A DNA stretch of 64,000 bases, taken from a virus. Numbering within the stretch: the first letter of the stretch is position 1; each line of letters opens with the position of its first letter. A program made the position numbers and the translations under genes. This document shows, in pieces, positions 1-64,000 of the stretch. The notes below the pieces were generated by a model. The model had not been told where the DNA came from and made no database searches. It worked only from the letters and a program-made list of their open reading frames with translations. The stretch lies in the IMG/VR virus record IMGVR_UViG_3300029554_000001. The stretch is one strand, 5' to 3'.

Positions 1-1350
1 AAAACAGAAGAAGAAATAGAATTAGAACTAAATAAAGATGAAAATAAATCAATTAAAAAGAATTTAAAATATTATAAGAATTTTGATGGATTTAAAATTG
101 GTTTAGGAAATGAAATTTATTTAGTAGATAGACCTATCGAAGATGAAAAAATTAGCAAGTTTTTTCACTTTATTTTAATTGCAAAAGATAAAAAGGGTTA
201 TGAACAAATAAAAAGAATTTCTTCTGATAGCGCTTGGAAAAATTGGTATCGTTCTGGAATAATGGAAAGAGTTCCGACTTATAAAGATGAACTTGAGTCT
301 ATTATTGGGGATGAAAAAGGTCATATTATAGCACAATCTGCGTGTTTAGGTTCAGAATTGGATAATTTAATTCTTGAATATTTAAATACGAACGATAAAA
401 GTATTAAACAAAAAATTGACGCTTTTATTAAATGGTGTATAAAAATATTCGGAAAAGAAAATTTTTATTTGGAAATTCAACCTTGTGTAATTAAACAAGA
501 CAAAGATGGAAACAATTTACCACATGAACAAGCAATGGTAAATCAATTTATGTTTGTTTTAAGTAAAGCTTATGGATTGAAAGTCATTTGTAGTACTGAT
601 AGCCATTATTTAACAAAAAATGATGCAAAAATTCATGAGGCATATTTAAAAGCAGATGACAATGAAAAATCTCGTAACAGAGAAGTGGCTAGTTTTTATG
701 AAACGACTTATATGTTTTCTATAAGTGAACTAGTAGAAACGCTGTCATATCATTTAACAATTGACCAAATTAAAGAAGCTTTAATAAATACTCAACGTAT
801 TTATGATAGTATTGAAGTCTTTGATTTATATCACTCCACTATTGTTCCTACTGATAAAAAGATTCCTCCATTTAAGGTAAAGCATATTTTTAAAGATTGG
901 TATGATAAATATGAATATTTAAAAAAGTATGCCGAATCTGAGGATAAACAAGACCAGTATTTGCTTTATTTGGTAGAACAAGGGTTTGAAAAGAAAAAAC
1001 AATGGGGAGATTCCTCTTATCATTTTGCCACTTATGATGAAAATGGTAAAATTATAGAAGAACATGATAAAATAGTAACTCAAGAAGAAAAAATTGCTCG
1101 TATTAATGAAGAGTTTAGTAGCTTTTGGCAAATTTCTGAGCGTTTAAATCAAAAATTATCTGCATATTATGTACTTGTTAGAGGATTGGTACATGAAGTT
1201 ATGTGGAAAGTTTCTTTTGTTGGTGTTGCGCGTGGTTCAGCAGGGGGTAGTTATATTTGCTATCTTTCTGAAATTACTCAAATTAATCCTCTAAAATATG
1301 ACTTGCCTTTCTGGAGACATAGTTCTCCTTTAAGACCAGAGTTGCCAGAT
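1..1350 (+). CDS. DNA polymerase III alpha-type (DnaE/PolC-like) replicase, exon 1; 5' end outside window
   Basis: Frame 1 is open from nt 1. HFILIAKDKKGYEQIKRISS and FWRHSSPLRPELPD match the DnaE PHP-to-palm region. The ORF is cut exactly at the PD|IDVD catalytic motif; the TAA at 1351 is intronic. Confidence 0.85.
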
Positions 1351-2053
1351 TAAATTATTCTAACATTTATTTAAATATTTTAATGAAAGGGGGAATTATG
1401 AGCGTAGAAATAATAAAAGAAAAAGGAAAATATATTTTTAATCAAGAAGCTATTGATTGTGTTGTTAAAAAGTATCAAGAACATAAAGGGTCTGTTACAA
1501 TATAGAAAGAATTAAAAACAGAGTATAATATAGATGTTAGTATTCATGGTATTTATTTAATTTTACATAATAGAGTAGAAATTAGAGATGACCGTGAATA
1601 GGCTTTAAAATATACTTGCGATGATAATTTCTTTAAAGAAATAGATACAGAAGAAAAAGCTTATTGGTTATAAATAGGTTTTAAGATTAGTAACTTTACT
1701 TTATAAAGACGCTACTATTTATTTGGATAGAAAATATGAAAAATATTTAAAAATGTTAGAAATTAGTCGAGAACAGCAGTAATGTTGTTTGTTAAGTCCT
1801 GTAAACCTAAATTGCAATAGGGTGTGCAGAAATGTGCTAACGGTGAAAGCCTACAGTTAAAATAACCATGGTAATACCGTGCCAAGCTTATATGTAAATA
1901 TATGAAGGTGTAACGACTAGCCCAAAGGGGCGTAGGGTGGAGAAGCTGCCACTCGAAAGACGGATACCCTAATAGTTCGGCTAAGGGTAAAAAGATAGTC
2001 TACTCCGACTCTGAATAGAGTGTTAAAGTATTAGGAAACTAACGGTAGTAAGG
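1351..2053 (+). mobile_element. Group I self-splicing intron (T4 td-like, IA2-type) interrupting the polymerase gene
   Basis: Exon 1 ends in U (..CCAGAU) and the intron ends in G (..GUAAGG). Exons rejoin in frame to give PD-IDVD. The 3' core UAACGACUAGCCCAAAGGGGCGUAGGGU...CUCGAAAGACGGAUA closely resembles my memory of the td intron P7-P9 region (UAACGACUAUCCCUUUGGGGAGUAGGGU...CUCGAAACGAUAGA). The GC-richer block 1790-2053 has no ORF. Confidence 0.75.
1398..1673 (+). pseudogene. Truncated LAGLIDADG-type homing endonuclease remnant inside the intron (2 in-frame TAG)
   Basis: RBS GAAAGGGGG precedes ATG 1398. The ORF ends at ..DTEEKAYWL-TAA, just where the LAGLIDADG helix (AYWLGf..DG) should begin. 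Out-of-frame fragments follow (IGFKISNFTL, KDATIYLDRKYEKYLKML). Confidence 0.5.
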
Positions 2054-4642
2054 ATTGATGTAGATAGTGAGGCTTTAAAACGACCACTTATTTTCCAAAA
2101 TATGCATGATTATTATGGAGATGAGAATGTTTTAAATACTCTTACTTTAAAAACAGAGGGAACAAAATCTACAATTTTAGTGTGTGCTAAAGGGTTTGGA
2201 ATAAATAATGATGATGCACAACATTTGGCAGATTTGGTTCCTTTTGAAAGAGGTTCAAACTGGTCATTAAAAGATTGTTTTTACGGGAATGAAGAAAATG
2301 GTAGAATGCCTGTAAAAGAATTTATTAATGAAGTAAATAAGTACGAAGGGTTGAAAGATACTCTTTTTAAGATTGAAGGACTTATTTGTGGTAGGTCTAT
2401 TCATGCTTCGGCATCTTATATTTTTGATGCTGGATATATTGTTCAAAATAGCAAAATGAGAGCGCCGAATGGTACAACTATCACTGCCTATAATATGGAA
2501 GATTCAGATTATATGGGTGGTTTGAAGATAGACACTTTGACTATTGAAATGCTAGATAAGTTACATACAGCAATAGATTTGCTAATTGAAGCAAAAATAA
2601 TTGAAGATAAAGGAAGTTATAAAGCTAATTATGATACTTATCTTCATCCTGATGTGCTTGATTATAATGATTATAAAATGTGGAATTTGTTAGACAAAAA
2701 CCAAATTTTAGATGCATTTCAATTTGATAGTGCAATGGGACAACAAGTTATTACAAAAACTCAACCTCGTTCTATGTTAGAACTTTCTACAGCTAATAGC
2801 TTAATGAGACTTATGGCGCAAGAAGGTGCAACAGAAGCCCCTATGGATACTTATCGTCGTTATAAAAATAATATTCAATTATGGTATAACGAAATGAAAG
2901 AAAATAAATTATCCAACCATGAGCAAGAAATTATGAAGAAACATTTAGGTAAACTTTATGGGGTTGCTGATACTCAGGAAAGTATTATGGAAATGAGTAT
3001 GGACCCTGAAATAAGCGGGTTTGATGTAGTTCTTGCGAATAAGCTTAGAAAATCGGTGGCCAAAAAAAAGAAAGATTTGATTGCTGCTGTTCATGAAAAA
3101 TTTTACAAAAAGGGCGCAGAATTAGGCACTTCAAAAGAACTGCTTAATTATGTTTGGGATGTACAAATTAAAAGACAGCTCGGATATTCTTTTTCAAAAA
3201 ACCATTGTATGCCCTATACAGCCATTTGTCTTCAGTGTATGAACATTGTACAAAAATATGGGGCGTTATATTGGAATTGCGCTTGTTTAATTGTTAATAG
3301 TGGAAGTACAGATGAAGAAAATGTTGATAACAATAGTGGCGTTAACTACGGTAGAATTGCTAAAGCTATGGGCAATATGATTAATGCTGGCATTAAAATT
3401 TCTTTACCTGATATTAATCGTGCTCGTTTTGGTTTTTACCCTGACAAAGACAGCAATGAAATTATTTATGGCTTAAGACCTATTCAGGGATTAGGAGGGA
3501 AAATAGCTAAAGCAATCGTAGATAACAGACCTTATGCCTCAGTTGAAGATTTTTATTCTAAAATGCAAGAATTTAAAGAGTCTGCAAAAGAGAATAAGTT
3601 TGGCGATACGGCTATGATTTCTCTTATCAAAGCGCGGTGTTTTGATAATCTTGAGAAAAAAGATAGAAGAGCAATTATGGAAGGCTTTATTAGGATTATT
3701 TCAAGTCCTGTTAAGTCTCTTAGTATGCCAAATATAGAAGATTTGGCAAATCTTGATTTATTAACTGAAAATCAAAAAAAGTTTGAATTAAGATTATATA
3801 GATTTAGAAACTATGTTTTCCAGAAAAAATTCTTTTATAAACAAATAGGTAAAAGTGCAAGTACAGCTTATTATATCCTTGAAAATAAATTTGCATGGCC
3901 ATTCTTTGAAAAATATTTCCTTAATGACATGATTGATAAAAAAGATTACGACTGGAGCGATGAGGGACAAAGAGTTGTTAAAAGAGGTAGTTTAGACCGA
4001 GTTTTTAATAAACTCATGGCAGATTTTAAAGATGATGTCTTAAGTGACCCTAAAATGCTTGCGGCTGTAAATGAAGCAAAATTTAAGATGGTATGGGATG
4101 AAAAAGCGACGGGGAATCTGTCTAAATGGGAAATGGATTCTATGTGTTATTATTATCATTCTCATGAGTTGTCAAAAGTAAATAAAGAAAAATATAATAT
4201 AATTAATTTTGAGGATTTGCCTCCTGATGGACCAGTTGTTCAAACTTACCTGTATAGAGGACAAGAAAAGAGTCGTTTTGCATTAAGTAGGATTTGTGGA
4301 ACTGTATTGGATAAAAATAAAAATAAGAATACTGTTGATTTATTAACTCCAACAGGGGTAGTAACTTTAAAATTTTATAAAGGTGCTTTTAATTTTTACG
4401 ATAGGCAATTGTCGAAAGATAATGAAGATGGAACAAAGACCGTAATTGAAAAGTCTTGGTTTTCCAGAGGTAATAAGTTATTGATTACTGGTTATAGACG
4501 TGATACACAATTTGTTCCTCGTAAATATTCTGACAGTTTATATAAACATTCTGTTCAATTAATTAAAAGTATTGATGATAATGGCGAGTTAGTTTTAACA
4601 TCGGATAGAGCGGATAAAGAAAGGGAGGAAAATGAGTTCTGA
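2054..4642 (+). CDS. DNA polymerase III alpha-type replicase, exon 2
   Basis: In frame with exon 1 after intron removal (IDVDSEALKRPLIFQNMHDYYG matches DnaE DxDF....YG). An 860-codon ORF ending in TGA. Confidence 0.85.
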   Translation: MDVDSEALKRPLIFQNMHDYYGDENVLNTLTLKTEGTKSTILVCAKGFGINNDDAQHLADLVPFERGSNWSLKDCFYGNEENGRMPVKEFINEVNKYEGLKDTLFKIEGLICGRSIHASASYIFDAGYIVQNSKMRAPNGTTITAYNMEDSDYMGGLKIDTLTIEMLDKLHTAIDLLIEAKIIEDKGSYKANYDTYLHPDVLDYNDYKMWNLLDKNQILDAFQFDSAMGQQVITKTQPRSMLELSTANSLMRLMAQEGATEAPMDTYRRYKNNIQLWYNEMKENKLSNHEQEIMKKHLGKLYGVADTQESIMEMSMDPEISGFDVVLANKLRKSVAKKKKDLIAAVHEKFYKKGAELGTSKELLNYVWDVQIKRQLGYSFSKNHCMPYTAICLQCMNIVQKYGALYWNCACLIVNSGSTDEENVDNNSGVNYGRIAKAMGNMINAGIKISLPDINRARFGFYPDKDSNEIIYGLRPIQGLGGKIAKAIVDNRPYASVEDFYSKMQEFKESAKENKFGDTAMISLIKARCFDNLEKKDRRAIMEGFIRIISSPVKSLSMPNIEDLANLDLLTENQKKFELRLYRFRNYVFQKKFFYKQIGKSASTAYYILENKFAWPFFEKYFLNDMIDKKDYDWSDEGQRVVKRGSLDRVFNKLMADFKDDVLSDPKMLAAVNEAKFKMVWDEKATGNLSKWEMDSMCYYYHSHELSKVNKEKYNIINFEDLPPDGPVVQTYLYRGQEKSRFALSRICGTVLDKNKNKNTVDLLTPTGVVTLKFYKGAFNFYDRQLSKDNEDGTKTVIEKSWFSRGNKLLITGYRRDTQFVPRKYSDSLYKHSVQLIKSIDDNGELVLTSDRADKEREENEF

Positions 4643-7097
4643 ATTCGTTGAAGAAAAATTCATAAAGATAAAAGCGTCTCATTCTAAGACCCTTTATCCG
4701 AGTGCTGGAATTGGGTCAGACGGTAAAAATTGGGGAATAGTTTCTTGGAATATTCTTGAGGTAGAACAAGGGACTCCTACCATGAGTGTTTATGGTGAAG
4801 TTACTTTTACGGGAGAATACACAGATGGAATTGACCCCAATTCTGCCTATGTGTTATTAGGCAAAGAGGTTGAGCATCCCAAATATGGTGTTCAATATCA
4901 ATTAATTTATTATAATAAAGATATTGATTTTTCTAACCAGAAGAATCAAAGAGCTTTTTTAAGAACTTTTTTATCAGAAGGTCAAATGGATGAGTTGTTT
5001 GCTGTATGCGATGACCCATTACAAGCTATTGCAGACCATGATATAGAAACTTTAAAGAAAGCTAAAGGTATTGGAGATTATATTTCTAATTGTATTATTG
5101 AGCGTTTCGAAGCCAGTAAAGATATGTCTACTGTATATTTAGAGCTTGATAAGGTTGGTTTTTCTCCAAACTTTATTTCTAAACTAATTGAAAAATATAA
5201 AGCTCCACAAAAGGTAATTGATATTGTAAAAAACAATCCTTATCAGTTAGTAAAAGATATTAAAGGAGTAGGATTTTTTACTGCGGATAAAGTGGCTTTA
5301 AGGTCAGGTTATAAAACTTATGACACAAAGAGAATTAAATCTTATATCTTATGGTATCTTGATGCCCAAGGAGAAGAAGGCCATTCTTGGGTGTCCGCTG
5401 GTGAATTAATGGGCTCGTTATATGAAGACCTTGGCGGAAAACAAAGTTTAATAGTAGAAGATGAAGATGGTAATCTTGTAAACAATGTTGGTAAAGCTAT
5501 TAAAGAACTTCAAGATGAGGAGTTAATTCGTGTTGAAGAGGGCGATACTAAATCAGGTCGAAGAGTTTATTTAATGAGCTTTTGGAATCTTGAAAAAGAT
5601 ATTGCTTATCATCTTAAAAGATTACTTCAAGGTAATAATTATTTTGTTGCTAATGATTTTGAAGAGAAAATAAAAAGAGCAGAAGAGAAACAAGGTTTTC
5701 AGTTTACTCAAGAGCAAATAGACGGAATTAAGCTGGGAATTGAAAAACAAGTTTGCGTAATTTCTGGTTTAGCTGGTTCTGGTAAAAGTTCGTTAGTTAC
5801 AGGTATTTTATCTGTACTTGATGAATATACTTTTGCTCAATGTGCTTTAAGTGGTAAAGCGGCGGCAAGATTACAAGAAGTTACTGGCAAAGAAGGTTTT
5901 ACTATTCACCGACTTCTTGGATATACTGGTGGTTGTGGTTTTTCTTATGGAGAAGATAATCCATTACCTTATGATATCATTATTTTAGATGAAGTTAGTA
6001 TGGTGGGTGGAGAAATTTTTCTCGATTTAATTAGAGCAATTCCCACAGGCAGTAAACTTTTAATGCTTGGTGATATGGGACAGCTTGAATCTATTGGTTC
6101 TCTTAATTTAGCTGCGGATATGATTAATAGCAAAGAAATTCCTACTGTTGAACTTAAAGAAGTACATAGACAAGCAAAGGCTTCTGGTATTTTAACTACC
6201 GCTTATAATGTAAGAAATGGTATTCAATTATATCAAGATACTGATTATGAAGGTGTTGAAATTCGCGGAGAACTGAAAGATATGGTACTTGATATTAGAA
6301 ATGAAAAAGATGATGATAGAAAAGATACCATTGCTTATTTTGAAAAATATTTTAATAGCCCTCTTGTAAATGGTGACATTGAAAAAATTCAAATTATTTC
6401 TCCTGTGAAAGAACGTGGAGATGCTTGTGTTCACAATTTAAATCTTGATATTCAAAAATTAATTAATCCTGTTGATTTGAATGAATCTCGTCCAAGAATT
6501 TACGTTCAAAAGATGAAAGATGCTTCTGGAAATGACAGGTCTTTTTGGATTCAAGAAGGTGATAAAGTAATGTGTATTAAAAACAATTATAAAGTTTTTG
6601 ATACAAGTGGAGCACAAACAGCTATGTATAATGGGTGGACTGGTGTAGTTACAAGTATTGATTATGAAAATGCCATCGTTGATTTCGATTTAGGAGATGC
6701 ACCTATTATTTTAAAACACAAAGAAGTTAAGGAACATTTAATTCTAGGATATGCTTGTACTACTCATAAATATCAAGGTTCTGGTTGCCCTGTAATTATT
6801 GGAATAATAGATTATAGTACTCCTCCAATGATGCTTTGTCAGCAACAGATTTACACTTTATTAACCAGAGCTAAGAAATTGTGTGTACTTGTAGCTCAAA
6901 CTAAAGCCTTACGACGTTCTATTGATACAAATTTTGTTTCAACAAAAAGAACATTCCTACCTGAATTTTTGAAGTAGGAATACAGATAGCTTAGAGAATA
7001 GTATAATGTGCTTCATAGAAAAGAAGATGAAGAGCGTAGAACTTTAATTAGGCAACTAAAAGATTGGAAAGAAAAAGATGAAGTACAAGAGGAATAA
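4632..7097 (+). CDS. RecD/RecD2-like SF1 DNA helicase
   Basis: Walker A GLAGSGKSS, Walker B IIILDEVSMV, GDMGQLESIG, and C-terminal YACTTHKYQGSG / LLTRAKK. The track stop at 6975 is TAG. Reading 3 TAGs (6975, 6987, 6999) as sense extends 40 codons to TAA 7095-7097, which lies inside a terminator hairpin. Confidence 0.85.
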
Positions 7098-7111
7098 TTT
7101 TTATTATCCTC
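7089..7111 (+). terminator. Intrinsic terminator-like hairpin abutting the next promoter
   Basis: GAGGAATAAT-TTTT-ATTATCCTC, immediately followed by TTGACA. Confidence 0.55.
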
Positions 7112-7140
7112 TTGACAACTTCATTTGATTATGTTATTAT
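7112..7140 (+). promoter_or_regulatory. sigma70-like promoter
   Basis: TTGACA (7112-7117), 17 nt spacer, TATTAT (7135-7140). Confidence 0.6.
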
Positions 7141-7163
7141 ATGAATGATTCAAAGGAGTAACT

Positions 7164-7610
7164 ATGAATCGAGAAGAACGTAGAGCGGTTGTAAAGAAGC
7201 TCACTAAAAAAGGTTTAACAAAAGAAAGCGCTATTACTTTTGTTAAAAGAATGGACAGTATTACCACCAATCCCATTACTGCATGGGAGGGTGAAAAAGT
7301 AACTTTAGATTATAATCGAATTATTACCTATCCAGATTGGAAACAAATGAGAGAAGATTATAGAAATTGGGTTACTGAACACAAAAATGATATTTTTACA
7401 GTTGAGTTTGACTCTTTGAAAAAAGAAAGACAAACTGCTGATTATAATAGCCTTGTTCAATTTGTAGAAGATGAAACTAAACCAAAATGGCTGTTTTGGG
7501 CAGGAGATTTAATTCCTGTTGAGGGACAAACAAGACCTGATACTGATAAAGAAAAGTTAGTAAAAGAATTCAACGAGAAGATTGATAGTATTCTATCTAA
7601 GATGGAATAA
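7164..7610 (+). CDS. Hypothetical protein
   Basis: 148-codon ORF with RBS AAAGGAG upstream. No family recognised. Confidence 0.7.
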   Translation: MNREERRAVVKKLTKKGLTKESAITFVKRMDSITTNPITAWEGEKVTLDYNRIITYPDWKQMREDYRNWVTEHKNDIFTVEFDSLKKERQTADYNSLVQFVEDETKPKWLFWAGDLIPVEGQTRPDTDKEKLVKEFNEKIDSILSKME

Positions 7611-7621
7611 GGAGGACAAAA

Positions 7622-8587
7622 ATGGAACATACGAATTTTATGATGATGATTGGAGTTGTTGCAAGTGGTAAATCCACTCTTGCTCAAAATCTCAAAAATA
7701 TGCTGACTAAAATGGGTCAGCCTACAATGATTGTTTCATCGGATGAAATTCGTGAAACTGTTTTTGGAGATGTAAACGACCAGACTCATAATGACGAGGT
7801 TTTTAAGGAAGTTCGTCGCCGTATTAACAATTGCATTGATAAAATGAATGTTATTGTTGATGCAACTAATATTAATGTTAAATCTCGTAAGAGCTTGTTG
7901 GATATTGTTCGCAATAAGGAGAATGTTACTAAAGTAGCTTATGTTATGACTACTCCCGTTGCTGTTTGTAAAAGACAGAATAAAGCGAGAACTCGTACAG
8001 TTCCCGAAGAAGTTATTGACAGACAGATTGGCAAGTTTGAAATTCCTTTTTATGAAGAAGGTTTTGATACAATTAATTTAATTGGTTGGAATTTTAATCA
8101 GTTTGAAGTAATTGTCCCTCAGTCTAATTGGACTACTGATGATGATTATATTATGAGTTTGATGAAGGGCTTTGACCAGAAAACTTGTCATCATAAGTAC
8201 ACTTTAGATGAACATTGTAGAATTTGTGCCGAAGAAGTTGCTAAAAGAACTGATGATAAGATTCTTTATAGAGCTGCACAAATTCATGACTTAGGCAAGT
8301 TAACTACTGGACAGCCCAAGGAAGATGGTTCTGGAGATTATAGATATTATAGTCATCATAATGTAGGAACGTATGACCTTTTAGCAAATCTTGATTGTAT
8401 TGGATTTACTAACATGGACGATATCTTAAAATGTCTGTTTTATGTTAATTTTCATATGCTTCCATTCTTTCTTGAAACTGAAAAGTCTAAATCTAAATGG
8501 GAAAAGATTATGGGAAAAGAAAACCTTGATAAGCTTTTTTTGTTTAACGAATGCGATAAAATTGCAAGTGGGACTTCTGAAAAATAA
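7622..8587 (+). CDS. Polynucleotide kinase-like P-loop domain fused to an HD phosphohydrolase (RNA end-healing enzyme candidate)
   Basis: N-terminal GVVASGKST P-loop, SSDEIRE and DATN (Pnk/AAA_33-like). C-terminal HHKYTLDEHC...QIHDLGK...YYSHHNVG (HD motif). Sits directly upstream of the RNA ligase. Confidence 0.75.
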   Translation: MEHTNFMMMIGVVASGKSTLAQNLKNMLTKMGQPTMIVSSDEIRETVFGDVNDQTHNDEVFKEVRRRINNCIDKMNVIVDATNINVKSRKSLLDIVRNKENVTKVAYVMTTPVAVCKRQNKARTRTVPEEVIDRQIGKFEIPFYEEGFDTINLIGWNFNQFEVIVPQSNWTTDDDYIMSLMKGFDQKTCHHKYTLDEHCRICAEEVAKRTDDKILYRAAQIHDLGKLTTGQPKEDGSGDYRYYSHHNVGTYDLLANLDCIGFTNMDDILKCLFYVNFHMLPFFLETEKSKSKWEKIMGKENLDKLFLFNECDKIASGTSEK

Positions 8588-8622
8588 TTCAGAAGATAAA
8601 AATTAGTAAAGGAGAGTTTAAG

Positions 8623-9981
8623 ATGAATTTTCATTTTAAGAAAGAGTTTCTTTGGCATCCTCTTTATGAATATGTTATGACTGTTAAAAGAAAGTATATT
8701 CAATCTTATACTCTCCTTAACAACGAACCTTGTCCTGAAAATTACAATTTTAATGATTGGCTCGACAGAATTTTTGAGGCGTGGGAGAATATTACTCCTA
8801 AACTTAATGAAAAGTTGAGTAAGATTTTTGACCCTCTTCAGATTACTTGTTATGACCATTATGTACTTTTTAAGTATAAAGGTTTTATTGAATTGTCTGA
8901 TGATTATGATTTAAATTCTTTTTTTGAATTATATGATGGTCTTTATAGGGAATGTCGTTCTTGTGTCTTTGATTTAAAGAATGACGAAATTGCTTTGGCT
9001 TCTTTGGCAAAGTTTAAGAATTATGGCGAGGATGATGGTGATTGGTCTCCTAAAAAAATTAGGTCTAAATATCATTTTGCTCATGCAGTTTTTATTACTA
9101 ATAAACTTGATGGTTCTTATCAGCAATATAGATATATTGCAGAGGAAGACAGAATTTTAGGTTCTGGTTCTCAGGCATTAGACCCTGTAGAATCTTGGAG
9201 ACTTGCGGCGGGTTATAAACTTTTATCTGAGGGACAAAAAGAATTAATTAGGGATTACCCTGATTACACTTTTATTTTTGAATATATTTCTCCAAAAAAT
9301 CCCATTGTTGTTAAGTATGATGAATCTCAAGAAGGATTGTATTTACTTGCGGCAAGGGATGTTAAGGATGGCAAGGAAGTTTCTTTTGATATTCTTAGTG
9401 ACATGGCTGAGGAATATGATTCTAAAATGACTCAATGGTATTATAATGCTACTTTGTTTAGTGTTTTAGCCGATACCGATAATTATCTTTCTTCTGAAAA
9501 AGAAGGTTGGGTAGTTGATATGGTTGATGGATATAAAAATCATTTTAGATGCAAAATTAAAACATCAGATTATGTCTTGATACATAAAGCATTATCTAAA
9601 AATATATCTCCTAACGCAGTTATTAATGCTATTCATGAAGATAGATTTGATGACTTTTTAGCAAAGTGTCCTGAAGCGTATAGAGAATTAATTATGCAGT
9701 ATTATAATACTGTTCATGAATATCTTAATCTTTATAAAGAGCTTATTGATAAAATTTTAATTAAAGGAAATGCAGAATGTGTAGATTTTTGGAATGATAA
9801 AAAAGAAGCAATGCTTTGGATGGATAAACTTCCCAAAGTGTTAAAGGGCAGAACAAAGACCAAATATCTTGGACAGGAAAATGATTTCTTGTTAAAGAGA
9901 CAGTTTTGCTATAAATATTCTGAAATTACAAAAGCCCTACACAATTTAAAGCGTTTTAAAAATTCTATGGTGGAAGGGTAA
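8623..9981 (+). CDS. RNA ligase, T4 Rnl1-like family
   Basis: Nucleotidyltransferase motifs: I NKLDGS, III FIFEYISPKNPIVVKY, IV EGWVVDM, V RCKIKTSDY. Confidence 0.8.
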   Translation: MNFHFKKEFLWHPLYEYVMTVKRKYIQSYTLLNNEPCPENYNFNDWLDRIFEAWENITPKLNEKLSKIFDPLQITCYDHYVLFKYKGFIELSDDYDLNSFFELYDGLYRECRSCVFDLKNDEIALASLAKFKNYGEDDGDWSPKKIRSKYHFAHAVFITNKLDGSYQQYRYIAEEDRILGSGSQALDPVESWRLAAGYKLLSEGQKELIRDYPDYTFIFEYISPKNPIVVKYDESQEGLYLLAARDVKDGKEVSFDILSDMAEEYDSKMTQWYYNATLFSVLADTDNYLSSEKEGWVVDMVDGYKNHFRCKIKTSDYVLIHKALSKNISPNAVINAIHEDRFDDFLAKCPEAYRELIMQYYNTVHEYLNLYKELIDKILIKGNAECVDFWNDKKEAMLWMDKLPKVLKGRTKTKYLGQENDFLLKRQFCYKYSEITKALHNLKRFKNSMVEG

Positions 9982-9997
9982 CTTTCCACCATTTTTA
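9969..9997 (+). terminator. Intrinsic terminator
   Basis: GGTGGAA-loop-TTCCACC followed by ATTTTTAT. Confidence 0.65.
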
Positions 9998-10054
9998 TAT
10001 ATTATACAATAAAACAGAAACAAATTAAAATTAAACAAAAAAGGATTGACAAAT

Positions 10055-10528
10055 ATGGATGTAAAGATTAAATTGCTGTCTAAGACAGCTAAAATGCCTA
10101 CTAAGGCGCACGAGACTGATGCTTGCTTCGACCTTTATGCTGATTGTCCTGATGATAGTTATTATAGTTGGGATGTTCAGAAAGATGTTGCAGGAATCAA
10201 GATTCGTCCTCACGAAACGGTAAAGGTAAAGACTGGTATTGCAACGGCAATTCCTGTTGGATATTGGGGTGCTGTCTTTGCTCGTAGTGGGTTGGCTACA
10301 AAGCAAAGTTTGCGTCCTGCAAATTGCGTTGGAGTAATTGATGCAGATTATCGTGGTGAATGGATTGTTGCTCTTCATAATGATAGTACTGAAACACAAA
10401 TTATTAGACACGGAGATAGGATTGCTCAAGCTATGATTCTTCCTGTGCTTCCCACTACTTTTGAACAAGTAGAAGAACTTCCCGATACTGAGCGCGGCGC
10501 TGGCGGATTTGGAAGTTCTGGTAATTAA
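10055..10528 (+). CDS. dut: dUTP diphosphatase
   Basis: ACFDLYA, ARSGLA, GVIDADYRGEW and C-terminal RGAGGFGSSG dUTPase motifs. ATG 10055 follows AAGGA. Confidence 0.9.
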   Translation: MDVKIKLLSKTAKMPTKAHETDACFDLYADCPDDSYYSWDVQKDVAGIKIRPHETVKVKTGIATAIPVGYWGAVFARSGLATKQSLRPANCVGVIDADYRGEWIVALHNDSTETQIIRHGDRIAQAMILPVLPTTFEQVEELPDTERGAGGFGSSGN

Positions 10529-10546
10529 AATTTAAAGGAGAAAGTT

Positions 10547-10990
10547 ATGTAGGATTTTTGGAAATTAGCCTTAGAAAATCTTTTGGCAGCTTTGGTGGGA
10601 TTTTCTATTTTTGGCATGGCATATCTTTCTAATGTTAGTTTCTCTTTGTATTATAATATTAAAATTGCAGGAGAGACTTTTGAAAAACAAAGATTAATAA
10701 ATAGCCTTTATAAAATTTTAGCTTTTGCGGGTGGTACAATGTTACTTGTACTTTCTACCTCTTTAATTATTCCTTGGGCAAACAAAAACAATCTTCCTAT
10801 TCCTGCTGAATATAGTACTGTTATTTCAACAGTGGCAACTTTAGGAGTATGTTTATCTGGTTCTTTGAAATATATTTTAGAAGCTTTTAATAAGATGAAG
10901 AAAATTCTGGCTATTAAAGATGAAAATAATACTATTGAAACAGCAAGAGCAAATGCTCTGAAATCTAATAAAGATGTAGAGGGAGAGTAA
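10547..10990 (+). CDS. Membrane protein (TAG as codon 2)
   Basis: RBS AAAGGAG then ATG 10547, with TAG at 10550 in frame with the track ORF at 10583. Multiple hydrophobic helices. Confidence 0.6.
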
Positions 10991-10992
10991 TT

Positions 10993-11535
10993 ATGGCTCT
11001 CCCTAATTATAATAAGCTCGTTATAGGAGATACTGAAACTACTGGATTTAAAGAAAATAGAATTGTTAGTATTGCAATTTTAGTGTATGAAAACGGCAAA
11101 AAAATTGCTGATAAATATATATTAGTAAATCCGTAGACCTAGATTGAAAGTGGAGCATCTAAAGTTAATGGTATCACTTATGATACTATTAAAAATTGCC
11201 CTACATTTGACGAAGTTTGGGAAGAAATAAAAGATTATATGACAGATAGTGTTTGGATTTTTCATAATGCTAAATATGATGCTAACAAAGTAATCTATCC
11301 AGAATTAAAAAGATATCACATTCCAATTCCAAATCATGCTGTTTGTTGTACCTTAGAAAATGCGAAACGTTTAATTCCAAAAGCAGAAGTAGCTAATTAT
11401 AAATTAGGGACTTTGCTTGAACATTTTGGCTATACTTTAGAAAATGCTCATAGCGCAGATGCAGATACTTGGGGTTGTATGAAATTATATAATTAGTTAG
11501 TTAAATTATCTGATGGTAATTTAGATGTTACATAA
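10993..11535 (+). CDS. DnaQ-like DEDDh 3'-5' exonuclease (3 in-frame TAG)
   Basis: Exo I VIGDTETTG, Exo II IFHNAKYDANK, Exo III HSADADTWG. TAGs at 11134, 11140 and 11494 join the fragments in one frame. True stop is TAA 11533. Confidence 0.8.
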
Positions 11536-11558
11536 AAGGACAAAAGGAGATTGATGTT

Positions 11559-11762
11559 ATGGTTGTTTTGTATACCACTAATTGCCCTCGTTGTATTGTT
11601 TTAGAAAAAAAACTTAAGCAAAAGGGAATTGAATTTGAAGCCAGAACTGATTTCGATATAAAGGAAATGATTAAAAAGGGTTTTGCTTCTGCTCCATTAC
11701 TTGAAGTTGATGGAGAAATTATGGCTTTTAATGAAGCAAATCAATGGATTAATAATAATTAA
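11559..11762 (+). CDS. Glutaredoxin/NrdH-like redoxin
   Basis: 67 aa with a CPRC motif at the start of a thioredoxin-fold-sized protein. Immediately upstream of nrdD. Confidence 0.65.
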   Translation: MVVLYTTNCPRCIVLEKKLKQKGIEFEARTDFDIKEMIKKGFASAPLLEVDGEIMAFNEANQWINNN

Positions 11763-11780
11763 AAAGGAGGAAAATTTTAT

Positions 11781-13709
11781 ATGGACATTTCACTTCGTTT
11801 AACAAAAGATTTTGAAAGATGCCTTGAAGATTTAAAAAAGAAATATGGTGAAGATTTCGAATATATTAATGGGGTTCATTCTAGTTAGTTAGATTTTTCA
11901 GAATTCTTAGATAAATTCGTAAATCAAAGCACAATGGCAGATGCTACTATCGACCCTAATGCAAATGCTAGCCATAGAGATATTCGTTCTTTTATGACTG
12001 AAAAGGGGAAGAGTGAAGATAAGCTTTTTGGTTTAAATAAAATTTTCCTTGAAATTAAGAAAAAATGGGGGCTGCGTACTGCTAAAGCTTGGTTAGAATA
12101 GGAATTTAGCAAGGGTTTTTATCTTAACGATTCTGCTACGGCAAGTTATTTTCCCTATTGCTGGGCAAACGATTTAACTCGTTTGGCAAGAGAGGGATTA
12201 TTTTTCCTTGGAGGATATAATAATCAGCCTCCTAAACATTTGGACACATATTTTGATGATGTTATTGAGTTTGTTTCGTTCCTCAGTAACCGTCAATCTC
12301 GGGCCGTTGGTCTCCCAAATGTAATTATTTGGGCTTATTATTTCTGGAAAATGGATATAAAGAATGGGCATTATTTTAAAGACCCAGATACTTATTTAAG
12401 ACAATATTTTCAGAAATTTGTTTACAGATTAAATCAGCCATTCCTTAGAATTGACTAGTGCGCTTTTACAAATGTAAGTATTTTTGACCGTCCTTATCTT
12501 GAATCTTTGTTTGGTGGTTTGGAATTCCCAGATGGGTCTTTCGCTATTGACCAAATTGAAGAAATTATGAAGTGCCAGCGTTTATTTATGGATGTAGTAA
12601 GTGATATTCGCAGTGAAAACATGTTTACTTTCCCTGTTTTAACTTATTCTTTACTTTATAAAGATGGCAAATTTGAAGATGAAGAAACTGCTCGATGGGC
12701 TTGTTATCATAACATTAAGTGGTCTGATTCTAATTTCTTTGTATCTGATAATGTTGGAGTACTTTCAAATTGTTGTCGTTTGCTTTCTGACACTCAAAAG
12801 CTTGATGCTTTTGTTAATTCTATTGGTGGTACAGCATTGTCTGTTGGGTCTTGTCGTGTGAGTACAATTAATCTTATGCGCATTGCATATGAGACTAAAT
12901 TTAATAAAAAGAAATATATTGAACTTCTTAAAGACCGTGTACTTTTGGATTGTAAGGCATTAACTAGTATGCGTCACATTTTAGAGCGCAATATAGAAAA
13001 AGGTTTACTTCCTAACTATCAAGAAGGAGCAGTCGAACTTGACAAGCAATATTGTACTATTGGTATTCTTGGAATGTATGAAGTTATTGATTCTTTTGGA
13101 TTAATTAATACTGACGAGTTTGGTAATAAATATTATACAGAAGAGGGATTGGAATTTGCTTGCCAGATTCTTGATACTATCAATGAAGTAAAAGATAATT
13201 TTGAATGTGATTTTTCTTTTAATGTTGAATCTATTCCTCGGGAAAATTGCGCTGGTGTAATTTGTACCGCAGATAATCTCTTGTTTGAGCAAGATAAATA
13301 TTTTATTTACTCAAATTAGTGGGTCTCATTAACCGAACAATGCACTATTAAAGAAAAGTGTCGTTTAGGAAGCGTACTTGATGAAAAATGTGGTGGCGGC
13401 TGCATTGCTCATATTGATATTGAAAATCGTTTTGCAACAAAAGAAAGTGCTTGGGATATGCTTAATTACATTGCTTCTAAAGGTGTAATTTATTTTGCGT
13501 TTACAACTAAAATTAATGTTTGTGAAGATAAACATTCTTTCATTGGAACTCAAACATGTCCTATTTGTGGAAAGCCTGTAGCAGACCAATATGCAAGAGT
13601 AGTAGGTTTTTATACTCCAGTAAGTAGTTATCAAAAGATTAGAAAAAAGGAATTTAATTTAAGACGTTGGTATAATGTTTTAGATGCAGATTCTATTATG
13701 AAAGGATAA
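11781..13709 (+). CDS. nrdD: Anaerobic (class III) ribonucleoside-triphosphate reductase (4 in-frame TAG)
   Basis: Four track ORFs (12183, 12507, 13458 plus the 5' part) share one frame with ATG 11781. They are joined by TAGs at 11886, 12099, 12456 and 13317. C-terminal Zn ribbon CPICG and glycyl-radical region RVVGFYTP. Confidence 0.85.
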
Positions 13710-13713
13710 ATTT

Positions 13714-14208
13714 ATGGAAGAGAAGATTCATCTTAAAGGTGTTGTCATGGAGGACTTTGTTAATTATGCGAAGCCCTCCCTCTTCCTTATCACTTGTAAA
13801 TGTGATTGGAAATGTTGTCATGAAGCTAATATTCCAATTACTGTATGTCAAAATGAACCTGTGGTAAGACAAGCTACTAAAGAATTTTTAATTTCTTCTA
13901 TTTATAAAGCTTATATAGATAATGAAATTACAAAGGCAGTCGTAATAGGAGGTTTAGAGCCTATGTTGCAATTTGAAGAAGTTTTGTCTTTGTTGGATTA
14001 TTTTAGAAAGCAAAATTGTAATGATGACTTTGTAATTTATACGGGATATTATAAAGAAGAAATAGGAAAAGAAATTGAGCAATTAAAAAAATATCCCAAT
14101 GTAGTTTTAAAATATGGTCGTTACAAACCAAATTCAATTTCACGTTATGATGATGTTTTACAAATTACATTAGTTTCTGATAACCAATATGCAGAGAGGA
14201 TATCTTAA
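13714..14208 (+). CDS. nrdG: NrdG-like anaerobic RNR activase (atypical Cys motif)
   Basis: Positioned after nrdD. GGLEPM and VIYTGYY match NrdG GGDP / TGY. The Cys cluster is CKCDWKCC rather than the canonical CX3CX2C. Confidence 0.55.
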   Translation: MEEKIHLKGVVMEDFVNYAKPSLFLITCKCDWKCCHEANIPITVCQNEPVVRQATKEFLISSIYKAYIDNEITKAVVIGGLEPMLQFEEVLSLLDYFRKQNCNDDFVIYTGYYKEEIGKEIEQLKKYPNVVLKYGRYKPNSISRYDDVLQITLVSDNQYAERIS

Positions 14209-14417
14209 TGTTAAAAATTGTATTGAATGATGACAAAGATTTAGTAGACGAAACAAATCGTCAGCTTGTAGAAATGAAAGAGAAATATGGAAAACAATAT
14301 TGTCCATGTGGTTTAACTCGAACTGATGATATGGTTTGTATTTGCAAAGCCTTTAGAGAACAAAATTATGCTGGTGAATGTAATTGCGGAAAATATAAAA
14401 AGATAGAAGTTGATTAA
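14208..14417 (+). CDS. Small Cys-rich protein (CPC..CIC..CNC)
   Basis: 69-aa ORF overlapping the upstream stop (TAATG). Seven Cys arranged in paired motifs. Confidence 0.6.
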   Translation: MLKIVLNDDKDLVDETNRQLVEMKEKYGKQYCPCGLTRTDDMVCICKAFREQNYAGECNCGKYKKIEVD

Positions 14418-14440
14418 GGGGTATTATACCCCTTTCAACT
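14416..14440 (+). terminator. Terminator-like hairpin
   Basis: AAGGGGTA-TTA-TACCCCTT followed by a T-rich tract. Confidence 0.5.
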
Positions 14441-14456
14441 TATTTCTTATAACTTC

Positions 14457-14485
14457 TTGACAAGACAAAATTTATTTGTTATAAT
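14457..14485 (+). promoter_or_regulatory. sigma70-like promoter
   Basis: TTGACA, 17 nt spacer, TATAAT. Confidence 0.65.
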
Positions 14486-14552
14486 GTCATTAAGTAAGAA
14501 TAGATAAATGTATTTATATATTGTTACTTATTTACATTAAGGAAGGTAAATT

Positions 14553-15368
14553 ATGAATTTAGAAAAAGTTAACAACAGAGTTCATTCAGATTATGAATTT
14601 TTGAATGAACTTGGATATAATGTAGTCGGCGTATTTGTTTATGGTAGTAATAATTACGGAATGGCTACGGAACATTCTGATGTTGACACAAAAGCAATTG
14701 TGCTTCCTCATTTTGATGATATTGTTGATTCTAAAGATTGGGTTAGTAAAGAATATCATCGAGATGAAGATGGAGGAAAGCTTGAAGTTAAAGACATTCG
14801 CTTAATGTTTAATAGTTATTTAAAACAAAACATTAATTTTACAGAAACTTTATTTACTAAATATTTTGAGCTTAATCCTGAATATGCTGGACTGTGGTTG
14901 GGGGCTGTTGTTAAAAATAGAGAAGCTATTGCGCATTATTGTCCTCACAAAGCTGTATTAACAATGTATGGTAACATGAAAACAAAATACAAACAAATGT
15001 TTCATAGAGCCCCTCACAATGAATTTGATATTGATAATTATGGATATGGGTTGAAGGATTTTCATCATATTGCAAGATTAGCAGATTTTATTAAAAGATA
15101 TATAGCAGATGAACCATATGAAAAAATTTTAATTCCTAAAAATCCAGAATTATTAATTAGTTATAAAACCACTCCTATTCCAGTTGAAGATGCTAAAAGA
15201 ATTGCAGAAAACTTAATTACCGAAGCAGAAGTTTTGGTAGATGAATATGTAATGGATAAGCATTTTGAGACTAACAAAGAAGTAGAAGATGTTTTAAGAA
15301 ATGTACAAAGGACAATGATAGCTAATTTTTTAAAGAAAGAGCTTTTAGAAAGTGAGACTAAATTATGA
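14553..15368 (+). CDS. Pol-beta superfamily nucleotidyltransferase (RlaP/PF10127-like)
   Basis: VYGSNNYGMATEHSDVDTKAIV matches the GS..YG....SD.D NTase signature. The roughly 270 aa size is typical of RNA-ligase-associated NTases. Confidence 0.55.
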   Translation: MNLEKVNNRVHSDYEFLNELGYNVVGVFVYGSNNYGMATEHSDVDTKAIVLPHFDDIVDSKDWVSKEYHRDEDGGKLEVKDIRLMFNSYLKQNINFTETLFTKYFELNPEYAGLWLGAVVKNREAIAHYCPHKAVLTMYGNMKTKYKQMFHRAPHNEFDIDNYGYGLKDFHHIARLADFIKRYIADEPYEKILIPKNPELLISYKTTPIPVEDAKRIAENLITEAEVLVDEYVMDKHFETNKEVEDVLRNVQRTMIANFLKKELLESETKL

Positions 15369-15442
15369 GTTATGCAGTAGTTGGTATTTTAGTTGTTTGG
15401 GTTGTTTTATCTTTTCTTATTATGAGCACAATTGACAAGTAA
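15365..15442 (+). CDS. Possible 25-aa hydrophobic peptide
   Basis: ATGA overlap with the upstream stop. Sequence MSYAVVGILVVWVVLSFLIMSTIDK. Confidence 0.3.
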   Translation: MSYAVVGILVVWVVLSFLIMSTIDK

Positions 15443-17430
15443 TGGAGATTAATATGAATAATTACGAAAATATTGCACGCATTAAGGAATTAACGAGTTT
15501 GTTAAATAAGTATCGAGATAAATATTATAATTATAGCGAATCTCTGGTTTCTGATGCAGAATATGATAAGCTGTTTGACGAATTGCGTGAATTAGAAACA
15601 GAAGAGAATTTTATTCTTTCAAATTCTCCCACTCAAACTGTTGGCTATGAAACTGTTGATTCGCTAAAAAAGGTTAAACATGACCATTTAATGCTTTCAC
15701 TTGATAAAACAAAAAGTTGTCAGGATTTGCTTAATTTTGCAGAAGATAGAGAAGTAGCTTTATCTATGAAGTTAGACGGTCTTACTATGTCTGTTAAATA
15801 TGAAAATGGCAAGCTTGTTTCTGCTGAAACTCGTGGCAATGGTGTTGAAGGCACTGATGTTCTTAATAATGCCAAAGTTATGAAGAATCTTCCTTTAACT
15901 ATTGATAGCGAAGAAACCCTTGTTATTGATGGTGAATGTATTATTCTTAGAGAAGATTTTGAACGAATTAACGCAGAACTTCCTGATGGAGAGCAATATG
16001 CTACTCAGCGCAACCTTGCAAGTGGTAGTCTTTCTCTTTTGGACAATAAAATTACGTCTCAGAGAGGTCTTCAATTTTGGGCTTGGAGTTTGATTGAGGG
16101 AACTACGGGTAGTTTTAGAAAAGATATGAATAAGCTTCAGTCTTTGGGATTTACTATTGTTCCCTGTATTTATTTCAATGGTGGTAATGTTGACCTTTAT
16201 GGAATTGAAGATTTAACTATTAAATTGAAACAGACTGCTGATAAGAAAGGCATTCCTGTTGATGGCTGTGTTATTACTTATGATGACATTGCTTATGGTT
16301 TAAGTCTTGGTAACACTGGTCATCATTTCCGTAAGAGTTTAGCTTTTAAGTATGAAGATGAAACTGCTGGAACTATTCTTAGAGACATTGAATGGGCAGT
16401 TGGTAAAACTGGCGTAATTACTCCTACTGCTGTGTTTGAGTCTGTTATTCTTGATAATACAGAAGTAAGTCGCGCATCTGTTCATAATATTAGTATTATC
16501 AAGTCTCTTGGTTTGAGAAAAAATTGTACTGTTAAAGTTGCAAAAATGAACATGATTATTCCCCAGATTGTTTTTTGTAACAAAGATGGTGATGCAGATT
16601 TTGAAATTCCAAAGACTTGCCCGTGCTGTGGTAAGCCTACTACAACTAAAATTTCTGAATCTGGTGCTGAGACTCTTTGGTGCGAAAATCCAGATTGCCC
16701 TGAAAAAAATTTAGCTAAGTTTGTTCAGTTTGTATCTAAGCCAGCAATGAATATTGATGGTTTAAGTGAAGCTACCCTTAAGAGATTTATTGATGCTGGG
16801 TATGTTAAGAAGTATGCAGACCTTTATCATCTTGATAAGTATAAAAACGAAATTATTGAGATGGATGGTTTTGGGGAAAAGTCTTATAGTAAGTTAATTG
16901 AATCTATTGAAAAGTCTCGCCATGTTAAACTTGAAAATCTTCTTGTCGCTTTAAGTATTCCCAATATTGGCAAGACAGCGGCAAAGGAAATCAGTAAACA
17001 TTTTAATGGAGATTGGGTGGCTTTTGAAGAAGCTCTTGATTTTAATAATTTTGATTTCTCTACTTTAGATGGCTTTGGTGAAACAATGTCTCAGGCTATG
17101 CATAACTGGTGGAATAGTGAAGATTTATTGTTTACAAATCTTATTTTTGAATTAAATTTAGTTTGGGATAAGCCAGTACAGATTGCAACGAATGAGTTTA
17201 TCAATGGTAAAACTTTCTGTGTTACAGGTGCTTTTAATACCATGAAACGTTCGGAAATCGAAAAGATTATTACTGATAATTGTGGTAAGTTAACTGGTTC
17301 TGTTTCTAAAAAAACTGATTATCTTTTAACGAACGAAGCTAATAGTGGTTCATCTAAAGCTAAGAAAGCCGCTGAATTAGGGACTTCTATTATGAACGAA
17401 GAAGAATTTTTGAAAAGGATTGGAAAATAA
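15442..17430 (+). CDS. ligA: NAD-dependent DNA ligase
   Basis: Adenylation motif SMKLDGLT, Zn finger CPCCG...C..PDC, HhH region, and a C-terminal BRCT-like FCVTGAF...KTDYLL. Confidence 0.9.
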   Translation: MEINMNNYENIARIKELTSLLNKYRDKYYNYSESLVSDAEYDKLFDELRELETEENFILSNSPTQTVGYETVDSLKKVKHDHLMLSLDKTKSCQDLLNFAEDREVALSMKLDGLTMSVKYENGKLVSAETRGNGVEGTDVLNNAKVMKNLPLTIDSEETLVIDGECIILREDFERINAELPDGEQYATQRNLASGSLSLLDNKITSQRGLQFWAWSLIEGTTGSFRKDMNKLQSLGFTIVPCIYFNGGNVDLYGIEDLTIKLKQTADKKGIPVDGCVITYDDIAYGLSLGNTGHHFRKSLAFKYEDETAGTILRDIEWAVGKTGVITPTAVFESVILDNTEVSRASVHNISIIKSLGLRKNCTVKVAKMNMIIPQIVFCNKDGDADFEIPKTCPCCGKPTTTKISESGAETLWCENPDCPEKNLAKFVQFVSKPAMNIDGLSEATLKRFIDAGYVKKYADLYHLDKYKNEIIEMDGFGEKSYSKLIESIEKSRHVKLENLLVALSIPNIGKTAAKEISKHFNGDWVAFEEALDFNNFDFSTLDGFGETMSQAMHNWWNSEDLLFTNLIFELNLVWDKPVQIATNEFINGKTFCVTGAFNTMKRSEIEKIITDNCGKLTGSVSKKTDYLLTNEANSGSSKAKKAAELGTSIMNEEEFLKRIGK

Positions 17431-17431
17431 T

Positions 17432-17866
17432 ATGGAAGCAATTAAAAATTTTTTTGATGCCTATGCTTTTCTCTCTAATTTTTATAATGCACCTGTAAGT
17501 TATAATGGCTTAACCTATCACAATTCAGAAGCAGCGTTTCAAGCACAAAAAGAAATTAGAGATGAAGACCGTAAAAAATATATTTTCATGAATCCAGCTC
17601 AAGCAAAACTTGCTGGTAGGAATTGTAAGTTGCGTAAAGATTGGGAAGATATTAAAGAGCAAACAATGTATGAAATTGTTAGTGCAAAATTTACTCAGAA
17701 CAAAAATCTCGCCAAACTTCTTCTTGATACTGGTGACGCTTATCTTGAAGAGGGAAATTGGTGGCATGATACTACATGGGGAGTTTGCAATGGTGTTGGA
17801 GAAAATAAGTTAGGAAAGATTCTTATGCGCGTAAGAGAAGAACTTGATGGAGGAATTTGGGAATGA
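17432..17866 (+). CDS. NADAR (YbiA/DUF1768) family protein
   Basis: FLSNFY...YHNSEAAFQAQK...WG signature of NADAR ADP-ribose-processing enzymes. Confidence 0.75.
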   Translation: MEAIKNFFDAYAFLSNFYNAPVSYNGLTYHNSEAAFQAQKEIRDEDRKKYIFMNPAQAKLAGRNCKLRKDWEDIKEQTMYEIVSAKFTQNKNLAKLLLDTGDAYLEEGNWWHDTTWGVCNGVGENKLGKILMRVREELDGGIWE

Positions 17867-18294
17867 ATAGTCAGATGGCTAATAAAGTAGACCATACTAT
17901 TGATGGTAAATGTTCTGGATGTGGAGCTTGTTGTTCTGCAATTCTTTGTGTAAGTGATGCAGAAGTAAAGAAGATTAAAAAGTATCTTGGTCAGCATCCA
18001 GAAGTAAAAATGATTAATCGTAATACTGCTTTAGATAAAGATTTTAAAGATATTTGTCCTTTTTTGAACAAGGAAAACAAGTGCCAAATTTATGAAGTAC
18101 GACCTGAGATTTGTTCTCGTTTTATTTGTTCTGCTTTTAAGGATACTTCTATTCCTCCTCTTAATCATAGAAATAAGAGAATCATTAATATGATTACTAC
18201 ATTTATGGGAGAAAAGACTTGTCCAAATGCTCCTGACCTCGTAGGGTTGAATAAGTTTTATGAAAGTAAAAAGAAAGAGGTTTATGGGAAATGA
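17857..18294 (+). CDS. YkgJ-family Zn/Fe-S cluster protein
   Basis: CSGCGACCS ... CPFL..ENKCQIYEVRPEICSRF (CxxCxxCC family pattern). Confidence 0.7.
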   Translation: MGMNSQMANKVDHTIDGKCSGCGACCSAILCVSDAEVKKIKKYLGQHPEVKMINRNTALDKDFKDICPFLNKENKCQIYEVRPEICSRFICSAFKDTSIPPLNHRNKRIINMITTFMGEKTCPNAPDLVGLNKFYESKKKEVYGK

Positions 18295-18560
18295 CAATTA
18301 AATATTGTTGTGAAAAGTGTGGAAAAGAGTTTTAGTCTTTAGGCGAATGTTATTTACATGAGAGAAAATGTATTGACGGGATAGATGGAAAGAAAGCCGT
18401 TTTAATGCTTGAAGAATTAAGTTATCCTTATGGGCAAGCTGTTTGTAAACATTGTGATAATCATTATATGGTTTATGGATGTGAGCTTTCTTGTAAGTAT
18501 GAAAGGTCTTGTAAAAAGAGAGATAATTATCCTTTCTGGAAAGAAGAGGAAAAGGAATGA
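18291..18560 (+). CDS. Small zinc-finger-like protein (1 in-frame TAG)
   Basis: ATGA overlap. CCEKCGKEF-TAG-SLGECYLHERKC, with TAG at 18333. Ends at TGA 18558. Confidence 0.55.
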
Positions 18561-18826
18561 ATTTTCCAAAAAAGCAGCCTTTAGAATCTACTAAATGGCT
18601 AAAATATAAATTTAATAGAAAAGAAGATAATATTGAAGATGCTCAGACAAATTTGTTAAACTGGACAATTCTTAGTTATAATCCTGTTCAAAAAGATTAT
18701 GTTTTAGCTGGTGTAATTACTAAAGTTACAGAAGATTATGTGGAATTTTTAGGAGACCCTTCTGTTGTTAATACCAGATGGTTTCAGGAATCGTCTGTAG
18801 GGCATAGTTTGGAGTGTTTAAGTTAA
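18557..18826 (+). CDS. Hypothetical protein
   Basis: 89-aa ORF translationally coupled to its neighbours. Confidence 0.6.
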   Translation: MNFPKKQPLESTKWLKYKFNRKEDNIEDAQTNLLNWTILSYNPVQKDYVLAGVITKVTEDYVEFLGDPSVVNTRWFQESSVGHSLECLS

Positions 18827-19437
18827 TGAATTATTATATTTCAGATTTGCACTTTGGGCATAAAAACATTATTAATTTTGACCATCGCCCATATGATACA
18901 ACAGAAGAAATGGAGCTTGGCTTAATTTCTCGTTGGAATAAACAAGTTTCAAATGCAGACCATGTATATGTACTTGGAGATTTTCTGTGGAAAGCAGGGT
19001 CAGATGAATGGATTCGTATTTTAAATAAGTTAAACGGTAATGTTCATTTAATTCAAGGCAATCATGACTGTAACCAATATTCTACAGGAGTTAGGAAAAA
19101 ATTAGCTGAAATTTGTCATTATAAAGAAGTAACTGAGACAGTTGATGGTAAACTTTATAGAGTAATTCTTTCTCATTTTGCAATTCTTTCATATTATGGG
19201 TCTTGTTATGATAATTGTTTCCATTTACATGGACATACTCATACAACCAAAGAACAAGACTTGGTAGAAGATTTTGCTAAAATGGCAAAAGAAAAATTAA
19301 AAAATTCCAATGGGAATGAATATTTAAATAGAGCACAGATGATTAATGTTGGATGTATGATGCCTTATATGAATTATACTCCACAAACTTTTGAATATCT
19401 TTTGATGAAATATAAGAAGGGAGAAATAAAGGCGTAA
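18826..19437 (+). CDS. Calcineurin-like metallophosphoesterase
   Basis: DLHFGH, GDF, GNHD and HGHTH motifs. Confidence 0.85.
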   Translation: MNYYISDLHFGHKNIINFDHRPYDTTEEMELGLISRWNKQVSNADHVYVLGDFLWKAGSDEWIRILNKLNGNVHLIQGNHDCNQYSTGVRKKLAEICHYKEVTETVDGKLYRVILSHFAILSYYGSCYDNCFHLHGHTHTTKEQDLVEDFAKMAKEKLKNSNGNEYLNRAQMINVGCMMPYMNYTPQTFEYLLMKYKKGEIKA

Positions 19438-20216
19438 TGAAAGTAACCCTTTTGAATCCTACTGTATTAGAGGATTTATATAAAAACCACGGTGAATTTG
19501 CTTGTGAATGTTATAATACAGATAAAAAATATGCTGAACGAGTGGGGAAGAAATGTGAAGATTCAGGTCACATGAGTGGTTCTCGTTGTGAATATATTAA
19601 ATTTGAAATTGAAGCAGATAGAGGCACTTTAGAACAGATGATGCGCTCTGAAATTGGAGTGCGTTATGATAATCAGGACAAGTATGCTTACATGGATTTG
19701 ATTGAAGCAATTCCCCGTGTAAGTCCTGATGAGATTGTTAAGAATCTGGCTTCATTTAGATATATTGACAAAAATAATTTTACTTATATTATACCAAGTA
19801 ATATTGAAAAAAATGAGAAAGCCAAGGCTTTGTATCAAAACCTTATGAGTAATATTGATACAACTCGTAGGCTTATTCGTGATATCCTTACTGAGAATGG
19901 TGTTAAGATTAATGCCGCAGTAGAAGATGCTAATTTTGTTTTGCCAAGAGCAACTAATACCACTTTAGCGATAGGTTTTACTCCTGAAGCTTTAATTACA
20001 TTTATGCATAAACGTTTATGTACCCGTGCTCAAGAACCTATTCGCAAAATTGCTGTTGAAATGAAAAGACAAATTGCAGGAATTAATCCAGTGTTTGCTA
20101 AAGAACTTGTTCCTCATTGTCAATATCTTCTTTGGTGTCCAGAGGGCGATAAGTGTTGTGGTAGATATCCTACTCGTGAAGAATTGAGGGATAAATTATG
20201 GAAGCAAGAATTGTAA
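19437..20216 (+). CDS. thyX: FAD-dependent thymidylate synthase-like (ThyX)
   Basis: Divergent, but HMSGSR..EY and FMHKRLCTRAQEPIRKIA resemble ThyX core segments. Nucleotide-metabolism context. Confidence 0.55.
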   Translation: MKVTLLNPTVLEDLYKNHGEFACECYNTDKKYAERVGKKCEDSGHMSGSRCEYIKFEIEADRGTLEQMMRSEIGVRYDNQDKYAYMDLIEAIPRVSPDEIVKNLASFRYIDKNNFTYIIPSNIEKNEKAKALYQNLMSNIDTTRRLIRDILTENGVKINAAVEDANFVLPRATNTTLAIGFTPEALITFMHKRLCTRAQEPIRKIAVEMKRQIAGINPVFAKELVPHCQYLLWCPEGDKCCGRYPTREELRDKLWKQEL

Positions 20217-20749
20217 TAATTAATGGCTCTGGAGGTAGTGGAAAATCTACTTTCGTAAGGTTGTGTAAAGAAATTTTAGAAAGTCAAACAAATTGGAATG
20301 TGCTGGAATTATCTACCGTAGATTGGGTAAAAGCAGTAGCTCAGTTCGCTGGATGGGATGGTAGCAAAGAAGAAAAAGATAGAAAATTTCTTCACGAATT
20401 AAAGATGGCGTTGGAAGAGTGGGATAATTCTCCCAATCAAAAAGTGTTTGACCAGATTAACACAGTGCTCAACAATGAAATGCTAAACAAAAGAAATTGG
20501 CTTTTCTTTGTTAATATTAGAGAACCTAAGTGTATTGGAGCTTTTATTAAACAAAATGAAACAGCAACAGGTTTATCTTGTAAAACTATGTTGGTTGAAA
20601 ATGCAAATGTAGCCCCTATTATTTCCAATCCTGCTGATGGAGAAGTTCATTATTATCATTATGACACAATAATTAGCAATAGCTCTGATTTAGAAAATCT
20701 TAAAAAATGGGCTCATGATTATTTAGAATACGTTCAAAAAATAATTTAA
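20198..20749 (+). CDS. P-loop NTPase (dNMP kinase-like)
   Basis: INGSGGSGKST Walker A at the N-terminus of a 183-aa protein. Confidence 0.5.
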   Translation: MEARIVIINGSGGSGKSTFVRLCKEILESQTNWNVLELSTVDWVKAVAQFAGWDGSKEEKDRKFLHELKMALEEWDNSPNQKVFDQINTVLNNEMLNKRNWLFFVNIREPKCIGAFIKQNETATGLSCKTMLVENANVAPIISNPADGEVHYYHYDTIISNSSDLENLKKWAHDYLEYVQKII

Positions 20750-20813
20750 AAAGTATTGACAATATGGTTCTACTTATGATATACTTACTCATAGGTAGAA
20801 TCATATTTTTAAT

Positions 20814-21086
20814 ATGGAGTATATTATGAAGAGAAAATTAAGTTTCATCGCTTTACAAAACATGGACGGTCATACAGTATGGGTTCATGATTTAGCAAAT
20901 GATTACTATGACCAAGAATGTATTGTAAAAGTTAATGTTGTTAGGACTATTAATCCTTTTAAGAATCAAAAAAAGAAAATTGTTGAATTTGTAGAATCTA
21001 TTGAATTAACTAATGAAGAGTTTAGATTCGTGTATGGATTAAACGGAAAATGTTTAGATGGAGAATTTGAGGTGTACGTAAAATGA
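20814..21086 (+). CDS. Hypothetical protein
   Basis: ORF downstream of TTGACA...TATACT. No family recognised. Confidence 0.6.
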   Translation: MEYIMKRKLSFIALQNMDGHTVWVHDLANDYYDQECIVKVNVVRTINPFKNQKKKIVEFVESIELTNEEFRFVYGLNGKCLDGEFEVYVK

Positions 21087-21346
21087 TTTGTCAAGTTAAT
21101 GCTTACCATTATGAAAAAGGTAATAAGGTTGTTGTTTCTCTTGGGCGTGTAGAAGAAAAGGGAACTGATATTATTCTTAACGCTCAATATCCAGAATGTT
21201 TTAAGCTTATTAAAAAATATATTGACAACAAAGGGTTTAAGAGTTATTATTATAATTGTTATGTTACTCCAGAAGGGGTTTATAATGTAGATTATGGTAG
21301 TTACTCGGATTTTTGTGAGTTTTATAAGGTGAATGATGATGAGTAA
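21083..21346 (+). CDS. Hypothetical protein
   Basis: ATGA-coupled ORF. Confidence 0.6.
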   Translation: MICQVNAYHYEKGNKVVVSLGRVEEKGTDIILNAQYPECFKLIKKYIDNKGFKSYYYNCYVTPEGVYNVDYGSYSDFCEFYKVNDDE

Positions 21347-21929
21347 AAAGAATTATAGCTGGCTTAATTTAAGCTATTTAAATAAATCTTATAAAGGATT
21401 ACCTTTTTTACATCCAAAAAATTTAAAAGACCTTTATCCTGTACACAAGCAGAGAAAAGATAGAGCTTTTAAGGGTTGGTGTAATAGGGACATTTGGAAT
21501 TTTGATGGTTGGTTTCAACAGGTAATCCCTGAAATGTTAGAAGAATTAGCTAAAACTCATGTTGGCTACCCAATGATTGATTTTGACAAAACTCGTCAAA
21601 CTGGCAAACGAGAATATCGTGGTTGGAATGAGCTTACAAGAGAAAAGTTCAATTCTGACGAAGAATACAAAACCGCAGAAGAAGCCCAGTGTAAGGCATG
21701 GGAAGATTACCTGAAAGAAATTGCAACTCATATTCGCAATTCTACTGAAGAGACTTGTCCTAAGAAAAACTCTGTTCTTGAAAAGTATGACGGATGGGCA
21801 AATAAAATTCCCGAAGAAGAACAAGAACAGTATTATCAAGAAAGCGCTGAAATTGATAAGTATATGCAAGCTGAAATTGAAAAAGCTTTAGATATGATTA
21901 AGCCTATCTTTTTTGATTTGTGGGATTAA
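21333..21929 (+). CDS. Hypothetical protein
   Basis: 198-aa ORF overlapping the upstream stop. Confidence 0.6.
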   Translation: MMMSKKNYSWLNLSYLNKSYKGLPFLHPKNLKDLYPVHKQRKDRAFKGWCNRDIWNFDGWFQQVIPEMLEELAKTHVGYPMIDFDKTRQTGKREYRGWNELTREKFNSDEEYKTAEEAQCKAWEDYLKEIATHIRNSTEETCPKKNSVLEKYDGWANKIPEEEQEQYYQESAEIDKYMQAEIEKALDMIKPIFFDLWD

Positions 21930-21933
21930 AAAA

Positions 21934-22113
21934 ATGAGTAAAAAAAGAGTAAAAATTTTAACCTATGATTCACTAATTTTTGAATCTCGTTTAAATATGT
22001 GGCTTAGTAGTTCTAAAAAGAATATTACAGATATTCAATTTACTACAAGATACGATGACGTGTTAGGCAGGGAAAGATATACTGCTTTTATTAAATATGA
22101 GGTAGATAAATGA
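21934..22113 (+). CDS. Hypothetical small protein
   Basis: ATG 21934 lies just after the upstream stop. Confidence 0.5.
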   Translation: MSKKRVKILTYDSLIFESRLNMWLSSSKKNITDIQFTTRYDDVLGRERYTAFIKYEVDK

Positions 22114-23228
22114 TTTATTTAGACCATGCGGCTACAACTTTTGTATCGTCTGAAATCATTGATATTATTAAAGATGATTTAGCTGAATATTGGGGTAATG
22201 CAAGCACGACCTATGGTTTAGGGCGTAAGAGTAAAAATTTAATTGAGGAAAGTCGTGCAAAAATTGCGCATGTTATGTGTGCTTTTCCAGAAGAAATTTA
22301 TTTTACTTCTGGTAGTAGCGAAGGTAATGCGTGGGCTTTAGCTCAAAAAAGCAAATGTTTATGTAGTCCTTATGAGCATCATAATATCACAGAAAATCCC
22401 AAGTCAATAATTATTGATAAGAATTATCTTATTGATGCTGTTAAAGTTACAGAGAAAAGTGAAGAGTTGGGTTTTCTGTGGGGAGATTATAGTGGATTTC
22501 TTTTGTCTTGGATGTATGTAAATAATGAGACAGGAGAAATTTTTAATCCTCGTGAACATATGGATTTAGCTCATAGACTTAATATGTATTATCATTGTGA
22601 TATGACACAGGCTTTAGGTAATGTTCCTATTGATATTAGACACATGGCTGACATTGCTACTTTTAGTGGACATAAGGTGCATTCTCCTAAAGGTGTTGGC
22701 TTTATTTATTTTTCAAAAGATACTTTTCCTGTTGAGAAGATTAAGCCTTTAATTTATGGTGGAGACCAAGAAAGTAATCGTAGAGCTGGTACTGAAAATA
22801 TTCCTTATATTCATGCTTTAGCTTTAACTGTTGATAAAGCTGTTGCCCATCAAAAAGAAAAAGATTTAGCTTGTAAGAAAATGAAGAGAGCTTTTCTTGA
22901 AGAACTTGGTAAATTATTTGAACCAAATGATTATATGATTGTTTCTCCTGCAAATAGTATTAATTCTACAGTGTGTGTTTGCTTTCACAATGTAGAGGGA
23001 GAAATTCTTCAATCTATGTTAGATGAAAAGGAAATTTATGTAGGGACAGGAAGTGCGTGTAATACAGGAGATATGAAAGCATCTGCTGTGTTAGAAGCTA
23101 TGAAGATTCCAGAAGATTATATTCGTGGAGAAATTAGAATTTCTATGAATGAAACTCAAAATACAGTTGAAGATGTAATTGAAACTGCAAGAGTATTACA
23201 TGAATGTTATAAAATGGTTAGGAGTTGA
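22110..23228 (+). CDS. Cysteine desulfurase (NifS/IscS-like class V aminotransferase)
   Basis: PLP-lysine motif FSGHKVHSPKGVGF, RRAGTENI, and a C-terminal GSACN active-site Cys loop. Confidence 0.85.
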   Translation: MIYLDHAATTFVSSEIIDIIKDDLAEYWGNASTTYGLGRKSKNLIEESRAKIAHVMCAFPEEIYFTSGSSEGNAWALAQKSKCLCSPYEHHNITENPKSIIIDKNYLIDAVKVTEKSEELGFLWGDYSGFLLSWMYVNNETGEIFNPREHMDLAHRLNMYYHCDMTQALGNVPIDIRHMADIATFSGHKVHSPKGVGFIYFSKDTFPVEKIKPLIYGGDQESNRRAGTENIPYIHALALTVDKAVAHQKEKDLACKKMKRAFLEELGKLFEPNDYMIVSPANSINSTVCVCFHNVEGEILQSMLDEKEIYVGTGSACNTGDMKASAVLEAMKIPEDYIRGEIRISMNETQNTVEDVIETARVLHECYKMVRS

Positions 23229-23233
23229 TTATA

Positions 23234-25012
23234 ATGAACTTTAAGCCAAGTACATATCAACAAGATATTTTAGATTTTTTTCTTAACAATCCTCAAAGTA
23301 ACATGCTTGTAAATGCTTTGGCTGGAAGTGGTAAGTCAACAACTGCTTGTATGCTTTCTGAACATTCAAAAACTTCTGATTTATATATTGCATTTAATGC
23401 AAGTGTAGTTGAGGAGTTTAAGAAAAAGATTAAGAATCCTAAGACTAAGGTTATGACGATGCATTCTTTAGCATATTCTATTATGCTTTATAATGTAGAA
23501 CAAGAATCTAAGGATTCAGGAGAAAAGCCAAAAGGTTTTGGTTCTCAGCGCTCTAAAAGAACTGTGAGTTTAGATAATTTTAAGCCACATAAAATTCTTG
23601 ATGAAGAAATCACAAAACGTTATGGTAGATATATTGAATTTGCCAAGCGAGTTTTCTTGAAAGATAATTATGTAAATCTTTATAATTTGTGCAGATTAAC
23701 TCTTACCGATATGTCTTCAAATAAAGATGTATCTCGTTTAATTGATGACCATGTATTATTTTTGTATTATGGTGACGAAGGTTATTCTGCGCCTGATATT
23801 AGTGAAATTACTTCTACATTGAAGATTCTTGATACTAAAAGTAGACAACAATTTGAAACTCAAGGTGTAATTGATTTTACTGATATGTTGTGGATTACTT
23901 TTAATAAACTGAAATATGATAATTGGGAAGTCCCTTATTGGGCTTTGTATACAAATATTTATTGTGATGAGGTTCAAGATTTTTCTAATATTCAATTAAA
24001 TTTTCTAAAGTTTATTAAAAGAACTAAGGGTAGATATGTTTTTATTGGAGATTTTCATCAGGCCATTTATAATTTTGCTGGTGCTAATGCTCAAGCTTTT
24101 AATCAAATTCCTAAGATGTTTGCTCCTGTAGAAACTTTTGATTTACCTATTTGTTATCGTTGTGCTAAGTCTCATCTTAGTAGAGTAAATAGAGAATATG
24201 GGATTCCTATTCTTCCTTGTGATGATGCTCCAATGGGGTTTGTTAAAACTATTGACAAAAACAAAATTTCAGAGTATGCTAAAGCAGGAGATATGGTAAT
24301 TTCCAGAAAAAACAAATGGATAGCTGAGGTAGTGCTTGATTTAGCTCGAAATGGAACACCTATTTTTATTGAGGATAAAGATATGGTAGCGGCAATTAAA
24401 AGACAGATTTTATCATCCAAATGCACCTCGGTTGGCACACTCGAAAAATTCCTTCAAAAAGTAATAAGTAATTATAATAAAAAACTCTTTGAAATCGTTT
24501 CAAAAAATGTCCGTGAGGGGGGACACGAGGAAGAGCGTTTGGAAGCCGTGGCGGAGACAAATTCTAAGATAGATAATACGAGCTTTTTGTTAGAGATTTT
24601 GGAAGGGTATCTTGAAAATCATGCCTCTTCTGATAGTATTTCTAAATTTTCTAATTTTATTGATAAACTATTAAATACTACACCTTCTCCTAATTGTGTT
24701 AGACTTTGTAGTATTCATAAAGCTAAAGGCCTTGAAGCTACGAATGTTTTTGTTTTGAATGAAGCTAAAATTAATTATGATTTTAGGAACAGTAAAGAAC
24801 AAAATATTCAGGAAAAGAATTTAAGTTATATTGCAACTACTCGTGCAAAAGAGGGTTTGTATCTTGTTAAAGAACCTTCTAAGACAATAACTACTAGAAA
24901 GACTGATTATCTTCTTTCAGATAACTATCTTCTTCCAGATAACGATGTTTTAAAGAAAAGGGAACAGGATTTTAAGAAAGCTATTGTACGAGAAATTATG
25001 AGTTGTTTTTAA
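23234..25012 (+). CDS. UvrD/PcrA-like SF1 helicase
   Basis: NALAGSGKST Walker A, YCDEVQDF (DExx), FIGDFHQAIYNFAGA, SIHKAKGLE, YIATTRAKE. Confidence 0.85.
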   Translation: MNFKPSTYQQDILDFFLNNPQSNMLVNALAGSGKSTTACMLSEHSKTSDLYIAFNASVVEEFKKKIKNPKTKVMTMHSLAYSIMLYNVEQESKDSGEKPKGFGSQRSKRTVSLDNFKPHKILDEEITKRYGRYIEFAKRVFLKDNYVNLYNLCRLTLTDMSSNKDVSRLIDDHVLFLYYGDEGYSAPDISEITSTLKILDTKSRQQFETQGVIDFTDMLWITFNKLKYDNWEVPYWALYTNIYCDEVQDFSNIQLNFLKFIKRTKGRYVFIGDFHQAIYNFAGANAQAFNQIPKMFAPVETFDLPICYRCAKSHLSRVNREYGIPILPCDDAPMGFVKTIDKNKISEYAKAGDMVISRKNKWIAEVVLDLARNGTPIFIEDKDMVAAIKRQILSSKCTSVGTLEKFLQKVISNYNKKLFEIVSKNVREGGHEEERLEAVAETNSKIDNTSFLLEILEGYLENHASSDSISKFSNFIDKLLNTTPSPNCVRLCSIHKAKGLEATNVFVLNEAKINYDFRNSKEQNIQEKNLSYIATTRAKEGLYLVKEPSKTITTRKTDYLLSDNYLLPDNDVLKKREQDFKKAIVREIMSCF

Positions 25013-25026
25013 GAAAGGATAATTTG

Positions 25027-25239
25027 ATGGCTAAGATTGAATGTAAAGGTTGTACTCCTAATTGTCCTTATTTTCCATATATGGATGGAACAGTTGATTG
25101 GGAATATAATGAGGAAGGATTGAAAGTCAGAAAGAAGAAAAAAATTTTTGTTTGTTCTTATGACGGTCATCAAATTACAAATTGGACTGATGCGTGTCCA
25201 AAAGAATTAGATAGAATACTTAGTGAAAAAATTAATTAA
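25027..25239 (+). CDS. Small Cys-rich protein
   Basis: RBS AAGGA upstream; CKGCTPNCP ... C..C. Confidence 0.55.
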   Translation: MAKIECKGCTPNCPYFPYMDGTVDWEYNEEGLKVRKKKKIFVCSYDGHQITNWTDACPKELDRILSEKIN

Positions 25240-25259
25240 TTATAAAAGGAGTATTTAAA

Positions 25260-25988
25260 ATGGCTAATATTTTTAGTCGCAATTACAAGTTCGATGAGCC
25301 AAAAGTAACTTCTACTCAGGACAAGGGTTATTTTACTACCGAAGTTGCTTCTACTGATGAAGATGGTAAGATTGTTTCTTCTTCTGGTTATGTTTCTGTT
25401 TGGAAGCCCAAGGTAATGCATTGTCCTGACTGTGGTTGTCCTCTTATCCTTAATAACGGTGAGCTTGAATTTGCCGATGAAGATGATGACCTCTATGACT
25501 CTGACGATGACCTCTATGAAACTTGTGTTGAGTATGAGGAAGTAAATAAAGATATGTTTGACCTTCCTCCTTATTACAACATTTGTTATGGCATTCCTGC
25601 GGACCTTTCTTTGGGTAGTGATACTGCTCGTAGACTTGATAATTATTATCATATTGTTGATAAGATTTCTGATAAGTTTGATGAGCGTTGTGCTGGTGAA
25701 ACTATTTGGCTTCGGAATTTGTTTTTGCTTATGATTGCTAACAAGAAGTATGAACCAATTACTATGACCAATCTTGAACATTGTATTGAAGACCTCGCTC
25801 AGTATTGCATTAATGAAGAGATTTCTTATCTTGCTATGCCTTTTATTGGGTGTGGTAAGGGGAAACTTGATTGGACGGATGTTCGTGCTATGATTATTAA
25901 AGTTTTTACTGAAGCTATCAACGAGGCTAAAAAGTTTGATTCTGAATATAATGGTTACAAGATTCATCTTACATTTTGCTACCAGTAA
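25260..25988 (+). CDS. Hypothetical protein (C-terminal half weakly macro-like)
   Basis: RBS AAAGGAG upstream. C-terminal YLAMPFIGCGKGKLDW resembles the macro-domain aFP.igtG..g segment. Weak call. Confidence 0.6.
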   Translation: MANIFSRNYKFDEPKVTSTQDKGYFTTEVASTDEDGKIVSSSGYVSVWKPKVMHCPDCGCPLILNNGELEFADEDDDLYDSDDDLYETCVEYEEVNKDMFDLPPYYNICYGIPADLSLGSDTARRLDNYYHIVDKISDKFDERCAGETIWLRNLFLLMIANKKYEPITMTNLEHCIEDLAQYCINEEISYLAMPFIGCGKGKLDWTDVRAMIIKVFTEAINEAKKFDSEYNGYKIHLTFCYQ

Positions 25989-26096
25989 ATTTGACCGATT
26001 GGATTAGTAAAAAATAACTGAATAAACCCTTGACAAATGTAAATCTCTATGGTAATCTAATCATAGAGATTTACTTATTAAGAAAGGAAGTGGAAA

Positions 26097-27023
26097 ATGC
26101 CCTATAAAAAAAGAAAAGATAATTTGTGGTGTGTTTATAAGCATACAAGCCCTTCTGATGGAGTATATATAGGAATAACAAGTGATTATCCTTTAGCAAG
26201 ATGGAGAAATGGTCGAGGATATGATTGTTGTGAAGTTATGAATAAAGCTATAAAAAAATATGGCTGGGAAAATTTTACTCATGAAATATTATTTGATAAT
26301 TTAACAAAAGAAGAAGCTTGTTAGAAAGAAATAGAATTAATAGCCTTTTACAAAAATTAGGGACATTGTTATAATTTAGCTGAGCGGGGAACTAATGGAT
26401 TAGCTTCAGAAGAAACTAAAAAGAAAATGTCTTCAAATAGACAGCGGAAAAACGCTCATGGTTGGCGGCATATTGTTTCTTCAGAAACTAAACAAACGGT
26501 AGCTAAAAAAATAAAAGGTATTAAAAGAAATTCAAAGACTAAAGAAAAATTAAGTAGCACGCATAGTAAAAAAGTTTATTAGTATAATTTAAACGGAGAA
26601 TTAATTCAGGAATGGGACAGTGTATATCAAGCATCTAATATATTAGGATTAGCTCGAAGCCCAATTACACGTTGTAGATTATATTAGCAAAAAATTTATT
26701 AGAACTGTTTATGGCTGCTTGATTATATTGATGCTATATTAATATAGAAATATTTAAACAATGAAATCATTATTCCTCCGATTAAAAATAAGTCTTTATT
26801 ACAAAAGAAAGTAAGTTGTTTTTAGGATGAGAAAAAAATTAAAACTTTTGATTCTATAAAAGAAGCTTCAAAATGGTCAAAAATTACTGAACAGCAAATT
26901 CGGTATGCTTGTAAAAACAATAAAATTGCAGGAGAATATTATTGGAAATATGAAGAAGATTATTTTGGTGACAATTATTTTCTTTATTGGGCCAATAATC
27001 AGGATAAAATAAAATAGGAGTAA
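26097..27023 (+). CDS. GIY-YIG homing endonuclease (8 in-frame TAG)
   Basis: VYKHTSPSDGVYIGIT...RW..G and YNLAERG (GIY-YIG core), plus basic NUMOD-like repeats. 308 codons with 8 TAG and no TAA or TGA until 27021. Confidence 0.8.
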
Positions 27024-27024
27024 T

Positions 27025-28284
27025 ATGGAATATTGTAAATATCTTATTTTAGTAGACCCTAATAATAATGGGGTTGATTCAAATAAATTCTACAAAATGG
27101 CTGGAAATGGTGATGATACGTTTACTGTAGAATTTGGTCGTGTTGGTGCCACTCCTCAGACTAAAACTTATCCTATGTCTAAATGGAATTCTACTCTTGC
27201 CTCTAAGTTGAAGAAGGGATATGTTGACCGTTCTGATTTGATGCAGGAAGTTATTGCTGATTCCAAAATTGAGGATAAGTCTAATGGAGTAGATGAATTT
27301 AGTTTGGTTCAAAACCTATCTGTCCGAGAGATTGTTAAACGTCTTTGGGATTATGCTAATAAGACTATTCAATCTGCTTATTCTGTTCGTGCTGAAGCTG
27401 TTACTCAGGCTATGATTGATGCTGCTCAGGAAAAGATTGACTATATTGCAGCGAATTACAAAAACTGGTCTGTTGAGGAATTTAACAAGAATTTAAATGA
27501 GTTGTTCATTATTGTCCCTCGTAAGATGAAGCGTGTTTCTGACTGTCTTGTTTCTGATTCTTCTGAATACGACAAAAAGCTTTCTGAGGAACAAAGCTTG
27601 CTTGATACTATGGCTGGTCAGGTTTATAAGCCAAAGGCGAGAATTGTTGATGCTGGTTCTGAAATTAAGGCTTCTGAAAGTATTTTACAGAAGATGGGTA
27701 TTACCATGGAAGAAGCTACTCAGGAAGATATTGCTAAAATTAAAAAGGCAATGGGGGATTCTGCTGGAAAGTTTTACAAGGCTTGGCGTGTTACTAATCT
27801 TGAGACTGAAGAAAGATATCAGAAATTTACTTCAGAAAATAATATTGGTAATGTAAAATTATTCTGCCATGGTAGCCGAAATCAGAATTGGTTTAACATT
27901 CTTAAGATGGGTTTAAAGATTCGCCCCGCAGGAGTTATTACAACAGGTTTGATGTTTGGAAAGGGCGCCTATTTCTCGAATAGTGAGAAGTATCATGGAG
28001 GGGTAGCCAAATCTATTGGTTATACTTCTTTAGGTGGATATTGGACTCGTGATTATCAGAATTGCGGCTTTATTGCTTTCTTTGATGTGGCTATTGGAGA
28101 TAGTGTTGATGCCTATTCTTTTGATTCTAAGTATTATTCTTATAATCTTGAGAGGCTAAAAAAGGACAATCCTAAAGCTTGGAGTTTGTGGGCTCATGGC
28201 AATACTTCTATGCTTCGCAACGATGAAATTATCGTTTACGATGATAGACAAATGACTATTCGATATTTAGTGGAGATTAGATAA
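27025..28284 (+). CDS. WGR domain + PARP catalytic domain protein
   Basis: N-terminal KFYKMAGNGDDTFTVEFGRVGA (WGR). C-terminal H-Y-E signature: LFCHGSRNQNW, GKGAYFS, NDEIIVYD. Confidence 0.8.
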   Translation: MEYCKYLILVDPNNNGVDSNKFYKMAGNGDDTFTVEFGRVGATPQTKTYPMSKWNSTLASKLKKGYVDRSDLMQEVIADSKIEDKSNGVDEFSLVQNLSVREIVKRLWDYANKTIQSAYSVRAEAVTQAMIDAAQEKIDYIAANYKNWSVEEFNKNLNELFIIVPRKMKRVSDCLVSDSSEYDKKLSEEQSLLDTMAGQVYKPKARIVDAGSEIKASESILQKMGITMEEATQEDIAKIKKAMGDSAGKFYKAWRVTNLETEERYQKFTSENNIGNVKLFCHGSRNQNWFNILKMGLKIRPAGVITTGLMFGKGAYFSNSEKYHGGVAKSIGYTSLGGYWTRDYQNCGFIAFFDVAIGDSVDAYSFDSKYYSYNLERLKKDNPKAWSLWAHGNTSMLRNDEIIVYDDRQMTIRYLVEIR

Positions 28285-29037
28285 ATGAAAGAGCCTGTAA
28301 AAATTGGAGACGTTTTCGGTCGTTTGAAGGTTTTGTACAAGTGTGATTACTAGTATCATGGACCTAATCGGAAACGAGCTAATTTGTGGCATGTGCAATG
28401 TTAGTGCGAAAATAAAACAGAATTTGATGTTTTAACAAATAGTTTGACTTCTGGTAACACAAGGTCTTGTGGTTGTTTACAAAAAGAGGCTACTATTGAG
28501 AGTGGAAAGAAAAGAAGAAAATTAAACAAATATGATTTAAGTGGAGAATATGGGATAGGATATACTTCTAAAAATGAACCTTTTTATTTTGATTTAGAAG
28601 ATTATGATAAAATAAAAGAATATGTTTGGGTATATAATAAAGAAAAATATCCTGTTACAACTGTTTATAAAAATAATCAGCCTCATTATTTACATTTAAA
28701 AAGATTTGTTTTAGATATTACTGACTCTAAAATAGATGTAGACCATAAAAACCATGTTCCTTATGATTGCAGAAAAGAAAACTTAAGACCTTTAGAACAT
28801 TATCAAAATATTGGTCATTGTAAAATTTATACTAATAATACTTCTGGTGTTAAAGGCGTAAGTTACGATAAAATGCGAAATAAATGGAAAGCTTCTTTAG
28901 TTGTAAATAAAGAAACTAAATTAAACAAACGTTTTGATACTTTTGAAGAAGCTGTAAAAGCACGTCAAGACGCAGAAGAAAAATATCAACAAGGATTTAG
29001 ATACAATTCTGATGAAGATTTGTATAATAGAGGATAA
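28285..29037 (+). CDS. HNH-type homing endonuclease with AP2 DNA-binding domain (2 in-frame TAG)
   Basis: GDVFGRLKV...SCGC N-terminus, VDHKNH...NLR (HNH), GVKGVSYDKMRNKWKASL...FDTFEEAVKAR (AP2). TAGs join ATG 28285 to the track ORF at 28444. Confidence 0.75.
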
Positions 29038-29042
29038 ATAAA

Positions 29043-29531
29043 ATGATTGGTGAAATGCAGACTGTTTCTAGCGTAACTTTTGGTATTCCTTCTGATTTTC
29101 CTTCTCTTGTAGACTCTGTTGTGGGTTCTCTTAAAAAGGGATATAGAGATTATTGTTTTACAAATAAGCAACTAAAAGAAATTATTGAAAAATGCCACGA
29201 GGCAAATGTAAGTTTTGCTTATCGTAAGCAGTTAGATGAAGATTACAAGATTGAATATATTGAACTTATTCCTTGTACTTTTTATTTCGCAGAAACAGTC
29301 GAGGAAAATAAAGTCGAAAACATTCAGGTAGCAATGGAAAATCTTCCTGTGGCATTAATTTTCTGTCCTAAAAATAATAAGACTGATATTACTATTGATG
29401 CTGATTATCAGGAAAAGAATGAAAAAAGGGCAAAGAGTTATAAGAAGCTTGCATATTTCGATGATGATGGTTGTCCAGTATATATTGAAGACCTTACGAG
29501 AATGAGAAAGGAAAAAGAAAATGGAGTATAA
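29043..29531 (+). CDS. Hypothetical protein
   Basis: 162-aa ORF; no family recognised. Confidence 0.6.
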   Translation: MIGEMQTVSSVTFGIPSDFPSLVDSVVGSLKKGYRDYCFTNKQLKEIIEKCHEANVSFAYRKQLDEDYKIEYIELIPCTFYFAETVEENKVENIQVAMENLPVALIFCPKNNKTDITIDADYQEKNEKRAKSYKKLAYFDDDGCPVYIEDLTRMRKEKENGV

Positions 29532-30354
29532 AACATTAGGCGATAGAATGAAAGGAGCTTACGAGAATAAATATCGCAATTATCTTCCTGAGAATCTTCC
29601 TGTTATTGTTAGGCTTGATGGGCAGCACTTTCATTCCTTCTGTCGTGGTATGAAGAAACCTTTTGACCCAATTTTTGTTAAAACTATGCAACAAACTATG
29701 CTTAAGCTCTGTGAAATTATTCCTAATGTTAAGTTTGGTTATGTTGAATCTGATGAAATTTCTCTTGTCATGATTCAAAGTGAAAGAAATTCTCAGCCTT
29801 GGTTTGATAATAATATTCAAAAGATTGTTAGTACATCTGCTGCGCTTTGCACTCTTTGGTTTAATAATTATTTTGCTGAGAATACTATTATTGATACAAC
29901 TTTGGATATCTTTAATATGGACCAAGATTCTTATGATTGGCGAATGGTTCGTAAGGGAAAAGAAATGCCTACTTTTGATAGTAGAGTATTTGTTGTCCCT
30001 GCCTTTGAAGTGCATAATTATTTTGTTTGGAGACAGCAGGATTGTACTCGAAATTCTATTCAGGCAGTTGCTCAATCTTTGTATCCTCAAAAAGAACTTC
30101 ATGGTATTAACACTACTAAATTGCAGGATAAGATGTTTACTGAAAAGGGTGTAAATTGGAACGATTATACGACAGTAGAGAAACGTGGTACTTGTGCTTA
30201 TCGTGTTCCTACTACTGTTATTGGCAAAGATGGTCAGGAGGCTATTCGTTATAAATGGGTTCTTGATTATGAAATGCCGATTTTAACAAGTGAAGAGGGT
30301 AAAAACTTTATTAGTCAAAAGGTATTTACCAATGAGTTTATTCAAAAATCCTGA
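29521..30354 (+). CDS. Thg1-like protein (tRNA-His guanylyltransferase family 3'-5' nucleotidyltransferase)
   Basis: IVRLDGQHFHSF, KPFD, GYVESDEISLV, FDSRVFVVP....YFVWRQQDCTRNS and EKRGT align with the Thg1/TLP signature blocks. Confidence 0.85.
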   Translation: MEYKTLGDRMKGAYENKYRNYLPENLPVIVRLDGQHFHSFCRGMKKPFDPIFVKTMQQTMLKLCEIIPNVKFGYVESDEISLVMIQSERNSQPWFDNNIQKIVSTSAALCTLWFNNYFAENTIIDTTLDIFNMDQDSYDWRMVRKGKEMPTFDSRVFVVPAFEVHNYFVWRQQDCTRNSIQAVAQSLYPQKELHGINTTKLQDKMFTEKGVNWNDYTTVEKRGTCAYRVPTTVIGKDGQEAIRYKWVLDYEMPILTSEEGKNFISQKVFTNEFIQKS

Positions 30355-30748
30355 ACGTGCTAAATAGCTTGTAGATTTTAGCGGACTAAATGTTGAGGGA
30401 ACTAGTATATATCCTTCTGATTTAGATTTTATCTTAGAACTTTGGGATGTCGGATATATGTTCGGAGAGTTTAAATATAAAGGAAAAGAAGTCGAAAGAG
30501 GGCAAGATTTATATTTAACTCGTATTGTAAGAGCTACAGAAAAAGCAGATAAATTTACTATTAGCTTTGTTGCAGACCATTATATATCTGACACTCACGA
30601 AATGATTCCTGCCGATAAATGTATTGTAAGAAAATATATGTTTACTGGTATATATACATGGCTGTATCCAAAAGAGAAAACTACAGTCAAAGAGTTGCAG
30701 GATTGGTTTGTCCAAAAATGTAGATTTAAAAAACAATATAAAAACTAA
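30332..30748 (+). CDS. Hypothetical protein (1 in-frame TAG)
   Basis: ATG 30332 is in frame with the track ORF at 30458 through TAG 30365. Confidence 0.55.
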
Positions 30749-30817
30749 TATTAATCTATTGACAAAAAATTAAAATTGTGCTATATTATTTTTATAAAAA
30801 GAAAGGAGATAAATCCA

Positions 30818-31345
30818 ATGCAGTTTCAAGTTATGAGTCGTAGAGATTGTGTTAAGTATAGTTATGGTTCTCATGAAGAATCTTCTATTGTAATTAGCAT
30901 TAACGATTCTGCCGATATTGGAGTGCGTCAACTTCCTAACAAGTTTAATAATATTAAAGCGCAATTATCTCTCTTTTTTGATGATATTCAGCCATATAGA
31001 GGTATGAAATACTGGAAGAAAGATGAAGGCGTAATTATAGAAAATTATACAAACGCAGATGGGTTTGTATATGAGTCTCGCATGTATCAGCTTATGACTG
31101 AAAAAGATGCTAAGAAAATTATTGGTTTTGTCAATAAATGGTATAATAAAGTAGATAAGATTATTGTTCATTGTAATGCTGGTATTAGTCGTTCTTCTGG
31201 AGTTTGTGCTGGTATTATGAAATGTTTTACTGGGGATGATAGCCAGATTTATGATAATCCGTATTATCATCCAAATACTTTGTGTTATAATCTTATTTTA
31301 AATGAATATTACAAGGAAGGAGGAAAAAGCAATGGAGAGGATTAA
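30818..31345 (+). CDS. Cys-based phosphatase (PTP/dual-specificity-like, HCX5R)
   Basis: IVHCNAGISRSSG active-site loop. RBS AAAGGAG before ATG 30818. Promoter TTGACA..TATATT upstream. Confidence 0.7.
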   Translation: MQFQVMSRRDCVKYSYGSHEESSIVISINDSADIGVRQLPNKFNNIKAQLSLFFDDIQPYRGMKYWKKDEGVIIENYTNADGFVYESRMYQLMTEKDAKKIIGFVNKWYNKVDKIIVHCNAGISRSSGVCAGIMKCFTGDDSQIYDNPYYHPNTLCYNLILNEYYKEGGKSNGED

Positions 31346-31655
31346 TGCAAAAGTGGGGACGCTTGATACGGGTCGAGGAGTATGCGGTATTTGTTCAGGA
31401 TGCGAAAACGAATTGATTTGCAAATACACAGACGATGTGTTCGAAGCAGAGAAGGCTTTTAATGAGCTCAAGAAAAGTATTAAAGATTATCCTGAGTGTC
31501 TTTCTGTAAAGCTTACTTGTAAATATAAGAAGTATGTTACTACCAAGGCTGACATGTGGGGGTCAGATTGGGCTGGTTCTACTTATACTCGTACAAGTGC
31601 GAATTCTAATTTAGATATTACTCCTACATTGAAAAAGTCAGAATTTTTTTATTAA
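31332..31655 (+). CDS. Hypothetical Cys-containing protein
   Basis: RBS GGAGGA before ATG 31332. Confidence 0.55.
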   Translation: MERINAKVGTLDTGRGVCGICSGCENELICKYTDDVFEAEKAFNELKKSIKDYPECLSVKLTCKYKKYVTTKADMWGSDWAGSTYTRTSANSNLDITPTLKKSEFFY

Positions 31656-31696
31656 ACCATTGACAAATTAATGTTTGTGTGGTAATATAAATATAC

Positions 31697-31900
31697 AGTT
31701 GGTTAATCGGCAGTTACGAGAAGACAAGATAACTCGTAAAGAAATGTGGTGCAACAGCTTTCTTGTCAAAGTGCCTAATATGTTGCCAAAAGACACCTTG
31801 CATCCAACTATAAAATCAAAAGGTAGCGAGTGTATCATTTTAACGGTTTTGGGTACACATCTAAATAAAACTTTGAGAAAAAATAAAAAGAAAGTTTTAT
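31697..31900 (+). ncRNA. Candidate ~200-nt structured RNA (promoter to terminator, no credible ORF)
   Basis: TTGACA..TAATAT promoter at 31661-31689. Helices TTACGAG/CTCGTAA, GCAACA/TGTTGC and AGTTGG/CCAACT. Terminal hairpin AAAACTTT...AAAGTTTT at 31867-31898. Confidence 0.4.
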
Positions 31901-31975
31901 TAAAGCCTTGACAATTTGATGATTGTATGTTATGATTATCATGTTGAAAGGGAAAAGACAAACAATAAAAAATAT

Positions 31976-32061
31976 GCGGGTATGGTGGAATTGGTAGACA
32001 CACTTGATTTAAGTTCAAATGTCTTGCAGACGTGAGGGTTCGAGTCCCTCTACCCGTACCA
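31976..32061 (+). tRNA. tRNA-Leu (anticodon TAA), class II
   Basis: Acceptor GCGGGTA/TACCCGT (G1.U72), loop TTTAAGT, long variable arm, T-arm GAGGG-TTCGAGT-CCCTC, encoded ACCA. Confidence 0.85.
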
Positions 32062-32151
32062 TTCGCTTTTGCGGAACAAACTTGAGGCGAGGGAAGTTAG
32101 AAAACAGTAGTACCTGTACTATGAATTGATTTATAACTCGCCCACATATTA

Positions 32152-32227
32152 CGGGGATTAGCGCAGTTGATAGCGCGCGTGGTTTGGGACCATGAGGCCG
32201 TGGGTTTGAGTCCCACATCTCCGACCA
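32152..32227 (+). tRNA. tRNA-Pro (anticodon TGG)
   Basis: CGGGGAT/ATCTCCG, D-arm GCGC..GCGC, loop TTTGGGA, T-arm GTGGG-TTTGAGT-CCCAC, ACCA. Confidence 0.85.
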
Positions 32228-32265
32228 TATTTTTTAAATTTGTTACAAAAAGTGAGGAATTAATT

Positions 32266-32577
32266 ATGCAGAAGAGTTGGAATAAGTTTGTTGCTGGTCT
32301 TCTTGTTGTTGTGATTTTTGTTGCAGTTTTGGCATTGTCTGGTTGTAACAATAGCAAGAATAGTATCGGGGCTGATGTAGATAGCGTTCCTGTTGGTTTT
32401 ACTGATACTGGTTATATGGTAAAGAATGAACAAAATCGTGTTTATCATATTGTTTCTGATATGAATGGCTGGCTTTATTATTGTTCTGATGTTGAAGGCA
32501 ATCTTACTCCTATTCTAAATGCCTTTGGTACTCCTACTAAGGATACTACTCCTTTTGAGGAAATTAATAATGGTTGA
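32266..32577 (+). CDS. Lipoprotein
   Basis: Signal peptide with lipobox: MQKSWNKFVAGLLVVVIFVAVLALSGC. Confidence 0.7.
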   Translation: MQKSWNKFVAGLLVVVIFVAVLALSGCNNSKNSIGADVDSVPVGFTDTGYMVKNEQNRVYHIVSDMNGWLYYCSDVEGNLTPILNAFGTPTKDTTPFEEINNG

Positions 32578-32932
32578 AAATTATTCTCCCGATGAAAAGT
32601 TCCTTACTCAAGAATTTACTCTAAAGAGAGATGAGTTGGGAAGCTGGCTTACAGATGCAATGTGGGAAGGTCTTAAAGATTGTTTTAGGACTCCCATTTG
32701 CGAAGAAATGACTTGTGAGAAAGATATTGGCTATGAAAGAGTCGTTGGGTTTGTAAGAACTCTTTATGTTGACCCTGAAAATAATTTTGTAACATTTGAG
32801 GGGCTTTTTTGGCCTACGTATTCTTCTAAAACTAAAGAAGAGTGGAATAATATTAATCTTTCTGGTGTTTCTTTTTATGTTGTAGGAGAAAAGAATCCTA
32901 CAAAGATTCCTGTGTCTTGTTTTACAGTGTGA
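32570..32932 (+). CDS. Hypothetical protein
   Basis: ATG overlaps the upstream stop. Confidence 0.6.
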   Translation: MVENYSPDEKFLTQEFTLKRDELGSWLTDAMWEGLKDCFRTPICEEMTCEKDIGYERVVGFVRTLYVDPENNFVTFEGLFWPTYSSKTKEEWNNINLSGVSFYVVGEKNPTKIPVSCFTV

Positions 32933-32940
32933 GGTAAATT

Positions 32941-33375
32941 ATGTCTAAGAAGAGTTTTAAATATCGTAATTAGGTTGTTTGTCCGAAATGTCATCAAAAG
33001 TATTCAGCTAATTCTAATTATGAATGTCCTTATTGTCATACAAAATTCTACGACTTGAGTTTTGTTGATACAAAAACAGAAAATGGTTCGCCTGTTTATG
33101 TAAGATATAAATGTAATGGGTATACTGGCTTTGCAGAAAATCCTAAAGAAGAGTATGATGTATTTATTACAGTAGCAACATTAGGGATTAATGTCGAAAA
33201 CAATTTTAGTCATAATTATGATTATGTTTATAATTTTCGAAATGAATTTTATGCAAGACATTTACAAACCTCTTCTTTTAATGTAAAGGCAGAAATGGAA
33301 GCATTAGCTACTTCAGGAGAAAACGGTGAGCCTATTCTCTTTGTAGTTGAAGCTGTCCCTAAGAAGAAAAAATAA
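32941..33375 (+). CDS. Hypothetical Zn-ribbon protein (1 in-frame TAG)
   Basis: MSKKSFKYRN-TAG-VVCPKCHQ...CPYCH. TAG 32971 joins to the track ORF at 33055. Confidence 0.6.
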
Positions 33376-33381
33376 GGTATG

Positions 33382-33456
33382 CGTCTATAGTCTAACTGGA
33401 TAAAACAAATCTCTCCTAAAGATTAGTTCTGAGTTCGAGTCTCGGTAGGCGTGCCA
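33382..33456 (+). tRNA. tRNA-Arg (anticodon CCT)
   Basis: GCGTCTA/TAGGCGT, loop CTCCTAA, T-arm CTGAG-TTCGAGT-CTCGG, GCCA. Confidence 0.85.
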
Positions 33457-33469
33457 GAAAGGAAAAGAT

Positions 33470-33709
33470 ATGCCCAAGTGGTTGATTATTGGAATTGTTT
33501 TAATTCTTAATCATATTCTGTGGATTTTCTTTGCTCATGTAATGAAGTGCATCGCAGAAAAAAATGAAAATTATTGGGATTTTAAGGCTGACCCATTTGA
33601 ATCTTTGGGCGCATTTTTCTTTCCCTTATTTGTATTTATTTTTTCTGCTGCTAAGTTTGTCAGTAGAAAAGCCATTTATTCTGGCAAATTTGATGATAAT
33701 GAAAAGTAA
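33470..33709 (+). CDS. Small membrane protein
   Basis: Two hydrophobic helices; RBS GAAAGGAAAAG upstream. Confidence 0.6.
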   Translation: MPKWLIIGIVLILNHILWIFFAHVMKCIAEKNENYWDFKADPFESLGAFFFPLFVFIFSAAKFVSRKAIYSGKFDDNEK

Positions 33710-33791
33710 AGGAAATAAAAAAATTCTTTTATTAAATACTTGACAGATTTAAATATCTGTGTTACCCTATAAGAGAAGTGAGGAACATAAG

Positions 33792-34079
33792 TTGGAACTT
33801 TCTAAGAATCCTTCAATTAGATTCCTAACAGTTGTAAATGGTAAGGCTTGGTGTGATAATGATTCCGAAACTAAAAAGTTTAAGTTGACTAATACACCTC
33901 CTGAGCCTTTAAGAAAAGCTGTAGATGTTATTGCAGAAGATTTGGGAATTGATTTTCCTATGAGTTCTGCTAATTATGTTGCTAAAGTATACAAAGATTT
34001 TCTTGTAAAACATTTTGATTCATACCATCAGTATTATAAAAAGTTACAGGAAAATTTGCAAGAAACAGATAAAGAATAA
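33792..34079 (+). CDS. Hypothetical protein (TTG start proposed)
   Basis: The track GTG start at 33759 lies inside the promoter. TTG 33792 follows GTGAGGAA. Confidence 0.5.
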   Translation: MELSKNPSIRFLTVVNGKAWCDNDSETKKFKLTNTPPEPLRKAVDVIAEDLGIDFPMSSANYVAKVYKDFLVKHFDSYHQYYKKLQENLQETDKE

Positions 34080-34090
34080 AGGAGAAGGTT

Positions 34091-34564
34091 ATGTCAGTGT
34101 CTATTATTCAGGGAGATGTCCTTAAGACTTCGGCAAAGTATATTTGTCATCAGGTTAATACCTTTGGTGTAATGGGCGCTGGTGTTGCTCTTCAAATTAA
34201 GAAGAATTATCCTCATGTTTATTTGGAGTATAATAAGTTTTGTAGTTATCATACTCCTGAAGAGCTCTATGGTAAAGTTCTTCGAATTGAGGAAAATAAA
34301 GATAGAGTTTTCTTGAACATGTTTTCTCAGATTGGTATTGGTGGACCAAATGTAAACACCAATTATGAATATTTTCATGAATGTCTTCTTAAGATTCGTG
34401 AAATGATTCCTATTGGAGAAGAGATTGCTATGCCTTATATGATTGGGTGTGGTCTTGCTGGTGGAGATTGGTCTATTATTAGCGCAGATATTTCTGATAC
34501 TTTAGGACTAAGCCATATTGTACGTTTGTATGATTTTAATGGCGTGACTTCTGTGAAAAAGTAA
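34091..34564 (+). CDS. Macro domain protein (ADP-ribose binding/hydrolase)
   Basis: ICHQVNTFGVMGAGVALQIKKNYP and MPYMIGCGLAGGDW match the macro-domain signature. Confidence 0.8.
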   Translation: MSVSIIQGDVLKTSAKYICHQVNTFGVMGAGVALQIKKNYPHVYLEYNKFCSYHTPEELYGKVLRIEENKDRVFLNMFSQIGIGGPNVNTNYEYFHECLLKIREMIPIGEEIAMPYMIGCGLAGGDWSIISADISDTLGLSHIVRLYDFNGVTSVKK

Positions 34565-34566
34565 TT

Positions 34567-35040
34567 ATGAAAGTTTGGCTTAAATATATAGATTATTGTT
34601 ATGAAGATTATTCTCTTGATGCTGTAATGACAGAAGAGGCTATGCTTAAAGATAAACAGAGTTATTATCTTGAAGCGACTGTTAAACTTTCTGAGGATAT
34701 TAAATATCTTACAGATAAAGTAGAAATTGCTAAAAAAGAAAGACAACCTTATATTGAACAGCATAAAGAATATTGTCAGAGAAAGAATGACTTAATTAAA
34801 TCTTTAGATTCATTAGCAACTCTTTCTGATGACCAACAAAAACGTATTTATATTTTACTTAAAGATGTAAAAGCAAAGTTGCGCAAATATACAAAAGAGA
34901 TTGAAAGAAAAAGTTTTTATATCAAAGATTTAGAACGAAAAATTGAAAGACTCAAAAACCAAACTGAGGAAGAAATTCTTGATTCTTATTTAAGAGAAAA
35001 TCGTATTGCTTATGAGAGTTGGGAAGTTCTTGAACATTAA
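34567..35040 (+). CDS. Coiled-coil protein
   Basis: 157-aa ORF rich in K, E and heptad-like repeats. Confidence 0.6.
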   Translation: MKVWLKYIDYCYEDYSLDAVMTEEAMLKDKQSYYLEATVKLSEDIKYLTDKVEIAKKERQPYIEQHKEYCQRKNDLIKSLDSLATLSDDQQKRIYILLKDVKAKLRKYTKEIERKSFYIKDLERKIERLKNQTEEEILDSYLRENRIAYESWEVLEH

Positions 35041-35197
35041 ATATTAATTAAGATAGATACTCCATTGGTTAAGTCTACGTTTGTCTGGTTAAGCTCATTA
35101 CTTTACTGGTATCTTAGTAGGAAACCTATCAGGCTAGCATGAGGTCTCTACGGAGCGTGGGGTTTGATACCATTCATGCGTGAGTGGTATCATATAT

Positions 35198-35273
35198 GCA
35201 GGATTAGTGTTAGCGGTTAGCACGACGGTCTTCCAAACCGTAAGGGCGAGTTCGAATCTCGTATCTTGCTCCA
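35198..35273 (+). tRNA. tRNA-Gly (anticodon TCC)
   Basis: GCAGGAT/ATCTTGC, ACGGT-CTTCCAA-ACCGT, GCGAG-TTCGAAT-CTCGT, TCCA. Confidence 0.9.
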
Positions 35274-35295
35274 TTAAATTTTATTTAATAAACAC

Positions 35296-35324
35296 TTGAC
35301 AAAGCGTTTGTTAGATGTTATAAT
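35296..35324 (+). promoter_or_regulatory. sigma70-like promoter
   Basis: TTGACA, 17 nt spacer, TATAAT. Confidence 0.65.
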
Positions 35325-35351
35325 TCAAAATGTAAAAAGGAAGTACGAAAA

Positions 35352-35798
35352 ATGACTGATATTACCCCTATCGTAGTTGCTGTAATTGGTTTGTGCTCTT
35401 TGATTTTTACAATCGTTCTTATTCCTTATCTTAAGAAGAAGGGTAAGTTGGACGATGTTAATCATGCTCTTACTCAAGCAGAACTTATTCATAAGTATGC
35501 TTTGATTGCAGTTAAGGCTGTTGAGCAGATGTTCCCTCGGGAAATTGAAAAGCGTTTACAGGAAGCAACAAAGTATTTTAATCGGCAGATGGAAGCTCTT
35601 GGTATTACTCTTGATGCAGATGAAGTTCGTAAGGCTATTGAAGCCGCTGTTTATGAGGTGAATCGTGAACTTCACGATGAAAAGTTGAAGGAGAGCCAGC
35701 TTCAAAATACCAATCCTGTTCCTTCGAATGACAAGATTGACAACACTGGTAATGTTATCCCTGATGAAGATACTGTAACTGAAGAAGCAGTAGGCTAA
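35352..35798 (+). CDS. N-terminally anchored membrane protein (LL-H holin-like)
   Basis: A single N-terminal TM (ITPIVVAVIGLCSLIFTIVLIPYL) followed by a charged helical tail. Functional call is weak. Confidence 0.6.
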   Translation: MTDITPIVVAVIGLCSLIFTIVLIPYLKKKGKLDDVNHALTQAELIHKYALIAVKAVEQMFPREIEKRLQEATKYFNRQMEALGITLDADEVRKAIEAAVYEVNRELHDEKLKESQLQNTNPVPSNDKIDNTGNVIPDEDTVTEEAVG

Positions 35799-35953
35799 GA
35801 TAATTTTCCTTTCTTATCTTAATAAATGTGTTGTTGAGACGCAATTACTCAGCGTCTATAAATAAGTTAAGTAACGTGAGGTTTGTTGGTAAAATACGTA
35901 AGTCCTTTCAGGAATGAAAAAAACCAATATTATTAAAATATAAGGAGGCTCTT

Positions 35954-36691
35954 ATGAAACATACTGTTATGGATTAGATTACAGATAAAGAATTTGAACA
36001 AATAGTTAAAAATTCTTATTCTTATCGAGAAGTAGCTGAAAAATGTGGGTATTGTTGTATAAGTGGAGCTTCTTCTAATATTGTGAAAAAGAGAATTTAG
36101 AAATTAAATTTAGATGTTTTTCATTTTAAAAAATCGCTTCATGTTTATCGACCAGATGATGAAATTTTTGTTGAGGATTCAAAAGTAGGGCAGACAGTTT
36201 TAAGAAAACGTTTTTTAGCCTTGAATGTAGTTGAATATAAATGTTCAATATGTGGATAGGAACCATTTTGGAATGGAAAGCCTTTATCGTTAACATTAGA
36301 CCATATAAATGGTAAAAACCATGATAACAGGTTTGACAATTTAAGGTGGGTTTGTCCTAATTGTGATAGATAGCTTCCCACTTTTGGACGGCGTAATGCT
36401 ATTCACGAAGCAAAATATAATTATTGTGTTGATTGTGGAATTGTTATTACTTTTAATGCAACAAGATGTAAAAAATGTGCAGATAAAGTTAAAGCAGAAA
36501 AACAAAAAAATATCAACAAACCAAACAGAGAAGAATTGAAAAAATTAATTAGAGAAAAGAATTTTTTAACTTTAGGAAAAGAGTTTAATGTCTCTGATAA
36601 TACTATTAGAAATTGGTGCGAAAGTTATAATCTTCCAAAAAAAACAAGAGAAATAAGATTAATAAAAGACCAAGATTGGGAATTTTTGTAA
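35954..36691 (+). CDS. HNH homing endonuclease (4 in-frame TAG)
   Basis: LDHINGKNHDNRFDNLRWVCPNCD (HNH), Zn ribbons, and a C-terminal HTH-like NTIRNWC. TAGs at 35975, 36098, 36257 and 36371; codon-by-codon check runs to TAA 36689. Confidence 0.8.
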
Positions 36692-36697
36692 TTAGAT

Positions 36698-36775
36698 GAG
36701 AGTATAGTTCAACTGGTTAGAATGCCGTCTTTACACGTCGGAGGCTTACAGGTTCGAGTCCTGTTACTCTCACCA
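36698..36775 (+). tRNA. tRNA-Val (anticodon TAC)
   Basis: GAGAGTA/TACTCTC, loop TTTACAC, ACAGG-TTCGAGT-CCTGT, ACCA. Confidence 0.85.
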
Positions 36776-36797
36776 TCAGACTTAAATTTAAACAAAA

Positions 36798-36921
36798 GTT
36801 GACACTCACAGCAAATTTATTTTATGTTTTTGGAATAACGTCGTGTAAGGTTCGACTCCTTATTAACAAATCCCTTGAGCAAGGAATAGTTAACCGTGGA
36901 TGGCTAGAAAAAAGTGTCAAG
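36798..36921 (+). ncRNA. ACAGCAA-stem module A (T-arm plus capped-hairpin payload)
   Basis: 5' G-TTGACACT-C-ACAGCAA ... AGTGTCAA-G 3' (8 bp, compensated variant of TAGAC/GTCTA). Payload is the T-arm TAAGG-TTCGACT-CCTTA (36846-36862) then the capped helix TTAAC...GTTAA. Confidence 0.7.
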
Positions 36922-36934
36922 ATTGCTCACTTAT

Positions 36935-37025
36935 GGAGTAGTAAGCCTAATTGGTAAGGCACCAGTTTGCTAAATTGGTAGTAGCTTGAAAGAGCGTACT
37001 GGTTCGAGTCCAGTCTACTTCGCCA
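36935..37025 (+). tRNA. tRNA-Ser (anticodon GCT), class II
   Basis: GGAGTAG/CTACTTC, CCAGT-TTGCTAA-ATTGG, long variable arm, ACTGG-TTCGAGT-CCAGT, GCCA. Confidence 0.85.
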
Positions 37026-37146
37026 CAGAATTTATTATAGCTGCTCGTAGTAAATTCGTAGTATTAGAAGCAGTAAAGGTACGAGTATGGTATCCGGCAC
37101 AGGAGTGGTCGTTAAGGGCGAGATAAAGCTGAACTCCTTTTTATAT

Positions 37147-37265
37147 CCCCATTAGTGTAATGGAGCATTCTCGTTAACTGACGTTGAGTAAACACTAAGG
37201 TAGCTCCTTAGTGATAACAGACACATCGGGAGAGGAAGTTGGTTCGAATCCAATTATGGGGTCCA
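37147..37265 (+). tRNA. tRNA-like gene with a 53-nt insertion in the anticodon loop (anticodon unresolved)
   Basis: Acceptor CCCCATT/TATGGGG (one mismatch), anticodon stem TCTCG (37169-73)/CGGGA (37227-31), T-arm GTTGG-TTCGAAT-CCAAT, TCCA. The insert contains an 8-bp hairpin CACTAAGG/CCTTAGTG. Confidence 0.55.
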
Positions 37266-37400
37266 GTAACCACGATACCGCCTTGAAAAAGGTCGTGGAG
37301 GTTCGCCTAACAGATGGAGTATCGCTTAATGTTAGGATGTGTATATGGCGCACCTAAGTTCAGACCGTTCAGAACCTACAACCATATTAGCGGTGACAGC

Positions 37401-37501
37401 TTGGAGAGACAGCAAATATGCGGCAACTGGTGTAATAATAAAAGTAGCCATGGACAATACTTTTATTATGTTTGGAGTTCGATTCTTCGATGCCGCTCCA
37501 A
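37401..37501 (+). ncRNA. ACAGCAA-led atypical tRNA-like RNA (module variant B)
   Basis: TTGGAG-AG-ACAGCAA-ATAT, then acceptor GCGGCAA/ATGCCGC, a 12-bp hairpin ATAATAAAAGTA/TACTTTTATTAT (loop GCCATGGACAA), T-arm TGGAG-TTCGATT-CTTCG, and T-CCA. The leader TTGGAG pairs with CTCCAA, overlapping the CCA. Confidence 0.5.
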
Positions 37502-37860
37502 AAGACAGAATGGTTAGATATTTCTTGATGTCTTCAAAAAACAAGAAATCCGTAAGGTCTGTACGAAACATTCCTTGGAATACAGTTTAGCTGGTTACAA
37601 TGTATTCGACACTGAACCGCCCTCCAAGTCTGATGGACTGGTAACAATAGAAAGACCGTTGCTTTGCTTAACTGGGTACGTTAAACCCTTATGCAATGAG
37701 CAAAACTGATAATGAAAATGACCAAGATAGTTGAGTGTAAGCCCCTTATAAGGAATAGCCTCTCCTCAGCCAAACCGAGGACAGATAAGTGAAAAGCTGG
37801 TCTGTCAGTAGTTATCAGTTTTTGTTCCTTATATATTTAATAAAATAAAAGGGTGTTTTT
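37502..37860 (+). ncRNA. ORF-free structured region (unknown RNA)
   Basis: GC-richer than the coding DNA. Long-range pairing AACTGATAA (about 37697)/TTATCAGTT (about 37812) and several local hairpins. Track ORFs here lack RBSs. Confidence 0.3.
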
Positions 37861-38181
37861 ATGGATTACATTGATAAGCAGTTTGCTAAACGTGGATATA
37901 AATTAGTACGTCAAAATGAATATGGCGCTTATTATGAAAGAAAAGATAATAAGTTTAATTATACAAGTGAGCTTGATATTATAGCCAAAGCAAATGGTAA
38001 GCATCTTGTTCAGTGTTATGATGCCCAAGTAGTTTATGGTCATCCTGAAAAGGATTCTAACAACTATCGTGTTATGAATGAAGTTGATGGAATTGATGCT
38101 TCTCTTTCTTTTTGGATTTGGTTAAAGTTTCATCAGCTTAAAAGAAAGTATAAATGGGATAAGGTGAAGAAACATGATTGA
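37861..38181 (+). CDS. Hypothetical protein
   Basis: 106-aa ORF after AAAAGGGTG. Confidence 0.6.
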   Translation: MDYIDKQFAKRGYKLVRQNEYGAYYERKDNKFNYTSELDIIAKANGKHLVQCYDAQVVYGHPEKDSNNYRVMNEVDGIDASLSFWIWLKFHQLKRKYKWDKVKKHD

Positions 38182-38446
38182 GACATATATTAAGAAGCCT
38201 GTTGCTGTTCAAGCAATTATTTGGACCGGCGATAATGAGGATGAAATTACAAGCTTTGTTGGTGCTCATTGTTGTGTTACGACAGAGCATACTATGAATG
38301 GCGTTAAGAAGAATCTTATTATGTATACTCTCGAAGGTTATCACTGTGCCTCTGTTGGCGATTATATTGTCAAAGGTATTAAGGGAGAATTTTATCCTGT
38401 TAAGCCTGATATTATGGAATTAACTTATGTTAAGGTGACTGAGTAA
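38174..38446 (+). CDS. Hypothetical protein
   Basis: Overlaps the upstream stop. Confidence 0.6.
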   Translation: MIETYIKKPVAVQAIIWTGDNEDEITSFVGAHCCVTTEHTMNGVKKNLIMYTLEGYHCASVGDYIVKGIKGEFYPVKPDIMELTYVKVTE

Positions 38447-38826
38447 TGGATACTTCTTTGTTTGAAATTGTTGGTCATTATTCTATTTGGACTGGTGAAA
38501 TTACTAAATTCCGAGTTGATGATATTCTAAGAGATAAAGAATTTAATTATTGGTATAAGATAGATTCTGAAACTATTGAATATCCTTGGGAAGTTCGTAT
38601 TTTAGATGCTACTCAAGTTTGGACTAATGCTGACTGTTATCAAGATAGTACATCAGGTAAATGGATTTATAGATGCATTCCTTATGACGGTTTAATCTTT
38701 ACCCTTGAAGCTAATTCTATGACAGAATTGGTAGACCTTATTAGAGATTTTGTTACTCCTCCTGAAGACATGGAAACTAAACTTGTTGCAAGTTCTAATT
38801 ATGATTGTTTTACTCAAAAGTTCTAA
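38446..38826 (+). CDS. Hypothetical protein
   Basis: TAATG coupling. Confidence 0.6.
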   Translation: MDTSLFEIVGHYSIWTGEITKFRVDDILRDKEFNYWYKIDSETIEYPWEVRILDATQVWTNADCYQDSTSGKWIYRCIPYDGLIFTLEANSMTELVDLIRDFVTPPEDMETKLVASSNYDCFTQKF

Positions 38827-38931
38827 TAAAGACTTGACAAAGATTTAAAAGTGTGGTAAGATAAATACATCTTAAGAGAAGAGAAAAACAAAAAACTTCT
38901 CAAAAAGACAAAAATAAATTTTAATAAGTGG

Positions 38932-38960
38932 TTGACATCTTAAAGATGATATGCTATAAT
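38932..38960 (+). promoter_or_regulatory. sigma70-like promoter (extended -10) driving an RNA cluster
   Basis: TTGACA, 17 nt spacer, TGcTATAAT. Confidence 0.65.
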
Positions 38961-38992
38961 AAGTGCATAAATAAAACCTCCTGAATAATAAA

Positions 38993-39109
38993 GTAGACTC
39001 TTACAGCAAATTTTCTAAAGGATAACACAATTGTCTTGAAAACAATCATTAGCGAGTTCGATTCTCGTCAGAGGGCGCTCTGTGGTGAATAATACGCAAA
39101 AGAGTCTAG
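38993..39109 (+). ncRNA. ACAGCAA-stem module 1 (anticodon-arm mimic, T-arm and capped helix)
   Basis: G-TAGACTCT-T-ACAGCAA ... AGAGTCTA-G. Payload is ATTGT-CTTGAAA-ACAAT (39030-39046; same loop as tRNA-Ser-TGA), T-arm GCGAG-TTCGATT-CTCGT, and the capped helix CAGAG-GGCG-CTCTG. Confidence 0.7.
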
Positions 39110-39121
39110 GTTAATTAATTT

Positions 39122-39197
39122 GGTCGGTTAGTCAAGTGGGCTAAGACACTGGCCTTTCACGTCAGTAGCACGGGTTCGAACCCCGTACCGACTACCA
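39122..39197 (+). tRNA. tRNA-Glu (anticodon TTC)
   Basis: GGTCGGT/ACCGACT, CTGGC-CTTTCAC-GTCAG, ACGGG-TTCGAAC-CCCGT, ACCA. Confidence 0.85.
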
Positions 39198-39370
39198 TTA
39201 TTCAAATCAGAAATCCGTTCTTATGATAGTGTGAGTAAGTTTTATCGGAATTAAATGAGGGGAACTTAAATCTATCGAAGGGTTAAGAAATAATTGTTTG
39301 ACGAAAAGTTGTTTCTCCTTTCTCTCTATCTGAGATGAATAATTTCCTTTCTGTAAGATGATATTGTAAA

Positions 39371-39504
39371 GTAGAGACTAACAGCAATTTTAAAATTATG
39401 TTAAAAAACCAAGCTCCCATTCTTCGGTTCGAATCCGAACGTCTTCAGTTGAAGTATGTAGCCAAGTGGTTTAAGGCAGGAGCCCATAATAACAATGTCT
39501 CTAG
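39371..39504 (+). ncRNA. ACAGCAA-stem module 2 carrying a circularly permuted tRNA-Gln-like body
   Basis: G-TAGAGAC-TA-ACAGCAA ... GTCTCTA-G. Internal order: GCTCC, var CATTC, T-arm TTCGG-TTCGAAT-CCGAA, acceptor 3' CGTCTTC, cap AGTTG, acceptor 5' AAGTATG, TA, D-arm GCC-AAGTGGTTTAA-GGC, A, GGAGC. Confidence 0.7.
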
Positions 39505-39511
39505 TATTTAT

Positions 39512-39588
39512 GCCCGTGTAGCTCAGTTGGTAGAAGCATTTGCCTTTTAAGCAAAGGGTCGAGAGTTCGAGTCTCTCCACGAGCACCA
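39512..39588 (+). tRNA. tRNA-Lys (anticodon TTT)
   Basis: GCCCGTG/CACGAGC (C3.A70 mismatch), TTTGC-CTTTTAA-GCAAA, GAGAG-TTCGAGT-CTCTC, ACCA. Confidence 0.85.
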
Positions 39589-39604
39589 AAAGCATTAGTA
39601 CATT

Positions 39605-39669
39605 GTAGACGCTTACAGCAATTTTAATTGTACTTATCTGTTAAATAAGAATACACAAAAAGCGTCTAG
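39605..39669 (+). ncRNA. ACAGCAA-stem module 3 (65 nt; bare anticodon-stem-loop mimic, GUU loop)
   Basis: G-TAGACGCT-T-ACAGCAA ... AGCGTCTA-G. The apical hairpin CTTAT-CTGTTAA-ATAAG (39633-39649) has the same 7-nt loop as tRNA-Asn at 40971. Confidence 0.7.
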
Positions 39670-39696
39670 CCCCTTTCTAAAGGAGAACAATTAAAT

Positions 39697-39781
39697 GGGT
39701 GAGTAGTGAATCGGCAAACACGCTTGACTGTAAATCAAGTTCCTGACGGAGTAGAAGGGTCGGCACCTTCCTCACCCACCA
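39697..39781 (+). tRNA. tRNA-Tyr (anticodon GTA), class II, unusual T-loop
   Basis: GGGTGAG/CTCACCC, CTTGA-CTGTAAA-TCAAG, long variable arm, T-arm GAAGG-GTCGGCA-CCTTC (G replaces T54), ACCA. Confidence 0.8.
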
Positions 39782-39807
39782 ATTTAAAATTTAAAGGAGA
39801 AAATATT

Positions 39808-39978
39808 ATGGGTTTTATGGGAGAAATTTCAGAAAATATTGGTTGGAATGATTGTATTAATTATCTTCTAAAAAATGTTGATAAATTTCAATCAACTTTA
39901 GAAGGTGGAGCTTATGATTATTTTCCAAATGATGAAATTAAAGAAATTTTAAAGAATTTAATTAGACCGGAAATCTAA
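39808..39978 (+). CDS. Hypothetical small protein
   Basis: RBS AAAGGAG before ATG 39808. The upstream part of the track ORF overlaps tRNA-Tyr. Confidence 0.55.
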   Translation: MGFMGEISENIGWNDCINYLLKNVDKFQSTLEGGAYDYFPNDEIKEILKNLIRPEI

Positions 39979-40000
39979 TAAAATTTTTGTTTTAAAACTC

Positions 40001-40029
40001 TTGACAAAATGAAAATTTTATGCTATAGT
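40001..40029 (+). promoter_or_regulatory. sigma70-like promoter (extended -10)
   Basis: TTGACA, 17 nt spacer, TGcTATAGT. Confidence 0.65.
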
Positions 40030-40106
40030 AAAAATATGATAAAGATACAAATTTATTTGTAAGCTAATTGTTCATTTTTTATTGTTCATAAAAGCATTCC
40101 TTTCAA

Positions 40107-40237
40107 GTAGACTCTAACAGCAACTTTACAATCACAAATGCTAAGGACCTGTTTGTTGGAGGTTCGAATCCTTCACTCCCGACCATCGGGAGTTAGCTCA
40201 ACGGATAGAGCAACAGATTTTGTAAAAATGAGTCTAG
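40107..40237 (+). ncRNA. ACAGCAA-stem module 4 carrying a circularly permuted tRNA with encoded ACCA
   Basis: G-TAGACTC-TA-ACAGCAA ... GAGTCTA-G with a second helix TTTACAA/TTGTAAA. Internal order: CCTGT, TTGTT, T-arm GGAGG-TTCGAAT-CCTTC, acceptor 3' ACTCCCG, A-CCA-T, acceptor 5' CGGGAGT (perfect 7 bp), TA, D-arm GCTC-AACGGATA-GAGC, A, ACAGA. Confidence 0.75.
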
Positions 40238-40292
40238 TTAATAAATTGACGCTCCTATTTTCTTCAAATAGGCAAATATAAATTCCTTTCAA

Positions 40293-40410
40293 GTAGACAC
40301 GTACAGCAAAATTACTTGATGCTTTAATGTGGAAAATTAACGATAAGGTTCGACTCCTTAATCTTCTTTAGAAGATGCGTGGTTGCTGGAAATCAAAAAA
40401 ACGTGTCTAG
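40293..40410 (+). ncRNA. ACAGCAA-stem module 5 (anticodon-arm mimic GGA, T-arm and capped helix)
   Basis: G-TAGACACG-T-ACAGCAA ... CGTGTCTA-G. Payload is TTAAT-GTGGAAA-ATTAA (40324-40340), T-arm TAAGG-TTCGACT-CCTTA (identical to module A), and ATCTTCT-TT-AGAAGAT. Confidence 0.7.
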
Positions 40411-40419
40411 GTTAAATAT

Positions 40420-40504
40420 GGCTGAGTGGCGAAATTGGCATACGCAGTTGCTTCAAGTACAACCCTCGAAAGAGATGTGGGTTCAAGTCCCACCTCAGCT
40501 ACCA
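40420..40504 (+). tRNA. tRNA-Leu (anticodon CAA), class II
   Basis: GGCTGAG/CTCAGCT, loop TTCAAGT, long variable arm, GTGGG-TTCAAGT-CCCAC, ACCA. Confidence 0.8.
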
Positions 40505-40970
40505 TAATTGCATCTCAATTGGCAGATAGCGAATGCAATTTATATTAAACTGCCCGATTCAGCAAGGATGGCTAAAGCCTTGTCGGTGCTCCATATATTT
40601 GAACTCATTTTTAGTCCGTTAAGCTAAAACCCTCTCTCCCGACCGAAGAAGGTGTAGAATACAAGTTAATGGTATTCGAATGGGAAGAACACCAACTATA
40701 AGATAAGGCAACTTACCAAGGTGCAAATATGGCAAGAAAACCTTTTGGACGAAATTGGTGCCGTGCTTACGGGGATAGATAGTTGCGCATCTATCTAAAC
40801 AAAAACTCTGATTACTGCAACTAAATCGGGGTAGGTATTGAGGTTATGGGTCATGTAACCTTAAAACACAATAAGCCGAGCATACTGCTTATTGCTCCTA
40901 ACAGGTGGTGCTGAGGATGAACAACAAAAGCCAAGTTATAGAGTTCTTGTAAAAAACTCTATTGTTATTT
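40505..40970 (+). ncRNA. ORF-free ~465-nt structured region (unknown RNA)
   Basis: No ORF in any frame in the track. GC-richer than flanks. Local helices include ATTGCAT/ATGCAAT and GATAGAT/ATCTATC. Confidence 0.3.
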
Positions 40971-41047
40971 GGAAGTATAGCTCAGTTGGCTAGAGCGCTT
41001 GGCTGTTAACCAAGATGTCACAAGTTCAAGTCTTGTTATTTCCGCCA
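40971..41047 (+). tRNA. tRNA-Asn (anticodon GTT)
   Basis: GGAAGTA/TATTTCC, CTTGG-CTGTTAA-CCAAG, ACAAG-TTCAAGT-CTTGT, GCCA. Confidence 0.9.
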
Positions 41048-41048
41048 A

Positions 41049-41125
41049 AAGTGGAGGGTGTAGGTTCGAGTCCTGCCCTGCTCGTGGGAAACCCTTGCAG
41101 GAAGCTGCTAGGTACAGCGCCACTT
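41049..41125 (+). ncRNA. Circularly permuted tRNA-like domain (no ACAGCAA stem)
   Basis: Closing stem AAGTGG/CCACTT. Order: var AGGGT, T-arm GTAGG-TTCGAGT-CCTGC, capped helix CCTGC...GCAGG, AA, D-arm-like GCTG-CTAGGTA-CAGC, G. Starts 1 nt after the CCA of tRNA-Asn. Confidence 0.5.
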
Positions 41126-41181
41126 AGAATTTCTTTCACCTTATTACGCGAAATATGGGATTGAGATGTTGCTTTAGTCGG

Positions 41182-41207
41182 GTTCTTTTACAGCAGAAAA
41201 TAAGAAC
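41182..41207 (+). ncRNA. Minimal hairpin bearing a TTACAGCAG loop (possible degenerate module)
   Basis: GTTCTT-TTACAGCAGAAAAT-AAGAAC. Confidence 0.3.
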
Positions 41208-41399
41208 GCACCTGTTTAATTGGGTTTTTTAGTTCAGTAAAAACAAGAAAAACCTCGGTTGTTTAGAAATTTTCTTCTGATATTGAATGAAAACATTTAG
41301 AGAATTCTCTCATTGCAATGCCGAAAGGTAGCAAGATATGAAAACAGCTAATTGGTGAACATATTTGCTACCGAGTAGGGATAAGAGAGAATTAAATAT

Positions 41400-41475
41400 G
41401 CTTTGGTAGCTCAATTGGTAGAGCAGTGGACTGAAAATCCACGTGTAGCCAGTTCGATTCTGGCCTAAAGCACCA
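41400..41475 (+). tRNA. tRNA-Phe (anticodon GAA)
   Basis: GCTTTGG/CTAAAGC, GTGGA-CTGAAAA-TCCAC, GCCAG-TTCGATT-CTGGC, ACCA. Confidence 0.9.
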
Positions 41476-41476
41476 T

Positions 41477-41560
41477 TGCTGGCGAGTGAAACGGATATAT
41501 AAATCACGCTTGGCTCATACCCAAGTAATAGTGGGTTCGACTCCCATGCTTCAGCAACCA
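41477..41560 (+). tRNA. tRNA with CAT anticodon (Met or Ile2), irregular acceptor/T junction and oversized D-loop
   Basis: CTTGG-CTCATAC-CCAAG is a perfect anticodon arm. T-arm GTGGG-TTCGACT-CCCAT. Acceptor TGCTGGC/TTCAGCA has 2 extra nt (GC) after the T-stem. ACCA. Confidence 0.55.
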
Positions 41561-41584
41561 AAAAATAAAAGGAAGTAAATTCTA

Positions 41585-41893
41585 ATGACTATTAATTTTA
41601 AGATTTACATTTATTAGACAGCAAATAATAAAAAGTTTGTTTATAGATGTCCTCATTGTAATAAAGGGATAATGCAAGTAGCAGAAACTAAAACTGCTAA
41701 AGATGAAACTAATTTTTTATCTTGGAATTATACTTGCCCAGTTTGTAAGAAGCAGATTGTCTCTATTGAAAAAGACGGTTGTTCTTCTTTTAAAAGTGTG
41801 TTCCCTCCAATGACTCAAATTAGTGATAAAGAATTTACTGATATTAAAAAGGATGTAGGAGAGAAGGGTATTTATCTATTCTCTGAAACATAA
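41585..41893 (+). CDS. Zn-ribbon protein (1 in-frame TAG)
   Basis: ATG 41585 and TAG 41615 are in frame with the track ORF at 41672. CPHC...CPVC. Confidence 0.55.
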
Positions 41894-41896
41894 AAT

Positions 41897-41992
41897 GCTA
41901 GCGTACAGAAATTGGTTATAACTGCCTAGACTTGAAATCTTGTGTGTTGACGTTGAATCAGCCTGTGGGTTCGAATCCTACCGCTAGCGCCA
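41897..41992 (+). tRNA. tRNA-Ser (anticodon TGA), class II
   Basis: GCTAGCG/CGCTAGC, CTAGA-CTTGAAA-TCTTG, long variable arm, GTGGG-TTCGAAT-CCTAC, GCCA. Confidence 0.8.
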
Positions 41993-42010
41993 TTAAACGG
42001 AGTCTTTAAT

Positions 42011-42217
42011 ATGAAAATTTGGAATGGAAATGATTTTGAATATCTTGGTTATTTTGTAAAAAATAATAAGAAAGCCAAATATTTTGAGGTTTTTGATAAG
42101 AATGGCAATCTTCTTTTCAAACAAACTAATTGGGGTCATGCTTGTGTGACTTCAGTTAAACATAAGATTGAAGACTTTCATAAAAAATATGGACAGGAGA
42201 TTAAAAATGAACAATAA
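42011..42217 (+). CDS. Hypothetical small protein
   Basis: 68-aa ORF. Confidence 0.55.
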   Translation: MKIWNGNDFEYLGYFVKNNKKAKYFEVFDKNGNLLFKQTNWGHACVTSVKHKIEDFHKKYGQEIKNEQ

Positions 42218-42722
42218 TAATTCAATCGAAATCGAACGTAAGTTTTTAATCTCTGGTTTTCCTAAAGTCGATTTTGATGAAGTCGGAATTGTTAAAACTA
42301 TCTATATTAATATCAAATATAATTCTGATGGAAAAATTTTACAGGAAATTCGTATAAGACGTTGGTTTGAAAGTGGCAAAGGTTATCGTCCAGATGCTCT
42401 TACTTTTAAATCTGGTGGTACTTTAACTCGTACTGAAATTGAAACAAATCTTACAGATAATTCTTTGTTTGACTGTTTTAATGAACTTGGTTATAATCCT
42501 ATTGTAAAAGATTATAGAGGTCTTTACAATAATGGCTATTTAATTGAATTCAATCTTGTAGATGGCGGTACTGATACTGCTTTCTATTATGCCGAAGTTG
42601 AATTTGATTCTGAGGAAGAAGCTAACAGTTATGTTTGGCCTTTTCCTGAAGTATTTATTGAGGAAGTTACTAATAAGCCTGAATATAAGATGGCAAATTA
42701 TTGGAAACGTACTCGTGGATAA
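42207..42722 (+). CDS. CYTH-domain (triphosphate tunnel metalloenzyme) protein
   Basis: N-terminal IEIERKFLI (ExExK signature). RBS GGACAGGAG before ATG 42207. Confidence 0.7.
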   Translation: MNNNNSIEIERKFLISGFPKVDFDEVGIVKTIYINIKYNSDGKILQEIRIRRWFESGKGYRPDALTFKSGGTLTRTEIETNLTDNSLFDCFNELGYNPIVKDYRGLYNNGYLIEFNLVDGGTDTAFYYAEVEFDSEEEANSYVWPFPEVFIEEVTNKPEYKMANYWKRTRG

Positions 42723-42746
42723 GGACTATTGTTTAGTCCTTTATTT

Positions 42747-42822
42747 GCTGGATTAGCTCAGTTGGTAGAGCGATTGATTTGTAATCAATAGGTCGGGGGT
42801 TCGAATCCGTCATCCAGCTCCA
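42747..42822 (+). tRNA. tRNA-Thr (anticodon TGT)
   Basis: GCTGGAT/ATCCAGC, ATTGA-TTTGTAA-TCAAT, T-loop TTCGAAT, TCCA. Confidence 0.85.
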
Positions 42823-42857
42823 CAAATTTTCTTGTCAAATAAAAGAGGATTTTTATT

Positions 42858-43031
42858 ATGGATGAATTTTTAATCTCAGAAGAGAATATGAAAATCTTTG
42901 AGCAGATTAAAGCTTTAAAGAAAGATAAATATACCATGAAAGATGTTAATACCATTTGCGAATTGCTTGGGGTTAAATTGTTTTGGTATCAAAAGTTTGT
43001 TCTTCTTCATCTTCTTAATGATAAAAATTAA
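42858..43031 (+). CDS. Possible 57-aa protein
   Basis: RBS AAAAGAGGA before ATG 42858. Below the track length cutoff. Confidence 0.4.
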   Translation: MDEFLISEENMKIFEQIKALKKDKYTMKDVNTICELLGVKLFWYQKFVLLHLLNDKN

Positions 43032-43042
43032 ATGAGGTACAT

Positions 43043-43324
43043 ATGCCGATAAGAAACGGAAACAATGATATTTATAGTGACATTTTCTTCCAATATTTGA
43101 ATGAGAATGAAGAGAAGATGATTGATGAAGTGGCTTCTAAGCTTGAAAAACACAATCCAGTTCTTTATCCTAAAGATGTTTCAGTAGCAATTTCGAAATC
43201 CATTTATAGTGATTATAAGAAATATCTTTATGAACATGGATATACTTTTAAGAAAGAATACTTAGAAGAATACTTAGAAGAATACTTTAAAAATTTAACA
43301 GAAGAAATTCTTAAAAACTCTTGA
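43043..43324 (+). CDS. Hypothetical protein
   Basis: 93-aa ORF containing the internal repeat EEYLEEYLEEY. Confidence 0.55.
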   Translation: MPIRNGNNDIYSDIFFQYLNENEEKMIDEVASKLEKHNPVLYPKDVSVAISKSIYSDYKKYLYEHGYTFKKEYLEEYLEEYFKNLTEEILKNS

Positions 43325-43404
43325 CAAAAGAAATTGAATGTGATATACTAAATTATAGTTTCAAATCTATTATCCAGTTTTATTAAATTTTAAGTGTGAT
43401 TAAA

Positions 43405-43638
43405 ATGAGTAAACAGATTAAATTGACTCCTTTACAAAAATTAGAGTTTATCAAAATGTGGTTGGGAAAGGATTTCTTTTTTCCTAAGCAACGTGAAGAA
43501 AAACTTTTAGATTTGTTAAAGGATGAAAAAGAAATCAAATGCTCAAAAGACTATAATTCTTACTTAGCTACTTTAAAATTTCTTGAACAAGTTCTTACAG
43601 ATGCTCAAACATGGGATGAATTTGTTGAGGATGAATAA
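43405..43638 (+). CDS. Hypothetical protein
   Basis: ATG 43405 lies downstream of TTGACA..TATACT. Confidence 0.55.
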   Translation: MSKQIKLTPLQKLEFIKMWLGKDFFFPKQREEKLLDLLKDEKEIKCSKDYNSYLATLKFLEQVLTDAQTWDEFVEDE

Positions 43639-43658
43639 AAAGAAATTTTAAAAAGTAC

Positions 43659-43687
43659 TTGACAAGATGAAGAGTATATGTTATACT
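43659..43687 (+). promoter_or_regulatory. sigma70-like promoter driving the distal RNA cluster
   Basis: TTGACA, 17 nt spacer, TATACT. Confidence 0.65.
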
Positions 43688-43719
43688 TAAGATGTGGTTG
43701 AGAGATACAACCTAAAAAT

Positions 43720-43815
43720 GCGGGAGTTAAGGAGAGGCCACCTTACCACATTCCGAGTGTGGGTTAAATCCGTCAAGAACGGTGCTCGCGGGTTCGAATC
43801 CCGTCTCCCGCTCCA
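43720..43815 (+). tRNA. Class II (long variable arm) tRNA with apparent CCG anticodon
   Basis: GCGGGAG/CTCCCGC, D-arm AAGG..CCTT, CCACA-TTCCGAG-TGTGG, about 25-nt variable arm with CCGT/ACGG stem, GCGGG-TTCGAAT-CCCGT, TCCA. Confidence 0.6.
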
Positions 43816-43942
43816 TTCCTTAGTAGTTTAAAAGACGATAAACAAATTAAAATACCCTTCAGTCGGAAAGCCTCTAATGAGTATAGAATGGCACTCAAGT
43901 AGGGAGTTCTGGATGGGCGAATCGGAACCACCAGCTAAGGAA
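43816..43942 (+). ncRNA. Cloverleaf-like element closed by an 8-bp stem
   Basis: TTCCTTAG/CTAAGGAA closing stem, then TA and D-arm-like GTTT..AAAC. Shares the 13-mer AGTAGTTTAAAAG (43822-43834) with the insert of tRNA-Ile (44638-44650). Confidence 0.35.
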
Positions 43943-43950
43943 AAATATAT

Positions 43951-44110
43951 AGGGGTGTAGCCAAGCGGTAAGGCAAGGGACTTTCAAGAATTAATTCAAG
44001 TAGAATCCAGTGGATTAGTTTAAAGACTGTTTCGACGGTATATTGGTTCAAGTCCAATATTCTTGACCAGACTCCCTGACTCGAAGGTTCAAATCCTTCC
44101 ATCCCTGCCA
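43951..44110 (+). tRNA. tRNA-Gln (anticodon TTG) interrupted by a 85-nt tRNA-like insert
   Basis: AGGGGTG/CATCCCT, Gln-type D-arm GCC-AAGCGGTAA-GGC, anticodon stem AGGGA (43976-80)/TCCCT (44073-77), GAAGG-TTCAAAT-CCTTC, G73, CCA. Loop halves CTTT (43981-84) and GAC (44070-72) sum to CTTTGAC. Confidence 0.75.
43985..44069 (+). tRNA. Nested tRNA-like gene inside the tRNA-Gln anticodon loop
   Basis: Perfect acceptor CAAGAAT/ATTCTTG, TA, D-arm ATTC-AAGTA-GAAT, stem CAGT/ACTG with a 14-nt loop, T-arm ATTGG-TTCAAGT-CCAAT, then A-CCA. Confidence 0.6.
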
Positions 44111-44139
44111 TAAGTAACAATTCAAATTATCGTTTACGT

Positions 44140-44284
44140 GTAGACGCTTACAGCAAACAATAATAAAATCAAATTCTAGTAAAAAAGATATAAATTAATA
44201 TTTAAAAAAGATTTTGGGTATTGTTCCTTGCTAATTAGTTTATGATGCTTTCATGATTCTCCTTTGTTAGTATTATGCGTCTAG
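44140..44284 (+). ncRNA. ACAGCAA-stem module 6 (AT-rich ~120-nt payload)
   Basis: G-TAGACGC-TT-ACAGCAA ... GCGTCTA-G. Confidence 0.6.
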
Positions 44285-44291
44285 TTTATAA

Positions 44292-44358
44292 GTGCCGTAC
44301 CAAGGTTGGGGTCGCTCGACGGAGGGCTTAAGAAGGGGTTCGAATCCCCCACGGTGCA
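44292..44358 (+). ncRNA. 67-nt tRNA-like element (acceptor and T-arm only)
   Basis: GTGCCGT/ACGGTGC (2 G.U pairs), T-arm (A)GGGG-TTCGAAT-CCCC(C). No convincing anticodon arm. Confidence 0.35.
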
Positions 44359-44414
44359 AGATTGAATTGTTTGGAGTACTACAAACAAGATGGTAAGTTA
44401 TTGATGATTTAAAA

Positions 44415-44479
44415 GTAAACCCTTACAGCAATTTAACTACTTAATTTTTGCTTGAAAAAAGATTATGGATAGGGTTTAG
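44415..44479 (+). ncRNA. ACAGCAA-stem module 7 (65 nt)
   Basis: G-TAAACCCT-T-ACAGCAA ... AGGGTTTA-G (G>A in the 5' strand compensated by C>T in the 3' strand). U/A-stem hairpin containing the CTTGAAA string (44451-57). Confidence 0.65.
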
Positions 44480-44495
44480 ATTTGTAATGTTAAAA

Positions 44496-44585
44496 GTAGA
44501 CACTAACAGCAATTTTAAAAAGTATTCTATATATATATTAAAATGCCAAAATTTAATTGTACATATTAACTTTTAAAGTGTCTAG
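44496..44585 (+). ncRNA. ACAGCAA-stem module 8 (AT-rich payload)
   Basis: G-TAGACACT-A-ACAGCAA ... AGTGTCTA-G. Confidence 0.6.
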
Positions 44586-44595
44586 GATTTTATAT

Positions 44596-44731
44596 AGGAC
44601 GGTAGCTTAATCGGTTTAAGCCTCCGACTTATCTGAGAGTAGTTTAAAAGTAAAACTGTTAATGTAAGTGCAAGACTTGCCTTTCAGACCAAATCGGAAG
44701 ATTGTGAGTTCGAGTCTCACCCGTCCCACCA
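44596..44731 (+). tRNA. tRNA-Ile (anticodon TAT) interrupted by a 59-nt minihelix insert
   Basis: AGGACGG/CCGTCCC (A1.C72 mismatch), D-arm GCTT..AAGC, anticodon stem TCCGA (44623-27)/TCGGA (44694-98), GTGAG-TTCGAGT-CTCAC, ACCA. Loop halves CTTAT (44628-32) and AA (44692-93) sum to CTTATAA. Confidence 0.75.
44633..44691 (+). ncRNA. Nested acceptor-stem/D-arm minihelix ending in ACCA
   Basis: CTGAGAG/CTTTCAG (7 bp, one G.U), TA, GTTT-AAAAGTA-AAAC, short hairpin, then A-CCA. Confidence 0.55.
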
Positions 44732-44749
44732 TTTATAATTAAAAATAAA

Positions 44750-44819
44750 GTAGACTCTTACAGCGATTACTTAGAGACTTGTGATGTGGGATTACATATG
44801 TTTTGAAAAATGAGTCTAG
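44750..44819 (+). ncRNA. ACAGCAA-stem module 9 (loop variant ACAGCGA)
   Basis: G-TAGACTC-TT-ACAGCGA ... GAGTCTA-G with internal hairpin TGTGAT-GTGGG-ATTACA. Confidence 0.6.
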
Positions 44820-44828
44820 CTTTATTAA

Positions 44829-44905
44829 GCGCCTGTAGTCTAATTGGATAAAACCGCACTCTTCTAAAGTGTATCTTATGAGTTCGAATCTCGTCAGGCG
44901 TGCCA
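44829..44905 (+). tRNA. tRNA-Arg (anticodon TCT)
   Basis: GCGCCTG/CAGGCGT, GCACT-CTTCTAA-AGTGT, ATGAG-TTCGAAT-CTCGT, GCCA. Confidence 0.85.
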
Positions 44906-44934
44906 CTTAAGGTCATTTGACTTTATTTAACATT

Positions 44935-45005
44935 GCGGCGTAGTATAATGGTCAATGCGCACGGCTCTAACCCGTGAAATGCTCGTTCGATTCGAAGTCG
45001 CCGCT
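44935..45005 (+). tRNA. Candidate amber-suppressor tRNA (anticodon CTA)
   Basis: Perfect anticodon arm CACGG-CTCTAAC-CCGTG (44960-44976). Acceptor GCGGCG/CGCCGC, TA, D-arm GTA-TAATGGTCAA-TGC. T-loop TTCGATT with an imperfect stem GCTCG/CGAAG. No encoded CCA. Confidence 0.6.
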
Positions 45006-45112
45006 GAAATATCTAAGGAAAAGTATTTTTCCTTTTGACATATAAGCAGAATAAACAAAAAATTAAAATAAAAACTAAAGTAAAACAAAGAAATTAAAGG
45101 AGACAAAAAATT

Positions 45113-45568
45113 ATGTGTGACAACTGCAAGAACGACATTTCCCGACCGTCTAATTCTTCTATTGCTTATGGTGTTTATGAGAGTGGTGGCGTAGTCAAGG
45201 CTGAGGTAACTGATACTGCATTTGATGCAATGCATGTTATTACTCGTCTTTGTGAAAAGGCTGATATGAAGACTATTTCTCTCGAAGGTATTTGGGAGAA
45301 CACTCTTCTTGAAAACAGCTATCGTGGTAAGGCTAAGGTAAACCATGCTGATGGTGACAAGTTCGTTGAAGATATTGGTAAGGAATTTGCTCGTGGCAAG
45401 GCTCTTGAAAAGTATCATCGAGCATTTGACCGTAAGATTCTTGCAATGCTTCTTGATGCACGAGTTCTGGTTGCAACCATTGAACATTATTGTGCTAAGA
45501 AGAGCATCAACACTGAAAAGATTCCTTCGATTGAAGCGATTTCTAAGAAGCGCTTTGGTTGTAAGTAA
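45113..45568 (+). CDS. Hypothetical protein
   Basis: RBS AAAGGAG upstream; 151 aa. Confidence 0.65.
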   Translation: MCDNCKNDISRPSNSSIAYGVYESGGVVKAEVTDTAFDAMHVITRLCEKADMKTISLEGIWENTLLENSYRGKAKVNHADGDKFVEDIGKEFARGKALEKYHRAFDRKILAMLLDARVLVATIEHYCAKKSINTEKIPSIEAISKKRFGCK

Positions 45569-45739
45569 TTAAAAATAAAAAGTAGTCCGTTTAAAATTTT
45601 CATAAATTCACTCCAAAAAGAGGAAGAGGTCGAATGGCTTCTTCCTTTTTTTACACATTTTTTATAGAATTTTTTAATAAATGCTTGACAAGAAAAGATA
45701 TATATGGTAATATTTAGACAAATAGAAAGGAGAGTTGAT

Positions 45740-46159
45740 ATGGCAATTAATAACATTACATACGGAGAGGTTGAGGAATTTTTCTCGGAGCTTATTTCTC
45801 CCACAACTCCTAAAGCTCGTAAGTATTATGTTTATGGTACTTATCAAAGAGCTATTGAGGACGCAAAGGTTGAGAAGGAATTTGAAGATGTTTTCAAGAG
45901 TTCTGGTGGATATCAGTGGAGTTACAGTGCCACCATGATTGGTGAAGACATGTGCGTTATTACTTGGTATGACAAGGGAGAGGTAAAGGGCTATATTCCT
46001 TGTTATAAGGATAAAGAAGGACACATTCACGATTCTTCGGCTGCTTTTCTTGATTTTGATGAGGCAGTACTTGGGTGTGTAGCTTTTAAGAAAACCAATG
46101 AAGTAAATGCTGTTGAATGGATGTGCAAGCTTATTGCAAACAATGATTCAAAGCATTAA
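45740..46159 (+). CDS. Hypothetical protein
   Basis: Promoter TTGACA..TAATAT and RBS GAAAGGAG before ATG 45740. Confidence 0.65.
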   Translation: MAINNITYGEVEEFFSELISPTTPKARKYYVYGTYQRAIEDAKVEKEFEDVFKSSGGYQWSYSATMIGEDMCVITWYDKGEVKGYIPCYKDKEGHIHDSSAAFLDFDEAVLGCVAFKKTNEVNAVEWMCKLIANNDSKH

Positions 46160-46210
46160 AATTAAATTAAAGCAATAAAAATTTAAAACAATAAAAAGAG
46201 GTAAAATAAA

Positions 46211-46576
46211 ATGCGTAAGCTTAATACGATTCAGAAGAGAAACAACCTTAATACTGTGTACGCAGTGGATGAAAAGGGTGTTGGAAATGCCAATCATGTT
46301 TACAATGTTGTTGTAACTGATGGTCAGGGTAATGAGACTCCCTATTCTATTGCTTTCCAGAATGGTCCTCGTAAGGAAATGGATTCAATTCATGGACTTC
46401 TTGATACAGACCTTCTTGAGATTGTTCGTGACCGTCTTCAGGGATTTCAGTCTGGCGAGTTTGCTTGTCGTGAAAATGCGATTGCACTTACTCATCTCGA
46501 AGAGTGTTTGCTCTGGATGAATCTTCGTGTTGAAAATCGTGCAGAACGTGGAGTGCTTGGCACTAATAATAAGTAA
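46211..46576 (+). CDS. Conserved phage protein of unknown function
   Basis: 121 aa with IAFQNGPRKE...LLEIVRDRLQGFQSG.F.CRENA...LEE.L.W...R...R..RGV.GT, a pattern I recall from other phage hypotheticals. Confidence 0.65.
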   Translation: MRKLNTIQKRNNLNTVYAVDEKGVGNANHVYNVVVTDGQGNETPYSIAFQNGPRKEMDSIHGLLDTDLLEIVRDRLQGFQSGEFACRENAIALTHLEECLLWMNLRVENRAERGVLGTNNK

Positions 46577-47019
46577 TGATGGATGGAAAGAATCTTACTG
46601 TAATTAAAGGGGGGAAGGATGAAAATTCTTCTCCTTCTTTAGAAAATAGACCAATTCCAAAGTGCAAATTCTGTTCTCAGCCAATGATTGCTGGAGAGAA
46701 AGATACCTATTATTGCACTTGTAAGAATTATTTATCTTATTTGCGTTTATTAGAACAAATGCAAAAGTTAGAAGAAACTTATAAAACCAATATGGCTACT
46801 TATCAATCTATTGCTCAAAAGCTTTTGCAGGATTCTGATTACTATAAAAAGGTAATTGCTCTTACAAGAAAGAGACAGGAAGAAGAAAAAGAAGAAAAAA
46901 ATAATCCTAAGAAGCCAGTAAAGATAATTGACTTTACAGAAATAAACAATAATAAAAATAAGACAAAAGCTGAAGACGATGATATTTTAGGATATTATTG
47001 GTTTCCTCCAATTAACTAA
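46576..47019 (+). CDS. Hypothetical protein (Zn-ribbon plus K/E-rich tail)
   Basis: TAATG coupling; CKFC...CTC. Confidence 0.6.
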   Translation: MMDGKNLTVIKGGKDENSSPSLENRPIPKCKFCSQPMIAGEKDTYYCTCKNYLSYLRLLEQMQKLEETYKTNMATYQSIAQKLLQDSDYYKKVIALTRKRQEEEKEEKNNPKKPVKIIDFTEINNNKNKTKAEDDDILGYYWFPPIN

Positions 47020-47062
47020 ATTATTAATAAAACAAAGTAAAAAGAAAGGAGACAAAAAAAAT

Positions 47063-47344
47063 ATGCCACAGTGGGAAAGATGGCAAGGAGAATTACTTCA
47101 CAGTCTCCAAGATATTATAACATATAGTCATTTAGGACTTGTATTTACTTTAATTCCAAACGAAGAAATTTCTATAGACCAAGAAGAAAAAGATTTGCAT
47201 TTATCAATTAAAGCAATGGTTTATAAGAAATATTATAATTCTATTTCGCCCCCAAGATGGACTTGGAATGATTCTTTAGCATCCGCAAAAAATAATTTAA
47301 TGGTATTTATCAATGAATGGTTAAAGAGAAGGGGGCTGATGTAA
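47063..47344 (+). CDS. Hypothetical protein
   Basis: RBS AAAGGAG upstream. Confidence 0.6.
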   Translation: MPQWERWQGELLHSLQDIITYSHLGLVFTLIPNEEISIDQEEKDLHLSIKAMVYKKYYNSISPPRWTWNDSLASAKNNLMVFINEWLKRRGLM

Positions 47345-47352
47345 TACAGACG

Positions 47353-47715
47353 ATGGAAAATAATAATAAAAAATTGCATGGTATTTTAGGATTAATTCTT
47401 AATGCTTTTTACTTTTTTATTGGAGCTTATTATTTAACTACTTGTCATACGACAAGTATATTGTCATATATTGTTTTAGTAATAGCCTTCTCTGTTTATG
47501 TTGGGTATTGTTATACTTTTGGTGTTAAATGGGAGATTAAGCGTATTCAATCTAACGAAGAGAAAATTGAAAACATAGAAAAGAAAATCGAAACAATGGA
47601 GAAGAGTATCAATTATCTTATGGAACACTCTCCTTTAGATGAAGAAAAATATAATAGATATTTAGATATTTCTGAACAAGAGGGGTTTGACCCAATTACA
47701 CATCAGCGACTTTAA
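47353..47715 (+). CDS. Membrane protein
   Basis: Two TM helices followed by a coiled-coil segment. Confidence 0.55.
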   Translation: MENNNKKLHGILGLILNAFYFFIGAYYLTTCHTTSILSYIVLVIAFSVYVGYCYTFGVKWEIKRIQSNEEKIENIEKKIETMEKSINYLMEHSPLDEEKYNRYLDISEQEGFDPITHQRL

Positions 47716-47774
47716 AAAAATTTTTGAAAAGTATGTAATAAGCACTTGACAAAATAAAAGTTAAGTGCTATTAT

Positions 47775-48040
47775 ATAACCAAGCTAAAGGTAACACTTTA
47801 GCGAACAAGGAAAGGCTTAAGACAAGATGTAGCAAGCATTATTTAATTGATTTGGTTGTAAAGCGTTTCACCAACGCAGATTGCTACGACGAACTAAACT
47901 TGCTTAAAGGTAGCGGGAGCAATCCTCTAAAAGATTTCCGATGGTGGTTTGGAACTTCTCTATTTGGTGTAAGAAGGTAAATGGATAAGGCAACATTCGT
48001 GTTAGCGTTTATCGTGTAGGAAATTTTAGAGTAGATAAAA
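47775..48040 (+). ncRNA. Candidate ~260-nt structured leader or RNA
   Basis: Promoter TTGACA..TATTAT at 47746-47774. Helices GCTAAAG/CTTTAGC and GTAGCAA/TTGCTAC. The track ORF 47765-47980 starts inside the promoter and lacks an RBS. Confidence 0.35.
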
Positions 48041-48055
48041 AGAAAGGGAAATATA

Positions 48056-48418
48056 ATGTCTACTAAAATTTACGAAATTATTCCTTATGAAGTAGAAACT
48101 TTGAAGTGGGAAAAAGACAATTGGGAAGAAGTTGTAGAGTTTTTTAAAGCTCATAATGTTGAAATTAAGAATATTGTTAAATATTCTGAAAAGGCGCTTG
48201 AAAGTTTTAAAAAGCTTAATAAGACTTGGTTTGAAAAAAATATTGATAATGAAGGTAGACATGCTTTTGTTGCTTATAGACCGGAAGATGATTCTCATGA
48301 TGAATATGAAGAATTTGTTGAACTTGGGGATTATTTTGTAATTGGAAAAGATGGCTTAGTTTATGTAAAACATGGATTTAATTTTGAGAATATGTTTAGG
48401 GAGAAAGAAAATGTTTGA
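48056..48418 (+). CDS. Hypothetical protein
   Basis: RBS AAAGGGAAA upstream; 120 aa. Confidence 0.6.
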   Translation: MSTKIYEIIPYEVETLKWEKDNWEEVVEFFKAHNVEIKNIVKYSEKALESFKKLNKTWFEKNIDNEGRHAFVAYRPEDDSHDEYEEFVELGDYFVIGKDGLVYVKHGFNFENMFREKENV

Positions 48419-48788
48419 AGTTAAGTTTCTTCGTCATAACAAAGAAAAATACAGAAGCAATGTTTCTCAAGAGTATTCTTTCAAGAAAACTTTTAATACT
48501 GTAACAGAATTTATGCAGTATTTGGATAAAGCTCCTCGACTTTCTGTTTCAGTAGTTAATTATAGTGGTCTTAGTCATTCTGAATGGTATGCTTTTTGTC
48601 AAAAAAGGCATCAGAAACTTTGGAATGATAGACTTAAATATAAAAAAGAACATCCTGAAATTTCTTGGATTGACCAGTATCTTACGCCTGAGCACAAAAA
48701 AAGAGAATTCCTTAATTTGTTAAAAGGTGGAAAGTTTGAGCCTGCTCATAATCTTCCCAAAAATTATTATAAGAAGCATGATTTGTAA
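48411..48788 (+). CDS. Hypothetical protein
   Basis: ATG 48411 follows GGGAGAAAG and overlaps the upstream stop. Confidence 0.6.
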   Translation: MFEVKFLRHNKEKYRSNVSQEYSFKKTFNTVTEFMQYLDKAPRLSVSVVNYSGLSHSEWYAFCQKRHQKLWNDRLKYKKEHPEISWIDQYLTPEHKKREFLNLLKGGKFEPAHNLPKNYYKKHDL

Positions 48789-48806
48789 CTTAAATTGATT
48801 TAATAT

Positions 48807-48856
48807 AAAGTTGTCAAGAAAAAGTTTTTAGAACTTCTTGACAACTTTATTTTTTT
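48807..48856 (+). terminator. 14-bp perfect hairpin terminator whose 3' arm carries the next -35
   Basis: AAAGTTGTCAAGAA / TTCTTGACAACTTT followed by ATTTTTTT. Confidence 0.7.
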
Positions 48857-48866
48857 GTGGTATACT
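48838..48866 (+). promoter_or_regulatory. sigma70-like promoter embedded in the terminator arm
   Basis: TTGACA (48838-43), 17 nt spacer, TATACT (48861-66). Confidence 0.6.
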
Positions 48867-48898
48867 TTATTTACAAAAATATTCAAGGAGTTTTTGAA

Positions 48899-49144
48899 AT
48901 GGAAAAAACTTTTAATATCAAGTGTACGATGGAAGAAAGATGGATTGATTCTTTTCTTTCTATGTTACGTTATATGGAAGCCTGTGGAAAAATTGGACAT
49001 TCTACTTTAATTGGTTTCTATAGTGATGGTGATGGAGATTTCCGACCTCTGTTTGAACCTGATGTACAATTTAATAGAGATGATGGCTATGTTCCTGAAA
49101 AGGATAGTGGCAAAATCCCTTCGAGGATTTATGATGCTGGCTAA
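48899..49144 (+). CDS. Hypothetical protein
   Basis: RBS AAGGAG before ATG 48899. Confidence 0.6.
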   Translation: MEKTFNIKCTMEERWIDSFLSMLRYMEACGKIGHSTLIGFYSDGDGDFRPLFEPDVQFNRDDGYVPEKDSGKIPSRIYDAG

Positions 49145-49173
49145 AAGTTAGCCAAGATTGGAGACTTTAATGA

Positions 49174-49389
49174 TTGGAAGTATTGGAAAGTAAAACAGTT
49201 GTTCCTTTTACGCCAGAAGAATTTGCCGAAAGAGCGCAAGAGATTGTAGATTTATGTCAAGGTGATGCAACTCTTTTAAATGGTTGGGGACATAGAGCAA
49301 TGGATAGTTTAATGGAAGATGTGTTATGGTCTTTAGGTTTTGATAAACGGATTGAAATTTTTGACCAGCTACGTCGGGTGAGGTATTGA
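49174..49389 (+). CDS. Hypothetical protein (TTG start)
   Basis: 71-codon ORF; GGAGA upstream. Confidence 0.45.
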   Translation: MEVLESKTVVPFTPEEFAERAQEIVDLCQGDATLLNGWGHRAMDSLMEDVLWSLGFDKRIEIFDQLRRVRY

Positions 49390-49399
49390 AAGGCATAAT

Positions 49400-49948
49400 A
49401 TGAAACAAATTAGGAAAAATGTTTTTGAGACTAATTCTTCAAGTGTTCATTCATTGAGTATTAGTGGTAAAGATAATTATGATTATACTCAACTTAATGA
49501 TTATATTGAAGAAGATTATGGTCACAATGGTTACGGCAAGTATCTAAAATTAAATTTTGAATCTTTTGGATGGGGTTGGGACTCTGATTTAGATGAAAAT
49601 AGCGCAATAGCTAAACTTGAATATATCTTAACTGCGATAACTTGTTTCCAAGGTTATAATATTAATTGGAGCAGTAGAGAAGATAAAGAAGAAGCTATTA
49701 AAGAAGTTATGGAATCTGATGATTTCCAAAAGTTTGAAGATGATGTAAAGTATGCTCTTTCTAAACATGATATTCACATTATAGGAATTAAAATTAGTCC
49801 TGATGAAGATGGTTATGTAGACCATCAAAGTCTTGATTATTATGTTTCTGATGGGATGTATTATATTTTTGCAAGAGATGGAATTACATTAGAAGATTAT
49901 ATTTTTAATAAATGTTATAGTTTGATTATCGACAATGACAATCACTAA
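49400..49948 (+). CDS. FETNSSSxH-family protein, paralogue 1
   Basis: N-terminus MKQIRKNVFETNSSSVHSLSI, later DGYVDHQS. One of four paralogues. Confidence 0.7.
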   Translation: MKQIRKNVFETNSSSVHSLSISGKDNYDYTQLNDYIEEDYGHNGYGKYLKLNFESFGWGWDSDLDENSAIAKLEYILTAITCFQGYNINWSSREDKEEAIKEVMESDDFQKFEDDVKYALSKHDIHIIGIKISPDEDGYVDHQSLDYYVSDGMYYIFARDGITLEDYIFNKCYSLIIDNDNH

Positions 49949-49989
49949 CACAAAATAAAATAAAAGTGAAAATTTAAGGAGTATTATAA

Positions 49990-50196
49990 ATGTCTAATAA
50001 CAATAGTTGTATGTTTAAGTGCAAGAAGAAGAACTCAATTGATGGAAAGATTTATCGTGTATATCAGATTTTACCACTCCCTAGTCAGCTTGGTACTCTT
50101 GGTCTGATAGGCATTATGTATTGTGAACAGGACAAGAAGTTTGACGCTAATGATTTAAGCCAGTTTGAAATTATTGAAGAGATTTCCCTTCAGTAA
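49990..50196 (+). CDS. Hypothetical small protein
   Basis: RBS AAGGAG upstream. Confidence 0.55.
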   Translation: MSNNNSCMFKCKKKNSIDGKIYRVYQILPLPSQLGTLGLIGIMYCEQDKKFDANDLSQFEIIEEISLQ

Positions 50197-50295
50197 TTAA
50201 ATCAAAAAACTAACAAAACAATTTAATAAATACTTGACATTTACCTCTCCTTATGATATTCTCTTAATAGAAAAAAATAAGGAGAGTTGTTTTTT

Positions 50296-51090
50296 ATGAA
50301 CATTTATAATCAGTATAATCGCTTTGTTCATTTTGTCGGTGATATTCTTATTACTGACCCTTGTTATATTATCCGCGAAGACGGTAAGATGAATTACAAG
50401 ACTTATCCTAATATGGAAGATTATTATTCTAAATACAAGATTATTGGGAATGGGCATAAGGGTTATCCTACTCCTGATATGTATGAAGATGTTACTTGGG
50501 TTGACATGAAGAACCCCTGTATTTCTGCCACCGCTTCTAAAAGCGCTCTTTCTCCCGAGGAGGAACATGCTATTGCTGTAGCTTATCGTGATTGGCAGAA
50601 TGGAGAGCATACTAGTGACCCTAACATCCATAGGGTTTCTTTTTCTCCCACTTACGAAGCTGAAAACAAAGCTTACAACGAAGCTGTAACAAAGTGGGAA
50701 AAAGAACAGGAAGATGACTGGGGAAAGTGTTGCTGTGGAGGAGCCATGATGGAACTTGGTATTAAAACCTCTATTGTTTGCGACACTATTTATGGTGATT
50801 GGTCTTGCACTACTTATAATAGTTTAACTAAGAAAAAACTTGGAGAGTTCTGTGCTGATTCTGGTCAGGTTGGTATTTTCCTTATGAGCGAAGTTCTTGA
50901 ATACAACCCCAATCTTGACCTTCCCAAGCACTGTGCTACTATTATTAAAAACTTTGACGGACATATTCGTGTCAACAAGAAGAATAATGGCAAGTACACT
51001 TATGATGGCGAAGAATATGATGATATTGTTGCAGAGGTTGAAGGTGTCAGCAATACCTTGAATTTCAAAAGTGTTCAGACTGGATTTTAA
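50296..51090 (+). CDS. Hypothetical protein
   Basis: Promoter TTGACA upstream and RBS AAGGAGAG before ATG 50296. Confidence 0.65.
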   Translation: MNIYNQYNRFVHFVGDILITDPCYIIREDGKMNYKTYPNMEDYYSKYKIIGNGHKGYPTPDMYEDVTWVDMKNPCISATASKSALSPEEEHAIAVAYRDWQNGEHTSDPNIHRVSFSPTYEAENKAYNEAVTKWEKEQEDDWGKCCCGGAMMELGIKTSIVCDTIYGDWSCTTYNSLTKKKLGEFCADSGQVGIFLMSEVLEYNPNLDLPKHCATIIKNFDGHIRVNKKNNGKYTYDGEEYDDIVAEVEGVSNTLNFKSVQTGF

Positions 51091-51099
51091 GGAGATAAT

Positions 51100-51732
51100 A
51101 TGAAACAGATTAGACGTAATGTTTTTGAAACTAACAGTAGCTCAAGTCATTCTCTTGTAATTACGACTGACAATGAGCACTATACCAGAGAAGAAATTAA
51201 TAAAAATTTTTATATGACTGATGGTATCGTAAGATTGTGGGAGTCTTCTCTTGAATTTTATCGCTCTCCTTTTGACATGCTTGTGACTTTTAAGGATAAG
51301 CTGAGATATGCTATTGCATCTTCTAATGGCAATCTTGTAGACCAGTGTAGAGAACTTTGTTATAAGTATGTGGATGGATTTGTAGACTTTGAATTTGACA
51401 CCAAAGATTATGTTTGGGATTCAGAAGTTAAAGATTATGTAGAAACAGATGACCCCATTCCTAACTATGGTGGTACTGATGACTATCAAATTGAGGGATG
51501 GCTTAAGTATTATAATGTATCTCTTGAGGAATTTTTAACTAATAAGAAATATATTGTAGTTGTGGATGGAGACGAGTATTGCGTATGGTCTAATATTAAA
51601 GATTCTGGTTTGGTTGATGTAAAAAAAATTATTCACGATAGCTATGAAGAATCCGAAGCAGAATGGCGTGAGCAATATTTAGCTCGACTGGAAAAGGAGA
51701 AAAAAGATGCAGACTCCAAACATGAGGACTAA
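51100..51732 (+). CDS. FETNSSSxH-family protein, paralogue 2
   Basis: N-terminus MKQIRRNVFETNSSSSHSLVI. Confidence 0.7.
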   Translation: MKQIRRNVFETNSSSSHSLVITTDNEHYTREEINKNFYMTDGIVRLWESSLEFYRSPFDMLVTFKDKLRYAIASSNGNLVDQCRELCYKYVDGFVDFEFDTKDYVWDSEVKDYVETDDPIPNYGGTDDYQIEGWLKYYNVSLEEFLTNKKYIVVVDGDEYCVWSNIKDSGLVDVKKIIHDSYEESEAEWREQYLARLEKEKKDADSKHED

Positions 51733-52138
51733 GCACAAAATGAAGCGCTATGAATTATCTGATTATTTTCTTTCTTTGACTACAGGGGAACAAATTAGTC
51801 TCCTTACTAATACAGGGTTTAAAAAGGGGTTTTGGAGAGAACCTGAAAAGTTGAGTCATTATTGGATGACTTATCATTTTTGTCTTTTTAACTCCGAAAA
51901 AGAAAGAATTTCGTATGAATTTAGTTTTGATGTAGCGATTGACATTTATGACCTTAAATCTTGGAATGATTTTGATAATCTTGAAGTTATTGATGATGAT
52001 TTTGGTCAACCGTACTATGCTTTTTTTAGAGCTCAAGATAGCGGACATAGTTTTCCTTTTCTTGATATGATTATTAAGAAATATGAAAATCAAATGAGTA
52101 AATTGGTAGAAGCTAAAATTTTAAAAGAGGTAAATTAA
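51707..52138 (+). CDS. Hypothetical protein
   Basis: RBS AAGGAG 7 nt before ATG 51707. Confidence 0.6.
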   Translation: MQTPNMRTKHKMKRYELSDYFLSLTTGEQISLLTNTGFKKGFWREPEKLSHYWMTYHFCLFNSEKERISYEFSFDVAIDIYDLKSWNDFDNLEVIDDDFGQPYYAFFRAQDSGHSFPFLDMIIKKYENQMSKLVEAKILKEVN

Positions 52139-52576
52139 ATGAAGCAAATTCGTAAGAATGTATTTGAAACGAATTCTTCTTCTACTCATACCCTTGCCAT
52201 TTGTACCGAGGATGAGTATAAAAAATGGCAAGAAGGTAAAATGCTTTTTAACAAATGGAATGAAACTTTTATTAAAAACTCCATTAATATTACTAAGCAA
52301 GATAAAGTAGAAGCCGAAGAAAGATATAACACATATAAAGGGAAATATTATAAAGACTGGTCTGAACTTACAGAAGCAGAAAGAGACGAGTATACTTATA
52401 ATTATATTGCCCAGCAACGCAGACAGGAAAAGAGCTTTTCTTTTGAAGAGGATGGTTTGACCTATCAAGAATTTATGCAAGATTGTAGTAATGGGGGACT
52501 TGAAACCGAAACTTCTCGCTATATTTCCCCGAGTGGAGACAAGCTTGTTATTACTTGTGCTTATGGTTATAACTAA
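52139..52576 (+). CDS. FETNSSSxH-family protein, paralogue 3
   Basis: N-terminus MKQIRKNVFETNSSSTHTLAI. Confidence 0.7.
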   Translation: MKQIRKNVFETNSSSTHTLAICTEDEYKKWQEGKMLFNKWNETFIKNSINITKQDKVEAEERYNTYKGKYYKDWSELTEAERDEYTYNYIAQQRRQEKSFSFEEDGLTYQEFMQDCSNGGLETETSRYISPSGDKLVITCAYGYN

Positions 52577-52592
52577 TAGTTAAAAATATTTT

Positions 52593-52642
52593 AATAAGTC
52601 AAGGAGAATATTTTTTATTAACTCCTTGACTTATTTGTTTTT
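52593..52642 (+). terminator. 14-bp perfect hairpin terminator whose 3' arm carries the next -35
   Basis: AATAAGTCAAGGAG / CTCCTTGACTTATT followed by TGTTTTTG. Confidence 0.7.
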
Positions 52643-52654
52643 GTGCGGTATAAT
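52626..52654 (+). promoter_or_regulatory. sigma70-like promoter embedded in the terminator arm
   Basis: TTGACT, 17 nt spacer, TATAAT. Confidence 0.6.
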
Positions 52655-52680
52655 TTAATTACTCGAAAGGAGATGTAATT

Positions 52681-53079
52681 ATGCTCGAAGGAATTAATAT
52701 TATTAGTACAGAAGTAACTAAAGATGTAGACGTTTCTCTTTTTATTTTTATTTGTGGAATTGCTTGCGTTTTGATGTTTTGTTCAATCCAACTTCTAAAA
52801 GCTGGTTTTGGAATTACAAAATCTACTTCGCACAAACTCTTTAAAATTGTTTTTAACAGTTTAAATATTGTTATTTTAGGAATTTGCTTATTCTTTTCTT
52901 CTGTTATTGTAAGCAAAGCTCTTAATGATTGTTTTTTCAATCCAGTTTATACCACAAAATATACTGTAACAATTTCCGATGAAGTTAGCTACAATGAATT
53001 TACTAAAAAATATAAAGTTCTTGAATACAATGAAAAAGATAACACTTATGTAATTAGGGAGAAAGAAAATGTCAATTGA
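52681..53079 (+). CDS. Two-TM membrane protein, tandem paralogue 1
   Basis: MLEGINIISTE.., two TM helices, and C-terminal FNPVY..KY.V...D..S..F..KY......DN.Y.I.E. Confidence 0.65.
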   Translation: MLEGINIISTEVTKDVDVSLFIFICGIACVLMFCSIQLLKAGFGITKSTSHKLFKIVFNSLNIVILGICLFFSSVIVSKALNDCFFNPVYTTKYTVTISDEVSYNEFTKKYKVLEYNEKDNTYVIREKENVN

Positions 53080-53455
53080 AAATAATCCAGCAATTGAAGT
53101 ACTTAATACAGTTACAACTACAAGTAACGGAAACATGTTTATTCTTATTATGTCTGTTGTTATTGTTGTTATTGGAATTGCTGGTATATGCGTATTTATT
53201 GTAGATTGGGTTAAAAGAAGAGGGTCAATGGATGGATTTTGTGCTATTATTGTCGCAACAATTATTTTCTGCGTAATTGCAGGATTCAATGTTTATGCAA
53301 TGAAGCATCCAGTTGAAACTATTTCTTATGAAGTTAGATTTACTGACCCTGACCATTTTTCTTTAACTGATTATGAAAAACTTGAAGAAGACTATATTGT
53401 TTCCAGAAAAGGGAAAATTTACACATTAAAAGAAAGGGTTGACAAAGATGATTGA
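53069..53455 (+). CDS. Two-TM membrane protein, tandem paralogue 2
   Basis: Overlaps its neighbours; same TM and C-terminal layout. Confidence 0.65.
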   Translation: MSIENNPAIEVLNTVTTTSNGNMFILIMSVVIVVIGIAGICVFIVDWVKRRGSMDGFCAIIVATIIFCVIAGFNVYAMKHPVETISYEVRFTDPDHFSLTDYEKLEEDYIVSRKGKIYTLKERVDKDD

Positions 53456-53807
53456 TGGTGTTAATCTAATTACTACTGAAACTATTTGTATTTCTGGTGG
53501 TTTTTTAAGTAATTTAATTCCTGCTATTATTGCAGCACTAGGTTGTATTGTTGCAATTATTGTATCAATTTCTTGGGTTAAGAAAGAAGAAGCATGGGTC
53601 GCATTTTTCTTTTGTTTATCTATGGGTCTTTGTTTAGGTATTGTTTCTTTTATTTGTTTCAATGATGCCTTTAATCCAAGATATGAAGAGCGATATCTTG
53701 TTCAGTTAGACGATAAAATTTCTTCTGAGTTTATTGACAAATATGATATTGTAGAACGAAAAGATAATAATGTCTATATAATTAAAGAGAGGAATACAGA
53801 TGATTGA
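53448..53807 (+). CDS. Two-TM membrane protein, tandem paralogue 3
   Basis: MIDGVNLITTE.., ...FNPRYEERYLVQLDD....F..KY......NNVYIIKER. Confidence 0.65.
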   Translation: MIDGVNLITTETICISGGFLSNLIPAIIAALGCIVAIIVSISWVKKEEAWVAFFFCLSMGLCLGIVSFICFNDAFNPRYEERYLVQLDDKISSEFIDKYDIVERKDNNVYIIKERNTDD

Positions 53808-54153
53808 TGGTGTTGAAGTTTTAACTTCCGAAATGGTCAGAACATCTCCTGAATTTGATGAGCTAATTTTTGTTGGGATTCTTTTTATAGGTTTCGCCTT
53901 AGTTATATTTTATTGCTTTGGCTACTGTGTTAAAAACAAATTTGGTTGGTTAGCTCTTGTTAGTGCTATAGGTGTTATTTTACTTAGTTTGGTTGCTGGT
54001 AAGATGTTTAAAGATGCTTTCTTTCCAATCTATGAAGAAAGATATATGGTACAATTAAAAGAAGAAGTTTCTTTAGATTTTATAAAGAATTATGAGATTC
54101 TTGAAGATAAAGGAAATGATATCTATATTGTTCGAGAGAAAGGAAACGAATAA
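53800..54153 (+). CDS. Two-TM membrane protein, tandem paralogue 4
   Basis: MIDGVEVLTSE.., ...FFPIYEERYMVQLKE....F..NY......NDIYIVREK. Confidence 0.65.
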   Translation: MIDGVEVLTSEMVRTSPEFDELIFVGILFIGFALVIFYCFGYCVKNKFGWLALVSAIGVILLSLVAGKMFKDAFFPIYEERYMVQLKEEVSLDFIKNYEILEDKGNDIYIVREKGNE

Positions 54154-54252
54154 AAATGAAGTTTTATTGGGTTAATTTTACCTGAAAATATCTTTTTTTA
54201 GACTTGTTTTTATTTGAAAAGTTGCAAAAATAATATAAAATAGGAGAAAGTA

Positions 54253-54423
54253 ATGAAGATTTATTGTGCATATGACCACCTGAATTGTGAGTCTGCTCCA
54301 AAGTCTCAGGAAGAGATTCATGCTTGTGAATATTATGGTTCTTACCTATGTAATGCTTGCCCCTCTCGTTATGATGGTGACAAGGTAAAGAAATATATGG
54401 AGGATAATCCTCGTGAACACTAA
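54253..54423 (+). CDS. Possible 56-aa Cys-rich protein
   Basis: RBS AGGAGAAAG before ATG 54253. Codon check runs to TAA 54421. Confidence 0.45.
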   Translation: MKIYCAYDHLNCESAPKSQEEIHACEYYGSYLCNACPSRYDGDKVKKYMEDNPREH

Positions 54424-54679
54424 TGGAGTTAAACTGTATAATGAACGTGTAACGAAAGAATTCCTTAAGTATCGTAAGGTTCGTCGTATTTATTGCAGTG
54501 ATTGTGATGTTGAAATGAAGCTGGGTGAAATGAATTATACTACTTATGCTACTTATCCGCCCATTTATGAGTTTGTATGTCCCAAGTGTAATCACAAAAT
54601 GACTTCTTCTGTTATGTATCCTGTAATTGAAGAAGTTTGGGAAAATGAAGATGATATGAAAAGAGAGGTAATGGACTAA
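54413..54679 (+). CDS. Zn-ribbon protein (GTG start)
   Basis: GGAGGA lies 8 nt before GTG 54413. CSDC...CPKC. Confidence 0.55.
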   Translation: MNTNGVKLYNERVTKEFLKYRKVRRIYCSDCDVEMKLGEMNYTTYATYPPIYEFVCPKCNHKMTSSVMYPVIEEVWENEDDMKREVMD

Positions 54680-55635
54680 TGAGCAATATTAAGACTTACC
54701 AGAATGGCAACTATGTCGTGACCATCGACTTGGATAGCGGAACCAAGACTCGTGAAAATGATTTGAGCTTTTTCAAGGCTGATTTTCCAGAGTGCTGTGA
54801 TTATAAAATTACTAATAATTGCGCACAGGGTTGTAGTTTTTGCCATGAGAACAGCACTCCTAATGGTAAGCATGGCGATATTCTCGGTGAACAGGGTATC
54901 AAGGTTCTTGAAAGTTTCCATGAATACACCGAGCTTGCAATCGGAGGTGGAGACCCCCTTTCTCACCCTGATTTGATTCCGTTCCTTCGCAAGTGCAAAG
55001 AGTTGAATCTTATTCCCAATATTACGGTTCATCAGTTTGAATTTATGAAGAATCAGGAACTCATTGAACAGCTTGTTAATGAAAAGCTCATCTATGGTAT
55101 TGGTGTCTCTCTTGTTGACCCTCTTCAGCCGCAGTTTCTCAAAACTATTTCTAAGTATCCCAATCTTGTTCTCCATGTCATTAATGGTATTGTGACGATG
55201 GATACTCTTCGTACTCTTAAGAATCGTGGGCTTAAGATTCTTATTCTTGGCTACAAGACAGTTCGTCGTGGTGAAGAGTATGTTAAGGAAGATTGGGCTA
55301 AGGAACTTGTAGCAAATAAGCAGAAGGCAATCTATGACAATCTTGGTCGCATGATTGATGAAAAGTGGTTCTCTGTTATTAGTTTTGACAATCTTGCTAT
55401 TAAACAGCTTGAGCCTAAGCGTCTTATGTCTGAGGAAGATTGGAATACTATGTATATGGGTGAAGACTATGATAATATGTCTAGTGCTTCTATGTACATT
55501 GATGCAGTAGAAATGCAATTTGCTTGTAACTCTTGTGATGTAAATCATCGTTATGATGTTGGCAATAAGACTGTTACTGAAATGTATCAGTTCTTGAGGG
55601 ATTTAAAGGAGAATAGCAATGAAACAGATTCGTAA
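54679..55635 (+). CDS. Radical SAM enzyme
   Basis: CAQGCSFC (CX3CX2C) near the N-terminus, plus GGGDPL. Confidence 0.75.
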   Translation: MSNIKTYQNGNYVVTIDLDSGTKTRENDLSFFKADFPECCDYKITNNCAQGCSFCHENSTPNGKHGDILGEQGIKVLESFHEYTELAIGGGDPLSHPDLIPFLRKCKELNLIPNITVHQFEFMKNQELIEQLVNEKLIYGIGVSLVDPLQPQFLKTISKYPNLVLHVINGIVTMDTLRTLKNRGLKILILGYKTVRRGEEYVKEDWAKELVANKQKAIYDNLGRMIDEKWFSVISFDNLAIKQLEPKRLMSEEDWNTMYMGEDYDNMSSASMYIDAVEMQFACNSCDVNHRYDVGNKTVTEMYQFLRDLKENSNETDS

Positions 55636-56203
55636 GAATGTATTCGAAACTAATTCTAGCTCTTGTCATTCACTTGTTATTTCAAAAGATAATTATGGTC
55701 CAGAACATATTCCAGCTTATTTAAATTTTAATGCGGATGAAGATTATGGTTGGGACAGATGTTGTTACTCTTCCACAGAAGATAAAGCTTCTTATCTTTA
55801 CACTGCTATGCTTAATTGTGATATGTTTGCTCAAGCAAAAGATTTTAAGCGTAAACTTGAAGAAGATTTTAAGATTAAAATTTTCGTCCCCACCTATAAA
55901 AGAGAGACAAGTAAATATGGTGGTTGGGAATTTTGGGATTGTAGCGGTTCTGTAGACCATGCAGGAGAACTTGTTCCCTTTATTAATGAAATTCTTGAAG
56001 ACGATGATAAATTGAAGCGTTTCCTTTTCGACCCAAAAAGTTGTATTTATACTGGCAATGATAATGGTTGCAACCCTGATGACAATTGTTATGTTGCTGA
56101 TGTAGATGAAAATGGTGAACATTACGATTGGGACATTGAAAAAAATGTTAAACATCCTCTTTGGGATGGAGAACATTATGAATATTACTTTAAGGGGAAT
56201 TAA
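55619..56203 (+). CDS. FETNSSSxH-family protein, paralogue 4
   Basis: N-terminus MKQIRKNVFETNSSSCHSLVI, later GSVDHAGE. Overlaps the 3' end of the radical SAM gene. Confidence 0.7.
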   Translation: MKQIRKNVFETNSSSCHSLVISKDNYGPEHIPAYLNFNADEDYGWDRCCYSSTEDKASYLYTAMLNCDMFAQAKDFKRKLEEDFKIKIFVPTYKRETSKYGGWEFWDCSGSVDHAGELVPFINEILEDDDKLKRFLFDPKSCIYTGNDNGCNPDDNCYVADVDENGEHYDWDIEKNVKHPLWDGEHYEYYFKGN

Positions 56204-56205
56204 TA

Positions 56206-56580
56206 ATGAATAACACAGGAGATTATTATCCCGTTAAAGGATATTGTAATGAAAAAGGCATTTCTTGTGAATATGCTAATATTAGAGGATATTGTGGTTT
56301 AACTGCGTGCTTGAAGCATAATTCTGTTCAGTTGAATAATACATCTGATTTTAGTTTAAATTTTTCTCGCTCTGAAAAATCTAAGATGTTTATTAAACTT
56401 GAGCCAAAAGAATTTAACATGCAGAAAAATTTTGATGATACAGTTAATTTAAATTTTACTCTGCCTATTATAAATCAGGATTCTAATGAAGAAACTGGTA
56501 CTTTAAAAGTAAAAATTCCTCGTGCTAAATATGAATTCGAAAAAGGTGGAATTAAAATTTTTCTCTTAAAATCTGAGTAA
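56206..56580 (+). CDS. Hypothetical protein
   Basis: 124-aa ORF directly after paralogue 4. Confidence 0.6.
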   Translation: MNNTGDYYPVKGYCNEKGISCEYANIRGYCGLTACLKHNSVQLNNTSDFSLNFSRSEKSKMFIKLEPKEFNMQKNFDDTVNLNFTLPIINQDSNEETGTLKVKIPRAKYEFEKGGIKIFLLKSE

Positions 56581-56609
56581 GGGTATAATTGGGTATAAGA
56601 GGGTATAAT

Positions 56610-57080
56610 ATGGTTGATATTAAATGGCTTTAGACTCAAGAAGGATAGAAAGCTTATTAGACTTGGATAAGGAAATTAGCAAACCGAGCAGAAGATAGGA
56701 CAGATATTCCAATTTTAGTAGATACCAACGGAGAAATTTAGGTTTGGGTAACAATAAATAAAAAATATCTATCTAAAGAGCAATTTGAAAAACTTGCTGA
56801 TAAATCTGATGGTGAAATTACTACAAAATTAGAATTTAAAACAAAAGATATTATTATAAGAGAGCTTACTTCTATCGCAAAGAGCAGAGAGGCTTTAGCA
56901 GATAATGAAGATGAAAGAGAACTTTTATGTCCCCTTGTTTCATTGTTTCAAGGAATAGAAGATGCTATTACTAATGATATTTGCTATAAAGCTCAAAATG
57001 CTAAACAGCTTTTTATAAACAATTTCGAAAAAAATTTAGGAAAAAACGAAAATAATTCTAATAACCTCTTGACAAACTAA
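56610..57080 (+). CDS. Hypothetical protein (4 in-frame TAG)
   Basis: 156 codons from ATG 56610 to TAA 57078, with TAGs at 56631, 56646, 56658 and one further downstream. No other stop in frame. Confidence 0.55.
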
Positions 57081-57097
57081 GATACATCTGTTATAGT
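57069..57097 (+). promoter_or_regulatory. sigma70-like promoter for the module-10/Ro-like transcript
   Basis: TTGACA (57069-74), 17 nt spacer, TATAGT (57092-97). Confidence 0.65.
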
Positions 57098-57114
57098 ATC
57101 TATTGTCATAAGTA

Positions 57115-57177
57115 GTTAGACTCTCACAGCAAACTACAAAAAACTTTTATTTTGGAAAAAGGACAAAAAGAGTCTAG
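57115..57177 (+). ncRNA. ACAGCAA-stem module 10, in the 5' leader of the Ro60-like gene
   Basis: GT-TAGACTCT-C-ACAGCAA (57117-57132) ... AGAGTCTA-G (57169-57177). Followed by the hairpin TCCTTT-AGA-AAAGGA (57178-57192), which includes the AAGGAG RBS. Confidence 0.65.
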
Positions 57178-57199
57178 TCCTTTAGAAAAGGAGAAAATT

Positions 57200-58930
57200 A
57201 TGTATAACTACAACAATCCTAACAAGAAGAATAACACTAAGGCTTGGGCTCCTAAGCCTGAAAAGCCTGTTACTAAGTCCAACCGAGTTAGCCGTAAGGC
57301 TTCTTTCATGGACAAGGTTGAGAATACTGCCAAGGGCTACTACACTCAGGTTGCAATTCCTTCTCTTCCTGCTGATAAGCAGTACACTTCTAATGGTGCT
57401 ATTGCCTACAAGTCCTCTGGTTCTGCTCTTCTTGATATCAATACTTCCATTACCGCTCTTCGTAGTCTTCCTGATGGTAATATTGTGAAGAAGTTCCGTG
57501 CAGCTTATTCTGAGAATCCTCGTCTCGCTATTCGTTGGCTGTTCTATGCTGGCGATATCCGTGAGGGTCAGGGTGAGCGCCGTCTCTTCCAGATTTGCCT
57601 TAAGGATATGATGAACAATGGTGGTGCTCAGATTGTGGCGAACCTGATTCCTATGATTCCTGAGTATTCTCGTTGGGATTATATCTATGTTGTCATGGAT
57701 AATCCTACTACTAAGCCTGTTGTTCGTGAACTGATTCGTAAGCAGTGGAAGGAAGATATGGCTAATATGAAGAAGGGCAAGTCCATTAGCCTTATGGCGA
57801 AGTGGCTTGATAGTGCTTCTTCTCACAGCCATGATACTCGTAAGCGTGGTCTTAAGACTATGGATATGCTCGGTCTGACTGAACGTGAGTATCGTAAGGG
57901 GCTGTCTGCTCTCCGTAAGCACCTTGATGTTGTTGAGCGTAAGATGTCTTCTCAGAATTGGCAGAGCATTAATTACGAGACTGTTCCTTCTAAGGCAAAC
58001 CTTAATTACAACAAGGCTTTCCTTCGTAATGATGAGGAGCGCCGTCGTGCCTATTTGAACGCTCTTACTAAGGGCGAGGCAAAGATTAATTCTTCCGTAT
58101 CTAATCCTTGTGACATTGTTCACAAGTATTGCGAGAATGATTGGGGTACTTCTCCTCATTCTTATGATGCCGCCCTTGAAGGCATGTGGAAGGCTCTTCC
58201 CAATCTTGTAACCGATGATAGTTCCACTATTGTTGTTGCCGATGGTTCTGGTTCTATGTGTGCTACCGTGGGTCGTACTCGTATGACTGCTCTTGAGGTT
58301 GCTAACTCTCTTGCAATTTACTTTGCAGAGCGTGCTAAGGGTGCATACAAGGGTCGTTACATTACTTTCTCTGCACGTCCTCAGATGGTTAATGTTAATC
58401 ATGACTCTTTGCGTGCAAATCTTAGAGAAGCTGCTCGTCATAGTGAGGTTGCTAATACCAACCTTGAAGCAGTATTTGACCTGATTCTTGATACTGCAAT
58501 TAAGAATCATTCTCCTCAGAGTGATTTGCCTAAGAATATTCTGATTATCAGTGATGGTGGTTGGGATTCTATGGTAAATATCCGTAATGTTAGCACTGGC
58601 AGTAATGGTTACGGTGGTTATGGTTATTGGGGTTATAACAGCACTCGTGCTACTGCTAAGGAAGCTCCTGCTTTCCTTAAGTCCATTGAGCAGAAGTACA
58701 AGAACGCTTCCTATGAGTGTCCAAAAATTTGTTTTTGGAATGTGTGCGGAAATGGTAACACTAATAATGGTCTTCCTATGACCAAGAATGACTATGGTAT
58801 CATGGTCAGCGGGTTTAGTGTTCAAACTTTGAAAATGATTCTCAGTGGCAAGACTAATCCTTGGGATGCACTTATGGAAGTGGTCTTGGATAAGCGTTAT
58901 GACAAGATTGAGGAGCTTGCTTTTAAGTAA
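57200..58930 (+). CDS. Ro60-like protein: helical N-domain (DUF2828/TROVE-like) plus vWA domain with MIDAS
   Basis: GAIAYKSSGSALLD, ENPRLAIRWLFYAGDIREGQGERRLF, MIDAS VVADGSGSM. C-terminal ICFWNV...NNGLP...YGIMVSGFSVQTLKMI parallels Ro60 LIVCGM..NGF.IADP.DRGMLDMCGFDTGALDVI. Confidence 0.65.
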   Translation: MYNYNNPNKKNNTKAWAPKPEKPVTKSNRVSRKASFMDKVENTAKGYYTQVAIPSLPADKQYTSNGAIAYKSSGSALLDINTSITALRSLPDGNIVKKFRAAYSENPRLAIRWLFYAGDIREGQGERRLFQICLKDMMNNGGAQIVANLIPMIPEYSRWDYIYVVMDNPTTKPVVRELIRKQWKEDMANMKKGKSISLMAKWLDSASSHSHDTRKRGLKTMDMLGLTEREYRKGLSALRKHLDVVERKMSSQNWQSINYETVPSKANLNYNKAFLRNDEERRRAYLNALTKGEAKINSSVSNPCDIVHKYCENDWGTSPHSYDAALEGMWKALPNLVTDDSSTIVVADGSGSMCATVGRTRMTALEVANSLAIYFAERAKGAYKGRYITFSARPQMVNVNHDSLRANLREAARHSEVANTNLEAVFDLILDTAIKNHSPQSDLPKNILIISDGGWDSMVNIRNVSTGSNGYGGYGYWGYNSTRATAKEAPAFLKSIEQKYKNASYECPKICFWNVCGNGNTNNGLPMTKNDYGIMVSGFSVQTLKMILSGKTNPWDALMEVVLDKRYDKIEELAFK

Positions 58931-58995
58931 GTTTTAAATATAAAAGGGGGAAGGGAATTATTCTCTTCTCCTTTTTTGCCTATAAAGGAGTGAAA

Positions 58996-60312
58996 ATGGA
59001 AACTGTAAAGCAAAATAAACAATTAATGGAAATTTGGGATACAGAAGAAAATAAAAAACAAAATATTTTCCCCGAAAATATTTCTTTGGGAAGTTCTAAA
59101 ATAAAAATAAACTGGAAAGATAAATATGGTCATAAATGGCAAAGAGCTGTTTCTGTATAGTTAAGAGCAAAAAATATATGCCCCATTTGTGCTAATAAAA
59201 AAATAATAAGAGAAAATAGCTTTGCTACTCTTTATCCAGAGATTTTAAAAGACTGGGATTATGATAAAAATACAATATCGCCATTTAATATTTCTCCAAA
59301 ATCAGGTCGAAAAGTTTGGTGGAAGTGTTTTATTTGTGGATTTAATTGGTAGACCAGAGTAAGCCATAGAACACAAAATGGAACTGGTTGTCCTGAATGC
59401 TCTAAAAGCATAATTTCACAGAAAAAATAGGCAACTGATTATTAGCATAGTTTGGCTAATCTTTATCCTTAGTTATTATCAGAGTGGGATTATAATAAAA
59501 ATGATAAAAAACCATCAGAAATTTATGCCCATTCTTCTTATAACGCATGGTGGAAATGCGAATTTGGGCATTCTTGGTAGGCGAAAGTACATTCTCGAAC
59601 AAGAGAAAAACCTGCTGGATGTCCAATTTGTCTAAAAAGATATTGTAGCAGTTTTCCAGAGTAGGCTATTTATTATTACTTTTAGTAGGTAACTAAAACT
59701 ATTAATAGAGATTAGAGCTTTGGAAGAGAAAAAGAAATAGATATTTATTGCCCAAAATTAAAAATTGGAATAGAATATAATCGGTCATTTTTCCATCAAA
59801 ATGAAAAAACAGAAGATAAAATTAAGTTCTTTAAAGAAAAAGGCATTAGACTAATTGTTGTTACAGATGCAAAAGAGAACAAAGTAGATAATGATTGTAT
59901 TTATCATAAAGAGACAGATGAGGATTTATCTTGGGCTATTAAAGAAATTTTTAAAATAATTCAAATAGAACCTCCATTAATTGATATTGGCAAAGACAGA
60001 AATTCTATTTTGGATAACTATATGTTTTCCATGAAAGAAAAAAGTTTATTAGCTAAAGTACCTGATGTTATATATCAATGGGATTATGAAAAAAATTACC
60101 CTTTAAAACCAGAATAGTTTTTACCACAGAGTCGTTTTGAAGCTAATTGGAAATGCTCAAATCGGCATTTATGGAAGCAAAGAATTTGTAATAAAGTAAC
60201 TCATCAAAATGGAAAATATCATATCTCTCAATGTAGCATCTGTAAACCAATTAAAGGTGGATTTAAATTGTCCCCGTTTGCCACTGAACTAACTTATGAA
60301 AGAGAGGGGTAA
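58996..60312 (+). CDS. Homing-endonuclease-like protein: repeated treble-clef Zn ribbons plus Vsr/PD-(D/E)xK-like core (11 in-frame TAG)
   Basis: Repeats WxCxxGHxW..(x)..R....GCPxC. FPEQAIYYYF and EIDIYCPKLKIGIEYN..FFH. 438 codons checked one by one: 11 TAG, no TAA or TGA before 60310. Confidence 0.75.
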
Positions 60313-60330
60313 TTCCCTCTCTTTTTTTTA
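60301..60330 (+). terminator. Intrinsic terminator
   Basis: AGAGAGGG-loop-CCCTCTCT followed by T8. Confidence 0.7.
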
Positions 60331-60411
60331 TTGTTTTCTATTGACAAACAAGGAAAATTGTGTTATTCTTCATATACAATCACAATTATATTAAGTGAAA
60401 GGTGTATTATT

Positions 60412-60654
60412 ATGGGCTATTTTCGTAATTTAACTAATGCGGAACTTTGGTCGGCTTGTTCAGAGCTTAAAGAAATTGAAAAAAAGAATCCTCCAAAAAA
60501 CAAAGAGAATTGGCCTATTAAGTACGGAAGCTATTTTTCTAAGGCAGTAGATTATTATGACCATTTCGTATCTATGCCAGTTACAGTAGCGGTAAGCGAA
60601 CTTAAATTTGAGGTAGAAAGACGAGGTATTATTAATGACTGTAAAAGAGTATAA
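60412..60654 (+). CDS. Hypothetical protein
   Basis: ATG 60412 after GAAAGGTG. The upstream part of the track ORF overlaps the promoter. Confidence 0.55.
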   Translation: MGYFRNLTNAELWSACSELKEIEKKNPPKNKENWPIKYGSYFSKAVDYYDHFVSMPVTVAVSELKFEVERRGIINDCKRV

Positions 60655-61063
60655 TGAATGGCGTAAAGAATTTGGTCGTGTTCAAGTTTTACTTTATGCT
60701 TTTCCAAATGTTTTAAAGAAAATTGGCAATGAAGATTTAATCAAAGAGCTTAAGATTTTAGGTTATGATGAGCATACTCTTGACTTTCTTAATTCAGCCA
60801 TGGATGCTTTTGAGAAAGCTGAAAAGGAAGAACTTATGAAAGATATGAATGTTCAACCTGACCCAAATACTACTACTCCTAAAAAAGCACCTGTTATACC
60901 AGAAGAGCCTAAAAATCCTTCTATTTCTAATTATCATCTTCAACCTGCTTGGTGTAGTAATTGTATTCATAGTTGGGGAGTAGACTGTTTTAGAGACCCT
61001 CTAAATGATATACCTTGTCCTAATTATAGAAGAGACCCGCCCGATGGAGGCTTTTACGGATAA
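60635..61063 (+). CDS. Hypothetical protein
   Basis: 142-aa ORF with a Cys-rich C-terminus. Confidence 0.6.
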   Translation: MTVKEYNEWRKEFGRVQVLLYAFPNVLKKIGNEDLIKELKILGYDEHTLDFLNSAMDAFEKAEKEELMKDMNVQPDPNTTTPKKAPVIPEEPKNPSISNYHLQPAWCSNCIHSWGVDCFRDPLNDIPCPNYRRDPPDGGFYG

Positions 61064-62013
61064 TGAGAGTTTTATCTTTGTTTGATGGTATTTGTTGCGG
61101 TCATCTGGCACTTGAGAGAGCTAGAATTAAGATTGATTCTTATGATGCTTATGAAATTGAAAAGAACGCAATTAAAGCCACAGAAACAAATTTCCCTGAT
61201 GTAGTTCAGCATGGAGATGTAACTATAGAAGATTTTACCAAATACAAAGGTAAAATTGAGTTACTTATTGGGGGTTCTCCTTGTACAAATTTGAGCATGG
61301 CTGGTAATGGTCAAGGATTAAAAGGTTCTCAAAGTAAATTGTTTTATGAATATGCTCGTGCAATAAAAGAAGCCCATCCAAAATATTTTTTACTTGAAAA
61401 TGTAATTATGAAAAAAGAATGGGAAGATATTATTACAAATATTCTTGGAGTAGAACCCATTGAAATTAATTCTTCTCTTGTTTCAGCACAGAACAGACGT
61501 AGACTTTATTGGACTAATATCCCTAATGTAACACTTCCCGAAGATAAAAACATTACTCTGGAAGATATTCTTGAAGATATTGAATTTCCTAATCCTGCGG
61601 CAATTAGAGGGCGCAGATTAAACAAAGCCACTATTGTTGGTCGCAGATTAGATAAAAATGGTCATAGAAAAGATACTGATAAAACAATTCCTATTACTCA
61701 GTGTCTTGAAGTCCGCGCTACAAATACAGACAAATCAAATTGTCTCACTACTGTAGACAAGGATAATGTTCTTACACCACTTTCTATTGGTAGACATCCA
61801 GATGCTTTTAAAAATAATTTGCCTTTTAGATATTATACTACTAAAGAAATGTGTCGTTTACAGACTGTTCCTGATGATTTTCTTAATATGATTCCAGATA
61901 GTGCAGCAAGAAAAGCGTTAGGAAACGGATGGACAGTAGATGTAATTGCCCATATTCTCAGTTTTCTTCCAGATGAATATAAAGAGGATAAAACAAATGA
62001 AAACGATGATTAA
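61063..62013 (+). CDS. DNA (cytosine-5)-methyltransferase
   Basis: Motif I LFDGICCG, IV GGSPCTNLS, VI LLENV, VIII QNRRRLYW, X GNGWTV. Confidence 0.9.
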   Translation: MRVLSLFDGICCGHLALERARIKIDSYDAYEIEKNAIKATETNFPDVVQHGDVTIEDFTKYKGKIELLIGGSPCTNLSMAGNGQGLKGSQSKLFYEYARAIKEAHPKYFLLENVIMKKEWEDIITNILGVEPIEINSSLVSAQNRRRLYWTNIPNVTLPEDKNITLEDILEDIEFPNPAAIRGRRLNKATIVGRRLDKNGHRKDTDKTIPITQCLEVRATNTDKSNCLTTVDKDNVLTPLSIGRHPDAFKNNLPFRYYTTKEMCRLQTVPDDFLNMIPDSAARKALGNGWTVDVIAHILSFLPDEYKEDKTNENDD

Positions 62014-62200
62014 GATTGGTGAAAAAGAATTTGTTAATGGCGATATCTATTACAATCCTTTTTTCGGTGATTTATGGATAATTCAAAACGATACAAAAAT
62101 TAAGAAAATTAATGATAGTTATATTACTGATATTGATGATGTTGCTGAATTTGTATATGTTGGTCATATAGATTTAGAATAGCAAGGAGTGATAAAATGA
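61997..62200 (+). CDS. Hypothetical small protein (1 in-frame TAG)
   Basis: ATG 61997 after AGAGGA. TAG 62180 read through to TGA 62198. Confidence 0.5.
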
Positions 62201-62562
62201 GCTACGATATTAGTTACAGAGTCCAATGTAAGGATAATCCTAAACTTTGGGCTGATGTTGGAAACTGTGAAGCAAATATTACTTACAATTTGCGTGAAAT
62301 GATTTAGAAATCTACAAGCTTGGAGTGGAAAAATGAAGAAGATAATGGTCTTGTAAAAGATGTTATTCCTTTTATTATTCACGGTTTAGAAGAGCTTGAA
62401 AGATTCCCAAATAAATATAAACAGTATGAATCTCCTAATGGATGGGGAACAATTAATGGATGCAAGAGTTTCTTTACCCGATGTATTTTAGATTGGACTA
62501 ATTTTACAAAAGATAGTTGGACCTCTCCATATAAAGATATTGTACATTTCTGGATTGTTTAA
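62197..62562 (+). CDS. Hypothetical protein (1 in-frame TAG)
   Basis: ATGA coupling. TAG 62305 joins to the track ORF at 62320. Confidence 0.55.
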
Positions 62563-62753
62563 TGGATTTGTTTAATATTAATTTAGTTTACGGCCTATTT
62601 TGTTTTTATTTTAGCACTATAATAGGAATTGCAGGGTTAGACCATTCTACTGGAACAATTCTAACCCCTTTCTGTTTATTTATTAGTGGCTGTTTGTTTA
62701 TGATTGGAATACATTTTTTAAAACTATATCCAAAAGATAAAAAAGGAGATTAA
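62562..62753 (+). CDS. Small membrane protein
   Basis: Two hydrophobic helices. Confidence 0.55.
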   Translation: MDLFNINLVYGLFCFYFSTIIGIAGLDHSTGTILTPFCLFISGCLFMIGIHFLKLYPKDKKGD

Positions 62754-62754
62754 A

Positions 62755-62982
62755 ATGACAATTGAACGACTTAGAGATATTCTCAATGATGTAGCAAACG
62801 GTGCGAATTGGGAACTGTATAAAAACTCATTAGTAGTAATTAGTGTAGAAGATTCCAGAAACACCGTGGGAAGTAGGCCTTATACAAAAGTTCGCTCAGT
62901 AGGCATGGGCTTTGATTGGGAAGCGGGTCAATTTAGAATTGAACCTGAAAATAAATTAATGGAGGTTAGTAAAAGAAAATGA
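62755..62982 (+). CDS. Hypothetical protein
   Basis: 75-aa ORF after GGAGA. Confidence 0.55.
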   Translation: MTIERLRDILNDVANGANWELYKNSLVVISVEDSRNTVGSRPYTKVRSVGMGFDWEAGQFRIEPENKLMEVSKRK

Positions 62983-63251
62983 ACACTACTCAAGTTGCTT
63001 TGTGCATCATTCTTGCTATCGGAGTTTTAACAATTTTCTTTTTAGCAGGAACTATTATTGGTGGTATCCATGCTTATTCAAAGGCTTTTACAGAAGCCGA
63101 AGAAACTCATAAAAATTTAGATGAGGCTAAAGAAGGTCTTATTAAATCTTTAGAGGAAAAAGCAGAAGCACAAAAAGAACTTATTGAATCCTATGAAGAG
63201 TTGGTAAAAACTCTTCAAGAAAAAAATAATAAACCCTTGACAGAGAACTAA
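62979..63251 (+). CDS. N-terminally anchored coiled-coil protein
   Basis: TM helix followed by a K/E-rich helix. Confidence 0.55.
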   Translation: MNTTQVALCIILAIGVLTIFFLAGTIIGGIHAYSKAFTEAEETHKNLDEAKEGLIKSLEEKAEAQKELIESYEELVKTLQEKNNKPLTEN

Positions 63252-63265
63252 TCTTATGGTATATT
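63237..63265 (+). promoter_or_regulatory. sigma70-like promoter for a long noncoding transcript
   Basis: TTGACA, 17 nt spacer, TATATT. Confidence 0.6.
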
Positions 63266-63271
63266 AAGATT

Positions 63272-63925
63272 GTCCCAAGGGAAAGGATGAAAAAAGTGCG
63301 GAAGAGATTCCCACTGATTTGCACTACACAGGCCTGATAGACAAATCACGTTCTTGACTGTAAGATGCACAATTGAATATTCAATAATAGCTGAGATGCA
63401 ATGACTTCTTAGATATGTATAAGACGATTTATACTGTCGGAAGCATCCTTCGTAGGAATAGGAACTATGAAGATACTAAGAGCGGCAAGCTCTCCACCTG
63501 AAAGTTAATGGTGGAAATTCTTGCAAGAATCACGAAATCCTACCTTCCGAATTCTTGCTCGGTAGTGTAGGTTGATTGCCAACTAAAGATGTTGGACAAA
63601 GAGCGCGACTTCATTTAGAGGTCAGGACCAGAGGCTCATAGTGAGGTGAACGTTGTCTATTCCTCACCTTTAATAAGAATCCGATGGGGGTCGGAGCGCT
63701 TATTATCGTATTTGAATAACCTACGGGTAGGTTGTTCGCAGTTTTACAGAAGACTTATAAACACTTGTCCGTCGAAATGGGTAGCCGCAAACGGGAAAGT
63801 TTCAATGAGTGCAGGAAGTAATGTAACGGGGAATAACTTCTAAGTCTTCGCAATTTATTGGATTAGCTAATTTAATAAAAGGTCTCATAATTAATTTAAT
63901 ATTGATTATGAGACTATTATTTTTA
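63272..63925 (+). ncRNA. ~650-nt promoter-to-terminator noncoding RNA (unknown class; large ornate RNA candidate)
   Basis: No credible ORF; the only track ORF (63646-63843) lacks an RBS. GC-richer than flanks. Ends in a 10-bp terminator GTCTCATAAT/ATTATGAGAC plus a T-run (63882-63925). Confidence 0.5.
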
Positions 63926-63940
63926 TAATAGAGGTGTAAC

Positions 63941-64000
63941 ATGGACAATTTCTGGAAGACATCACTGGAAAATAAGAAGAAAGAATGGAAGACGGTTCTC
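63941..64000 (+). CDS. Hypothetical protein, 5' fragment (continues beyond window)
   Basis: RBS GAGGTG before ATG 63941. MDNFWKTSLEN resembles the N-terminus MQDFWKLALEN of the 10547 protein. Confidence 0.45.
   Translation, partial: MDNFWKTSLENKKKEWKTVL

Follow-up and report, generated by a model that had tools for sequence, protein, structure and literature searches.

Recoded genes of the window

The window, i.e. the whole 64,000-nt stretch of viral DNA that was analysed, is a region of replication, nucleotide-metabolism and tRNA genes; neither a terminase nor structural or lysis genes were found in it. A greedy gene call with TAG as a sense codon yielded 98 genes, 24 of which carried at least one TAG, with up to 59 in-frame TAGs in total. 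The choice of the start codon decides on approx. 10–14 of these 5′-proximal codons. This leaves about 45 to 59 in-frame TAGs in approx. 20 to 24 plus-strand genes (Table 1), which contain no in-frame TAA or TGA, as the initial annotation had stated for three of them. Its count of about 48 TAGs in 16 genes is fair because of this dependence on the start codon, and the TAG sites listed there are present in the plus-strand TAG-sense frames. About ten further genes hold one or two TAGs each.

Table 1. Coordinates of recoded genes and associated features in the window
Feature	Position	Strand	TAG codons and remarks
dnaE, split by a group I intron	262–1353, then 2102–4642		
Intron-encoded endonuclease ORF	1383–1673	+	TAG 1503, 1599; phrog_4645 endonuclease (E 1.4e-7)
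Rfam Intron_gpI	1771–2023		46.8 bits, E 1.3e-10, slightly below gathering score
RecD2-type helicase	4632–7097	+	TAG 6975, 6987, 6999 (C-terminal tail); true stop TAA 7095
Strong promoter-like site	7112–7140		
DnaQ/RNase T-type exonuclease	10993–11535	+	TAG 11134, 11140, 11494
nrdD (anaerobic ribonucleotide reductase)	11781–13709	+	642 codons; TAG 11886, 12099, 12456, 13317
Small ORF	18291–18560	+	TAG 18333
GIY-YIG/NUMOD-type homing endonuclease	26097–27023	+	8 TAGs
HNH-AP2 homing endonuclease	28285–29037	+	TAG 28351, 28402
HNH endonuclease	35954–36691	+	TAG 35975, 36098, 36257, 36371
Small ORF	37314–37709	+	TAG 37515, then 65 codons open to TGA
Small ORF	41585–41893	+	TAG 41615
Sigma-70-like promoter match	43659–43687	+	TTGACA-17-TATACT with TG, score 11/12
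Predicted amber-suppressor tRNA	44934–45006	+	Anticodon CUA 44967–44969; ARAGORN and Rfam
Small ORF	47981–48418	+	TAG 48017, 48032
ORF, function unassigned	56610–57080	+	TAG 56631, 56646, 56658, 56739; otherwise open frame
DUF4379 (treble-clef zinc ribbon) endonuclease-like protein	58996–60312	+	11 TAGs
Small ORF	62197–62562	+	TAG 62305

The nrdD product matched Pfam NRDD with residues 90–631 (E 2.8e-79) and could be aligned to the Thermotoga NrdD (PDB) over residues 4–634 (E 6.5e-152). The exonuclease matched the complete Pfam RNase_T profile (residues 10–166, profile positions 1–164 of 164) as well as phrog_192 (residues 6–173). It does not contain any CAA or CAG, and its TAGs are kept in five close relatives. 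Orthologues of the helicase run on past the first TAG (LRExYN versus LRAEYN in L003), and the relatives are 820–837 aa long in public gene calls. According to the initial annotation, reading through this TAG moves the helicase stop into a terminator hairpin. A hairpin (CAAGAGGA...TCCTCTTG) indeed encloses the TAA at 7095–7097, but, lacking a T run, it was not called a terminator in the scan. The −35 element of the adjacent promoter-like site shares sequence with the 3′ arm of the hairpin.

The GIY-YIG protein matched the phrog_314 homing endonucleases with residues 4–289 (E 1.8e-29) and contains a NUMOD1 domain. HNH-AP2 was assigned to phrog_374 (residues 6–239), with a further match to phrog_99 and weak Pfam matches to HNH_3 and AP2, and the HNH protein to phrog_10822 (residues 9–223, E 1.4e-42). 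Overall, PHROG families of homing/HNH endonucleases and exonucleases covered the recoded ORFs at full length. Four repeats of Pfam DUF4379 were found in the protein named after it (E 2e-55). The intron-encoded ORF lies inside the group I intron that splits dnaE.

No Pfam or PHROG family matched the unassigned ORF at 56610; all four of its TAGs are kept in L026, where it is called as a 156-aa gene. Among the small ORFs, site 48017 is TAG in eight relatives, and site 48032 is CAG in six and TAG in two. Site 18333 is TAG in three close relatives and CAA in L002, while at 62305 the relative L026, with an identity of at least 90%, has CAG. The TAGs at 37515 and 41615 are kept in nine and 14 relatives, respectively; the latter hinges on the choice of start as it is close to the 5′ end.

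TAG as a sense codon and its amino acid

TAA and TGA together have an off-frame density of 8.8% per codon. The probability that the frame stays open past the first TAG by chance was 6e-25 for nrdD, 5e-16 for the DUF4379 gene and 5e-10 for the GIY-YIG gene. When TAG was read as sense, the coding density of the plus strand rose from 76.6% with the standard code to 85.6%. With TGA as sense it remained at 76.7%, so that the re-call proposed in the initial annotation gained nine points for TAG and none for TGA. In NrdD, the exonuclease, the intron ORF and four homing endonucleases, the profile match extends over the TAGs as one uninterrupted alignment. The sequence past the TAGs had been described as motif-consistent, and the Pfam, PHROG and Thermotoga NrdD alignments running across them bear this out. 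Open frames, density gain and cross-TAG profiles thus agree with TAG being sense across the window. The 98 genes end with TAA (77) or TGA (21), in accordance with the initial annotation, and in none of them was TAG needed as a terminator. Only three genes had a TAG at most 20 codons from their end, compared to approx. six expected for an ordinary sense codon and 13–20 if 10–20% of the genes ended in TAG. TAG has been abandoned as a terminator in the window.

The decoded amino acid was deduced from orthologues at least 70% identical in which a TAG site of the window carries another codon. In credible genes, this was CAG or CAA in 14 out of 15 cases. At 90% identity or more, the counterparts were CAG (4), CAA (4) and GAA (1); between 70 and 90% they were CAG (5), CAA (1) and three non-Gln codons, all of which lie in dubious ORFs. 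The four TAGs of nrdD correspond to CAG, CAG, CAG and CAA in L001 and L002. An 84%-identical gut-metagenome allele without TAG shows this series. Among 99%-identical NrdD alleles, TAG and CAG/CAA replace each other in both directions, and the Thermotoga maritima enzyme has Q at three of the four sites. The eleven sites of the DUF4379 gene are occupied by eight TAG, two CAA and one GAA in a 91%-identical homologue, while a 53%-identical one has five CAA and one TAG. At a repeat position of this protein that is held by two TAGs, Q is the commonest residue (34%). Swaps of TAG with TAT/TAC, AAG or TGG were not seen at the window sites in close relatives. Below 70% identity, a wide variety of residues is found opposite the TAG sites, and single sites in the fast-evolving endonucleases are therefore uninformative. 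Judged from the aligned codons, TAG is read as glutamine in the window. Glutamine had been considered most likely by analogy, which is now replaced by codon-level evidence from orthologues with mostly CAG or CAA at these sites. Public gene calls for the lineage already give Q for TAG and the phenomenon is therefore known.

The predicted suppressor tRNA

The search for a CUA tRNA that the initial annotation had recommended led to a predicted tRNA(CUA) that closes a tRNA cluster, with a tRNA-Arg(UCU) 29 nt upstream. A sigma-70-like match (43659–43687) precedes the sub-cluster ending in tRNA(CUA) and may act as its promoter. By canonical numbering, the tRNA has T44934 as position 1 and its discriminator, G73, at 45006, while ARAGORN gives an extent of 44935–45005. 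The Rfam tRNA score of 36.8 bits (model positions 2–69) is the lowest in the window. The tRNA is atypical, as the T stem has three Watson-Crick pairs and two mismatches and one extra base is found ahead of the acceptor 3′ strand. The CCA end is not encoded in the gene, and the minimum-free-energy fold differs from a cloverleaf. Given these features, its activity may be low, and a further suppressor may be encoded outside the window. Several tRNA genes contain tRNA-like inserts in the anticodon loop.

A tRNA(CUA) was found at the same locus in 14 out of 14 related contigs, with identical or near-identical copies in L015 and L016. Five intron-less variants yielded a cloverleaf with compensatory changes in 12 of 20 pairs and an invariant acceptor end. 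U1/U72 is unpaired in every type examined. G73 is present in ten intron-less genes and in the intron-bearing ones of L010, L012 and L022; in L023, U1/U72 is also unpaired and position 73 reads C. G3-C70 varies and is not conserved, and the variant of L010 and L022 has a long, class II-like variable arm. The window tRNA possesses five out of five features of E. coli GlnRS recognition, namely, U35, an unpaired 1-72, G73, G2-C71 and G10-C25; the last two were checked in the relatives on intron-less variants only.

Interpretation and comparison with known systems

The window very probably derives from a large gut phage that uses code 15, with TAG for glutamine, TAA and TGA as sole terminators and its own tRNA(CUA). 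Related contigs span 108–221 kb, and Bacillota serve as hosts to the closest isolates. A host enzyme would charge the phage tRNA(CUA) with Gln, either GlnRS or via the GluRS/GatCAB route, and the charged tRNA would then outcompete release factor 1 at TAG. The TAG codons are mostly derived from CAG or CAA and continue to vary between near-identical strains.

Homing endonucleases often decay and the source of the window is uncultured, which would fit pseudogenes or TAGs caused by assembly or sequencing errors. This can hardly be true, since the genes with the up to 59 TAGs are free of frameshifts and of in-frame TAA and TGA, and essential genes such as nrdD are hit. Assemblies obtained independently from different samples show these TAGs again, and this conservation refutes the explanation. 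It is also very unlikely that TAG is sense but stands for pyrrolysine, Glu, Lys, Trp or Ser. GAA or AAA at a few aligned sites and the class II-like arm in L010 and L022 speak for such a reading, as does the ARAGORN label 'Pyl', which is given to any CUA tRNA. They are opposed by the Gln codons in 14 of the 15 informative substitutions and by the lack of TAT/TAC, AAG and TGG swaps in close relatives. Neither PylS nor another tRNA synthetase is among the window ORFs of 300 aa or more, all of which are accounted for. The pyrrolysine system also employs a CUA tRNA that reads in-frame TAG, but the aligned residues here are Gln and not Lys/Pyl. While tRNA-Pyl has a 6-bp anticodon stem, a short D loop and a 3-nt variable loop, in the window tRNA the anticodon stem measures 5 bp, the D loop 8 nt and the variable region 4 nt, with two bases between acceptor and D stems. 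A pyrrolysine system was rejected, as neither this architecture nor pylS, pylBCD or other pyl genes were found in the window.

The reassignment is partial in extent. Approximately one tenth of the Gln-type codons are TAG, and about a quarter of the genes (approx. 24%) carry it. No TAG occurs in 15 genes with a length of 250 aa or more, and many large replication/repair genes belong to the TAG-free ones. The share of TAG among Gln-type codons is 43% in homing endonucleases and 7% in the other genes, and 25 of the 59 TAGs fall into four homing endonucleases (odds ratio 10, p = 4e-12). When the real ORFs of the relatives are ranked by TAG density, homing/HNH endonucleases take six of the first seven places. 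The synthesis of homing endonucleases would therefore be conditional on the suppressor tRNA. This non-random distribution would suit a stage-dependent meaning of TAG, as stop early and as Gln once the phage tRNA(CUA) accumulates, which would serve as a timer or lock chiefly on homing endonucleases. A similar role was proposed before for an intron endonuclease of Agate phages and for late genes in general (bioRxiv 10.1101/2021.08.26.457843). However, nrdD, the exonuclease and the helicase are recoded as well and, being replication-type genes, are expected early or mid-infection, and the host-type consensus promoter ahead of the tRNA(CUA) cluster suggests early expression. We regard a stage-dependent TAG as plausible but tentative, with the odds slightly against it. 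It refines the code-15 reading and the two are not mutually exclusive.

Code 15 with TAG as glutamine has been reported together with suppressor tRNAs for uncultivated gut phages, namely, crAss-like and Lak phages and the clades Jade, Sapphire and Garnet of Borges et al. (bioRxiv 10.1101/2021.08.26.457843), and TAG recoding was proven by metaproteomics in crAss-like phages (PMC9523058). Such recoding in gut phages is real but already well described. The phage shares with them the in-frame TAGs aligned to Gln, the phage-encoded tRNA(CUA), a genome of approx. 200 kb (about 150–220 kb), a host predicted to use the standard code and a code that varies between close relatives. Only 35–40% of code-15 phages have a suppressor tRNA with CUA anticodon, and tRNA(CUA) is thus supportive of code 15, not obligatory. 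The fraction of recoded genes (approx. 24%) is close to the 26% reported for Sapphire (bioRxiv 10.1101/2021.08.26.457843); the likeness to Sapphire and Jade concerns genome size and recoded fraction only, as assignment to a named clade goes by terminase phylogeny and the window contains no terminase. Unlike in the described phages, the TAGs here lie in replication-type genes and homing endonucleases and not in structural or lysis genes, because the window covers the replication, nucleotide-metabolism and tRNA region.

Gln-inserting amber suppressors of E. coli comprise supE tRNA-Gln CUA, su7 tRNA-Trp CUA and selected CUA mutants of tRNA-Asn and tRNA-Ser (PMC9976931). All of those selected in E. 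coli have a destabilised 1-72 pair, and U35 and the 10-25 pair are of importance to GlnRS (PMC9976931). With its acceptor end (U1/U72, G73, G2-C71), G10 and U35, the phage tRNA(CUA) resembles these suppressors. Common to both are CUA with U35, a weak or unpaired 1-72, G73 (except in L023) and G10-C25. The body of the phage's own tRNA-Gln(UUG) differs in sequence, and the phage tRNA(CUA) does not descend from it.

In the TGA-recoded Agate phages, a group I intron homing endonuclease is preferentially recoded (bioRxiv 10.1101/2021.08.26.457843). In both cases, the reassigned stop is densest in selfish endonucleases, which is interpreted as delaying their production. The codon is TAG here and TGA in Agate, and the recoding reported here extends to several free-standing families (GIY-YIG, HNH, HNH-AP2 and DUF4379) across many related contigs.

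Gene content and in-frame TAG codons

Judged by homology and the annotation of close relatives, the window (64 kb, 32.8% G+C, nearly all genes on the + strand) is the part of a large phage genome devoted to replication, nucleotide metabolism, RNA repair and tRNAs. It encodes a split DnaE, a RecD2-type and a UvrD helicase, an NAD-dependent DNA ligase, dUTPase, a DnaQ-type exonuclease, NrdD/NrdG, ThyX, a NifS-like enzyme, a radical SAM protein, a C5 methylase and a cluster of about 20 tRNA genes; a terminase is absent from its gene content. RNA-repair and ADP-ribose genes are densely set, namely those for a PNK-like kinase, a T4 Rnl1-like RNA ligase, a Thg1-like 3'-5' nucleotidyltransferase, a Ro/DUF2828-like RNA-binding protein, a Macro-domain protein, a PARP-like protein with a WGR domain and NADAR. 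This set suggests heavy investment in tRNA/RNA repair or in the counteraction of defence systems. A group I intron with an endonuclease ORF inside splits dnaE; the gene is uninterrupted in two relatives (L006 and L007, 1266 aa) and intein-bearing in a third (L005, 1820 aa).

The relatives are contigs of 108-221 kb from gut metagenomes and IMG/VR with approx. 90-96% nucleotide identity across most of their length. No megablast match to window 11700-20000 was obtained among GenBank phages. Among isolates, those with the closest helicase protein are phages of Thomasclavelia, Brevibacillus and Bacillus, all of which infect Bacillota. A Shine-Dalgarno motif was present for half of the genes (9% background). 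The host is probably a member of the Bacillota, for which isolates at ≤36% identity give only a hint.

The initial annotation had proposed TAG as a sense codon, most likely for glutamine, with about 48 in-frame TAGs in 16 genes. Exactly those sites were recovered in long + strand frames when only TAA and TGA were taken as stops. A non-overlapping gene call with TAG as sense gave 98 genes with at most 59 in-frame TAGs and at least one TAG in 24 genes. The robust number is 45-50, in line with the earlier count, because some 5'-proximal TAGs hinge on start-codon choice. At an off-frame TAA plus TGA density of 8.8% per codon, the chance of a frame staying open past its first TAG is 6e-25 for nrdD, 5e-16 for the DUF4379 gene, 5e-10 for the GIY-YIG ORF and 3e-10 for the HNH ORF. 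Coding density on the + strand rose from 76.6% with the standard code to 85.6% with TAG as sense, compared with 76.7% in a control with TGA as sense. The gaps left were tRNA genes and an intron core. Summed ORF lengths did not discriminate between the codes, while the non-overlapping gene call did.

Protein matches run across the TAG sites. Pfam NRDD gave one unbroken match to NrdD residues 90-631 (E 2.8e-79), and Thermotoga maritima NrdD (PDB 4coi) aligned over residues 4-634 (E 6.5e-152). The exonuclease is spanned by Pfam RNase_T (residues 10-166) and by a PHROG polymerase exonuclease family (6-173). In the DUF4379 gene, Pfam DUF4379 matched four repeats. PHROG homing and HNH endonuclease families span the GIY-YIG ORF (4-289), the HNH ORF (9-223), the HNH-AP2 ORF (6-239) and the intron ORF (18-91). 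The helicase tail past its TAG aligns with orthologues that simply run on.

The called genes end with TAA (77) or TGA (21). As this is true by construction, termination was tested via TAGs just ahead of the apparent stop. They were found in three genes, where approx. six are expected for an ordinary sense codon and 13-20 if 10-20% of the genes ended in TAG. Stops at TAG were likewise not needed in public gene calls for three relatives. TAG is abandoned as a terminator.

One detail of the initial annotation held only in part: read-through of the helicase was said to move its stop into a terminator hairpin, and no terminator was called at this stop. The stop codon lies in the loop of the hairpin CAAGAGGA...TCCTCTTG, whose 3' arm overlaps the -35 element of a promoter match downstream of the helicase stop (11/12 consensus, extended -10 TG).

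Coordinates of features in the window and in related loci (L-numbers)
Feature	Locus	Coordinates	Remarks
dnaE	window	262-4642	
Group I intron in dnaE	window	~1354-2101	Core 1771-2023 (Rfam 46.8 bits, E 1.3e-10)
Intron ORF	window	1383-1673	Endonuclease
RecD2-type helicase	window	4632-7097	TAG 6975; stop TAA 7095
Hairpin at helicase stop and overlapping promoter match	window	7085-7140	
RNA-repair/ADP-ribose genes	window	7622-9981; 25260-28284; 29521-30354; 57152-58930; also 17420-17866	
nrdD	window	11781-13709	TAG 11886, 12099, 12456, 13317
GIY-YIG ORF	window	26097-27023	
HNH-AP2 ORF	window	28285-29037	
HNH ORF	window	35954-36691	
Possible tRNA-like gene	window	37147-37265	~46 extra nt mid-gene
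Sigma-70-type promoter match	window	43659-43687	Near-consensus
tRNA-Arg(CCG)	window	43720-43815	96 nt
Split tRNAs Gln-UUG and Ile-UAU	window	43951-44110; 44596-44731	Inserts 43985-44067; 44633-44691
Split tRNAs Lys-UUU, Glu-UUC, Gly-UCC	L012; L011; L023; L014	3682-3806; 2955-3097; 456-596; 197-330	
tRNA(CUA), type A	window, L015, L016	44934-45006 (window)	Window copy intron-less
tRNA(CUA), related to A	L010; L022	8581-8885; 8566-8870	Long variable arm; ~220-nt intron after nucleotide 33
tRNA(CUA), type B	L011, L017, L018		
tRNA(CUA), type C variants	L013, L014, L019, L020, L021		
tRNA(CUA), type C variants with intron	L012; L023	9578-9871; 8586-8878	~220-nt intron after nucleotide 35 or 36
DUF4379 gene	window	58996-60312	

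Glutamine at TAG sites and the tRNA(CUA)

Database proteins have Q at every TAG site. This evidence was rejected as circular, because those genes had been called with code 15 (TAG read as Gln), and was replaced by a codon-level DNA comparison. At the four nrdD sites, an 84%-identical gut-metagenome allele without any TAG has CAG, CAG, CAG and CAA, as does the related locus L002, which bears out the proposed amino acid; a 95%-identical allele has TAG, CAG, CAA and CAA. In five alleles with 99% protein identity, site 12456 is CAG throughout, and at site 13317 four have CAA and one has TAG. The reverse swap was also observed, with TAG in four of these five alleles at a position that is CAA in the window. 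In Thermotoga NrdD, three of the four sites are Q. Compared with the L002 and L003 alleles, nrdD is 84-95% identical and its flanking genes only 35-65%, which reflects either unusually strong constraint or exchange between lineages.

The non-TAG counterparts of window TAGs were tallied for all window genes against 22 related loci. At ≥90% identity, CAG was found four times, CAA four times and GAA once; at 70-90%, CAG five times, CAA once and three non-Gln codons, all of them in dubious ORFs. Close relatives showed no pattern toward Tyr, Trp, Lys or Ser. In a 53%-identical homologue of the DUF4379 gene, the TAG sites correspond to CAA (5), TAG (1) and other codons (5). Two of its TAGs share a repeat position at which homologues most often have Q (207 of 611 repeats, 2.5% background). 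The sites in the exonuclease and the helicase tail, which are variable residues in 45-55%-identical orthologues, were discarded as amino-acid evidence and inform on read-through only.

A search for a cognate tRNA was successful, as ARAGORN and Rfam both found a tRNA with a CUA anticodon at 44935-45005; the ARAGORN label 'Pyl' is merely its name for this anticodon. In canonical numbering, T44934 is position 1 and unpaired opposite T45005 (position 72), G45006 is the discriminator and the gene lacks an encoded CCA. Both the anticodon arm and the D arm are regular, Watson-Crick pairing in the T stem is limited to three pairs, and the acceptor 3' strand is preceded by an extra base. This odd structure is the weakest point of the case for this genome.

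Relatives for this locus were retrieved via the protein encoded next to the tRNA. The tRNA(CUA) directly follows tRNA-Arg(UCU) in 14 of 14 related contigs and occurs in at least four sequence types. Five intron-less variants can be folded into one cloverleaf, 12 of whose 20 pairs show compensatory changes, and the locus is clearly under selection. The unpaired U1/U72 is kept in every type, G73 in ten intron-less genes as well as in L010, L012 and L022 (the L023 gene as extracted has C there), and the intron-less variants also retain G2-C71, G10 and the loop CUCUAA. In E. coli, amber suppressors derived from tRNA-Trp, tRNA-fMet, tRNA-Ser and tRNA-Asn turn glutamine-inserting; all glutamine-inserting suppressors obtained by selection had a destabilised 1-72 pair, and the contact points of GlnRS include U35 and the 10-25 pair (PMC9976931). 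Given the match to these traits, the tRNA evidence also points to glutamine, with which we infer the tRNA(CUA) to be charged. The promoter match ahead of the tRNA sub-cluster suggests that it may be transcribed by the host polymerase.

The locus is a cassette of variable content: at least four tRNA bodies occur there among approx. 90%-identical genomes. In four of the genes, the intron is group I-like, the 5' exon ending with U and the intron with G; an Rfam group I search of these introns gave no match at the gathering score.

Split tRNA genes and tRNA-like inserts

Both in the window and in its relatives, several other tRNA genes have an anticodon loop split by inserts of 50-85 nt, each of which is itself tRNA-like. 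The inserts consist of a 7-bp acceptor-like stem, a D arm and a T arm with a UUCAAGU-type loop, lack an anticodon arm and usually end with ACCA (CCCA, ACCG or ACAA in some copies). Their boundaries were set by intron-less alleles and by alleles with the insert elsewhere in the same loop, as the same tRNA carries it at differing positions in different genomes. ARAGORN in intron mode misplaces some boundaries and therefore mislabels anticodons (e.g. 'SeC' and 'Glu'); these were corrected from the alleles. The predicted fold is strongly supported by covariation, with 98.6% of cells paired, compensatory changes in 9 of 16 pairs and the observed score reached by none of 500 shuffles. No Rfam family matched the inserts. 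They are similar to the 'enigmatic' tRNA introns of Lak megaphages, one of which was predicted to encode a tRNA (bioRxiv 10.1101/356790). Excision might be performed by tRNA end-processing enzymes, with RNase P acting 5' of the insert and a 3' endonuclease cutting behind CCA, and the anticodon loop could then be resealed by the phage's own Rnl1-like ligase.

Two further genes are unusual. The tRNA-Arg(CCG) has an extra stem-loop of approx. 23 nt in the variable region, and its orthologue measures 75 nt in most relatives. The possible tRNA-like gene, conserved in L011 and L018, combines a good acceptor stem with a good T arm and CCA; it was called by ARAGORN in intron mode only and not by Rfam.

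Uneven recoding and comparison with known systems

Overall, TAG accounts for 10.6% of Gln-type codons. In four recognisable homing endonucleases it makes up 25 of 58 (43%), compared with 34 of 497 (6.8%) elsewhere (odds ratio 10, p = 4e-12). Fifteen genes of at least 250 aa are TAG-free; among them are those for the two DnaE parts, the ligases, UvrD and the PARP-like and Ro-like proteins. When the real ORFs of the relatives are ranked by TAG density, homing or HNH endonucleases take six of the top seven places, and in L002 a LAGLIDADG gene holds two of only three TAGs in 22 kb.

A more far-reaching, though rather unlikely, explanation is that reassignment has been caught in progress in this phage population and is used as a lock on selfish genes. 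In its favour are the TAG-CAG/CAA interchange between strains with 99%-identical NrdD, the concentration of TAG in homing endonucleases, the swappable suppressor cassette with its shared unpaired U1/U72 end (and G73 except in L023) and the group I-like intron that splits the tRNA(CUA) in some genomes. If true, the timing of homing-endonuclease production would be gated by the suppressor tRNA and in some cases also by the splicing of this tRNA, and these endonucleases would be confined to code-15 genomes. The idea of delayed endonucleases is not new, as Borges et al. (bioRxiv 10.1101/2021.08.26.457843) described the same tendency for an intron-encoded endonuclease of TGA-recoded Agate phages and suggested that it delays synthesis of the enzyme. 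In contrast to the Agate phages, the tendency here concerns TAG and includes several families of free-standing endonucleases.

For annotation, gene calling on this contig requires table 15: with the standard code, nrdD falls into five pieces, several endonucleases are lost and the helicase is truncated. Owing to TAG/CAG polymorphisms between near-identical strains, the population is suited to the study of stop-codon capture, and also of why recoding is heaviest in selfish endonucleases and how suppressor tRNAs acquire glutamine identity.

Established examples of TAG-to-Gln recoding with phage suppressor tRNAs are the crAss-like, Lak and several other gut phage clades, among them some genomes of approx. 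200 kb, with just about a quarter of the genes recoded and a code differing among close relatives (bioRxiv 10.1101/2021.08.26.457843); in crAss-like phages the recoding was confirmed by metaproteomics (PMC9523058). The window agrees with phages of this kind in every sequence-level criterion, and public gene calls for the lineage already put Q at TAG. The novelty is therefore low and knowledge of alternative codes is unchanged. The phage, a probable Bacillota phage with numerous close relatives, represents another independent, well-supported case alongside these TAG-to-Gln clades.

Follow-up and report, generated by a model that had tools for sequence, protein, structure and literature searches.

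What do two adjacent phage genes do when one encodes a kinase fused to an HD domain and the other an RNA ligase, and do their products act on the interrupted and permuted tRNA genes of the same genome? The question arises in a large gut phage from IMG/VR (record IMGVR_UViG_3300029554_000001), of which a stretch of 64,000 nt, here called the window, was analysed. A preliminary description had placed both genes at 7622-9981, and open reading frames were found there on the + strand at 7622-8587 (Pnk-HD) and 8623-9981 (the ligase). The features of the locus are as follows.

7112..7140, + strand: sigma-70-like promoter (TTGACA, 17 nt, TATTAT, with TG), from a consensus scan
7164..7610, + strand: ORF of 148 aa, first in the unit, from the ORF list
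7622..8587, + strand: Pnk-HD, 321 aa, predicted bifunctional RNA end-healing enzyme, TAA stop
7622..8086, + strand: predicted 5'-OH polynucleotide kinase domain, aa 1-155 (AAA_33, Foldseek, invariant residues)
8147..8584, + strand: predicted HD phosphohydrolase domain, aa ~176-321 (PF01966, HDIG, profile, phrog_6931, invariant residues)
8623..9981, + strand: predicted Rnl1-family ATP-dependent RNA ligase, 452 aa, TAA stop
8935..9567, + strand: nucleotidyltransferase domain of the ligase (alignments to T4 Rnl1 and T4-like RnlA, invariant columns)
9568..9978, + strand: all-helical C-terminal domain of the ligase (model helical over aa 315-451)
9967..9992, + strand: intrinsic terminator, 11-bp stem followed by a T run (terminator scan and sequence)

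The promoter candidate agrees with the consensus at 11 of 12 positions and is the top site between 6900 and 10700, as a consensus match only. Pnk-HD and the ligase are separated by 35 nt, both have good ribosome-binding sites (AAGGAGGA 5' of the Pnk-HD start and AAGGAGAG 5' of the ligase start), and the terminator overlaps the stop codon of the ligase. As read from these signals, the 148-aa ORF, Pnk-HD, and the ligase are one promoter-to-terminator unit (7112-9992). The 148-aa ORF had no match in Pfam or PHROG, and a 146-aa ORF occupies the equivalent position in a related 213-kb contig (L003). The unit is surrounded by replication genes, comprising those for a RecD2 helicase, a dUTPase, Pol III alpha, and an NAD-dependent DNA ligase (15442-17430). 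A megablast search of deposited phage genomes with positions 7000-10100 returned no match, and relatives surfaced only in protein-level searches.

We consider it probable that the products of this unit form an RNA heal-and-seal system. Computed from the sequences were the domain identities, the conserved catalytic residues, the layout of the operon, and the ligase linkage; that the enzymes are active, that tRNA is their substrate, and that a host nuclease makes the breaks is what we infer from them. The N-terminal P-loop kinase of Pnk-HD would transfer phosphate from an NTP to a 5'-OH RNA end, and the C-terminal HD domain, as a metal-dependent phosphoesterase, would strip a 2',3'-cyclic, 3'- or 2'-phosphate to leave 2'-OH and 3'-OH. 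The ligase would then adenylylate itself on K161, pass the AMP to the 5'-phosphate, and join the 3'-OH to the 5'-phosphate end. By analogy with T4 Rnl1, its site of action would most likely be the tRNA anticodon loop. The most likely role would be to undo the cutting of tRNAs by host anticodon nucleases or similar abortive-infection RNases, presumably during infection of a low-G+C gut Firmicute.

Domain composition of Pnk-HD and the ligase

The kinase had been described as carrying GVVASGKST and DATN and as being fused to an HD rather than a HAD domain, and our searches bear this out. The kinase half matched Pfam AAA_33 (E = 6e-21), the bacterial Pnkp model TIGR04075 (5e-19), and, among PDB entries, Clostridium thermocellum Pnk, for which the E-value was 2.7e-12 from one sequence and 7.4e-24 from a profile. 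It carries the polynucleotide-kinase motif set, namely the P-loop GxxxxGK(S/T) (GVVASGKST, aa 11-19, nt 7652-7678), SSDxxR with the catalytic Asp and Arg (SSDEIR, aa 39-44), DATN (aa 80-83, within VDATN at aa 79-83), and the lid arginines R123 and R125. In an alignment these motifs line up with those of C. thermocellum Pnk, and G11, G16, K17, S39, S40, D41, R44, D80, R89, and R123 are invariant in 33 Pnk-HD homologues. The AlphaFold2 model of Pnk-HD (mean pLDDT 93.4) has the kinase-domain fold of C. thermocellum Pnk; Foldseek aligned it to 4gp6 over 159 columns with an rmsd of 1.9 A and a target TM-score of 0.75, and the identity to 4gp6 is 30%. T4 Pnk (1ltq/1ly1) matched the family profile at an E-value of about 0.002-0.007. 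By sequence, the kinase half is closest to the C. thermocellum Pnkp kinase and is a predicted P-loop 5'-OH polynucleotide kinase. The tRNA-specific kinase PSTK matches it about as closely as C. thermocellum Pnk does, and the fold alone therefore cannot tell a polynucleotide kinase from a kinase with a tRNA substrate.

The predicted HD assignment is weak in the single sequence and firm at the level of the family. In Pnk-HD alone, the PF01966 score (17.7-19.2 bits) falls below the cut-off of 22, and the match to TIGR00277 (HDIG) is weak (7.5e-5). PF01966 is on record for many Pnk-HD homologues, and phrog_6931 matches both halves of the protein, with its HD part at profile positions 46-152 and its kinase part at 184-339. 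The family profile matched the C-terminal region of class-II CCA/poly(A) polymerases (1.5e-7); these regions are, by sequence, the nearest solved relatives of the HD half, in agreement with the initial comparison to the HD domains of CCA-adding enzymes. Residues H190, H191, H198, H222, D223, K226, H245, H278, and D312 are invariant in the 33 homologues. They include the H...HD...D metal-binding pattern of the HD superfamily, with H191, the dyad H222-D223 (aa 222-223, nt 8285-8290), H245, H278, and D312 all invariant; two-metal HD forms have additional histidines beyond this pattern. A Foldseek search with the whole Pnk-HD model returned kinases only and no HD-fold match. No match to the HAD (DxDxT) 3'-phosphatase of T4 Pnkp was found in Pnk-HD, the C-terminal half of which is HD. 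The HD domains of CCA-adding enzymes were reportedly found by Yakunin et al. in 2004 to be active on RNA 3' ends.

The neighbouring gene was said to have all Rnl1 nucleotidyltransferase motifs, and motifs I (K161-x-D-G164), III (E220), IV (E294-G295), and V (K311-x-K313) are indeed present, with K161/D163/G164, E220, E294/G295, and K311/K313 invariant in 32 ligase homologues. In the alignment to T4 Rnl1, K161/G164, E220, E294-G295, and K311/K313 fall opposite K99/G102, E159, E227-G228, and K240/K242. The upstream residues R112 and K130, counterparts of the Rnl1-specific R54 and K75 of T4, are likewise invariant and, as in Rnl1, are combined with a helical C-terminal domain. The positions aligned to T4 F77 and K119 differ and are not conserved. 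The ligase scored above the curated threshold of PF09511 (E = 1.3e-12; 48.5 bits against a cut-off of 28.3) and matched phrog_562 (1.6e-33). A phmmer search of the PDB with the single ligase sequence gave no match, and T4 Rnl1 structures were reached only with the family profile (5e-14). Foldseek ranked T4 Rnl1 first (2e-15) for the AlphaFold2 model of the ligase (mean pLDDT 91.5). The alignment to T4 Rnl1 extends into the helical C-terminal domain, to T4 residue ~313-333; in position this domain, which has no OB fold, replaces the tRNA-specificity domain of T4 Rnl1. The score of 56 bits against TIGR02308 misses the equivalog cut-off of 242 bits. By these sequence comparisons, the ligase is a member of the Rnl1 family and not an equivalog of T4 RnlA. 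The family-match values of both proteins are far beyond chance level.

The label of phrog_562, 'RNA ligase and tail fiber protein attachment catalyst', would suit a ligase whose main job is to attach tail fibres, in the manner of T4 gp63, which is Rnl1 itself. That role is very improbable here, since the label is inherited from T4, the gene is located in an early, replication-type region and not among structural genes, the catalytic residues are invariant, and an end-healing enzyme is always the neighbour of the ligase.

The points that count against a heal-and-seal function are the sub-cut-off PF01966 score, the missed TIGR02308 cut-off, the unconserved F77 and K119 positions, and the closeness of PSTK.

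Linkage of Pnk-HD to RNA ligases in other phages

An RNA ligase gene neighbours Pnk-HD in all 80 IMG/VR loci that carry a Pnk-HD gene, on contigs of related phages, at a distance of at most 150 nt in 78 and one ORF away in the other 2. The partner is Rnl1-type in 27 loci and PF09414-type in 53, and this swap for an unrelated ligase family argues for functional coupling of Pnk-HD and an RNA ligase. The predicted heal-and-seal partnership is thus well supported, being backed independently by linkage to two ligase families (80/80). Within a clade of ~215-kb genomes, the Rnl1 gene is immediately 3' of Pnk-HD in 22 of 22 contigs.

This linkage also bears on two other functions for Pnk-HD. One is DNA end repair, in which Pnk-HD would clean 5'-OH/3'-phosphate DNA ends for the NAD-dependent DNA ligase encoded at 15442-17430 and its proximity to Rnl1 would be incidental. 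C. thermocellum Pnk acts on DNA ends too, the unit is located among replication genes, and the title of the paper on Runella HD-Pnk speaks of a 'DNA/RNA end-healing enzyme'. However, this function is improbable, given that the neighbour is an RNA ligase in 80/80 loci and that a DNA ligase is the direct neighbour in none of the 80; only in contig L028 does an ATP-dependent DNA ligase lie two genes from Pnk-HD, in addition to the RNA ligase of that contig. The other is a kinase that acts on a tRNA-bound substrate, as PSTK and KTI12 do, joined to an HD domain that hydrolyses a nucleotide signal, with no end-healing pair at all. While PSTK scores nearly equal to C. thermocellum Pnk and HD domains with many substrates exist, we regard this as highly improbable in view of the constant ligase linkage, the occurrence of both domains in Pnk-HD and in the HD-Pnk type phrog_6931, and the proximity of the HD half to the HD domains of CCA-adding enzymes.

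The pair also occurs in cultured phages. Tsamsa-like Joanripponvirinae Bacillus phages encode full-length Pnk-HD at 27-30% identity; in Bacillus phage Sophrita (gp164/gp165) the two ORFs overlap, in the order ligase then kinase, and in Bacillus phage KLEB27-3 (gp190/gp186) the Pnk-HD and ligase genes are near each other. Among deposited phage records, none matches the window ligase better than the KLEB27-3 ligase, at 34% identity across 92% of the protein. Since 297 of the 299 features in the KLEB27-3 record are CDS, at most 2 are non-CDS features, which argues that the pair is independent of phage tRNA genes. In Bacillus phages the annotations 'polynucleotide kinase', 'AAA family ATPase', and 'HD-domain containing protein' miss the bifunctional architecture.

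The Pnk-HD family comprises 883 clusters at 50% identity. The HD domain is in the C-terminal half in nearly all of the best 150 HD-domain relatives, and a scan of GTDB genomes yielded only two Pnk-HD loci, both likely phage contigs in MAGs. In a family of this size, always partnered by an RNA ligase, one set of enzyme assays would annotate hundreds of phage genes. A comparison of jumbo phages reported a kinase and phosphoesterase beside ATP-dependent RNA ligases and read them as counter-defence (PMC7824862).

Interrupted and permuted tRNA genes

The preliminary description had also pointed to interrupted and permuted tRNA genes in the window. These proved to be tRNA-like introns with exact boundaries and no match to a known ribozyme, together with one permuted gene.

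40128..40222, + strand: permuted tRNA gene (3' half, ACCA, T, 5' half), putative substrate (acceptor pairing)
43951..44107, + strand: tRNA-Gln(UUG) with an 85-nt tRNA-like intron at 43985-44069, putative substrate (Rfam tRNA)
44596..44728, + strand: tRNA-Ile(UAU) with a 59-nt tRNA-like intron at 44633-44691, putative substrate (Rfam tRNA)

The tRNA-Gln gene scored 49 bits with the Rfam tRNA model with an insertion, and the intron is located between anticodon-loop positions 35 and 36. The near-identical phages L088, L093, and L096 have a 72-nt allele without the intron, which fixes the boundaries as CUUU/C...ACCA/GAC. In-silico excision of 43985-44069 gives a canonical tRNA-Gln, and the predicted exon-exon junction would be GGGACUUU^GACUCCC. 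The tRNA-Ile gene also scored 49 bits, with the intron between positions 36 and 37 and a fold z-score of -4.1. Excision from a 7-bp stem through a 4-nt tail (the stem-and-tail rule) yields tRNA-Ile(UAU). The boundaries at 44633-44691 are proposed by analogy; an intron-less allele was not found, and an exact-pattern scan of viral contigs with the tRNA-Ile 5' exon gave no match. Blastn searches of deposited phages with both introns gave no useful match. In the permuted gene, ACTCCCG and CGGGAGT, the two acceptor strands, form 7 of 7 pairs across the junction, and the arrangement is kept in 14 of 14 relatives' loci.

ARAGORN at default settings missed the intron-bearing tRNAs, and with introns allowed it misplaced boundaries and misassigned anticodons (Gln was called Glu, and Ile was called SeC). 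Boundaries and anticodons were set instead by reference to the intron-less allele and by the stem-and-tail rule. Anticodons CCA (Trp) and UCA at 44596 were rejected, as only the Ile(UAU) phase agrees both with the stem-and-tail rule and with relatives' intron alleles.

Across the window and 14 relatives' loci, excision of '7-bp stem ... 4-nt tail' yields canonical tRNA-Lys, Ile, Gln, Gly, and Glu, and introns are inserted at 32/33, 34/35, 35/36, or 36/37. These varied tRNA species and insertion sites suggest that the excision signal is within the intron and not the exon. Compensatory changes were observed at 7/7 terminal-stem pairs among 12 intron alleles, and a T-arm-like hairpin (5 bp, 7 nt) adjoins the 3' strand and is followed by the 4-nt tail, mostly ACCA. 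As predicted from these alleles, the introns are covarying acceptor/T-arm minihelices ending in ACCA. An archaeal-type bulge-helix-bulge site was rejected, as loops of 4 nt and 7 nt flank a 7-bp helix, not 3-4-3. The tRNA region had no match at E<=1 to group I introns, group II introns, or self-cleaving ribozymes in Rfam; since the introns match no known ribozyme, a protein ligase would be needed.

Splicing of tRNAs by proteins is considered a feature of archaea and eukaryotes, and the bacterial tRNA introns of which we know are self-splicing group I introns. It is possible, and proposed here tentatively, that the Rnl1 ligase rejoins tRNA halves after intron excision, as its main or a second role. 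Mobile acceptor/T-arm-shaped introns ending in ACCA, at varying anticodon-loop positions, would be cut by host RNase P at the 5' edge of the acceptor-like stem and, after the ACCA, by a putative 3'-end endonuclease, and the phage ligase would reseal the loop. Pnk-HD would be required only if a cut leaves a 5'-OH or a cyclic phosphate. The permuted gene at 40128-40222 would be matured by the same machinery, and a repair kit retained for counter-defence would let the introns spread.

Much of the tRNA evidence favours such a role: the anticodon-loop insertions of 85 and 59 nt seen by Rfam, the exact boundaries fixed by tRNA-Gln alleles, the canonical products of stem-and-tail excision across the window and 14 relatives' loci, the covarying stem, T-arm-like hairpin, and ACCA-type tail of 12 alleles, the lack of a ribozyme match at E<=1, and the conserved permuted gene (14/14). 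In addition, Rnl1 is the only RNA ligase among the window ORFs scanned, and its gene directly follows Pnk-HD in 22/22 contigs of the ~215-kb clade. Lak megaphages also combine 'enigmatic' tRNA introns with a T4-type RNA ligase (10.1101/356790). However, the pair is also encoded where introns are absent or unlikely, as in KLEB27-3, with almost no tRNA genes, and in a ~150-kb clade in which all 12 tRNAs near Pnk-HD are intron-free. The same holds for the enzyme pair of T4. The shape of the introns suggests RNase P-type cuts, the ends of which need a ligase and not a healing enzyme; enzymes of the RNase P or RNase Z type produce 3'-OH and 5'-PO4 ends, for which Pnk-HD would be superfluous. We know of no enzyme established in Firmicutes that cuts exactly after CCA. 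Furthermore, ~150 kb of the genome outside the window could encode another ligase, and host RtcB could join the ends if these were >P and 5'-OH.

Repair remains the primary reading, because RNase P-type excision would proceed without a need for end-healing and because the pair occurs in KLEB27-3, which has almost no tRNA genes; splicing is a plausible second role. It may be, with less than even probability, that Rnl1 does the joining in a hitherto undescribed pathway of tRNA splicing in bacterial viruses, aided by Pnk-HD if a cut leaves a 5'-OH. The link between the pair and tRNA-intron maturation, put forward in the preliminary description as inference, keeps that status and has gained substance. 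If true, the excision of introns through tRNA mimicry, followed by resealing with a phage ligase, would be a new mode of splicing, which would also account for the 'enigmatic' introns of megaphages. The window supplies exact junctions and natural intron-less alleles for the question of splicing.

Comparison with known repair and splicing systems

T4 Pnkp and Rnl1 repair tRNA-Lys after cleavage by PrrC, and the pair in the window is predicted to follow the same two-enzyme heal-and-seal logic. Both ligases fall in one family and have the full set of catalytic motifs as well as a helical C-terminal domain, and both kinases are P-loop enzymes of the same broad clade. The phosphoesterases differ, being HD in the window and a DxDxT HAD phosphatase in T4, and the window kinase is nearer to the bacterial Pnkp type. 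Compared with T4 Rnl1, the window ligase is longer in its C-terminal domain and has about 45-60 additional N-terminal residues, the alignments to T4 Rnl1 beginning at query residue 62 or 107. Unlike in T4, the two genes are adjacent and in one unit.

The closest solved kinase domain (4gp6) belongs to C. thermocellum Pnkp, which has Hen1 as a partner and is considered here together with the Pnkp1-Rnl-Hen1 system of Capnocytophaga. In contrast to the window enzyme, C. thermocellum Pnkp and Capnocytophaga Pnkp1 have a calcineurin-type metallophosphoesterase. The ligase is part of the same polypeptide in C. thermocellum Pnkp and separate in the window, and the Hen1 methyltransferase partner of both bacterial systems was not seen at the window unit.

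Fungal and plant Trl1, which functions in tRNA splicing, similarly combines an Rnl1-type ligase (Foldseek 2.5e-11 to 1.8e-9) with a P-loop kinase. Unlike the window pair, Trl1 unites ligase, kinase, and cyclic phosphodiesterase (CPD) in one polypeptide; the CPD, a 2H-family enzyme, leaves behind a 2'-phosphate that is required by the ligase and later removed by Tpt1. Neither 2H nor Tpt1 was detected in a Pfam scan of six ORFs at 4632-10990, nor in 40 further window ORFs of at least 110 aa, among 25 of the 29 Pfam families matched.

In Lak megaphages, tRNA genes have short introns, some predicted to be tRNA-like, that do not vary from cohort to cohort and that some genomes have and others lack; these genomes encode a T4-type RNA ligase as well, and the Lak report proposes neither a mechanism nor a ligase link (Devoto et al., bioRxiv 10.1101/356790). 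By this description, and not by intron sequence, the window resembles Lak in its short tRNA-like introns, their presence/absence variation, and its RNA ligase. Unlike the window, Lak genomes match only the kinase half of Pnk-HD.

The HD-Pnk of Runella slithyformis (Munir and Shuman 2017), as described in PMC6097658, has 2',3'-phosphoesterase and 5'-OH kinase activities and is encoded beside a ligase, which sealed none of the substrates tested. Like it, Pnk-HD is a fusion of HD and polynucleotide kinase domains, the gene for which adjoins that of an ATP-dependent ligase (in 80/80 loci, the window, and Sophrita). The Runella order, HD then kinase, is shared by the phage family phrog_6931, which matches both window halves. 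Compared by description only, the window order is the reverse (kinase at aa 1-155, then HD at aa ~176-321), and the partner is Rnl1, or PF09414-type in relatives. Unlike in the Runella locus as described there, Tpt1 and methyltransferase-HIT genes are not found near the window pair.

Judged by sequence, Pnk-HD and the ligase would belong to a known kind of tRNA-repair pair, with a kinase-HD domain order that appears novel relative to characterised enzymes. HD would then be a third phage solution for the RNA-repair phosphoesterase, beside the HAD and calcineurin-type enzymes.

The Pnk-HD and ligase genes

The window has a G+C content of 32%, codes almost wholly on the plus strand, and contains no fewer than 19 tRNA genes. 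The sequences that match it most closely are viral contigs from IMG/VR, with lengths of up to ~220 kb; among them is a 123-kb contig whose Pnk-HD protein is 100% identical to that of the window and which has a second deposit within a gut MAG labelled 'uncultured Clostridium sp.' These matches identify the window as a piece of a large phage that infects a gut Firmicute. The coordinates of the two open reading frames (ORFs) in the preliminary description agree exactly with the ORF list, and the relevant features are as follows:

7112-7140, sigma-70-like promoter (consensus match)
Between this promoter and the Pnk-HD gene, ORF of 148 aa with no known family
7622-8587, plus strand, Pnk-HD, P-loop 5'-OH polynucleotide kinase with a C-terminal HD phosphohydrolase (321 aa)
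8623-9981, plus strand, Rnl1-family RNA ligase (452 aa)
9967-9992, intrinsic terminator overlapping the stop codon of the ligase gene
44935-45005, suppressor-type tRNA(CUA), predicted to read the stop codon TAG

The Pnk-HD and ligase genes are 35 nt apart and each is preceded by a strong ribosome-binding site. Judged from these sequence features, the 148-aa ORF, Pnk-HD, and the ligase look like a single transcription unit. The tRNA(CUA) points tentatively to recoding of a stop codon somewhere in the phage genome; however, the Pnk-HD and ligase genes both end in TAA, and their reading is therefore unaffected.

The P-loop kinase occupies residues 1-155 of Pnk-HD and belongs to the polynucleotide-kinase clade; it matches AAA_33 (6e-21) and TIGR04075, the bacterial Pnkp family (5e-19). 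The C. thermocellum Pnk in the PDB was matched at 2.7e-12 by the protein sequence alone and at 7.4e-24 when a profile built from 33 homologues was used, and an AlphaFold2 model (pLDDT 93.4) superimposed on 4gp6 with an rmsd of 1.9 A over 159 columns. Invariant among homologues are the P-loop, the DATN motif, the lid arginines, and an SSD-x-x-R motif, which we take, from the C. thermocellum and T4 enzymes, to contribute the Asp needed for catalysis and the Arg by which the 5'-OH nucleoside is held. Residues ~176-321 form the HD domain. Pfam and HDIG matches to this domain were sub-threshold in the single protein sequence, but PF01966 is recorded for many homologues, the family profile matched class-II CCA/poly(A) polymerases in their C-terminal region (1.5e-7), and the pattern H191...H222-D223...H245...H278...D312 is constant across homologues. 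The fusion of a kinase to an HD domain, as proposed in the preliminary description, was thus recovered by family and profile matches, with the catalytic residues of both domains invariant. A search with the HD half alone against 1.84 billion representative proteins returned 883 clusters, the best 150 of which were nearly all proteins of 290-350 aa whose C-terminal half holds the HD domain. This indicates that Pnk-HD is a large family in its own right.

The ligase exceeds the Pfam cut-off for PF09511 and matches phrog_562 (1.6e-33); its family profile matched three T4 Rnl1 structures (about 5e-14), and hhalign against T4-like RnlA gave a probability of 98%. Foldseek comparison of its structure model (pLDDT 91.5) placed T4 Rnl1 at the top (2e-15), followed by fungal Trl1 ligase domains. 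Essential T4 residues have their aligned counterparts in the lysine nucleophile (K161), in motifs III, IV, and V, and in R112 and K130, none of which varies among 32 ligase homologues. Together with the family, profile, and Foldseek matches, this bears out the earlier assignment as an Rnl1 with all nucleotidyltransferase motifs. The C-terminal third is all-helical in the model, as is the tRNA-specificity domain of T4 Rnl1; the ligase differs from T4 RnlA in falling below the NCBI equivalog threshold and in carrying an additional N-terminal helical segment.

Genes adjoining Pnk-HD were inspected in 80 viral contigs that encode this protein. An RNA ligase gene was present within 150 nt in 78 loci, whereas in the remaining two a single ORF, encoding a GIY-YIG homing endonuclease in one contig (L067), lies between Pnk-HD and the ligase. 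The partner is of the Rnl1 type in 27 of the 80 loci and belongs to a different family in 53; in most of the representatives scanned from these, a PF09414 domain comes after an OB fold of the PHA02142 type. Gene order is always kinase then Rnl1 in the ~215-kb clade of the window, and ligase then kinase, with overlapping ORFs, in Tsamsa-group Bacillus phages. That the partner is invariably a ligase, while the kind of ligase varies, is strong evidence that Pnk-HD readies ends for ligation.

tRNA-like introns and the tRNA region

The Rfam tRNA model identified two tRNA genes in the window that ARAGORN missed, each with an insertion in the anticodon loop:

43951-44107, tRNA-Gln(UUG)
44596-44728, tRNA-Ile(UAU)

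Three ~98% identical phages encode tRNA-Gln(UUG) as an uninterrupted 72-nt gene with the loop CUUUGAC. One of these (in contig L088) equals the two joined exons of the window in every letter, the other two differ by one base, and five other phages carry an 85-nt insertion. The uninterrupted alleles place the tRNA-Gln intron at 43985-44069, between positions 35 and 36. Its first base opens a 7-bp stem and its 3' end comprises a stem strand followed by ACCA; one allele has a compensating stem change from A-U to G-C. The rule of excising everything from the 7-bp stem through the 4-nt tail was tried on each intron candidate that ARAGORN called in the window or in the loci of 14 relatives. It produced canonical tRNAs for Lys, Ile, Gln, Gly, and Glu, with insertion sites at 32/33, 34/35, 35/36, and 36/37. 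Under this rule, the second case in the window becomes tRNA-Ile(UAU), with a predicted intron at 44633-44691.

RNAalifold, run on 12 intron alleles, predicted a terminal stem in which each of the seven pairs shows compensatory changes, a 5-bp/7-nt hairpin whose sequence resembles a T loop and which abuts the 3' strand of that stem, and a free 4-nt tail. The predicted fold is the acceptor/T-arm 'minihelix' of a tRNA, including the discriminator and CCA. The region had no match to intron or ribozyme families in Rfam at E<=1. Across the window and 14 related contigs (L086-L099), the introns are 50-85 nt long with a 3' tail that is mostly ACCA; their site within the anticodon loop varies, and their presence is polymorphic among ~98% identical phages. 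Contig L091 (IMGVR_UViG_3300045988_166421) encodes a Pnk-HD 100% identical to that of the window, yet the intron-bearing tRNA-Gln gene is absent at the corresponding place, upstream of position 10001. Phages that are nearly identical elsewhere thus differ in the tRNA region, and the window cannot be equated with this contig.

Further elements of the tRNA region:

36846, 37473, 39052, 39423, 41060, and 41531, T-arm hairpins outside any called tRNA, some without CCA
37147-37265, tRNA-like sequence of 119 nt with 3' end TCCA
38990, 39370, 39605, 40105, 40290, 44140, 44420, 44500, and 44750, repeat element in tRNA-cluster spacers
40128-40222, permuted tRNA gene (order: 3' half, ACCA, T, 5' half)
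40330-40385, T-arm hairpin then acceptor-like hairpin ATCTTCT tt AGAAGAT, without CCA
42168-42722, ORF of 184 aa inside the tRNA cluster with EIERKF, reminiscent of the CYTH/triphosphate-tunnel enzyme signature ExExK
43720-43815, tRNA of 96 nt with anticodon CCG (Arg) and a long variable arm (about 23 nt)

The acceptor strands of the permuted tRNA gene are fully complementary, and the gene is kept in the loci of all 14 relatives. The hairpin at 40330-40385 has a covarying counterpart, GTCTCCT/GGGGGAT, in one relative (L092). The 119-nt sequence and orphan T-arm hairpins may be more interrupted, split, or decayed tRNA genes. The long variable arm is unusual for tRNA-Arg, and the 184-aa ORF had no Pfam match at E<=0.1. 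The spacer repeat comprises GTAGAC-N-CTTACAGCAA and, ~60-110 nt on, GTCTAG directly before the next tRNA. Its two ends are able to pair, with covariation in one copy (GTAGAGAC ... GTCTCTAG at 39370/39500), and Rfam has a weak, sub-threshold match to Dictyostelium Class I RNA at 44418-44476 (20.4 bits). The repeat could be a promoter, processing signal, or small RNA.

Other genes in the window:

262-1353 and 2102-4642, DNA polymerase III alpha, in two ORFs
10993-11136 and 11239-11496, RNase T-like exonuclease, in two pieces ~100 nt apart
12507-13319, NrdD fragment (only profile positions 180-441 matched)
27025-28284, PARP-like ADP-ribosyltransferase with a WGR domain
29521-30354, Thg1-like protein (tRNA-His guanylyltransferase / 3'-5' polymerase family; E=3e-28)
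57152-58930, DUF2828/DUF7788 protein of 592 aa

The Thg1-like gene, just upstream of the tRNA cluster, encodes an additional predicted tRNA end-repair or maturation enzyme, and a NADAR-domain protein is present among ORFs >=110 aa. The DNA polymerase III alpha, NrdD, and RNase T-like genes look split; in relatives, such sites are occupied by homing-endonuclease ORFs, and the RNase T-like gene is intact (178 aa) in the related contig L003.

Potential role in tRNA splicing and relation to known systems

The signal is carried by the intron itself and resembles a tRNA end, which would make tRNA end-processing enzymes the obvious candidates for excision. RNase P would cut the tRNA-Gln precursor between 43984 and 43985, an RNase Z-type enzyme would cut the 3' end of the intron between 44069 and 44070, and Rnl1 would join the exons at the predicted junction CUUU^GAC, spanned by GGGACTTTGACTCCC. 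After cleavage by RNase P, exon 1 would end in a 3'-OH, and cleavage of the RNase Z type behind CCA would give exon 2 a 5'-phosphate; an anticodon-loop nick with these two ends is the substrate of T4 Rnl1. Trl1 needs a 2'-phosphate at the break, and T4 Rnl1 does not. Such ends would require the ligase and not Pnk-HD, which would be relevant to splicing only if the 3' cut leaves a 5'-OH. We consider a need for the ligase in maturation of the intron-bearing tRNAs possible but somewhat doubtful. The occurrence of the gene pair in T4 speaks against splicing as the main role, as does that of Pnk-HD and an Rnl1, separated by several genes, in Bacillus phage KLEB27-3; the record of this phage lists 299 features and numbers 297 CDS, which leaves at most two non-CDS features. 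The intron is also optional among near-identical phages, and ~150 kb of the phage genome lies outside the window. In our reading, the repair kit is older, and its presence allows introns of this kind to insert safely in the anticodon loop.

The assignment of Pnk-HD and Rnl1 as putative RNA healing and sealing enzymes is supported, in that it agrees with every computational test run, and the pair makes the hypothesis of tRNA splicing by a phage ligase testable. The sole characterised enzyme of HD plus kinase composition is Runella HD-Pnk, described as a 2',3'-phosphoesterase and 5'-OH kinase with an adjoining ligase gene (PMC6097658). Its domain order, HD then kinase, is opposite to that of the window protein and the same as that of phrog_6931, which matches both halves of Pnk-HD in reverse (HD at profile positions 46-152, kinase at 184-339). 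In jumbo phages, a kinase and phosphoesterase beside ATP-dependent RNA ligases have been interpreted as countering the cleavage of tRNAs by the host, and HD-like phosphatases are present in a few of these phages (PMC7824862). Given that such pairs are already in the comparative literature, the Pnk-HD/ligase pair is a variation on a known system rather than a new kind.

Follow-up and report, generated by a model that had tools for sequence, protein, structure and literature searches.

The best-characterised enzymes related to the protein described here are Thg1-like proteins (TLPs). The TLP of Bacillus thuringiensis, BtTLP (PDB 4KGK/4KGM), repairs the 5′ ends of many tRNAs in vitro, and the roles of its catalytic and activation residues have been described (PMC3701042). 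The mitochondrial 5′-editing TLPs of Dictyostelium and Acanthamoeba belong to the same superfamily and carry out the same templated 3′-5′ addition opposite the 3′ acceptor strand of the tRNA (PMC3701042). TLPs are also already known from phages and were discussed in publications of 2010, 2013 and 2021. Proteins annotated as phage 'tRNA-His guanylyltransferase' (PHROG 4717), for example gp143 of Bacillus phage Bc431v3 and the homolog of Pseudomonas phage 201phi2-1, are of the same family, and TLP homologs are present in 164 GenBank phage records; the carriers of PHROG 4717 are typically large phages with many tRNA genes. tRNA modification or repair has been proposed for the phage homologs (PMC3601020, PMC2904730, PMC7824862), and both gene neighbourhoods combining Thg1, polynucleotide kinase (PNK) and RNA ligase and a repair role for phage Thg1 have been published (PMC2904730, PMC7824862). 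What the bacterial and phage proteins do in vivo is so far a matter of proposals.

We analysed a stretch of viral DNA of 64,000 nucleotides (the window), which carries a gene of this family:

29521-30354, + strand: TLP gene, 277 aa, predicted template-dependent 3′-5′ RNA nucleotidyltransferase

The gene is a single open reading frame that begins with ATG and is preceded by a ribosome-binding site of the AGGA type. The initial annotation had recognised Thg1/TLP motif blocks in its translation, and all of them were found: RLDGQHFHSF at residues 31-40, KPFD at 46-49, SDEIS at 77-81, FDSRVFVVP at 152-160 and WRQQDCTRNS at 170-179. Its assignment as a putative Thg1-like 3′-5′ nucleotidyltransferase was upheld by matches to Pfam Thg1 (PF04446; E=3e-28, 98.8 bits against a cut-off of 29.2, profile positions 3-130 of 130), to PHROG 4717 (E=4.9e-77) and to BtTLP, the best match among solved structures (PDB 4kgk; E=1.5e-58, residues 5-271). 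These scores place the predicted family membership far above chance; none of the NCBIfam models matched the protein. D33, D78 and E79 align to D30, D75 and E76 of BtTLP, the three carboxylates of two-metal catalysis; K46 and S77 align to the activation-site residues K43 and S74, and H36-F37-H38 to the nucleotide-contacting H33-F34-H35. The Pfam Thg1C model gave 22.4 bits, under its cut-off of 26.3, and the alignment of residues 146-271 to BtTLP 122-240 (2e-28) indicates that the C-terminal Thg1 extension is present. Eukaryotic Thg1 proteins matched much more weakly than BtTLP (Candida 1.9e-13, human 7.3e-10), and the Thg1-specific HINNLYN-type segment is absent from the phage protein, which has WRQQDCTRNSIQ where Candida Thg1 reads WRQVDCHINNLYN. 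Judged from its sequence, this is a real and intact Thg1-like protein of the bacterial repair type, with all the catalytic residues conserved. The gene is also intact, at 92-97% identity, in 13 related phage contigs of about 120-220 kb.

In the window, the immediate neighbours of the TLP gene are an open reading frame upstream, a small open reading frame and a gene for a phosphatase, and none of them is a classical repair gene:

29043-29531, + strand: upstream open reading frame, 162 aa; its stop and the start of TLP overlap by 11 nt
30776-31345, + strand: dual-specificity (DSP)-type cysteine phosphatase with the motif HCNAGISRS (PHROG 5614)

The overlap between the upstream frame and the TLP start suggests that the two may be translationally coupled. 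The upstream frame is kept directly in front of TLP in 13 close relatives, and in two of the related loci, which are denoted here by L and a number (L013 and L014), a homolog of 37% identity is found in the same position. Searches of its product against Pfam, PHROG and the PDB gave no match, and the single-sequence AlphaFold model was unusable (pLDDT 37.7). The phosphatase matched Pfam DSPc under the gathering score (5.7e-07), and its matches in the PDB were weak and only to generic dual-specificity phosphatases. A DSP-type phosphatase also adjoins TLP in L013 and L014 and lies immediately upstream of it in L030 and L031; that the enzyme acts as an RNA end (5′-)phosphatase is speculative. When positions 26000-32600 were scanned for promoters and terminators, promoter-like sites were no commoner than in shuffled sequences and no terminators were found.

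Candidate RNA-repair genes are located elsewhere in the window:

7622-8587, + strand: polynucleotide 5′-kinase (P-loop) fused to an HD phosphohydrolase (PNK/HD), predicted RNA end-healing enzyme
8623-9981, + strand: T4 Rnl1-type RNA ligase (Pfam RNA_lig_T4_1 1.3e-12; PHROG 562 1.6e-33)
14553-15368, + strand: RlaP-like Pol-beta nucleotidyltransferase, predicted 3′-end RNA repair enzyme
18814-19437, + strand: calcineurin-like metallophosphoesterase (Pfam Metallophos_2 8.3e-08)

PNK/HD matched Pfam AAA_33 (6e-21) and, weakly, an HD domain; its best match in the PDB was the kinase domain of Clostridium thermocellum Pnkp (4gp6, 2.7e-12). Direct matches of the RlaP-like protein were weak (PHROG 388; Pfam NTP_transf_2 7e-4), and no meaningful match was found in the PDB. 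The protein is 37-42% identical to the product of a gene beside PNK and TLP in L016-L023, L025 and L067, and we call it RlaP-like because the L020 homolog matches Pfam RlaP (PF10127, 28.3 bits against a cut-off of 23).

The repair genes of the window are spread over 23 kb and are not adjacent, and linkage to TLP is seen in the relatives only. In L016-L023, L025 and L067, the TLPs of which are 43-49% identical to that of the window, the gene order is RNA ligase, RlaP, PNK/HD, TLP and metallophosphoesterase, and a homolog of the window PNK/HD is the gene immediately upstream of TLP in L016-L022 and L067. Genes for PNK/HD, the Rnl1-type ligase and the RlaP-like protein are all present within the window, together with a metallophosphoesterase of the same Pfam family. 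Proteins with a Metallophos_2-type domain flank TLP in L020, L025 and L063, and their likeness to the 18814-19437 product is at the level of the Pfam domain. Other genes found directly beside TLP encode Tpt1/KptA (L063-65), a CCA/poly(A)-type nucleotidyltransferase (L069) and a metallophosphoesterase (L025). A tRNA gene lies no more than 3 kb from TLP in 22 of the 71 loci.

What we observed, then, is that the protein belongs to the family and has its active site intact, and that the gene is conserved and is linked to repair genes in relatives. The reading that we prefer, with a probability of roughly 55%, is that TLP rebuilds missing 5′ nucleotides of host or phage tRNAs within a phage RNA-repair kit against RNase or toxin damage. 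We infer that the substrate is tRNA, that the role in vivo is counter-defence or quality control and that the enzyme cooperates with PNK. With such a kit, the phage would maintain a working tRNA pool in spite of damage done by host ribonucleases or toxins during infection. PNK/HD would turn a 5′-OH into the 5′-phosphate needed by TLP and would also heal 3′ ends; TLP would activate the 5′-phosphate with ATP or GTP and then add nucleotides in the 3′-5′ direction, each opposite the intact 3′ acceptor strand of the tRNA, until the stem is whole again. Sealing of nicks in the anticodon loop would fall to the Rnl1-type ligase, and restoration of lost 3′ nucleotides to the RlaP-like nucleotidyltransferase. 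By analogy with the biochemistry of BtTLP (PMC3701042), the phage TLP may perform Watson-Crick templated repair of varied 5′-truncated tRNAs. Repair of tRNA 5′ ends had been suggested in the initial annotation; it would fit the gene context in relatives and agrees with the published inference, and the accompanying suggestion that it counters host nucleases possibly holds too. Against this reading stand the dispersal of the repair genes in the window and the absence of a classical repair gene among the immediate neighbours of TLP, and the selective pressure that would favour such repair, namely shortening of tRNA 5′ ends by a nuclease of the host, is hypothetical.

The name 'tRNA-His guanylyltransferase', borne by PHROG and GenBank annotations, implies instead that TLP adds or restores G-1 of tRNA-His, of the host or of the phage, opposite C73. 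Bacterial TLPs are able to add G-1 opposite C73 in vitro (PMC3701042), and in the distant loci L041, L044 and L042 a tRNA-His gene is situated 190-480 nt upstream of TLP. We nevertheless regard this function as unlikely. ARAGORN and Rfam found a gene for tRNA-His neither in the 64 kb of the window nor in the tRNA clusters of the related phages. Of the five tRNA-His genes adjacent to TLP elsewhere, at least four already encode a G at -1, as bacterial genes do; the fifth (L038) has a T at -1 in the ARAGORN register, which may be off by one. As the His-adjacent TLPs belong to or border on tRNA arrays with about 25-35 members, their adjacency could be chance, and the window TLP is closer in sequence to the repair-type TLP than to Thg1. 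Action on a phage-encoded tRNA-His was rejected for the window phage, as the gene is absent from the window.

Downstream of TLP, the window contains a large array of tRNA genes, three of which need separate mention:

31976-45005, + strand: tRNA gene array, 20 genes (ARAGORN), 19 with encoded CCA, starting 1.6 kb downstream of TLP
39512-39588, + strand: tRNA-Lys(UUU) with C3·A70 (ARAGORN)
44596-44731, + strand: tRNA-Ile(UAU)-like gene with A1·C72 and a 59-nt anticodon-loop insert at 44633-44691 (Rfam tRNA, 49 bits)
44935-45005, + strand: amber suppressor-type tRNA (CUA anticodon) with U7·U66, CCA not encoded (Rfam, 36.8 bits)

Rfam gave 18 tRNA matches at the gathering score in the array. Short tRNA-like inserts are found in tRNA anticodon loops and look more novel than TLP.

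Several of these tRNAs had been listed as mispaired near the 5′ end. C3·A70 of tRNA-Lys(UUU) was confirmed, and exactly five tRNAs have G1·U72 according to ARAGORN, the number originally given: Leu-UAA (31976), Arg-CCU (33381), Glu-UUC (39122), Leu-CAA (40420) and Arg-UCU (44829). The A1·C72 mismatch ascribed to tRNA-Ile(UAU) is also present, although the tRNA has this identity only when its anticodon loop is read without the 59-nt insert. The U·U of the CUA suppressor exists as U7·U66, which is the seventh pair and not near the 5′ end as had been claimed. The 'module 2' with A1·C72 and U4·C69 was not found even when the ARAGORN thresholds were lowered, which gave mostly noise.

The mispairs are thus real, but the proposed tie between 'defective' 5′ acceptor strands and TLP was not borne out, as they are no commoner than in TLP-lacking phages. 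The control comprised 56 tRNAs of three enterobacterial-phage lineages (the T5 region, the T4 tRNA region and the whole of FelixO1), with the absence of TLP checked on the whole genome for FelixO1 only. Non-Watson-Crick 1:72 pairs were found in 14/56 control tRNAs and in 58/260 from TLP-positive loci (p=0.73), and true mismatches at pairs 1-3 in 5/56 and 11/260, respectively, with no enrichment; tRNAs of related loci are not independent of one another. The rate of G1·U72 is the same without TLP (16% against 17%). FelixO1, which lacks TLP in its whole genome, has A1·C72 in its tRNA-Gln, U1·C72 in its tRNA-Ala and five G1·U72 pairs. The useful outcome of the analysis is this negative one: phage tRNAs in general show weak or mismatched 1:72 pairs, whether TLP is present or not, and such pairs should not be counted as evidence of editing.

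In mitochondrial genomes with 5′ editing, many tRNAs have encoded mismatches in the first three pairs. A dedicated editing activity, as the initial annotation had envisaged for the phage, would work in the amoebozoan-mitochondrial style: a nuclease would remove mispaired 5′ nucleotides (A1·C72, C3·A70, perhaps G1·U72) and TLP would resynthesise them opposite the 3′ strand. TLP and the editing enzymes of mitochondria share one broad clade (PMC3701042), and true mismatches at pairs 1-3 do exist, namely Lys C3·A70 and A1·C72 of the tRNA at 44596. Changes from G1 to A1 also recur in relatives (Tyr A1·C72 and Arg-CCU A1-U72 in L009, Arg-UCU A1-U72 in L005 and L080), as if nucleotide 1 of the gene could matter little. 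Against this, true mismatches at pairs 1-3 are rare (2/20 tRNAs of the window, 3/69 unique tRNAs in the family), and the control frequencies and FelixO1 speak in the same direction.

The comparison of related tRNAs also disagrees with programmed editing. G1 of Leu-UAA, which pairs as G1·U72, is invariant in 14/14 relatives while the neighbouring pairs 3:70 and 7:66 covary, and therefore G1 itself appears to be under selection. Lys C3·A70 is kept in L002, L003, L009 and L011 (five genomes with the window) while pair 5:68 covaries, and the tRNA-Lys of L014 has U3·G70 at this position; the wobble geometry of pair 3:70 is kept in both forms, C·A and U·G, which suggests that this structure is under selection. 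G1·U72 and Lys C3·A70 thus look like selected features rather than defects. By contrast, A1·C72 of the tRNA at 44596-44731 is private to the window genome, its orthologs in seven relatives (7/7) all having G1-C72. For this tRNA, a pattern search of IMG/VR from its 5′ half found one unrelated 4.6-kb contig, and the orthologous regions were retrieved with a second pattern, from Arg-UCU. Programmed editing also requires a nuclease, and none was identified, while U7·U66 is beyond the reach of any known 5′ editing. Taken together, we consider it very unlikely, and the idea of a dedicated editing activity is left unsupported. G1·U72 was also rejected as a mark of TLP substrates, since templated repair would give A1, whereas G1 is conserved and TLP-lacking phages have the same pair. 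A narrower version, in which only a few phage tRNAs are edited and C3 of tRNA-Lys and A1 of the Ile-like tRNA are replaced by nucleotides templated by the 3′ strand, is highly improbable. If true, it would be the first case of tRNA 5′ editing in a virus, and the first outside the mitochondria of amoebozoans and fungi, and it could account for the recurrent G1-to-A1 changes in related genomes.

The substrates could also be other than tRNAs. TLP4 of Dictyostelium is reported to have such substrates, and the phage TLP might repair or extend 5′ ends of non-tRNA or tRNA-like RNAs, the candidates being tRNA-like modules, a Y-RNA-like element in the array and processing intermediates of the insert-bearing tRNAs. 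The array does contain several non-canonical tRNA-like elements, and TLPs require merely a 5′ end that is recessed against a template strand. However, we found no particular element whose 5′ end is recessed, the terminal stems of the inserts are fully paired and the repair-gene context is equally compatible with tRNA substrates, and we find this reading rather improbable.

Repair of tRNA 5′ ends remains the reading that we prefer. No new principle is involved, as it has been published that genes of this known family occur in large phages and are linked with PNK and RNA ligase. The value of this phage family lies in its combination of an intact TLP, a full repair kit and about 20 tRNA genes with no tRNA-His, which makes it a clean system for testing 5′-end repair in phage-host conflict.

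Compared with BtTLP, the phage protein is likewise a stand-alone single domain with a C-terminal extension, and it shares the carboxylates, the Lys and Ser residues and the HFH motif. It differs in that about 22-25 additional residues (121-145) separate the two aligned blocks, and it is phage-encoded, adjoins a tRNA array and is known here from sequence. Among phages, it is at most 43% identical to any GenBank homolog, megablast of positions 29000-33000 against GenBank phages gave no nucleotide match, and the close relatives of the window phage are metagenomic contigs only. Eukaryotic Thg1 has the fold family and active site in common with TLP, with a weaker match (1.9e-13 to 7e-10); in contrast to the eukaryotic system, the window has no tRNA-His gene and its TLP no HINNLYN-type segment. 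Unlike in the mitochondrial 5′-editing systems, mismatches in the window phage are rare, are not enriched over TLP-lacking phages and are partly conserved as if functional. T4 has no TLP, and its pathway heals and seals anticodon-loop nicks and does not rebuild 5′ acceptor strands; like T4 with Pnkp and Rnl1, and like the bacterial Pnkp/Rnl/RlaP operons, the window has a PNK-type kinase, an Rnl1-type ligase and an RlaP-like gene.

The gene at 29521-30354 is the sole long open reading frame at its site; it starts with ATG and encodes 277 amino acids, and the AT-rich sequence accounts for the low-complexity frames that overlap it on either strand. All five signature blocks quoted in the initial annotation were found in its translation, namely RLDGQHFHSF (residues 31-40), KPFD (46-49), SDEIS (77-81), FDSRVFVVP (152-160) and WRQQDCTRNS (170-179). 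The protein scored 98.8 bits against PF04446 (cut-off 29.2) and matched PHROG 4717, 'tRNA-His guanylyltransferase', at 4.9e-77. Its best match among solved structures was 4KGK, the Thg1-like protein of Bacillus thuringiensis (BtTLP; 1.5e-58, residues 5-271 aligned), and Candida Thg1 (1.9e-13), human Thg1 (7e-10) and an archaeal TLP (1.9e-07) were matched as well. The product is thus a member of the Thg1 family. In the alignment, all BtTLP residues of experimentally shown importance are kept: in the phage TLP, D33 and D78 take the place of the metal ligands D30 and D75, E79 that of the third carboxylate E76, K46 and S77 those of the activation-site residues K43 and S74, and H36-F37-H38 that of the nucleotide-contacting HFH. 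The active site is therefore intact. At the place of WRQVDCHINNLYN in Candida Thg1 the phage protein has WRQQDCTRNSIQ, and it is therefore a TLP of the bacterial type.

Homologs were detected by tblastn in 164 GenBank phage records, including phages of Bacillus, Caulobacter, Mycobacterium, Erwinia and others and the Prevotella Lak phages, and many of them are annotated as tRNA-His guanylyltransferase. All were below 60% identity (best, 43%), and no GenBank phage matched the window phage at the nucleotide level. In IMG/VR there were 71 TLP loci; 13 of these, on contigs reaching 220 kb, are close relatives whose TLPs are 92-97% identical at the protein level, and two further loci carry a TLP at 56-57%. 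The window TLP is a new, divergent copy in an uncultivated phage lineage.

To describe the gene neighbourhood, the window proteins were compared with all loci and the neighbours were scanned against Pfam. The window features concerned are the following.

7622-8587, PNK/HD protein (best PDB match, C. thermocellum Pnkp kinase domain, 2.7e-12)
8623-9981, Rnl1-type ligase
14553-15368, RlaP-like nucleotidyltransferase
18814-19437, metallophosphoesterase
27025-28284, protein with WGR and PARP catalytic domains (Pfam, 1.4e-18), 1.2 kb upstream of the TLP gene
29043-29531, translationally coupled open reading frame beside the TLP gene
29521-30354 (+), TLP
30776-31345, DSP-type cysteine phosphatase (motif HCNAGISRS)

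In distant phages with TLPs 43-49% identical to that of the window (IMG/VR loci L016-L023, L025 and L067), the TLP lies in a gene block that is unbroken in most of them. In L020 the order is RNA ligase (PF21189 and PF09414), a small ORF, RlaP (PF10127), PNK (AAA_33) with HD, and TLP, followed by metallophosphoesterase, RecJ-like, GIY-YIG and PARP genes. Elsewhere an RNA 2'-phosphotransferase (Tpt1/KptA) lies directly upstream of the TLP and a metallophosphoesterase downstream (L063-65), a poly(A)/CCA-type nucleotidyltransferase directly adjoins it (L069), or a metallophosphoesterase does so (L025). The window has homologs of the kinase and nucleotidyltransferase of the block, scattered rather than together, and its Rnl1-type ligase and metallophosphoesterase, the latter of the same Pfam family as that of the block, are likewise dispersed. 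The direct neighbours of the TLP in the close family differ from those in the block. The coupled ORF at 29043-29531 had no PHROG, Pfam or PDB match, and its AlphaFold model was unusable. The DSP-type phosphatase, with weak generic matches only, also stays with the TLP in L013/14 and L030/31, across two gene arrangements; one possible role is that of an RNA 5'-polyphosphatase working after 3'-5' addition. We also noticed that in L018, L020-L022 and L067, distant loci with the contiguous RNA-repair block, WGR-PARP homologs (44-46% identity) are found a few kb downstream of the TLP.

We consider it slightly better than an even chance (probability about 0.55) that the TLP serves to rebuild 5' strands within a phage RNA repair kit. 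The substrate would be a tRNA lacking nucleotides at its 5' end; a 5'-OH end, if present, would be phosphorylated by the PNK/HD enzyme, the TLP would activate the 5'-phosphate using ATP or GTP, and it would then complete the stem by adding NTPs templated by the 3' acceptor strand. Loop nicks would be sealed by the ligase and 3' losses restored by the RlaP-like enzyme. The analysis shows that the protein belongs to the family, that its active site is intact, that it is conserved and that its gene is linked to repair genes in relatives; the substrates, the cooperation with PNK and the biological trigger are what we infer in this scheme. Action of the TLP on non-canonical RNAs instead appears distinctly unlikely.

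The family name suggests the addition of G-1 to tRNA-His, and in three distant phages whose TLP is embedded in or adjoins an array of some 25-35 tRNAs a tRNA-His gene is indeed found 190-480 nt upstream of it (L041, 9523-9597; L044, 9524-9598; L042, 9809-9885). These three genes, however, already encode G at -1, opposite C73; at least four of the five tRNA-His genes found at TLP-positive loci encode it, and L046 has A73. Neither the window nor the tRNA arrays of its relatives contained a tRNA-His gene. It is therefore unlikely that the TLP of the window phage is dedicated to G-1 addition, although it could conceivably act on a host tRNA-His.

ARAGORN called 17 tRNA genes in the window, or 20 when anticodon-loop inserts were allowed, all on the + strand between 31976 and 45005; Rfam called 18 at the gathering score. 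Those considered individually are as follows.

37147-37265 (+), insert-bearing tRNA, 46-nt insert at about 37177-37222
43951-44110 (+), tRNA-Gln UUG, 85-nt insert at 43985-44069
44596-44731 (+), Ile-UAU-like tRNA, 59-nt insert at 44633-44691
44935-45005 (+), CUA-anticodon (amber suppressor-type) tRNA without encoded CCA

The initial annotation had linked the TLP to tRNAs with defective 5' acceptor strands and proposed that they are edited or repaired. The acceptor-stem table bore out several of the individual pairs: G1·U72 in exactly five tRNAs (Leu-UAA, Arg-CCU, Glu-UUC, Leu-CAA and Arg-UCU), C3·A70 in Lys-UUU and A1·C72 in the Ile-like tRNA. The U·U of the CUA tRNA is real but lies at U7·U66, whereas known mitochondrial 5' editing touches the first three acceptor pairs, and a 'module 2' with A1·C72 and U4·C69 did not appear even at relaxed ARAGORN thresholds.

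The link itself was not supported by comparison with relatives and with phages lacking a TLP. G1·U72 of Leu-UAA is present in 14 of 14 relatives, the 57%-identity one included, while pairs 3:70 and 7:66 covary; that of Arg-CCU is kept in 12 of 13 close relatives. C3·A70 of Lys is kept in four relatives as well as in the window, with pair 5:68 shifting from G-C to A-U, and L014 has U3·G70 where the others have C3·A70. When protonated, an A·C wobble pair is isosteric to G·U. These pairs thus appear to be conserved features and not decay awaiting repair. Moreover, the conserved G1 cannot be a TLP product, since a templated enzyme would place A instead of G opposite U72. A1·C72 of the 44596 tRNA is private to the window genome, the orthologs in L076, L077 and L079-L083 all having G1-C72.

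Among 69 unique tRNAs of the window phage family, G·U pairs at positions 1-7 numbered 19, 7, 2, 15, 7, 0 and 1 and mismatches 1, 0, 2, 0, 0, 0 and 0; among 191 from other TLP-positive loci, the counts were 33, 14, 9, 13, 16, 15 and 7, and 5, 1, 2, 4, 3, 2 and 4, the position-1 mismatches being mostly in initiator-type Met tRNAs. The TLP-lacking controls, T5 (23 tRNAs), T4 (8) and FelixO1 (25), had G·U at pair 1 in 9/56 and a mismatch in 5/56. FelixO1, whose whole genome contains no TLP (best tblastn E-value 6), has five G1·U72 pairs, Gln A1·C72 and Ala U1·C72, and tRNA-Arg of T4 also has G1·U72. In a comparison that is rough, the control set being small and confined to phages of enterobacteria, pair 1 was non-Watson-Crick in 58/260 TLP-positive tRNAs and 14/56 controls (odds ratio 0.86, p=0.73, Fisher), and nothing pointed to the claimed association; true mismatches at pairs 1-3 (11/260 against 5/56, p=0.17, Fisher) tended in the direction opposite to the hypothesis. 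By this rough test, weak 1:72 pairs are common to phage tRNAs in general, whether or not a TLP is present. The sole point left in favour of programmed 5' editing is that G1 to A1 changes recur among relatives (Tyr A1·C72 and Arg-CCU A1-U72 in L009/L081, Arg-UCU A1-U72 in L005/L080), giving A1-U72 or A1·C72 according to nucleotide 72, the 44596 tRNA included; polymorphism, sequencing error or relaxed constraint on nucleotide 1 are possible causes. We regard such editing as very improbable.

Three window tRNA genes carry anticodon-loop inserts of 46-85 nt. Those of the Gln and Ile-like tRNAs each fold as a tRNA-like minihelix, in which a 7-bp terminal stem is combined with a hairpin resembling a T-arm and an unpaired ACCA tail. 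Near-identical orthologs (L077, L079, L081, L082) lack the Gln insert; the Ile-like tRNA of relatives (L076-L083) has different inserts, after nt 32 or nt 36, with compensatory changes in their terminal stems. The 85- and 59-nt inserts are too short for group I introns. Speculatively, they might be excised by host tRNA end-processing (RNase P and 3' processing) and the exons joined by the phage Rnl1-type ligase; a keyword search of the literature found no precedent for such tRNA-like inserts. The third insert forms an 8-bp hairpin in a tRNA with C1-G72, a TCCA end and an AAC or CAC anticodon, depending on the splice point; this tRNA was not called by Rfam at the gathering score, and it is conserved with its insert in L081 (13339-13457), where the acceptor also has C3·A70. 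The CUA tRNA orthologs in L076 (2925-3229) and L080 (3341-3645) contain a 219-nt insert with a 3' end like that of the 710-nt insert found in a tRNA-Leu(UAA) of L078, and these may be group I introns. The 'Arg(CCG)' tRNA at 43720-43815 has an unusually long variable region and measures 96 nt, as does its ortholog in L079, the orthologs being mostly 74-76 nt. At a lowered threshold only, a tRNA-like element with a good T-arm, a 7-bp acceptor stem and no CCA was called at 44292-44358. Inside the array, 40131-40229 matched YrlA (RF02553, bacterial Y RNA-like) over the full model length below threshold (42 bits, gathering score 69, E=8e-7). A motif of about TTTAAAAGTA-N-AC-NN-TTACAGCAA, read by eye, recurs in tRNA-gene spacers and inside inserts (about 43820, 44015, 44130, 44410, 44490, 44640 and 44745).

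The enzyme family is already known from large phages, and both its linkage with PNK and RNA ligase genes and the repair reading have been published. The Thg1-PNK-RNA ligase neighbourhood and a possible anti-defence repair role of the 201phi2-1 copy were described in 2010 (PMC2904730), and a 2021 survey of jumbo phages assigned Thg1 the restoration of 5' ends within the RNA repair repertoire of phages (PMC7824862). The sole novel element was the 5'-editing idea, against which the comparative data speak. The bacterial TLP type, to which the phage TLP belongs, has BtTLP as its characterised member; rebuilding of 5' strands agrees with what BtTLP does, namely mend many kinds of 5'-truncated tRNA through 3'-5' addition templated by Watson-Crick pairing (PMC3701042).
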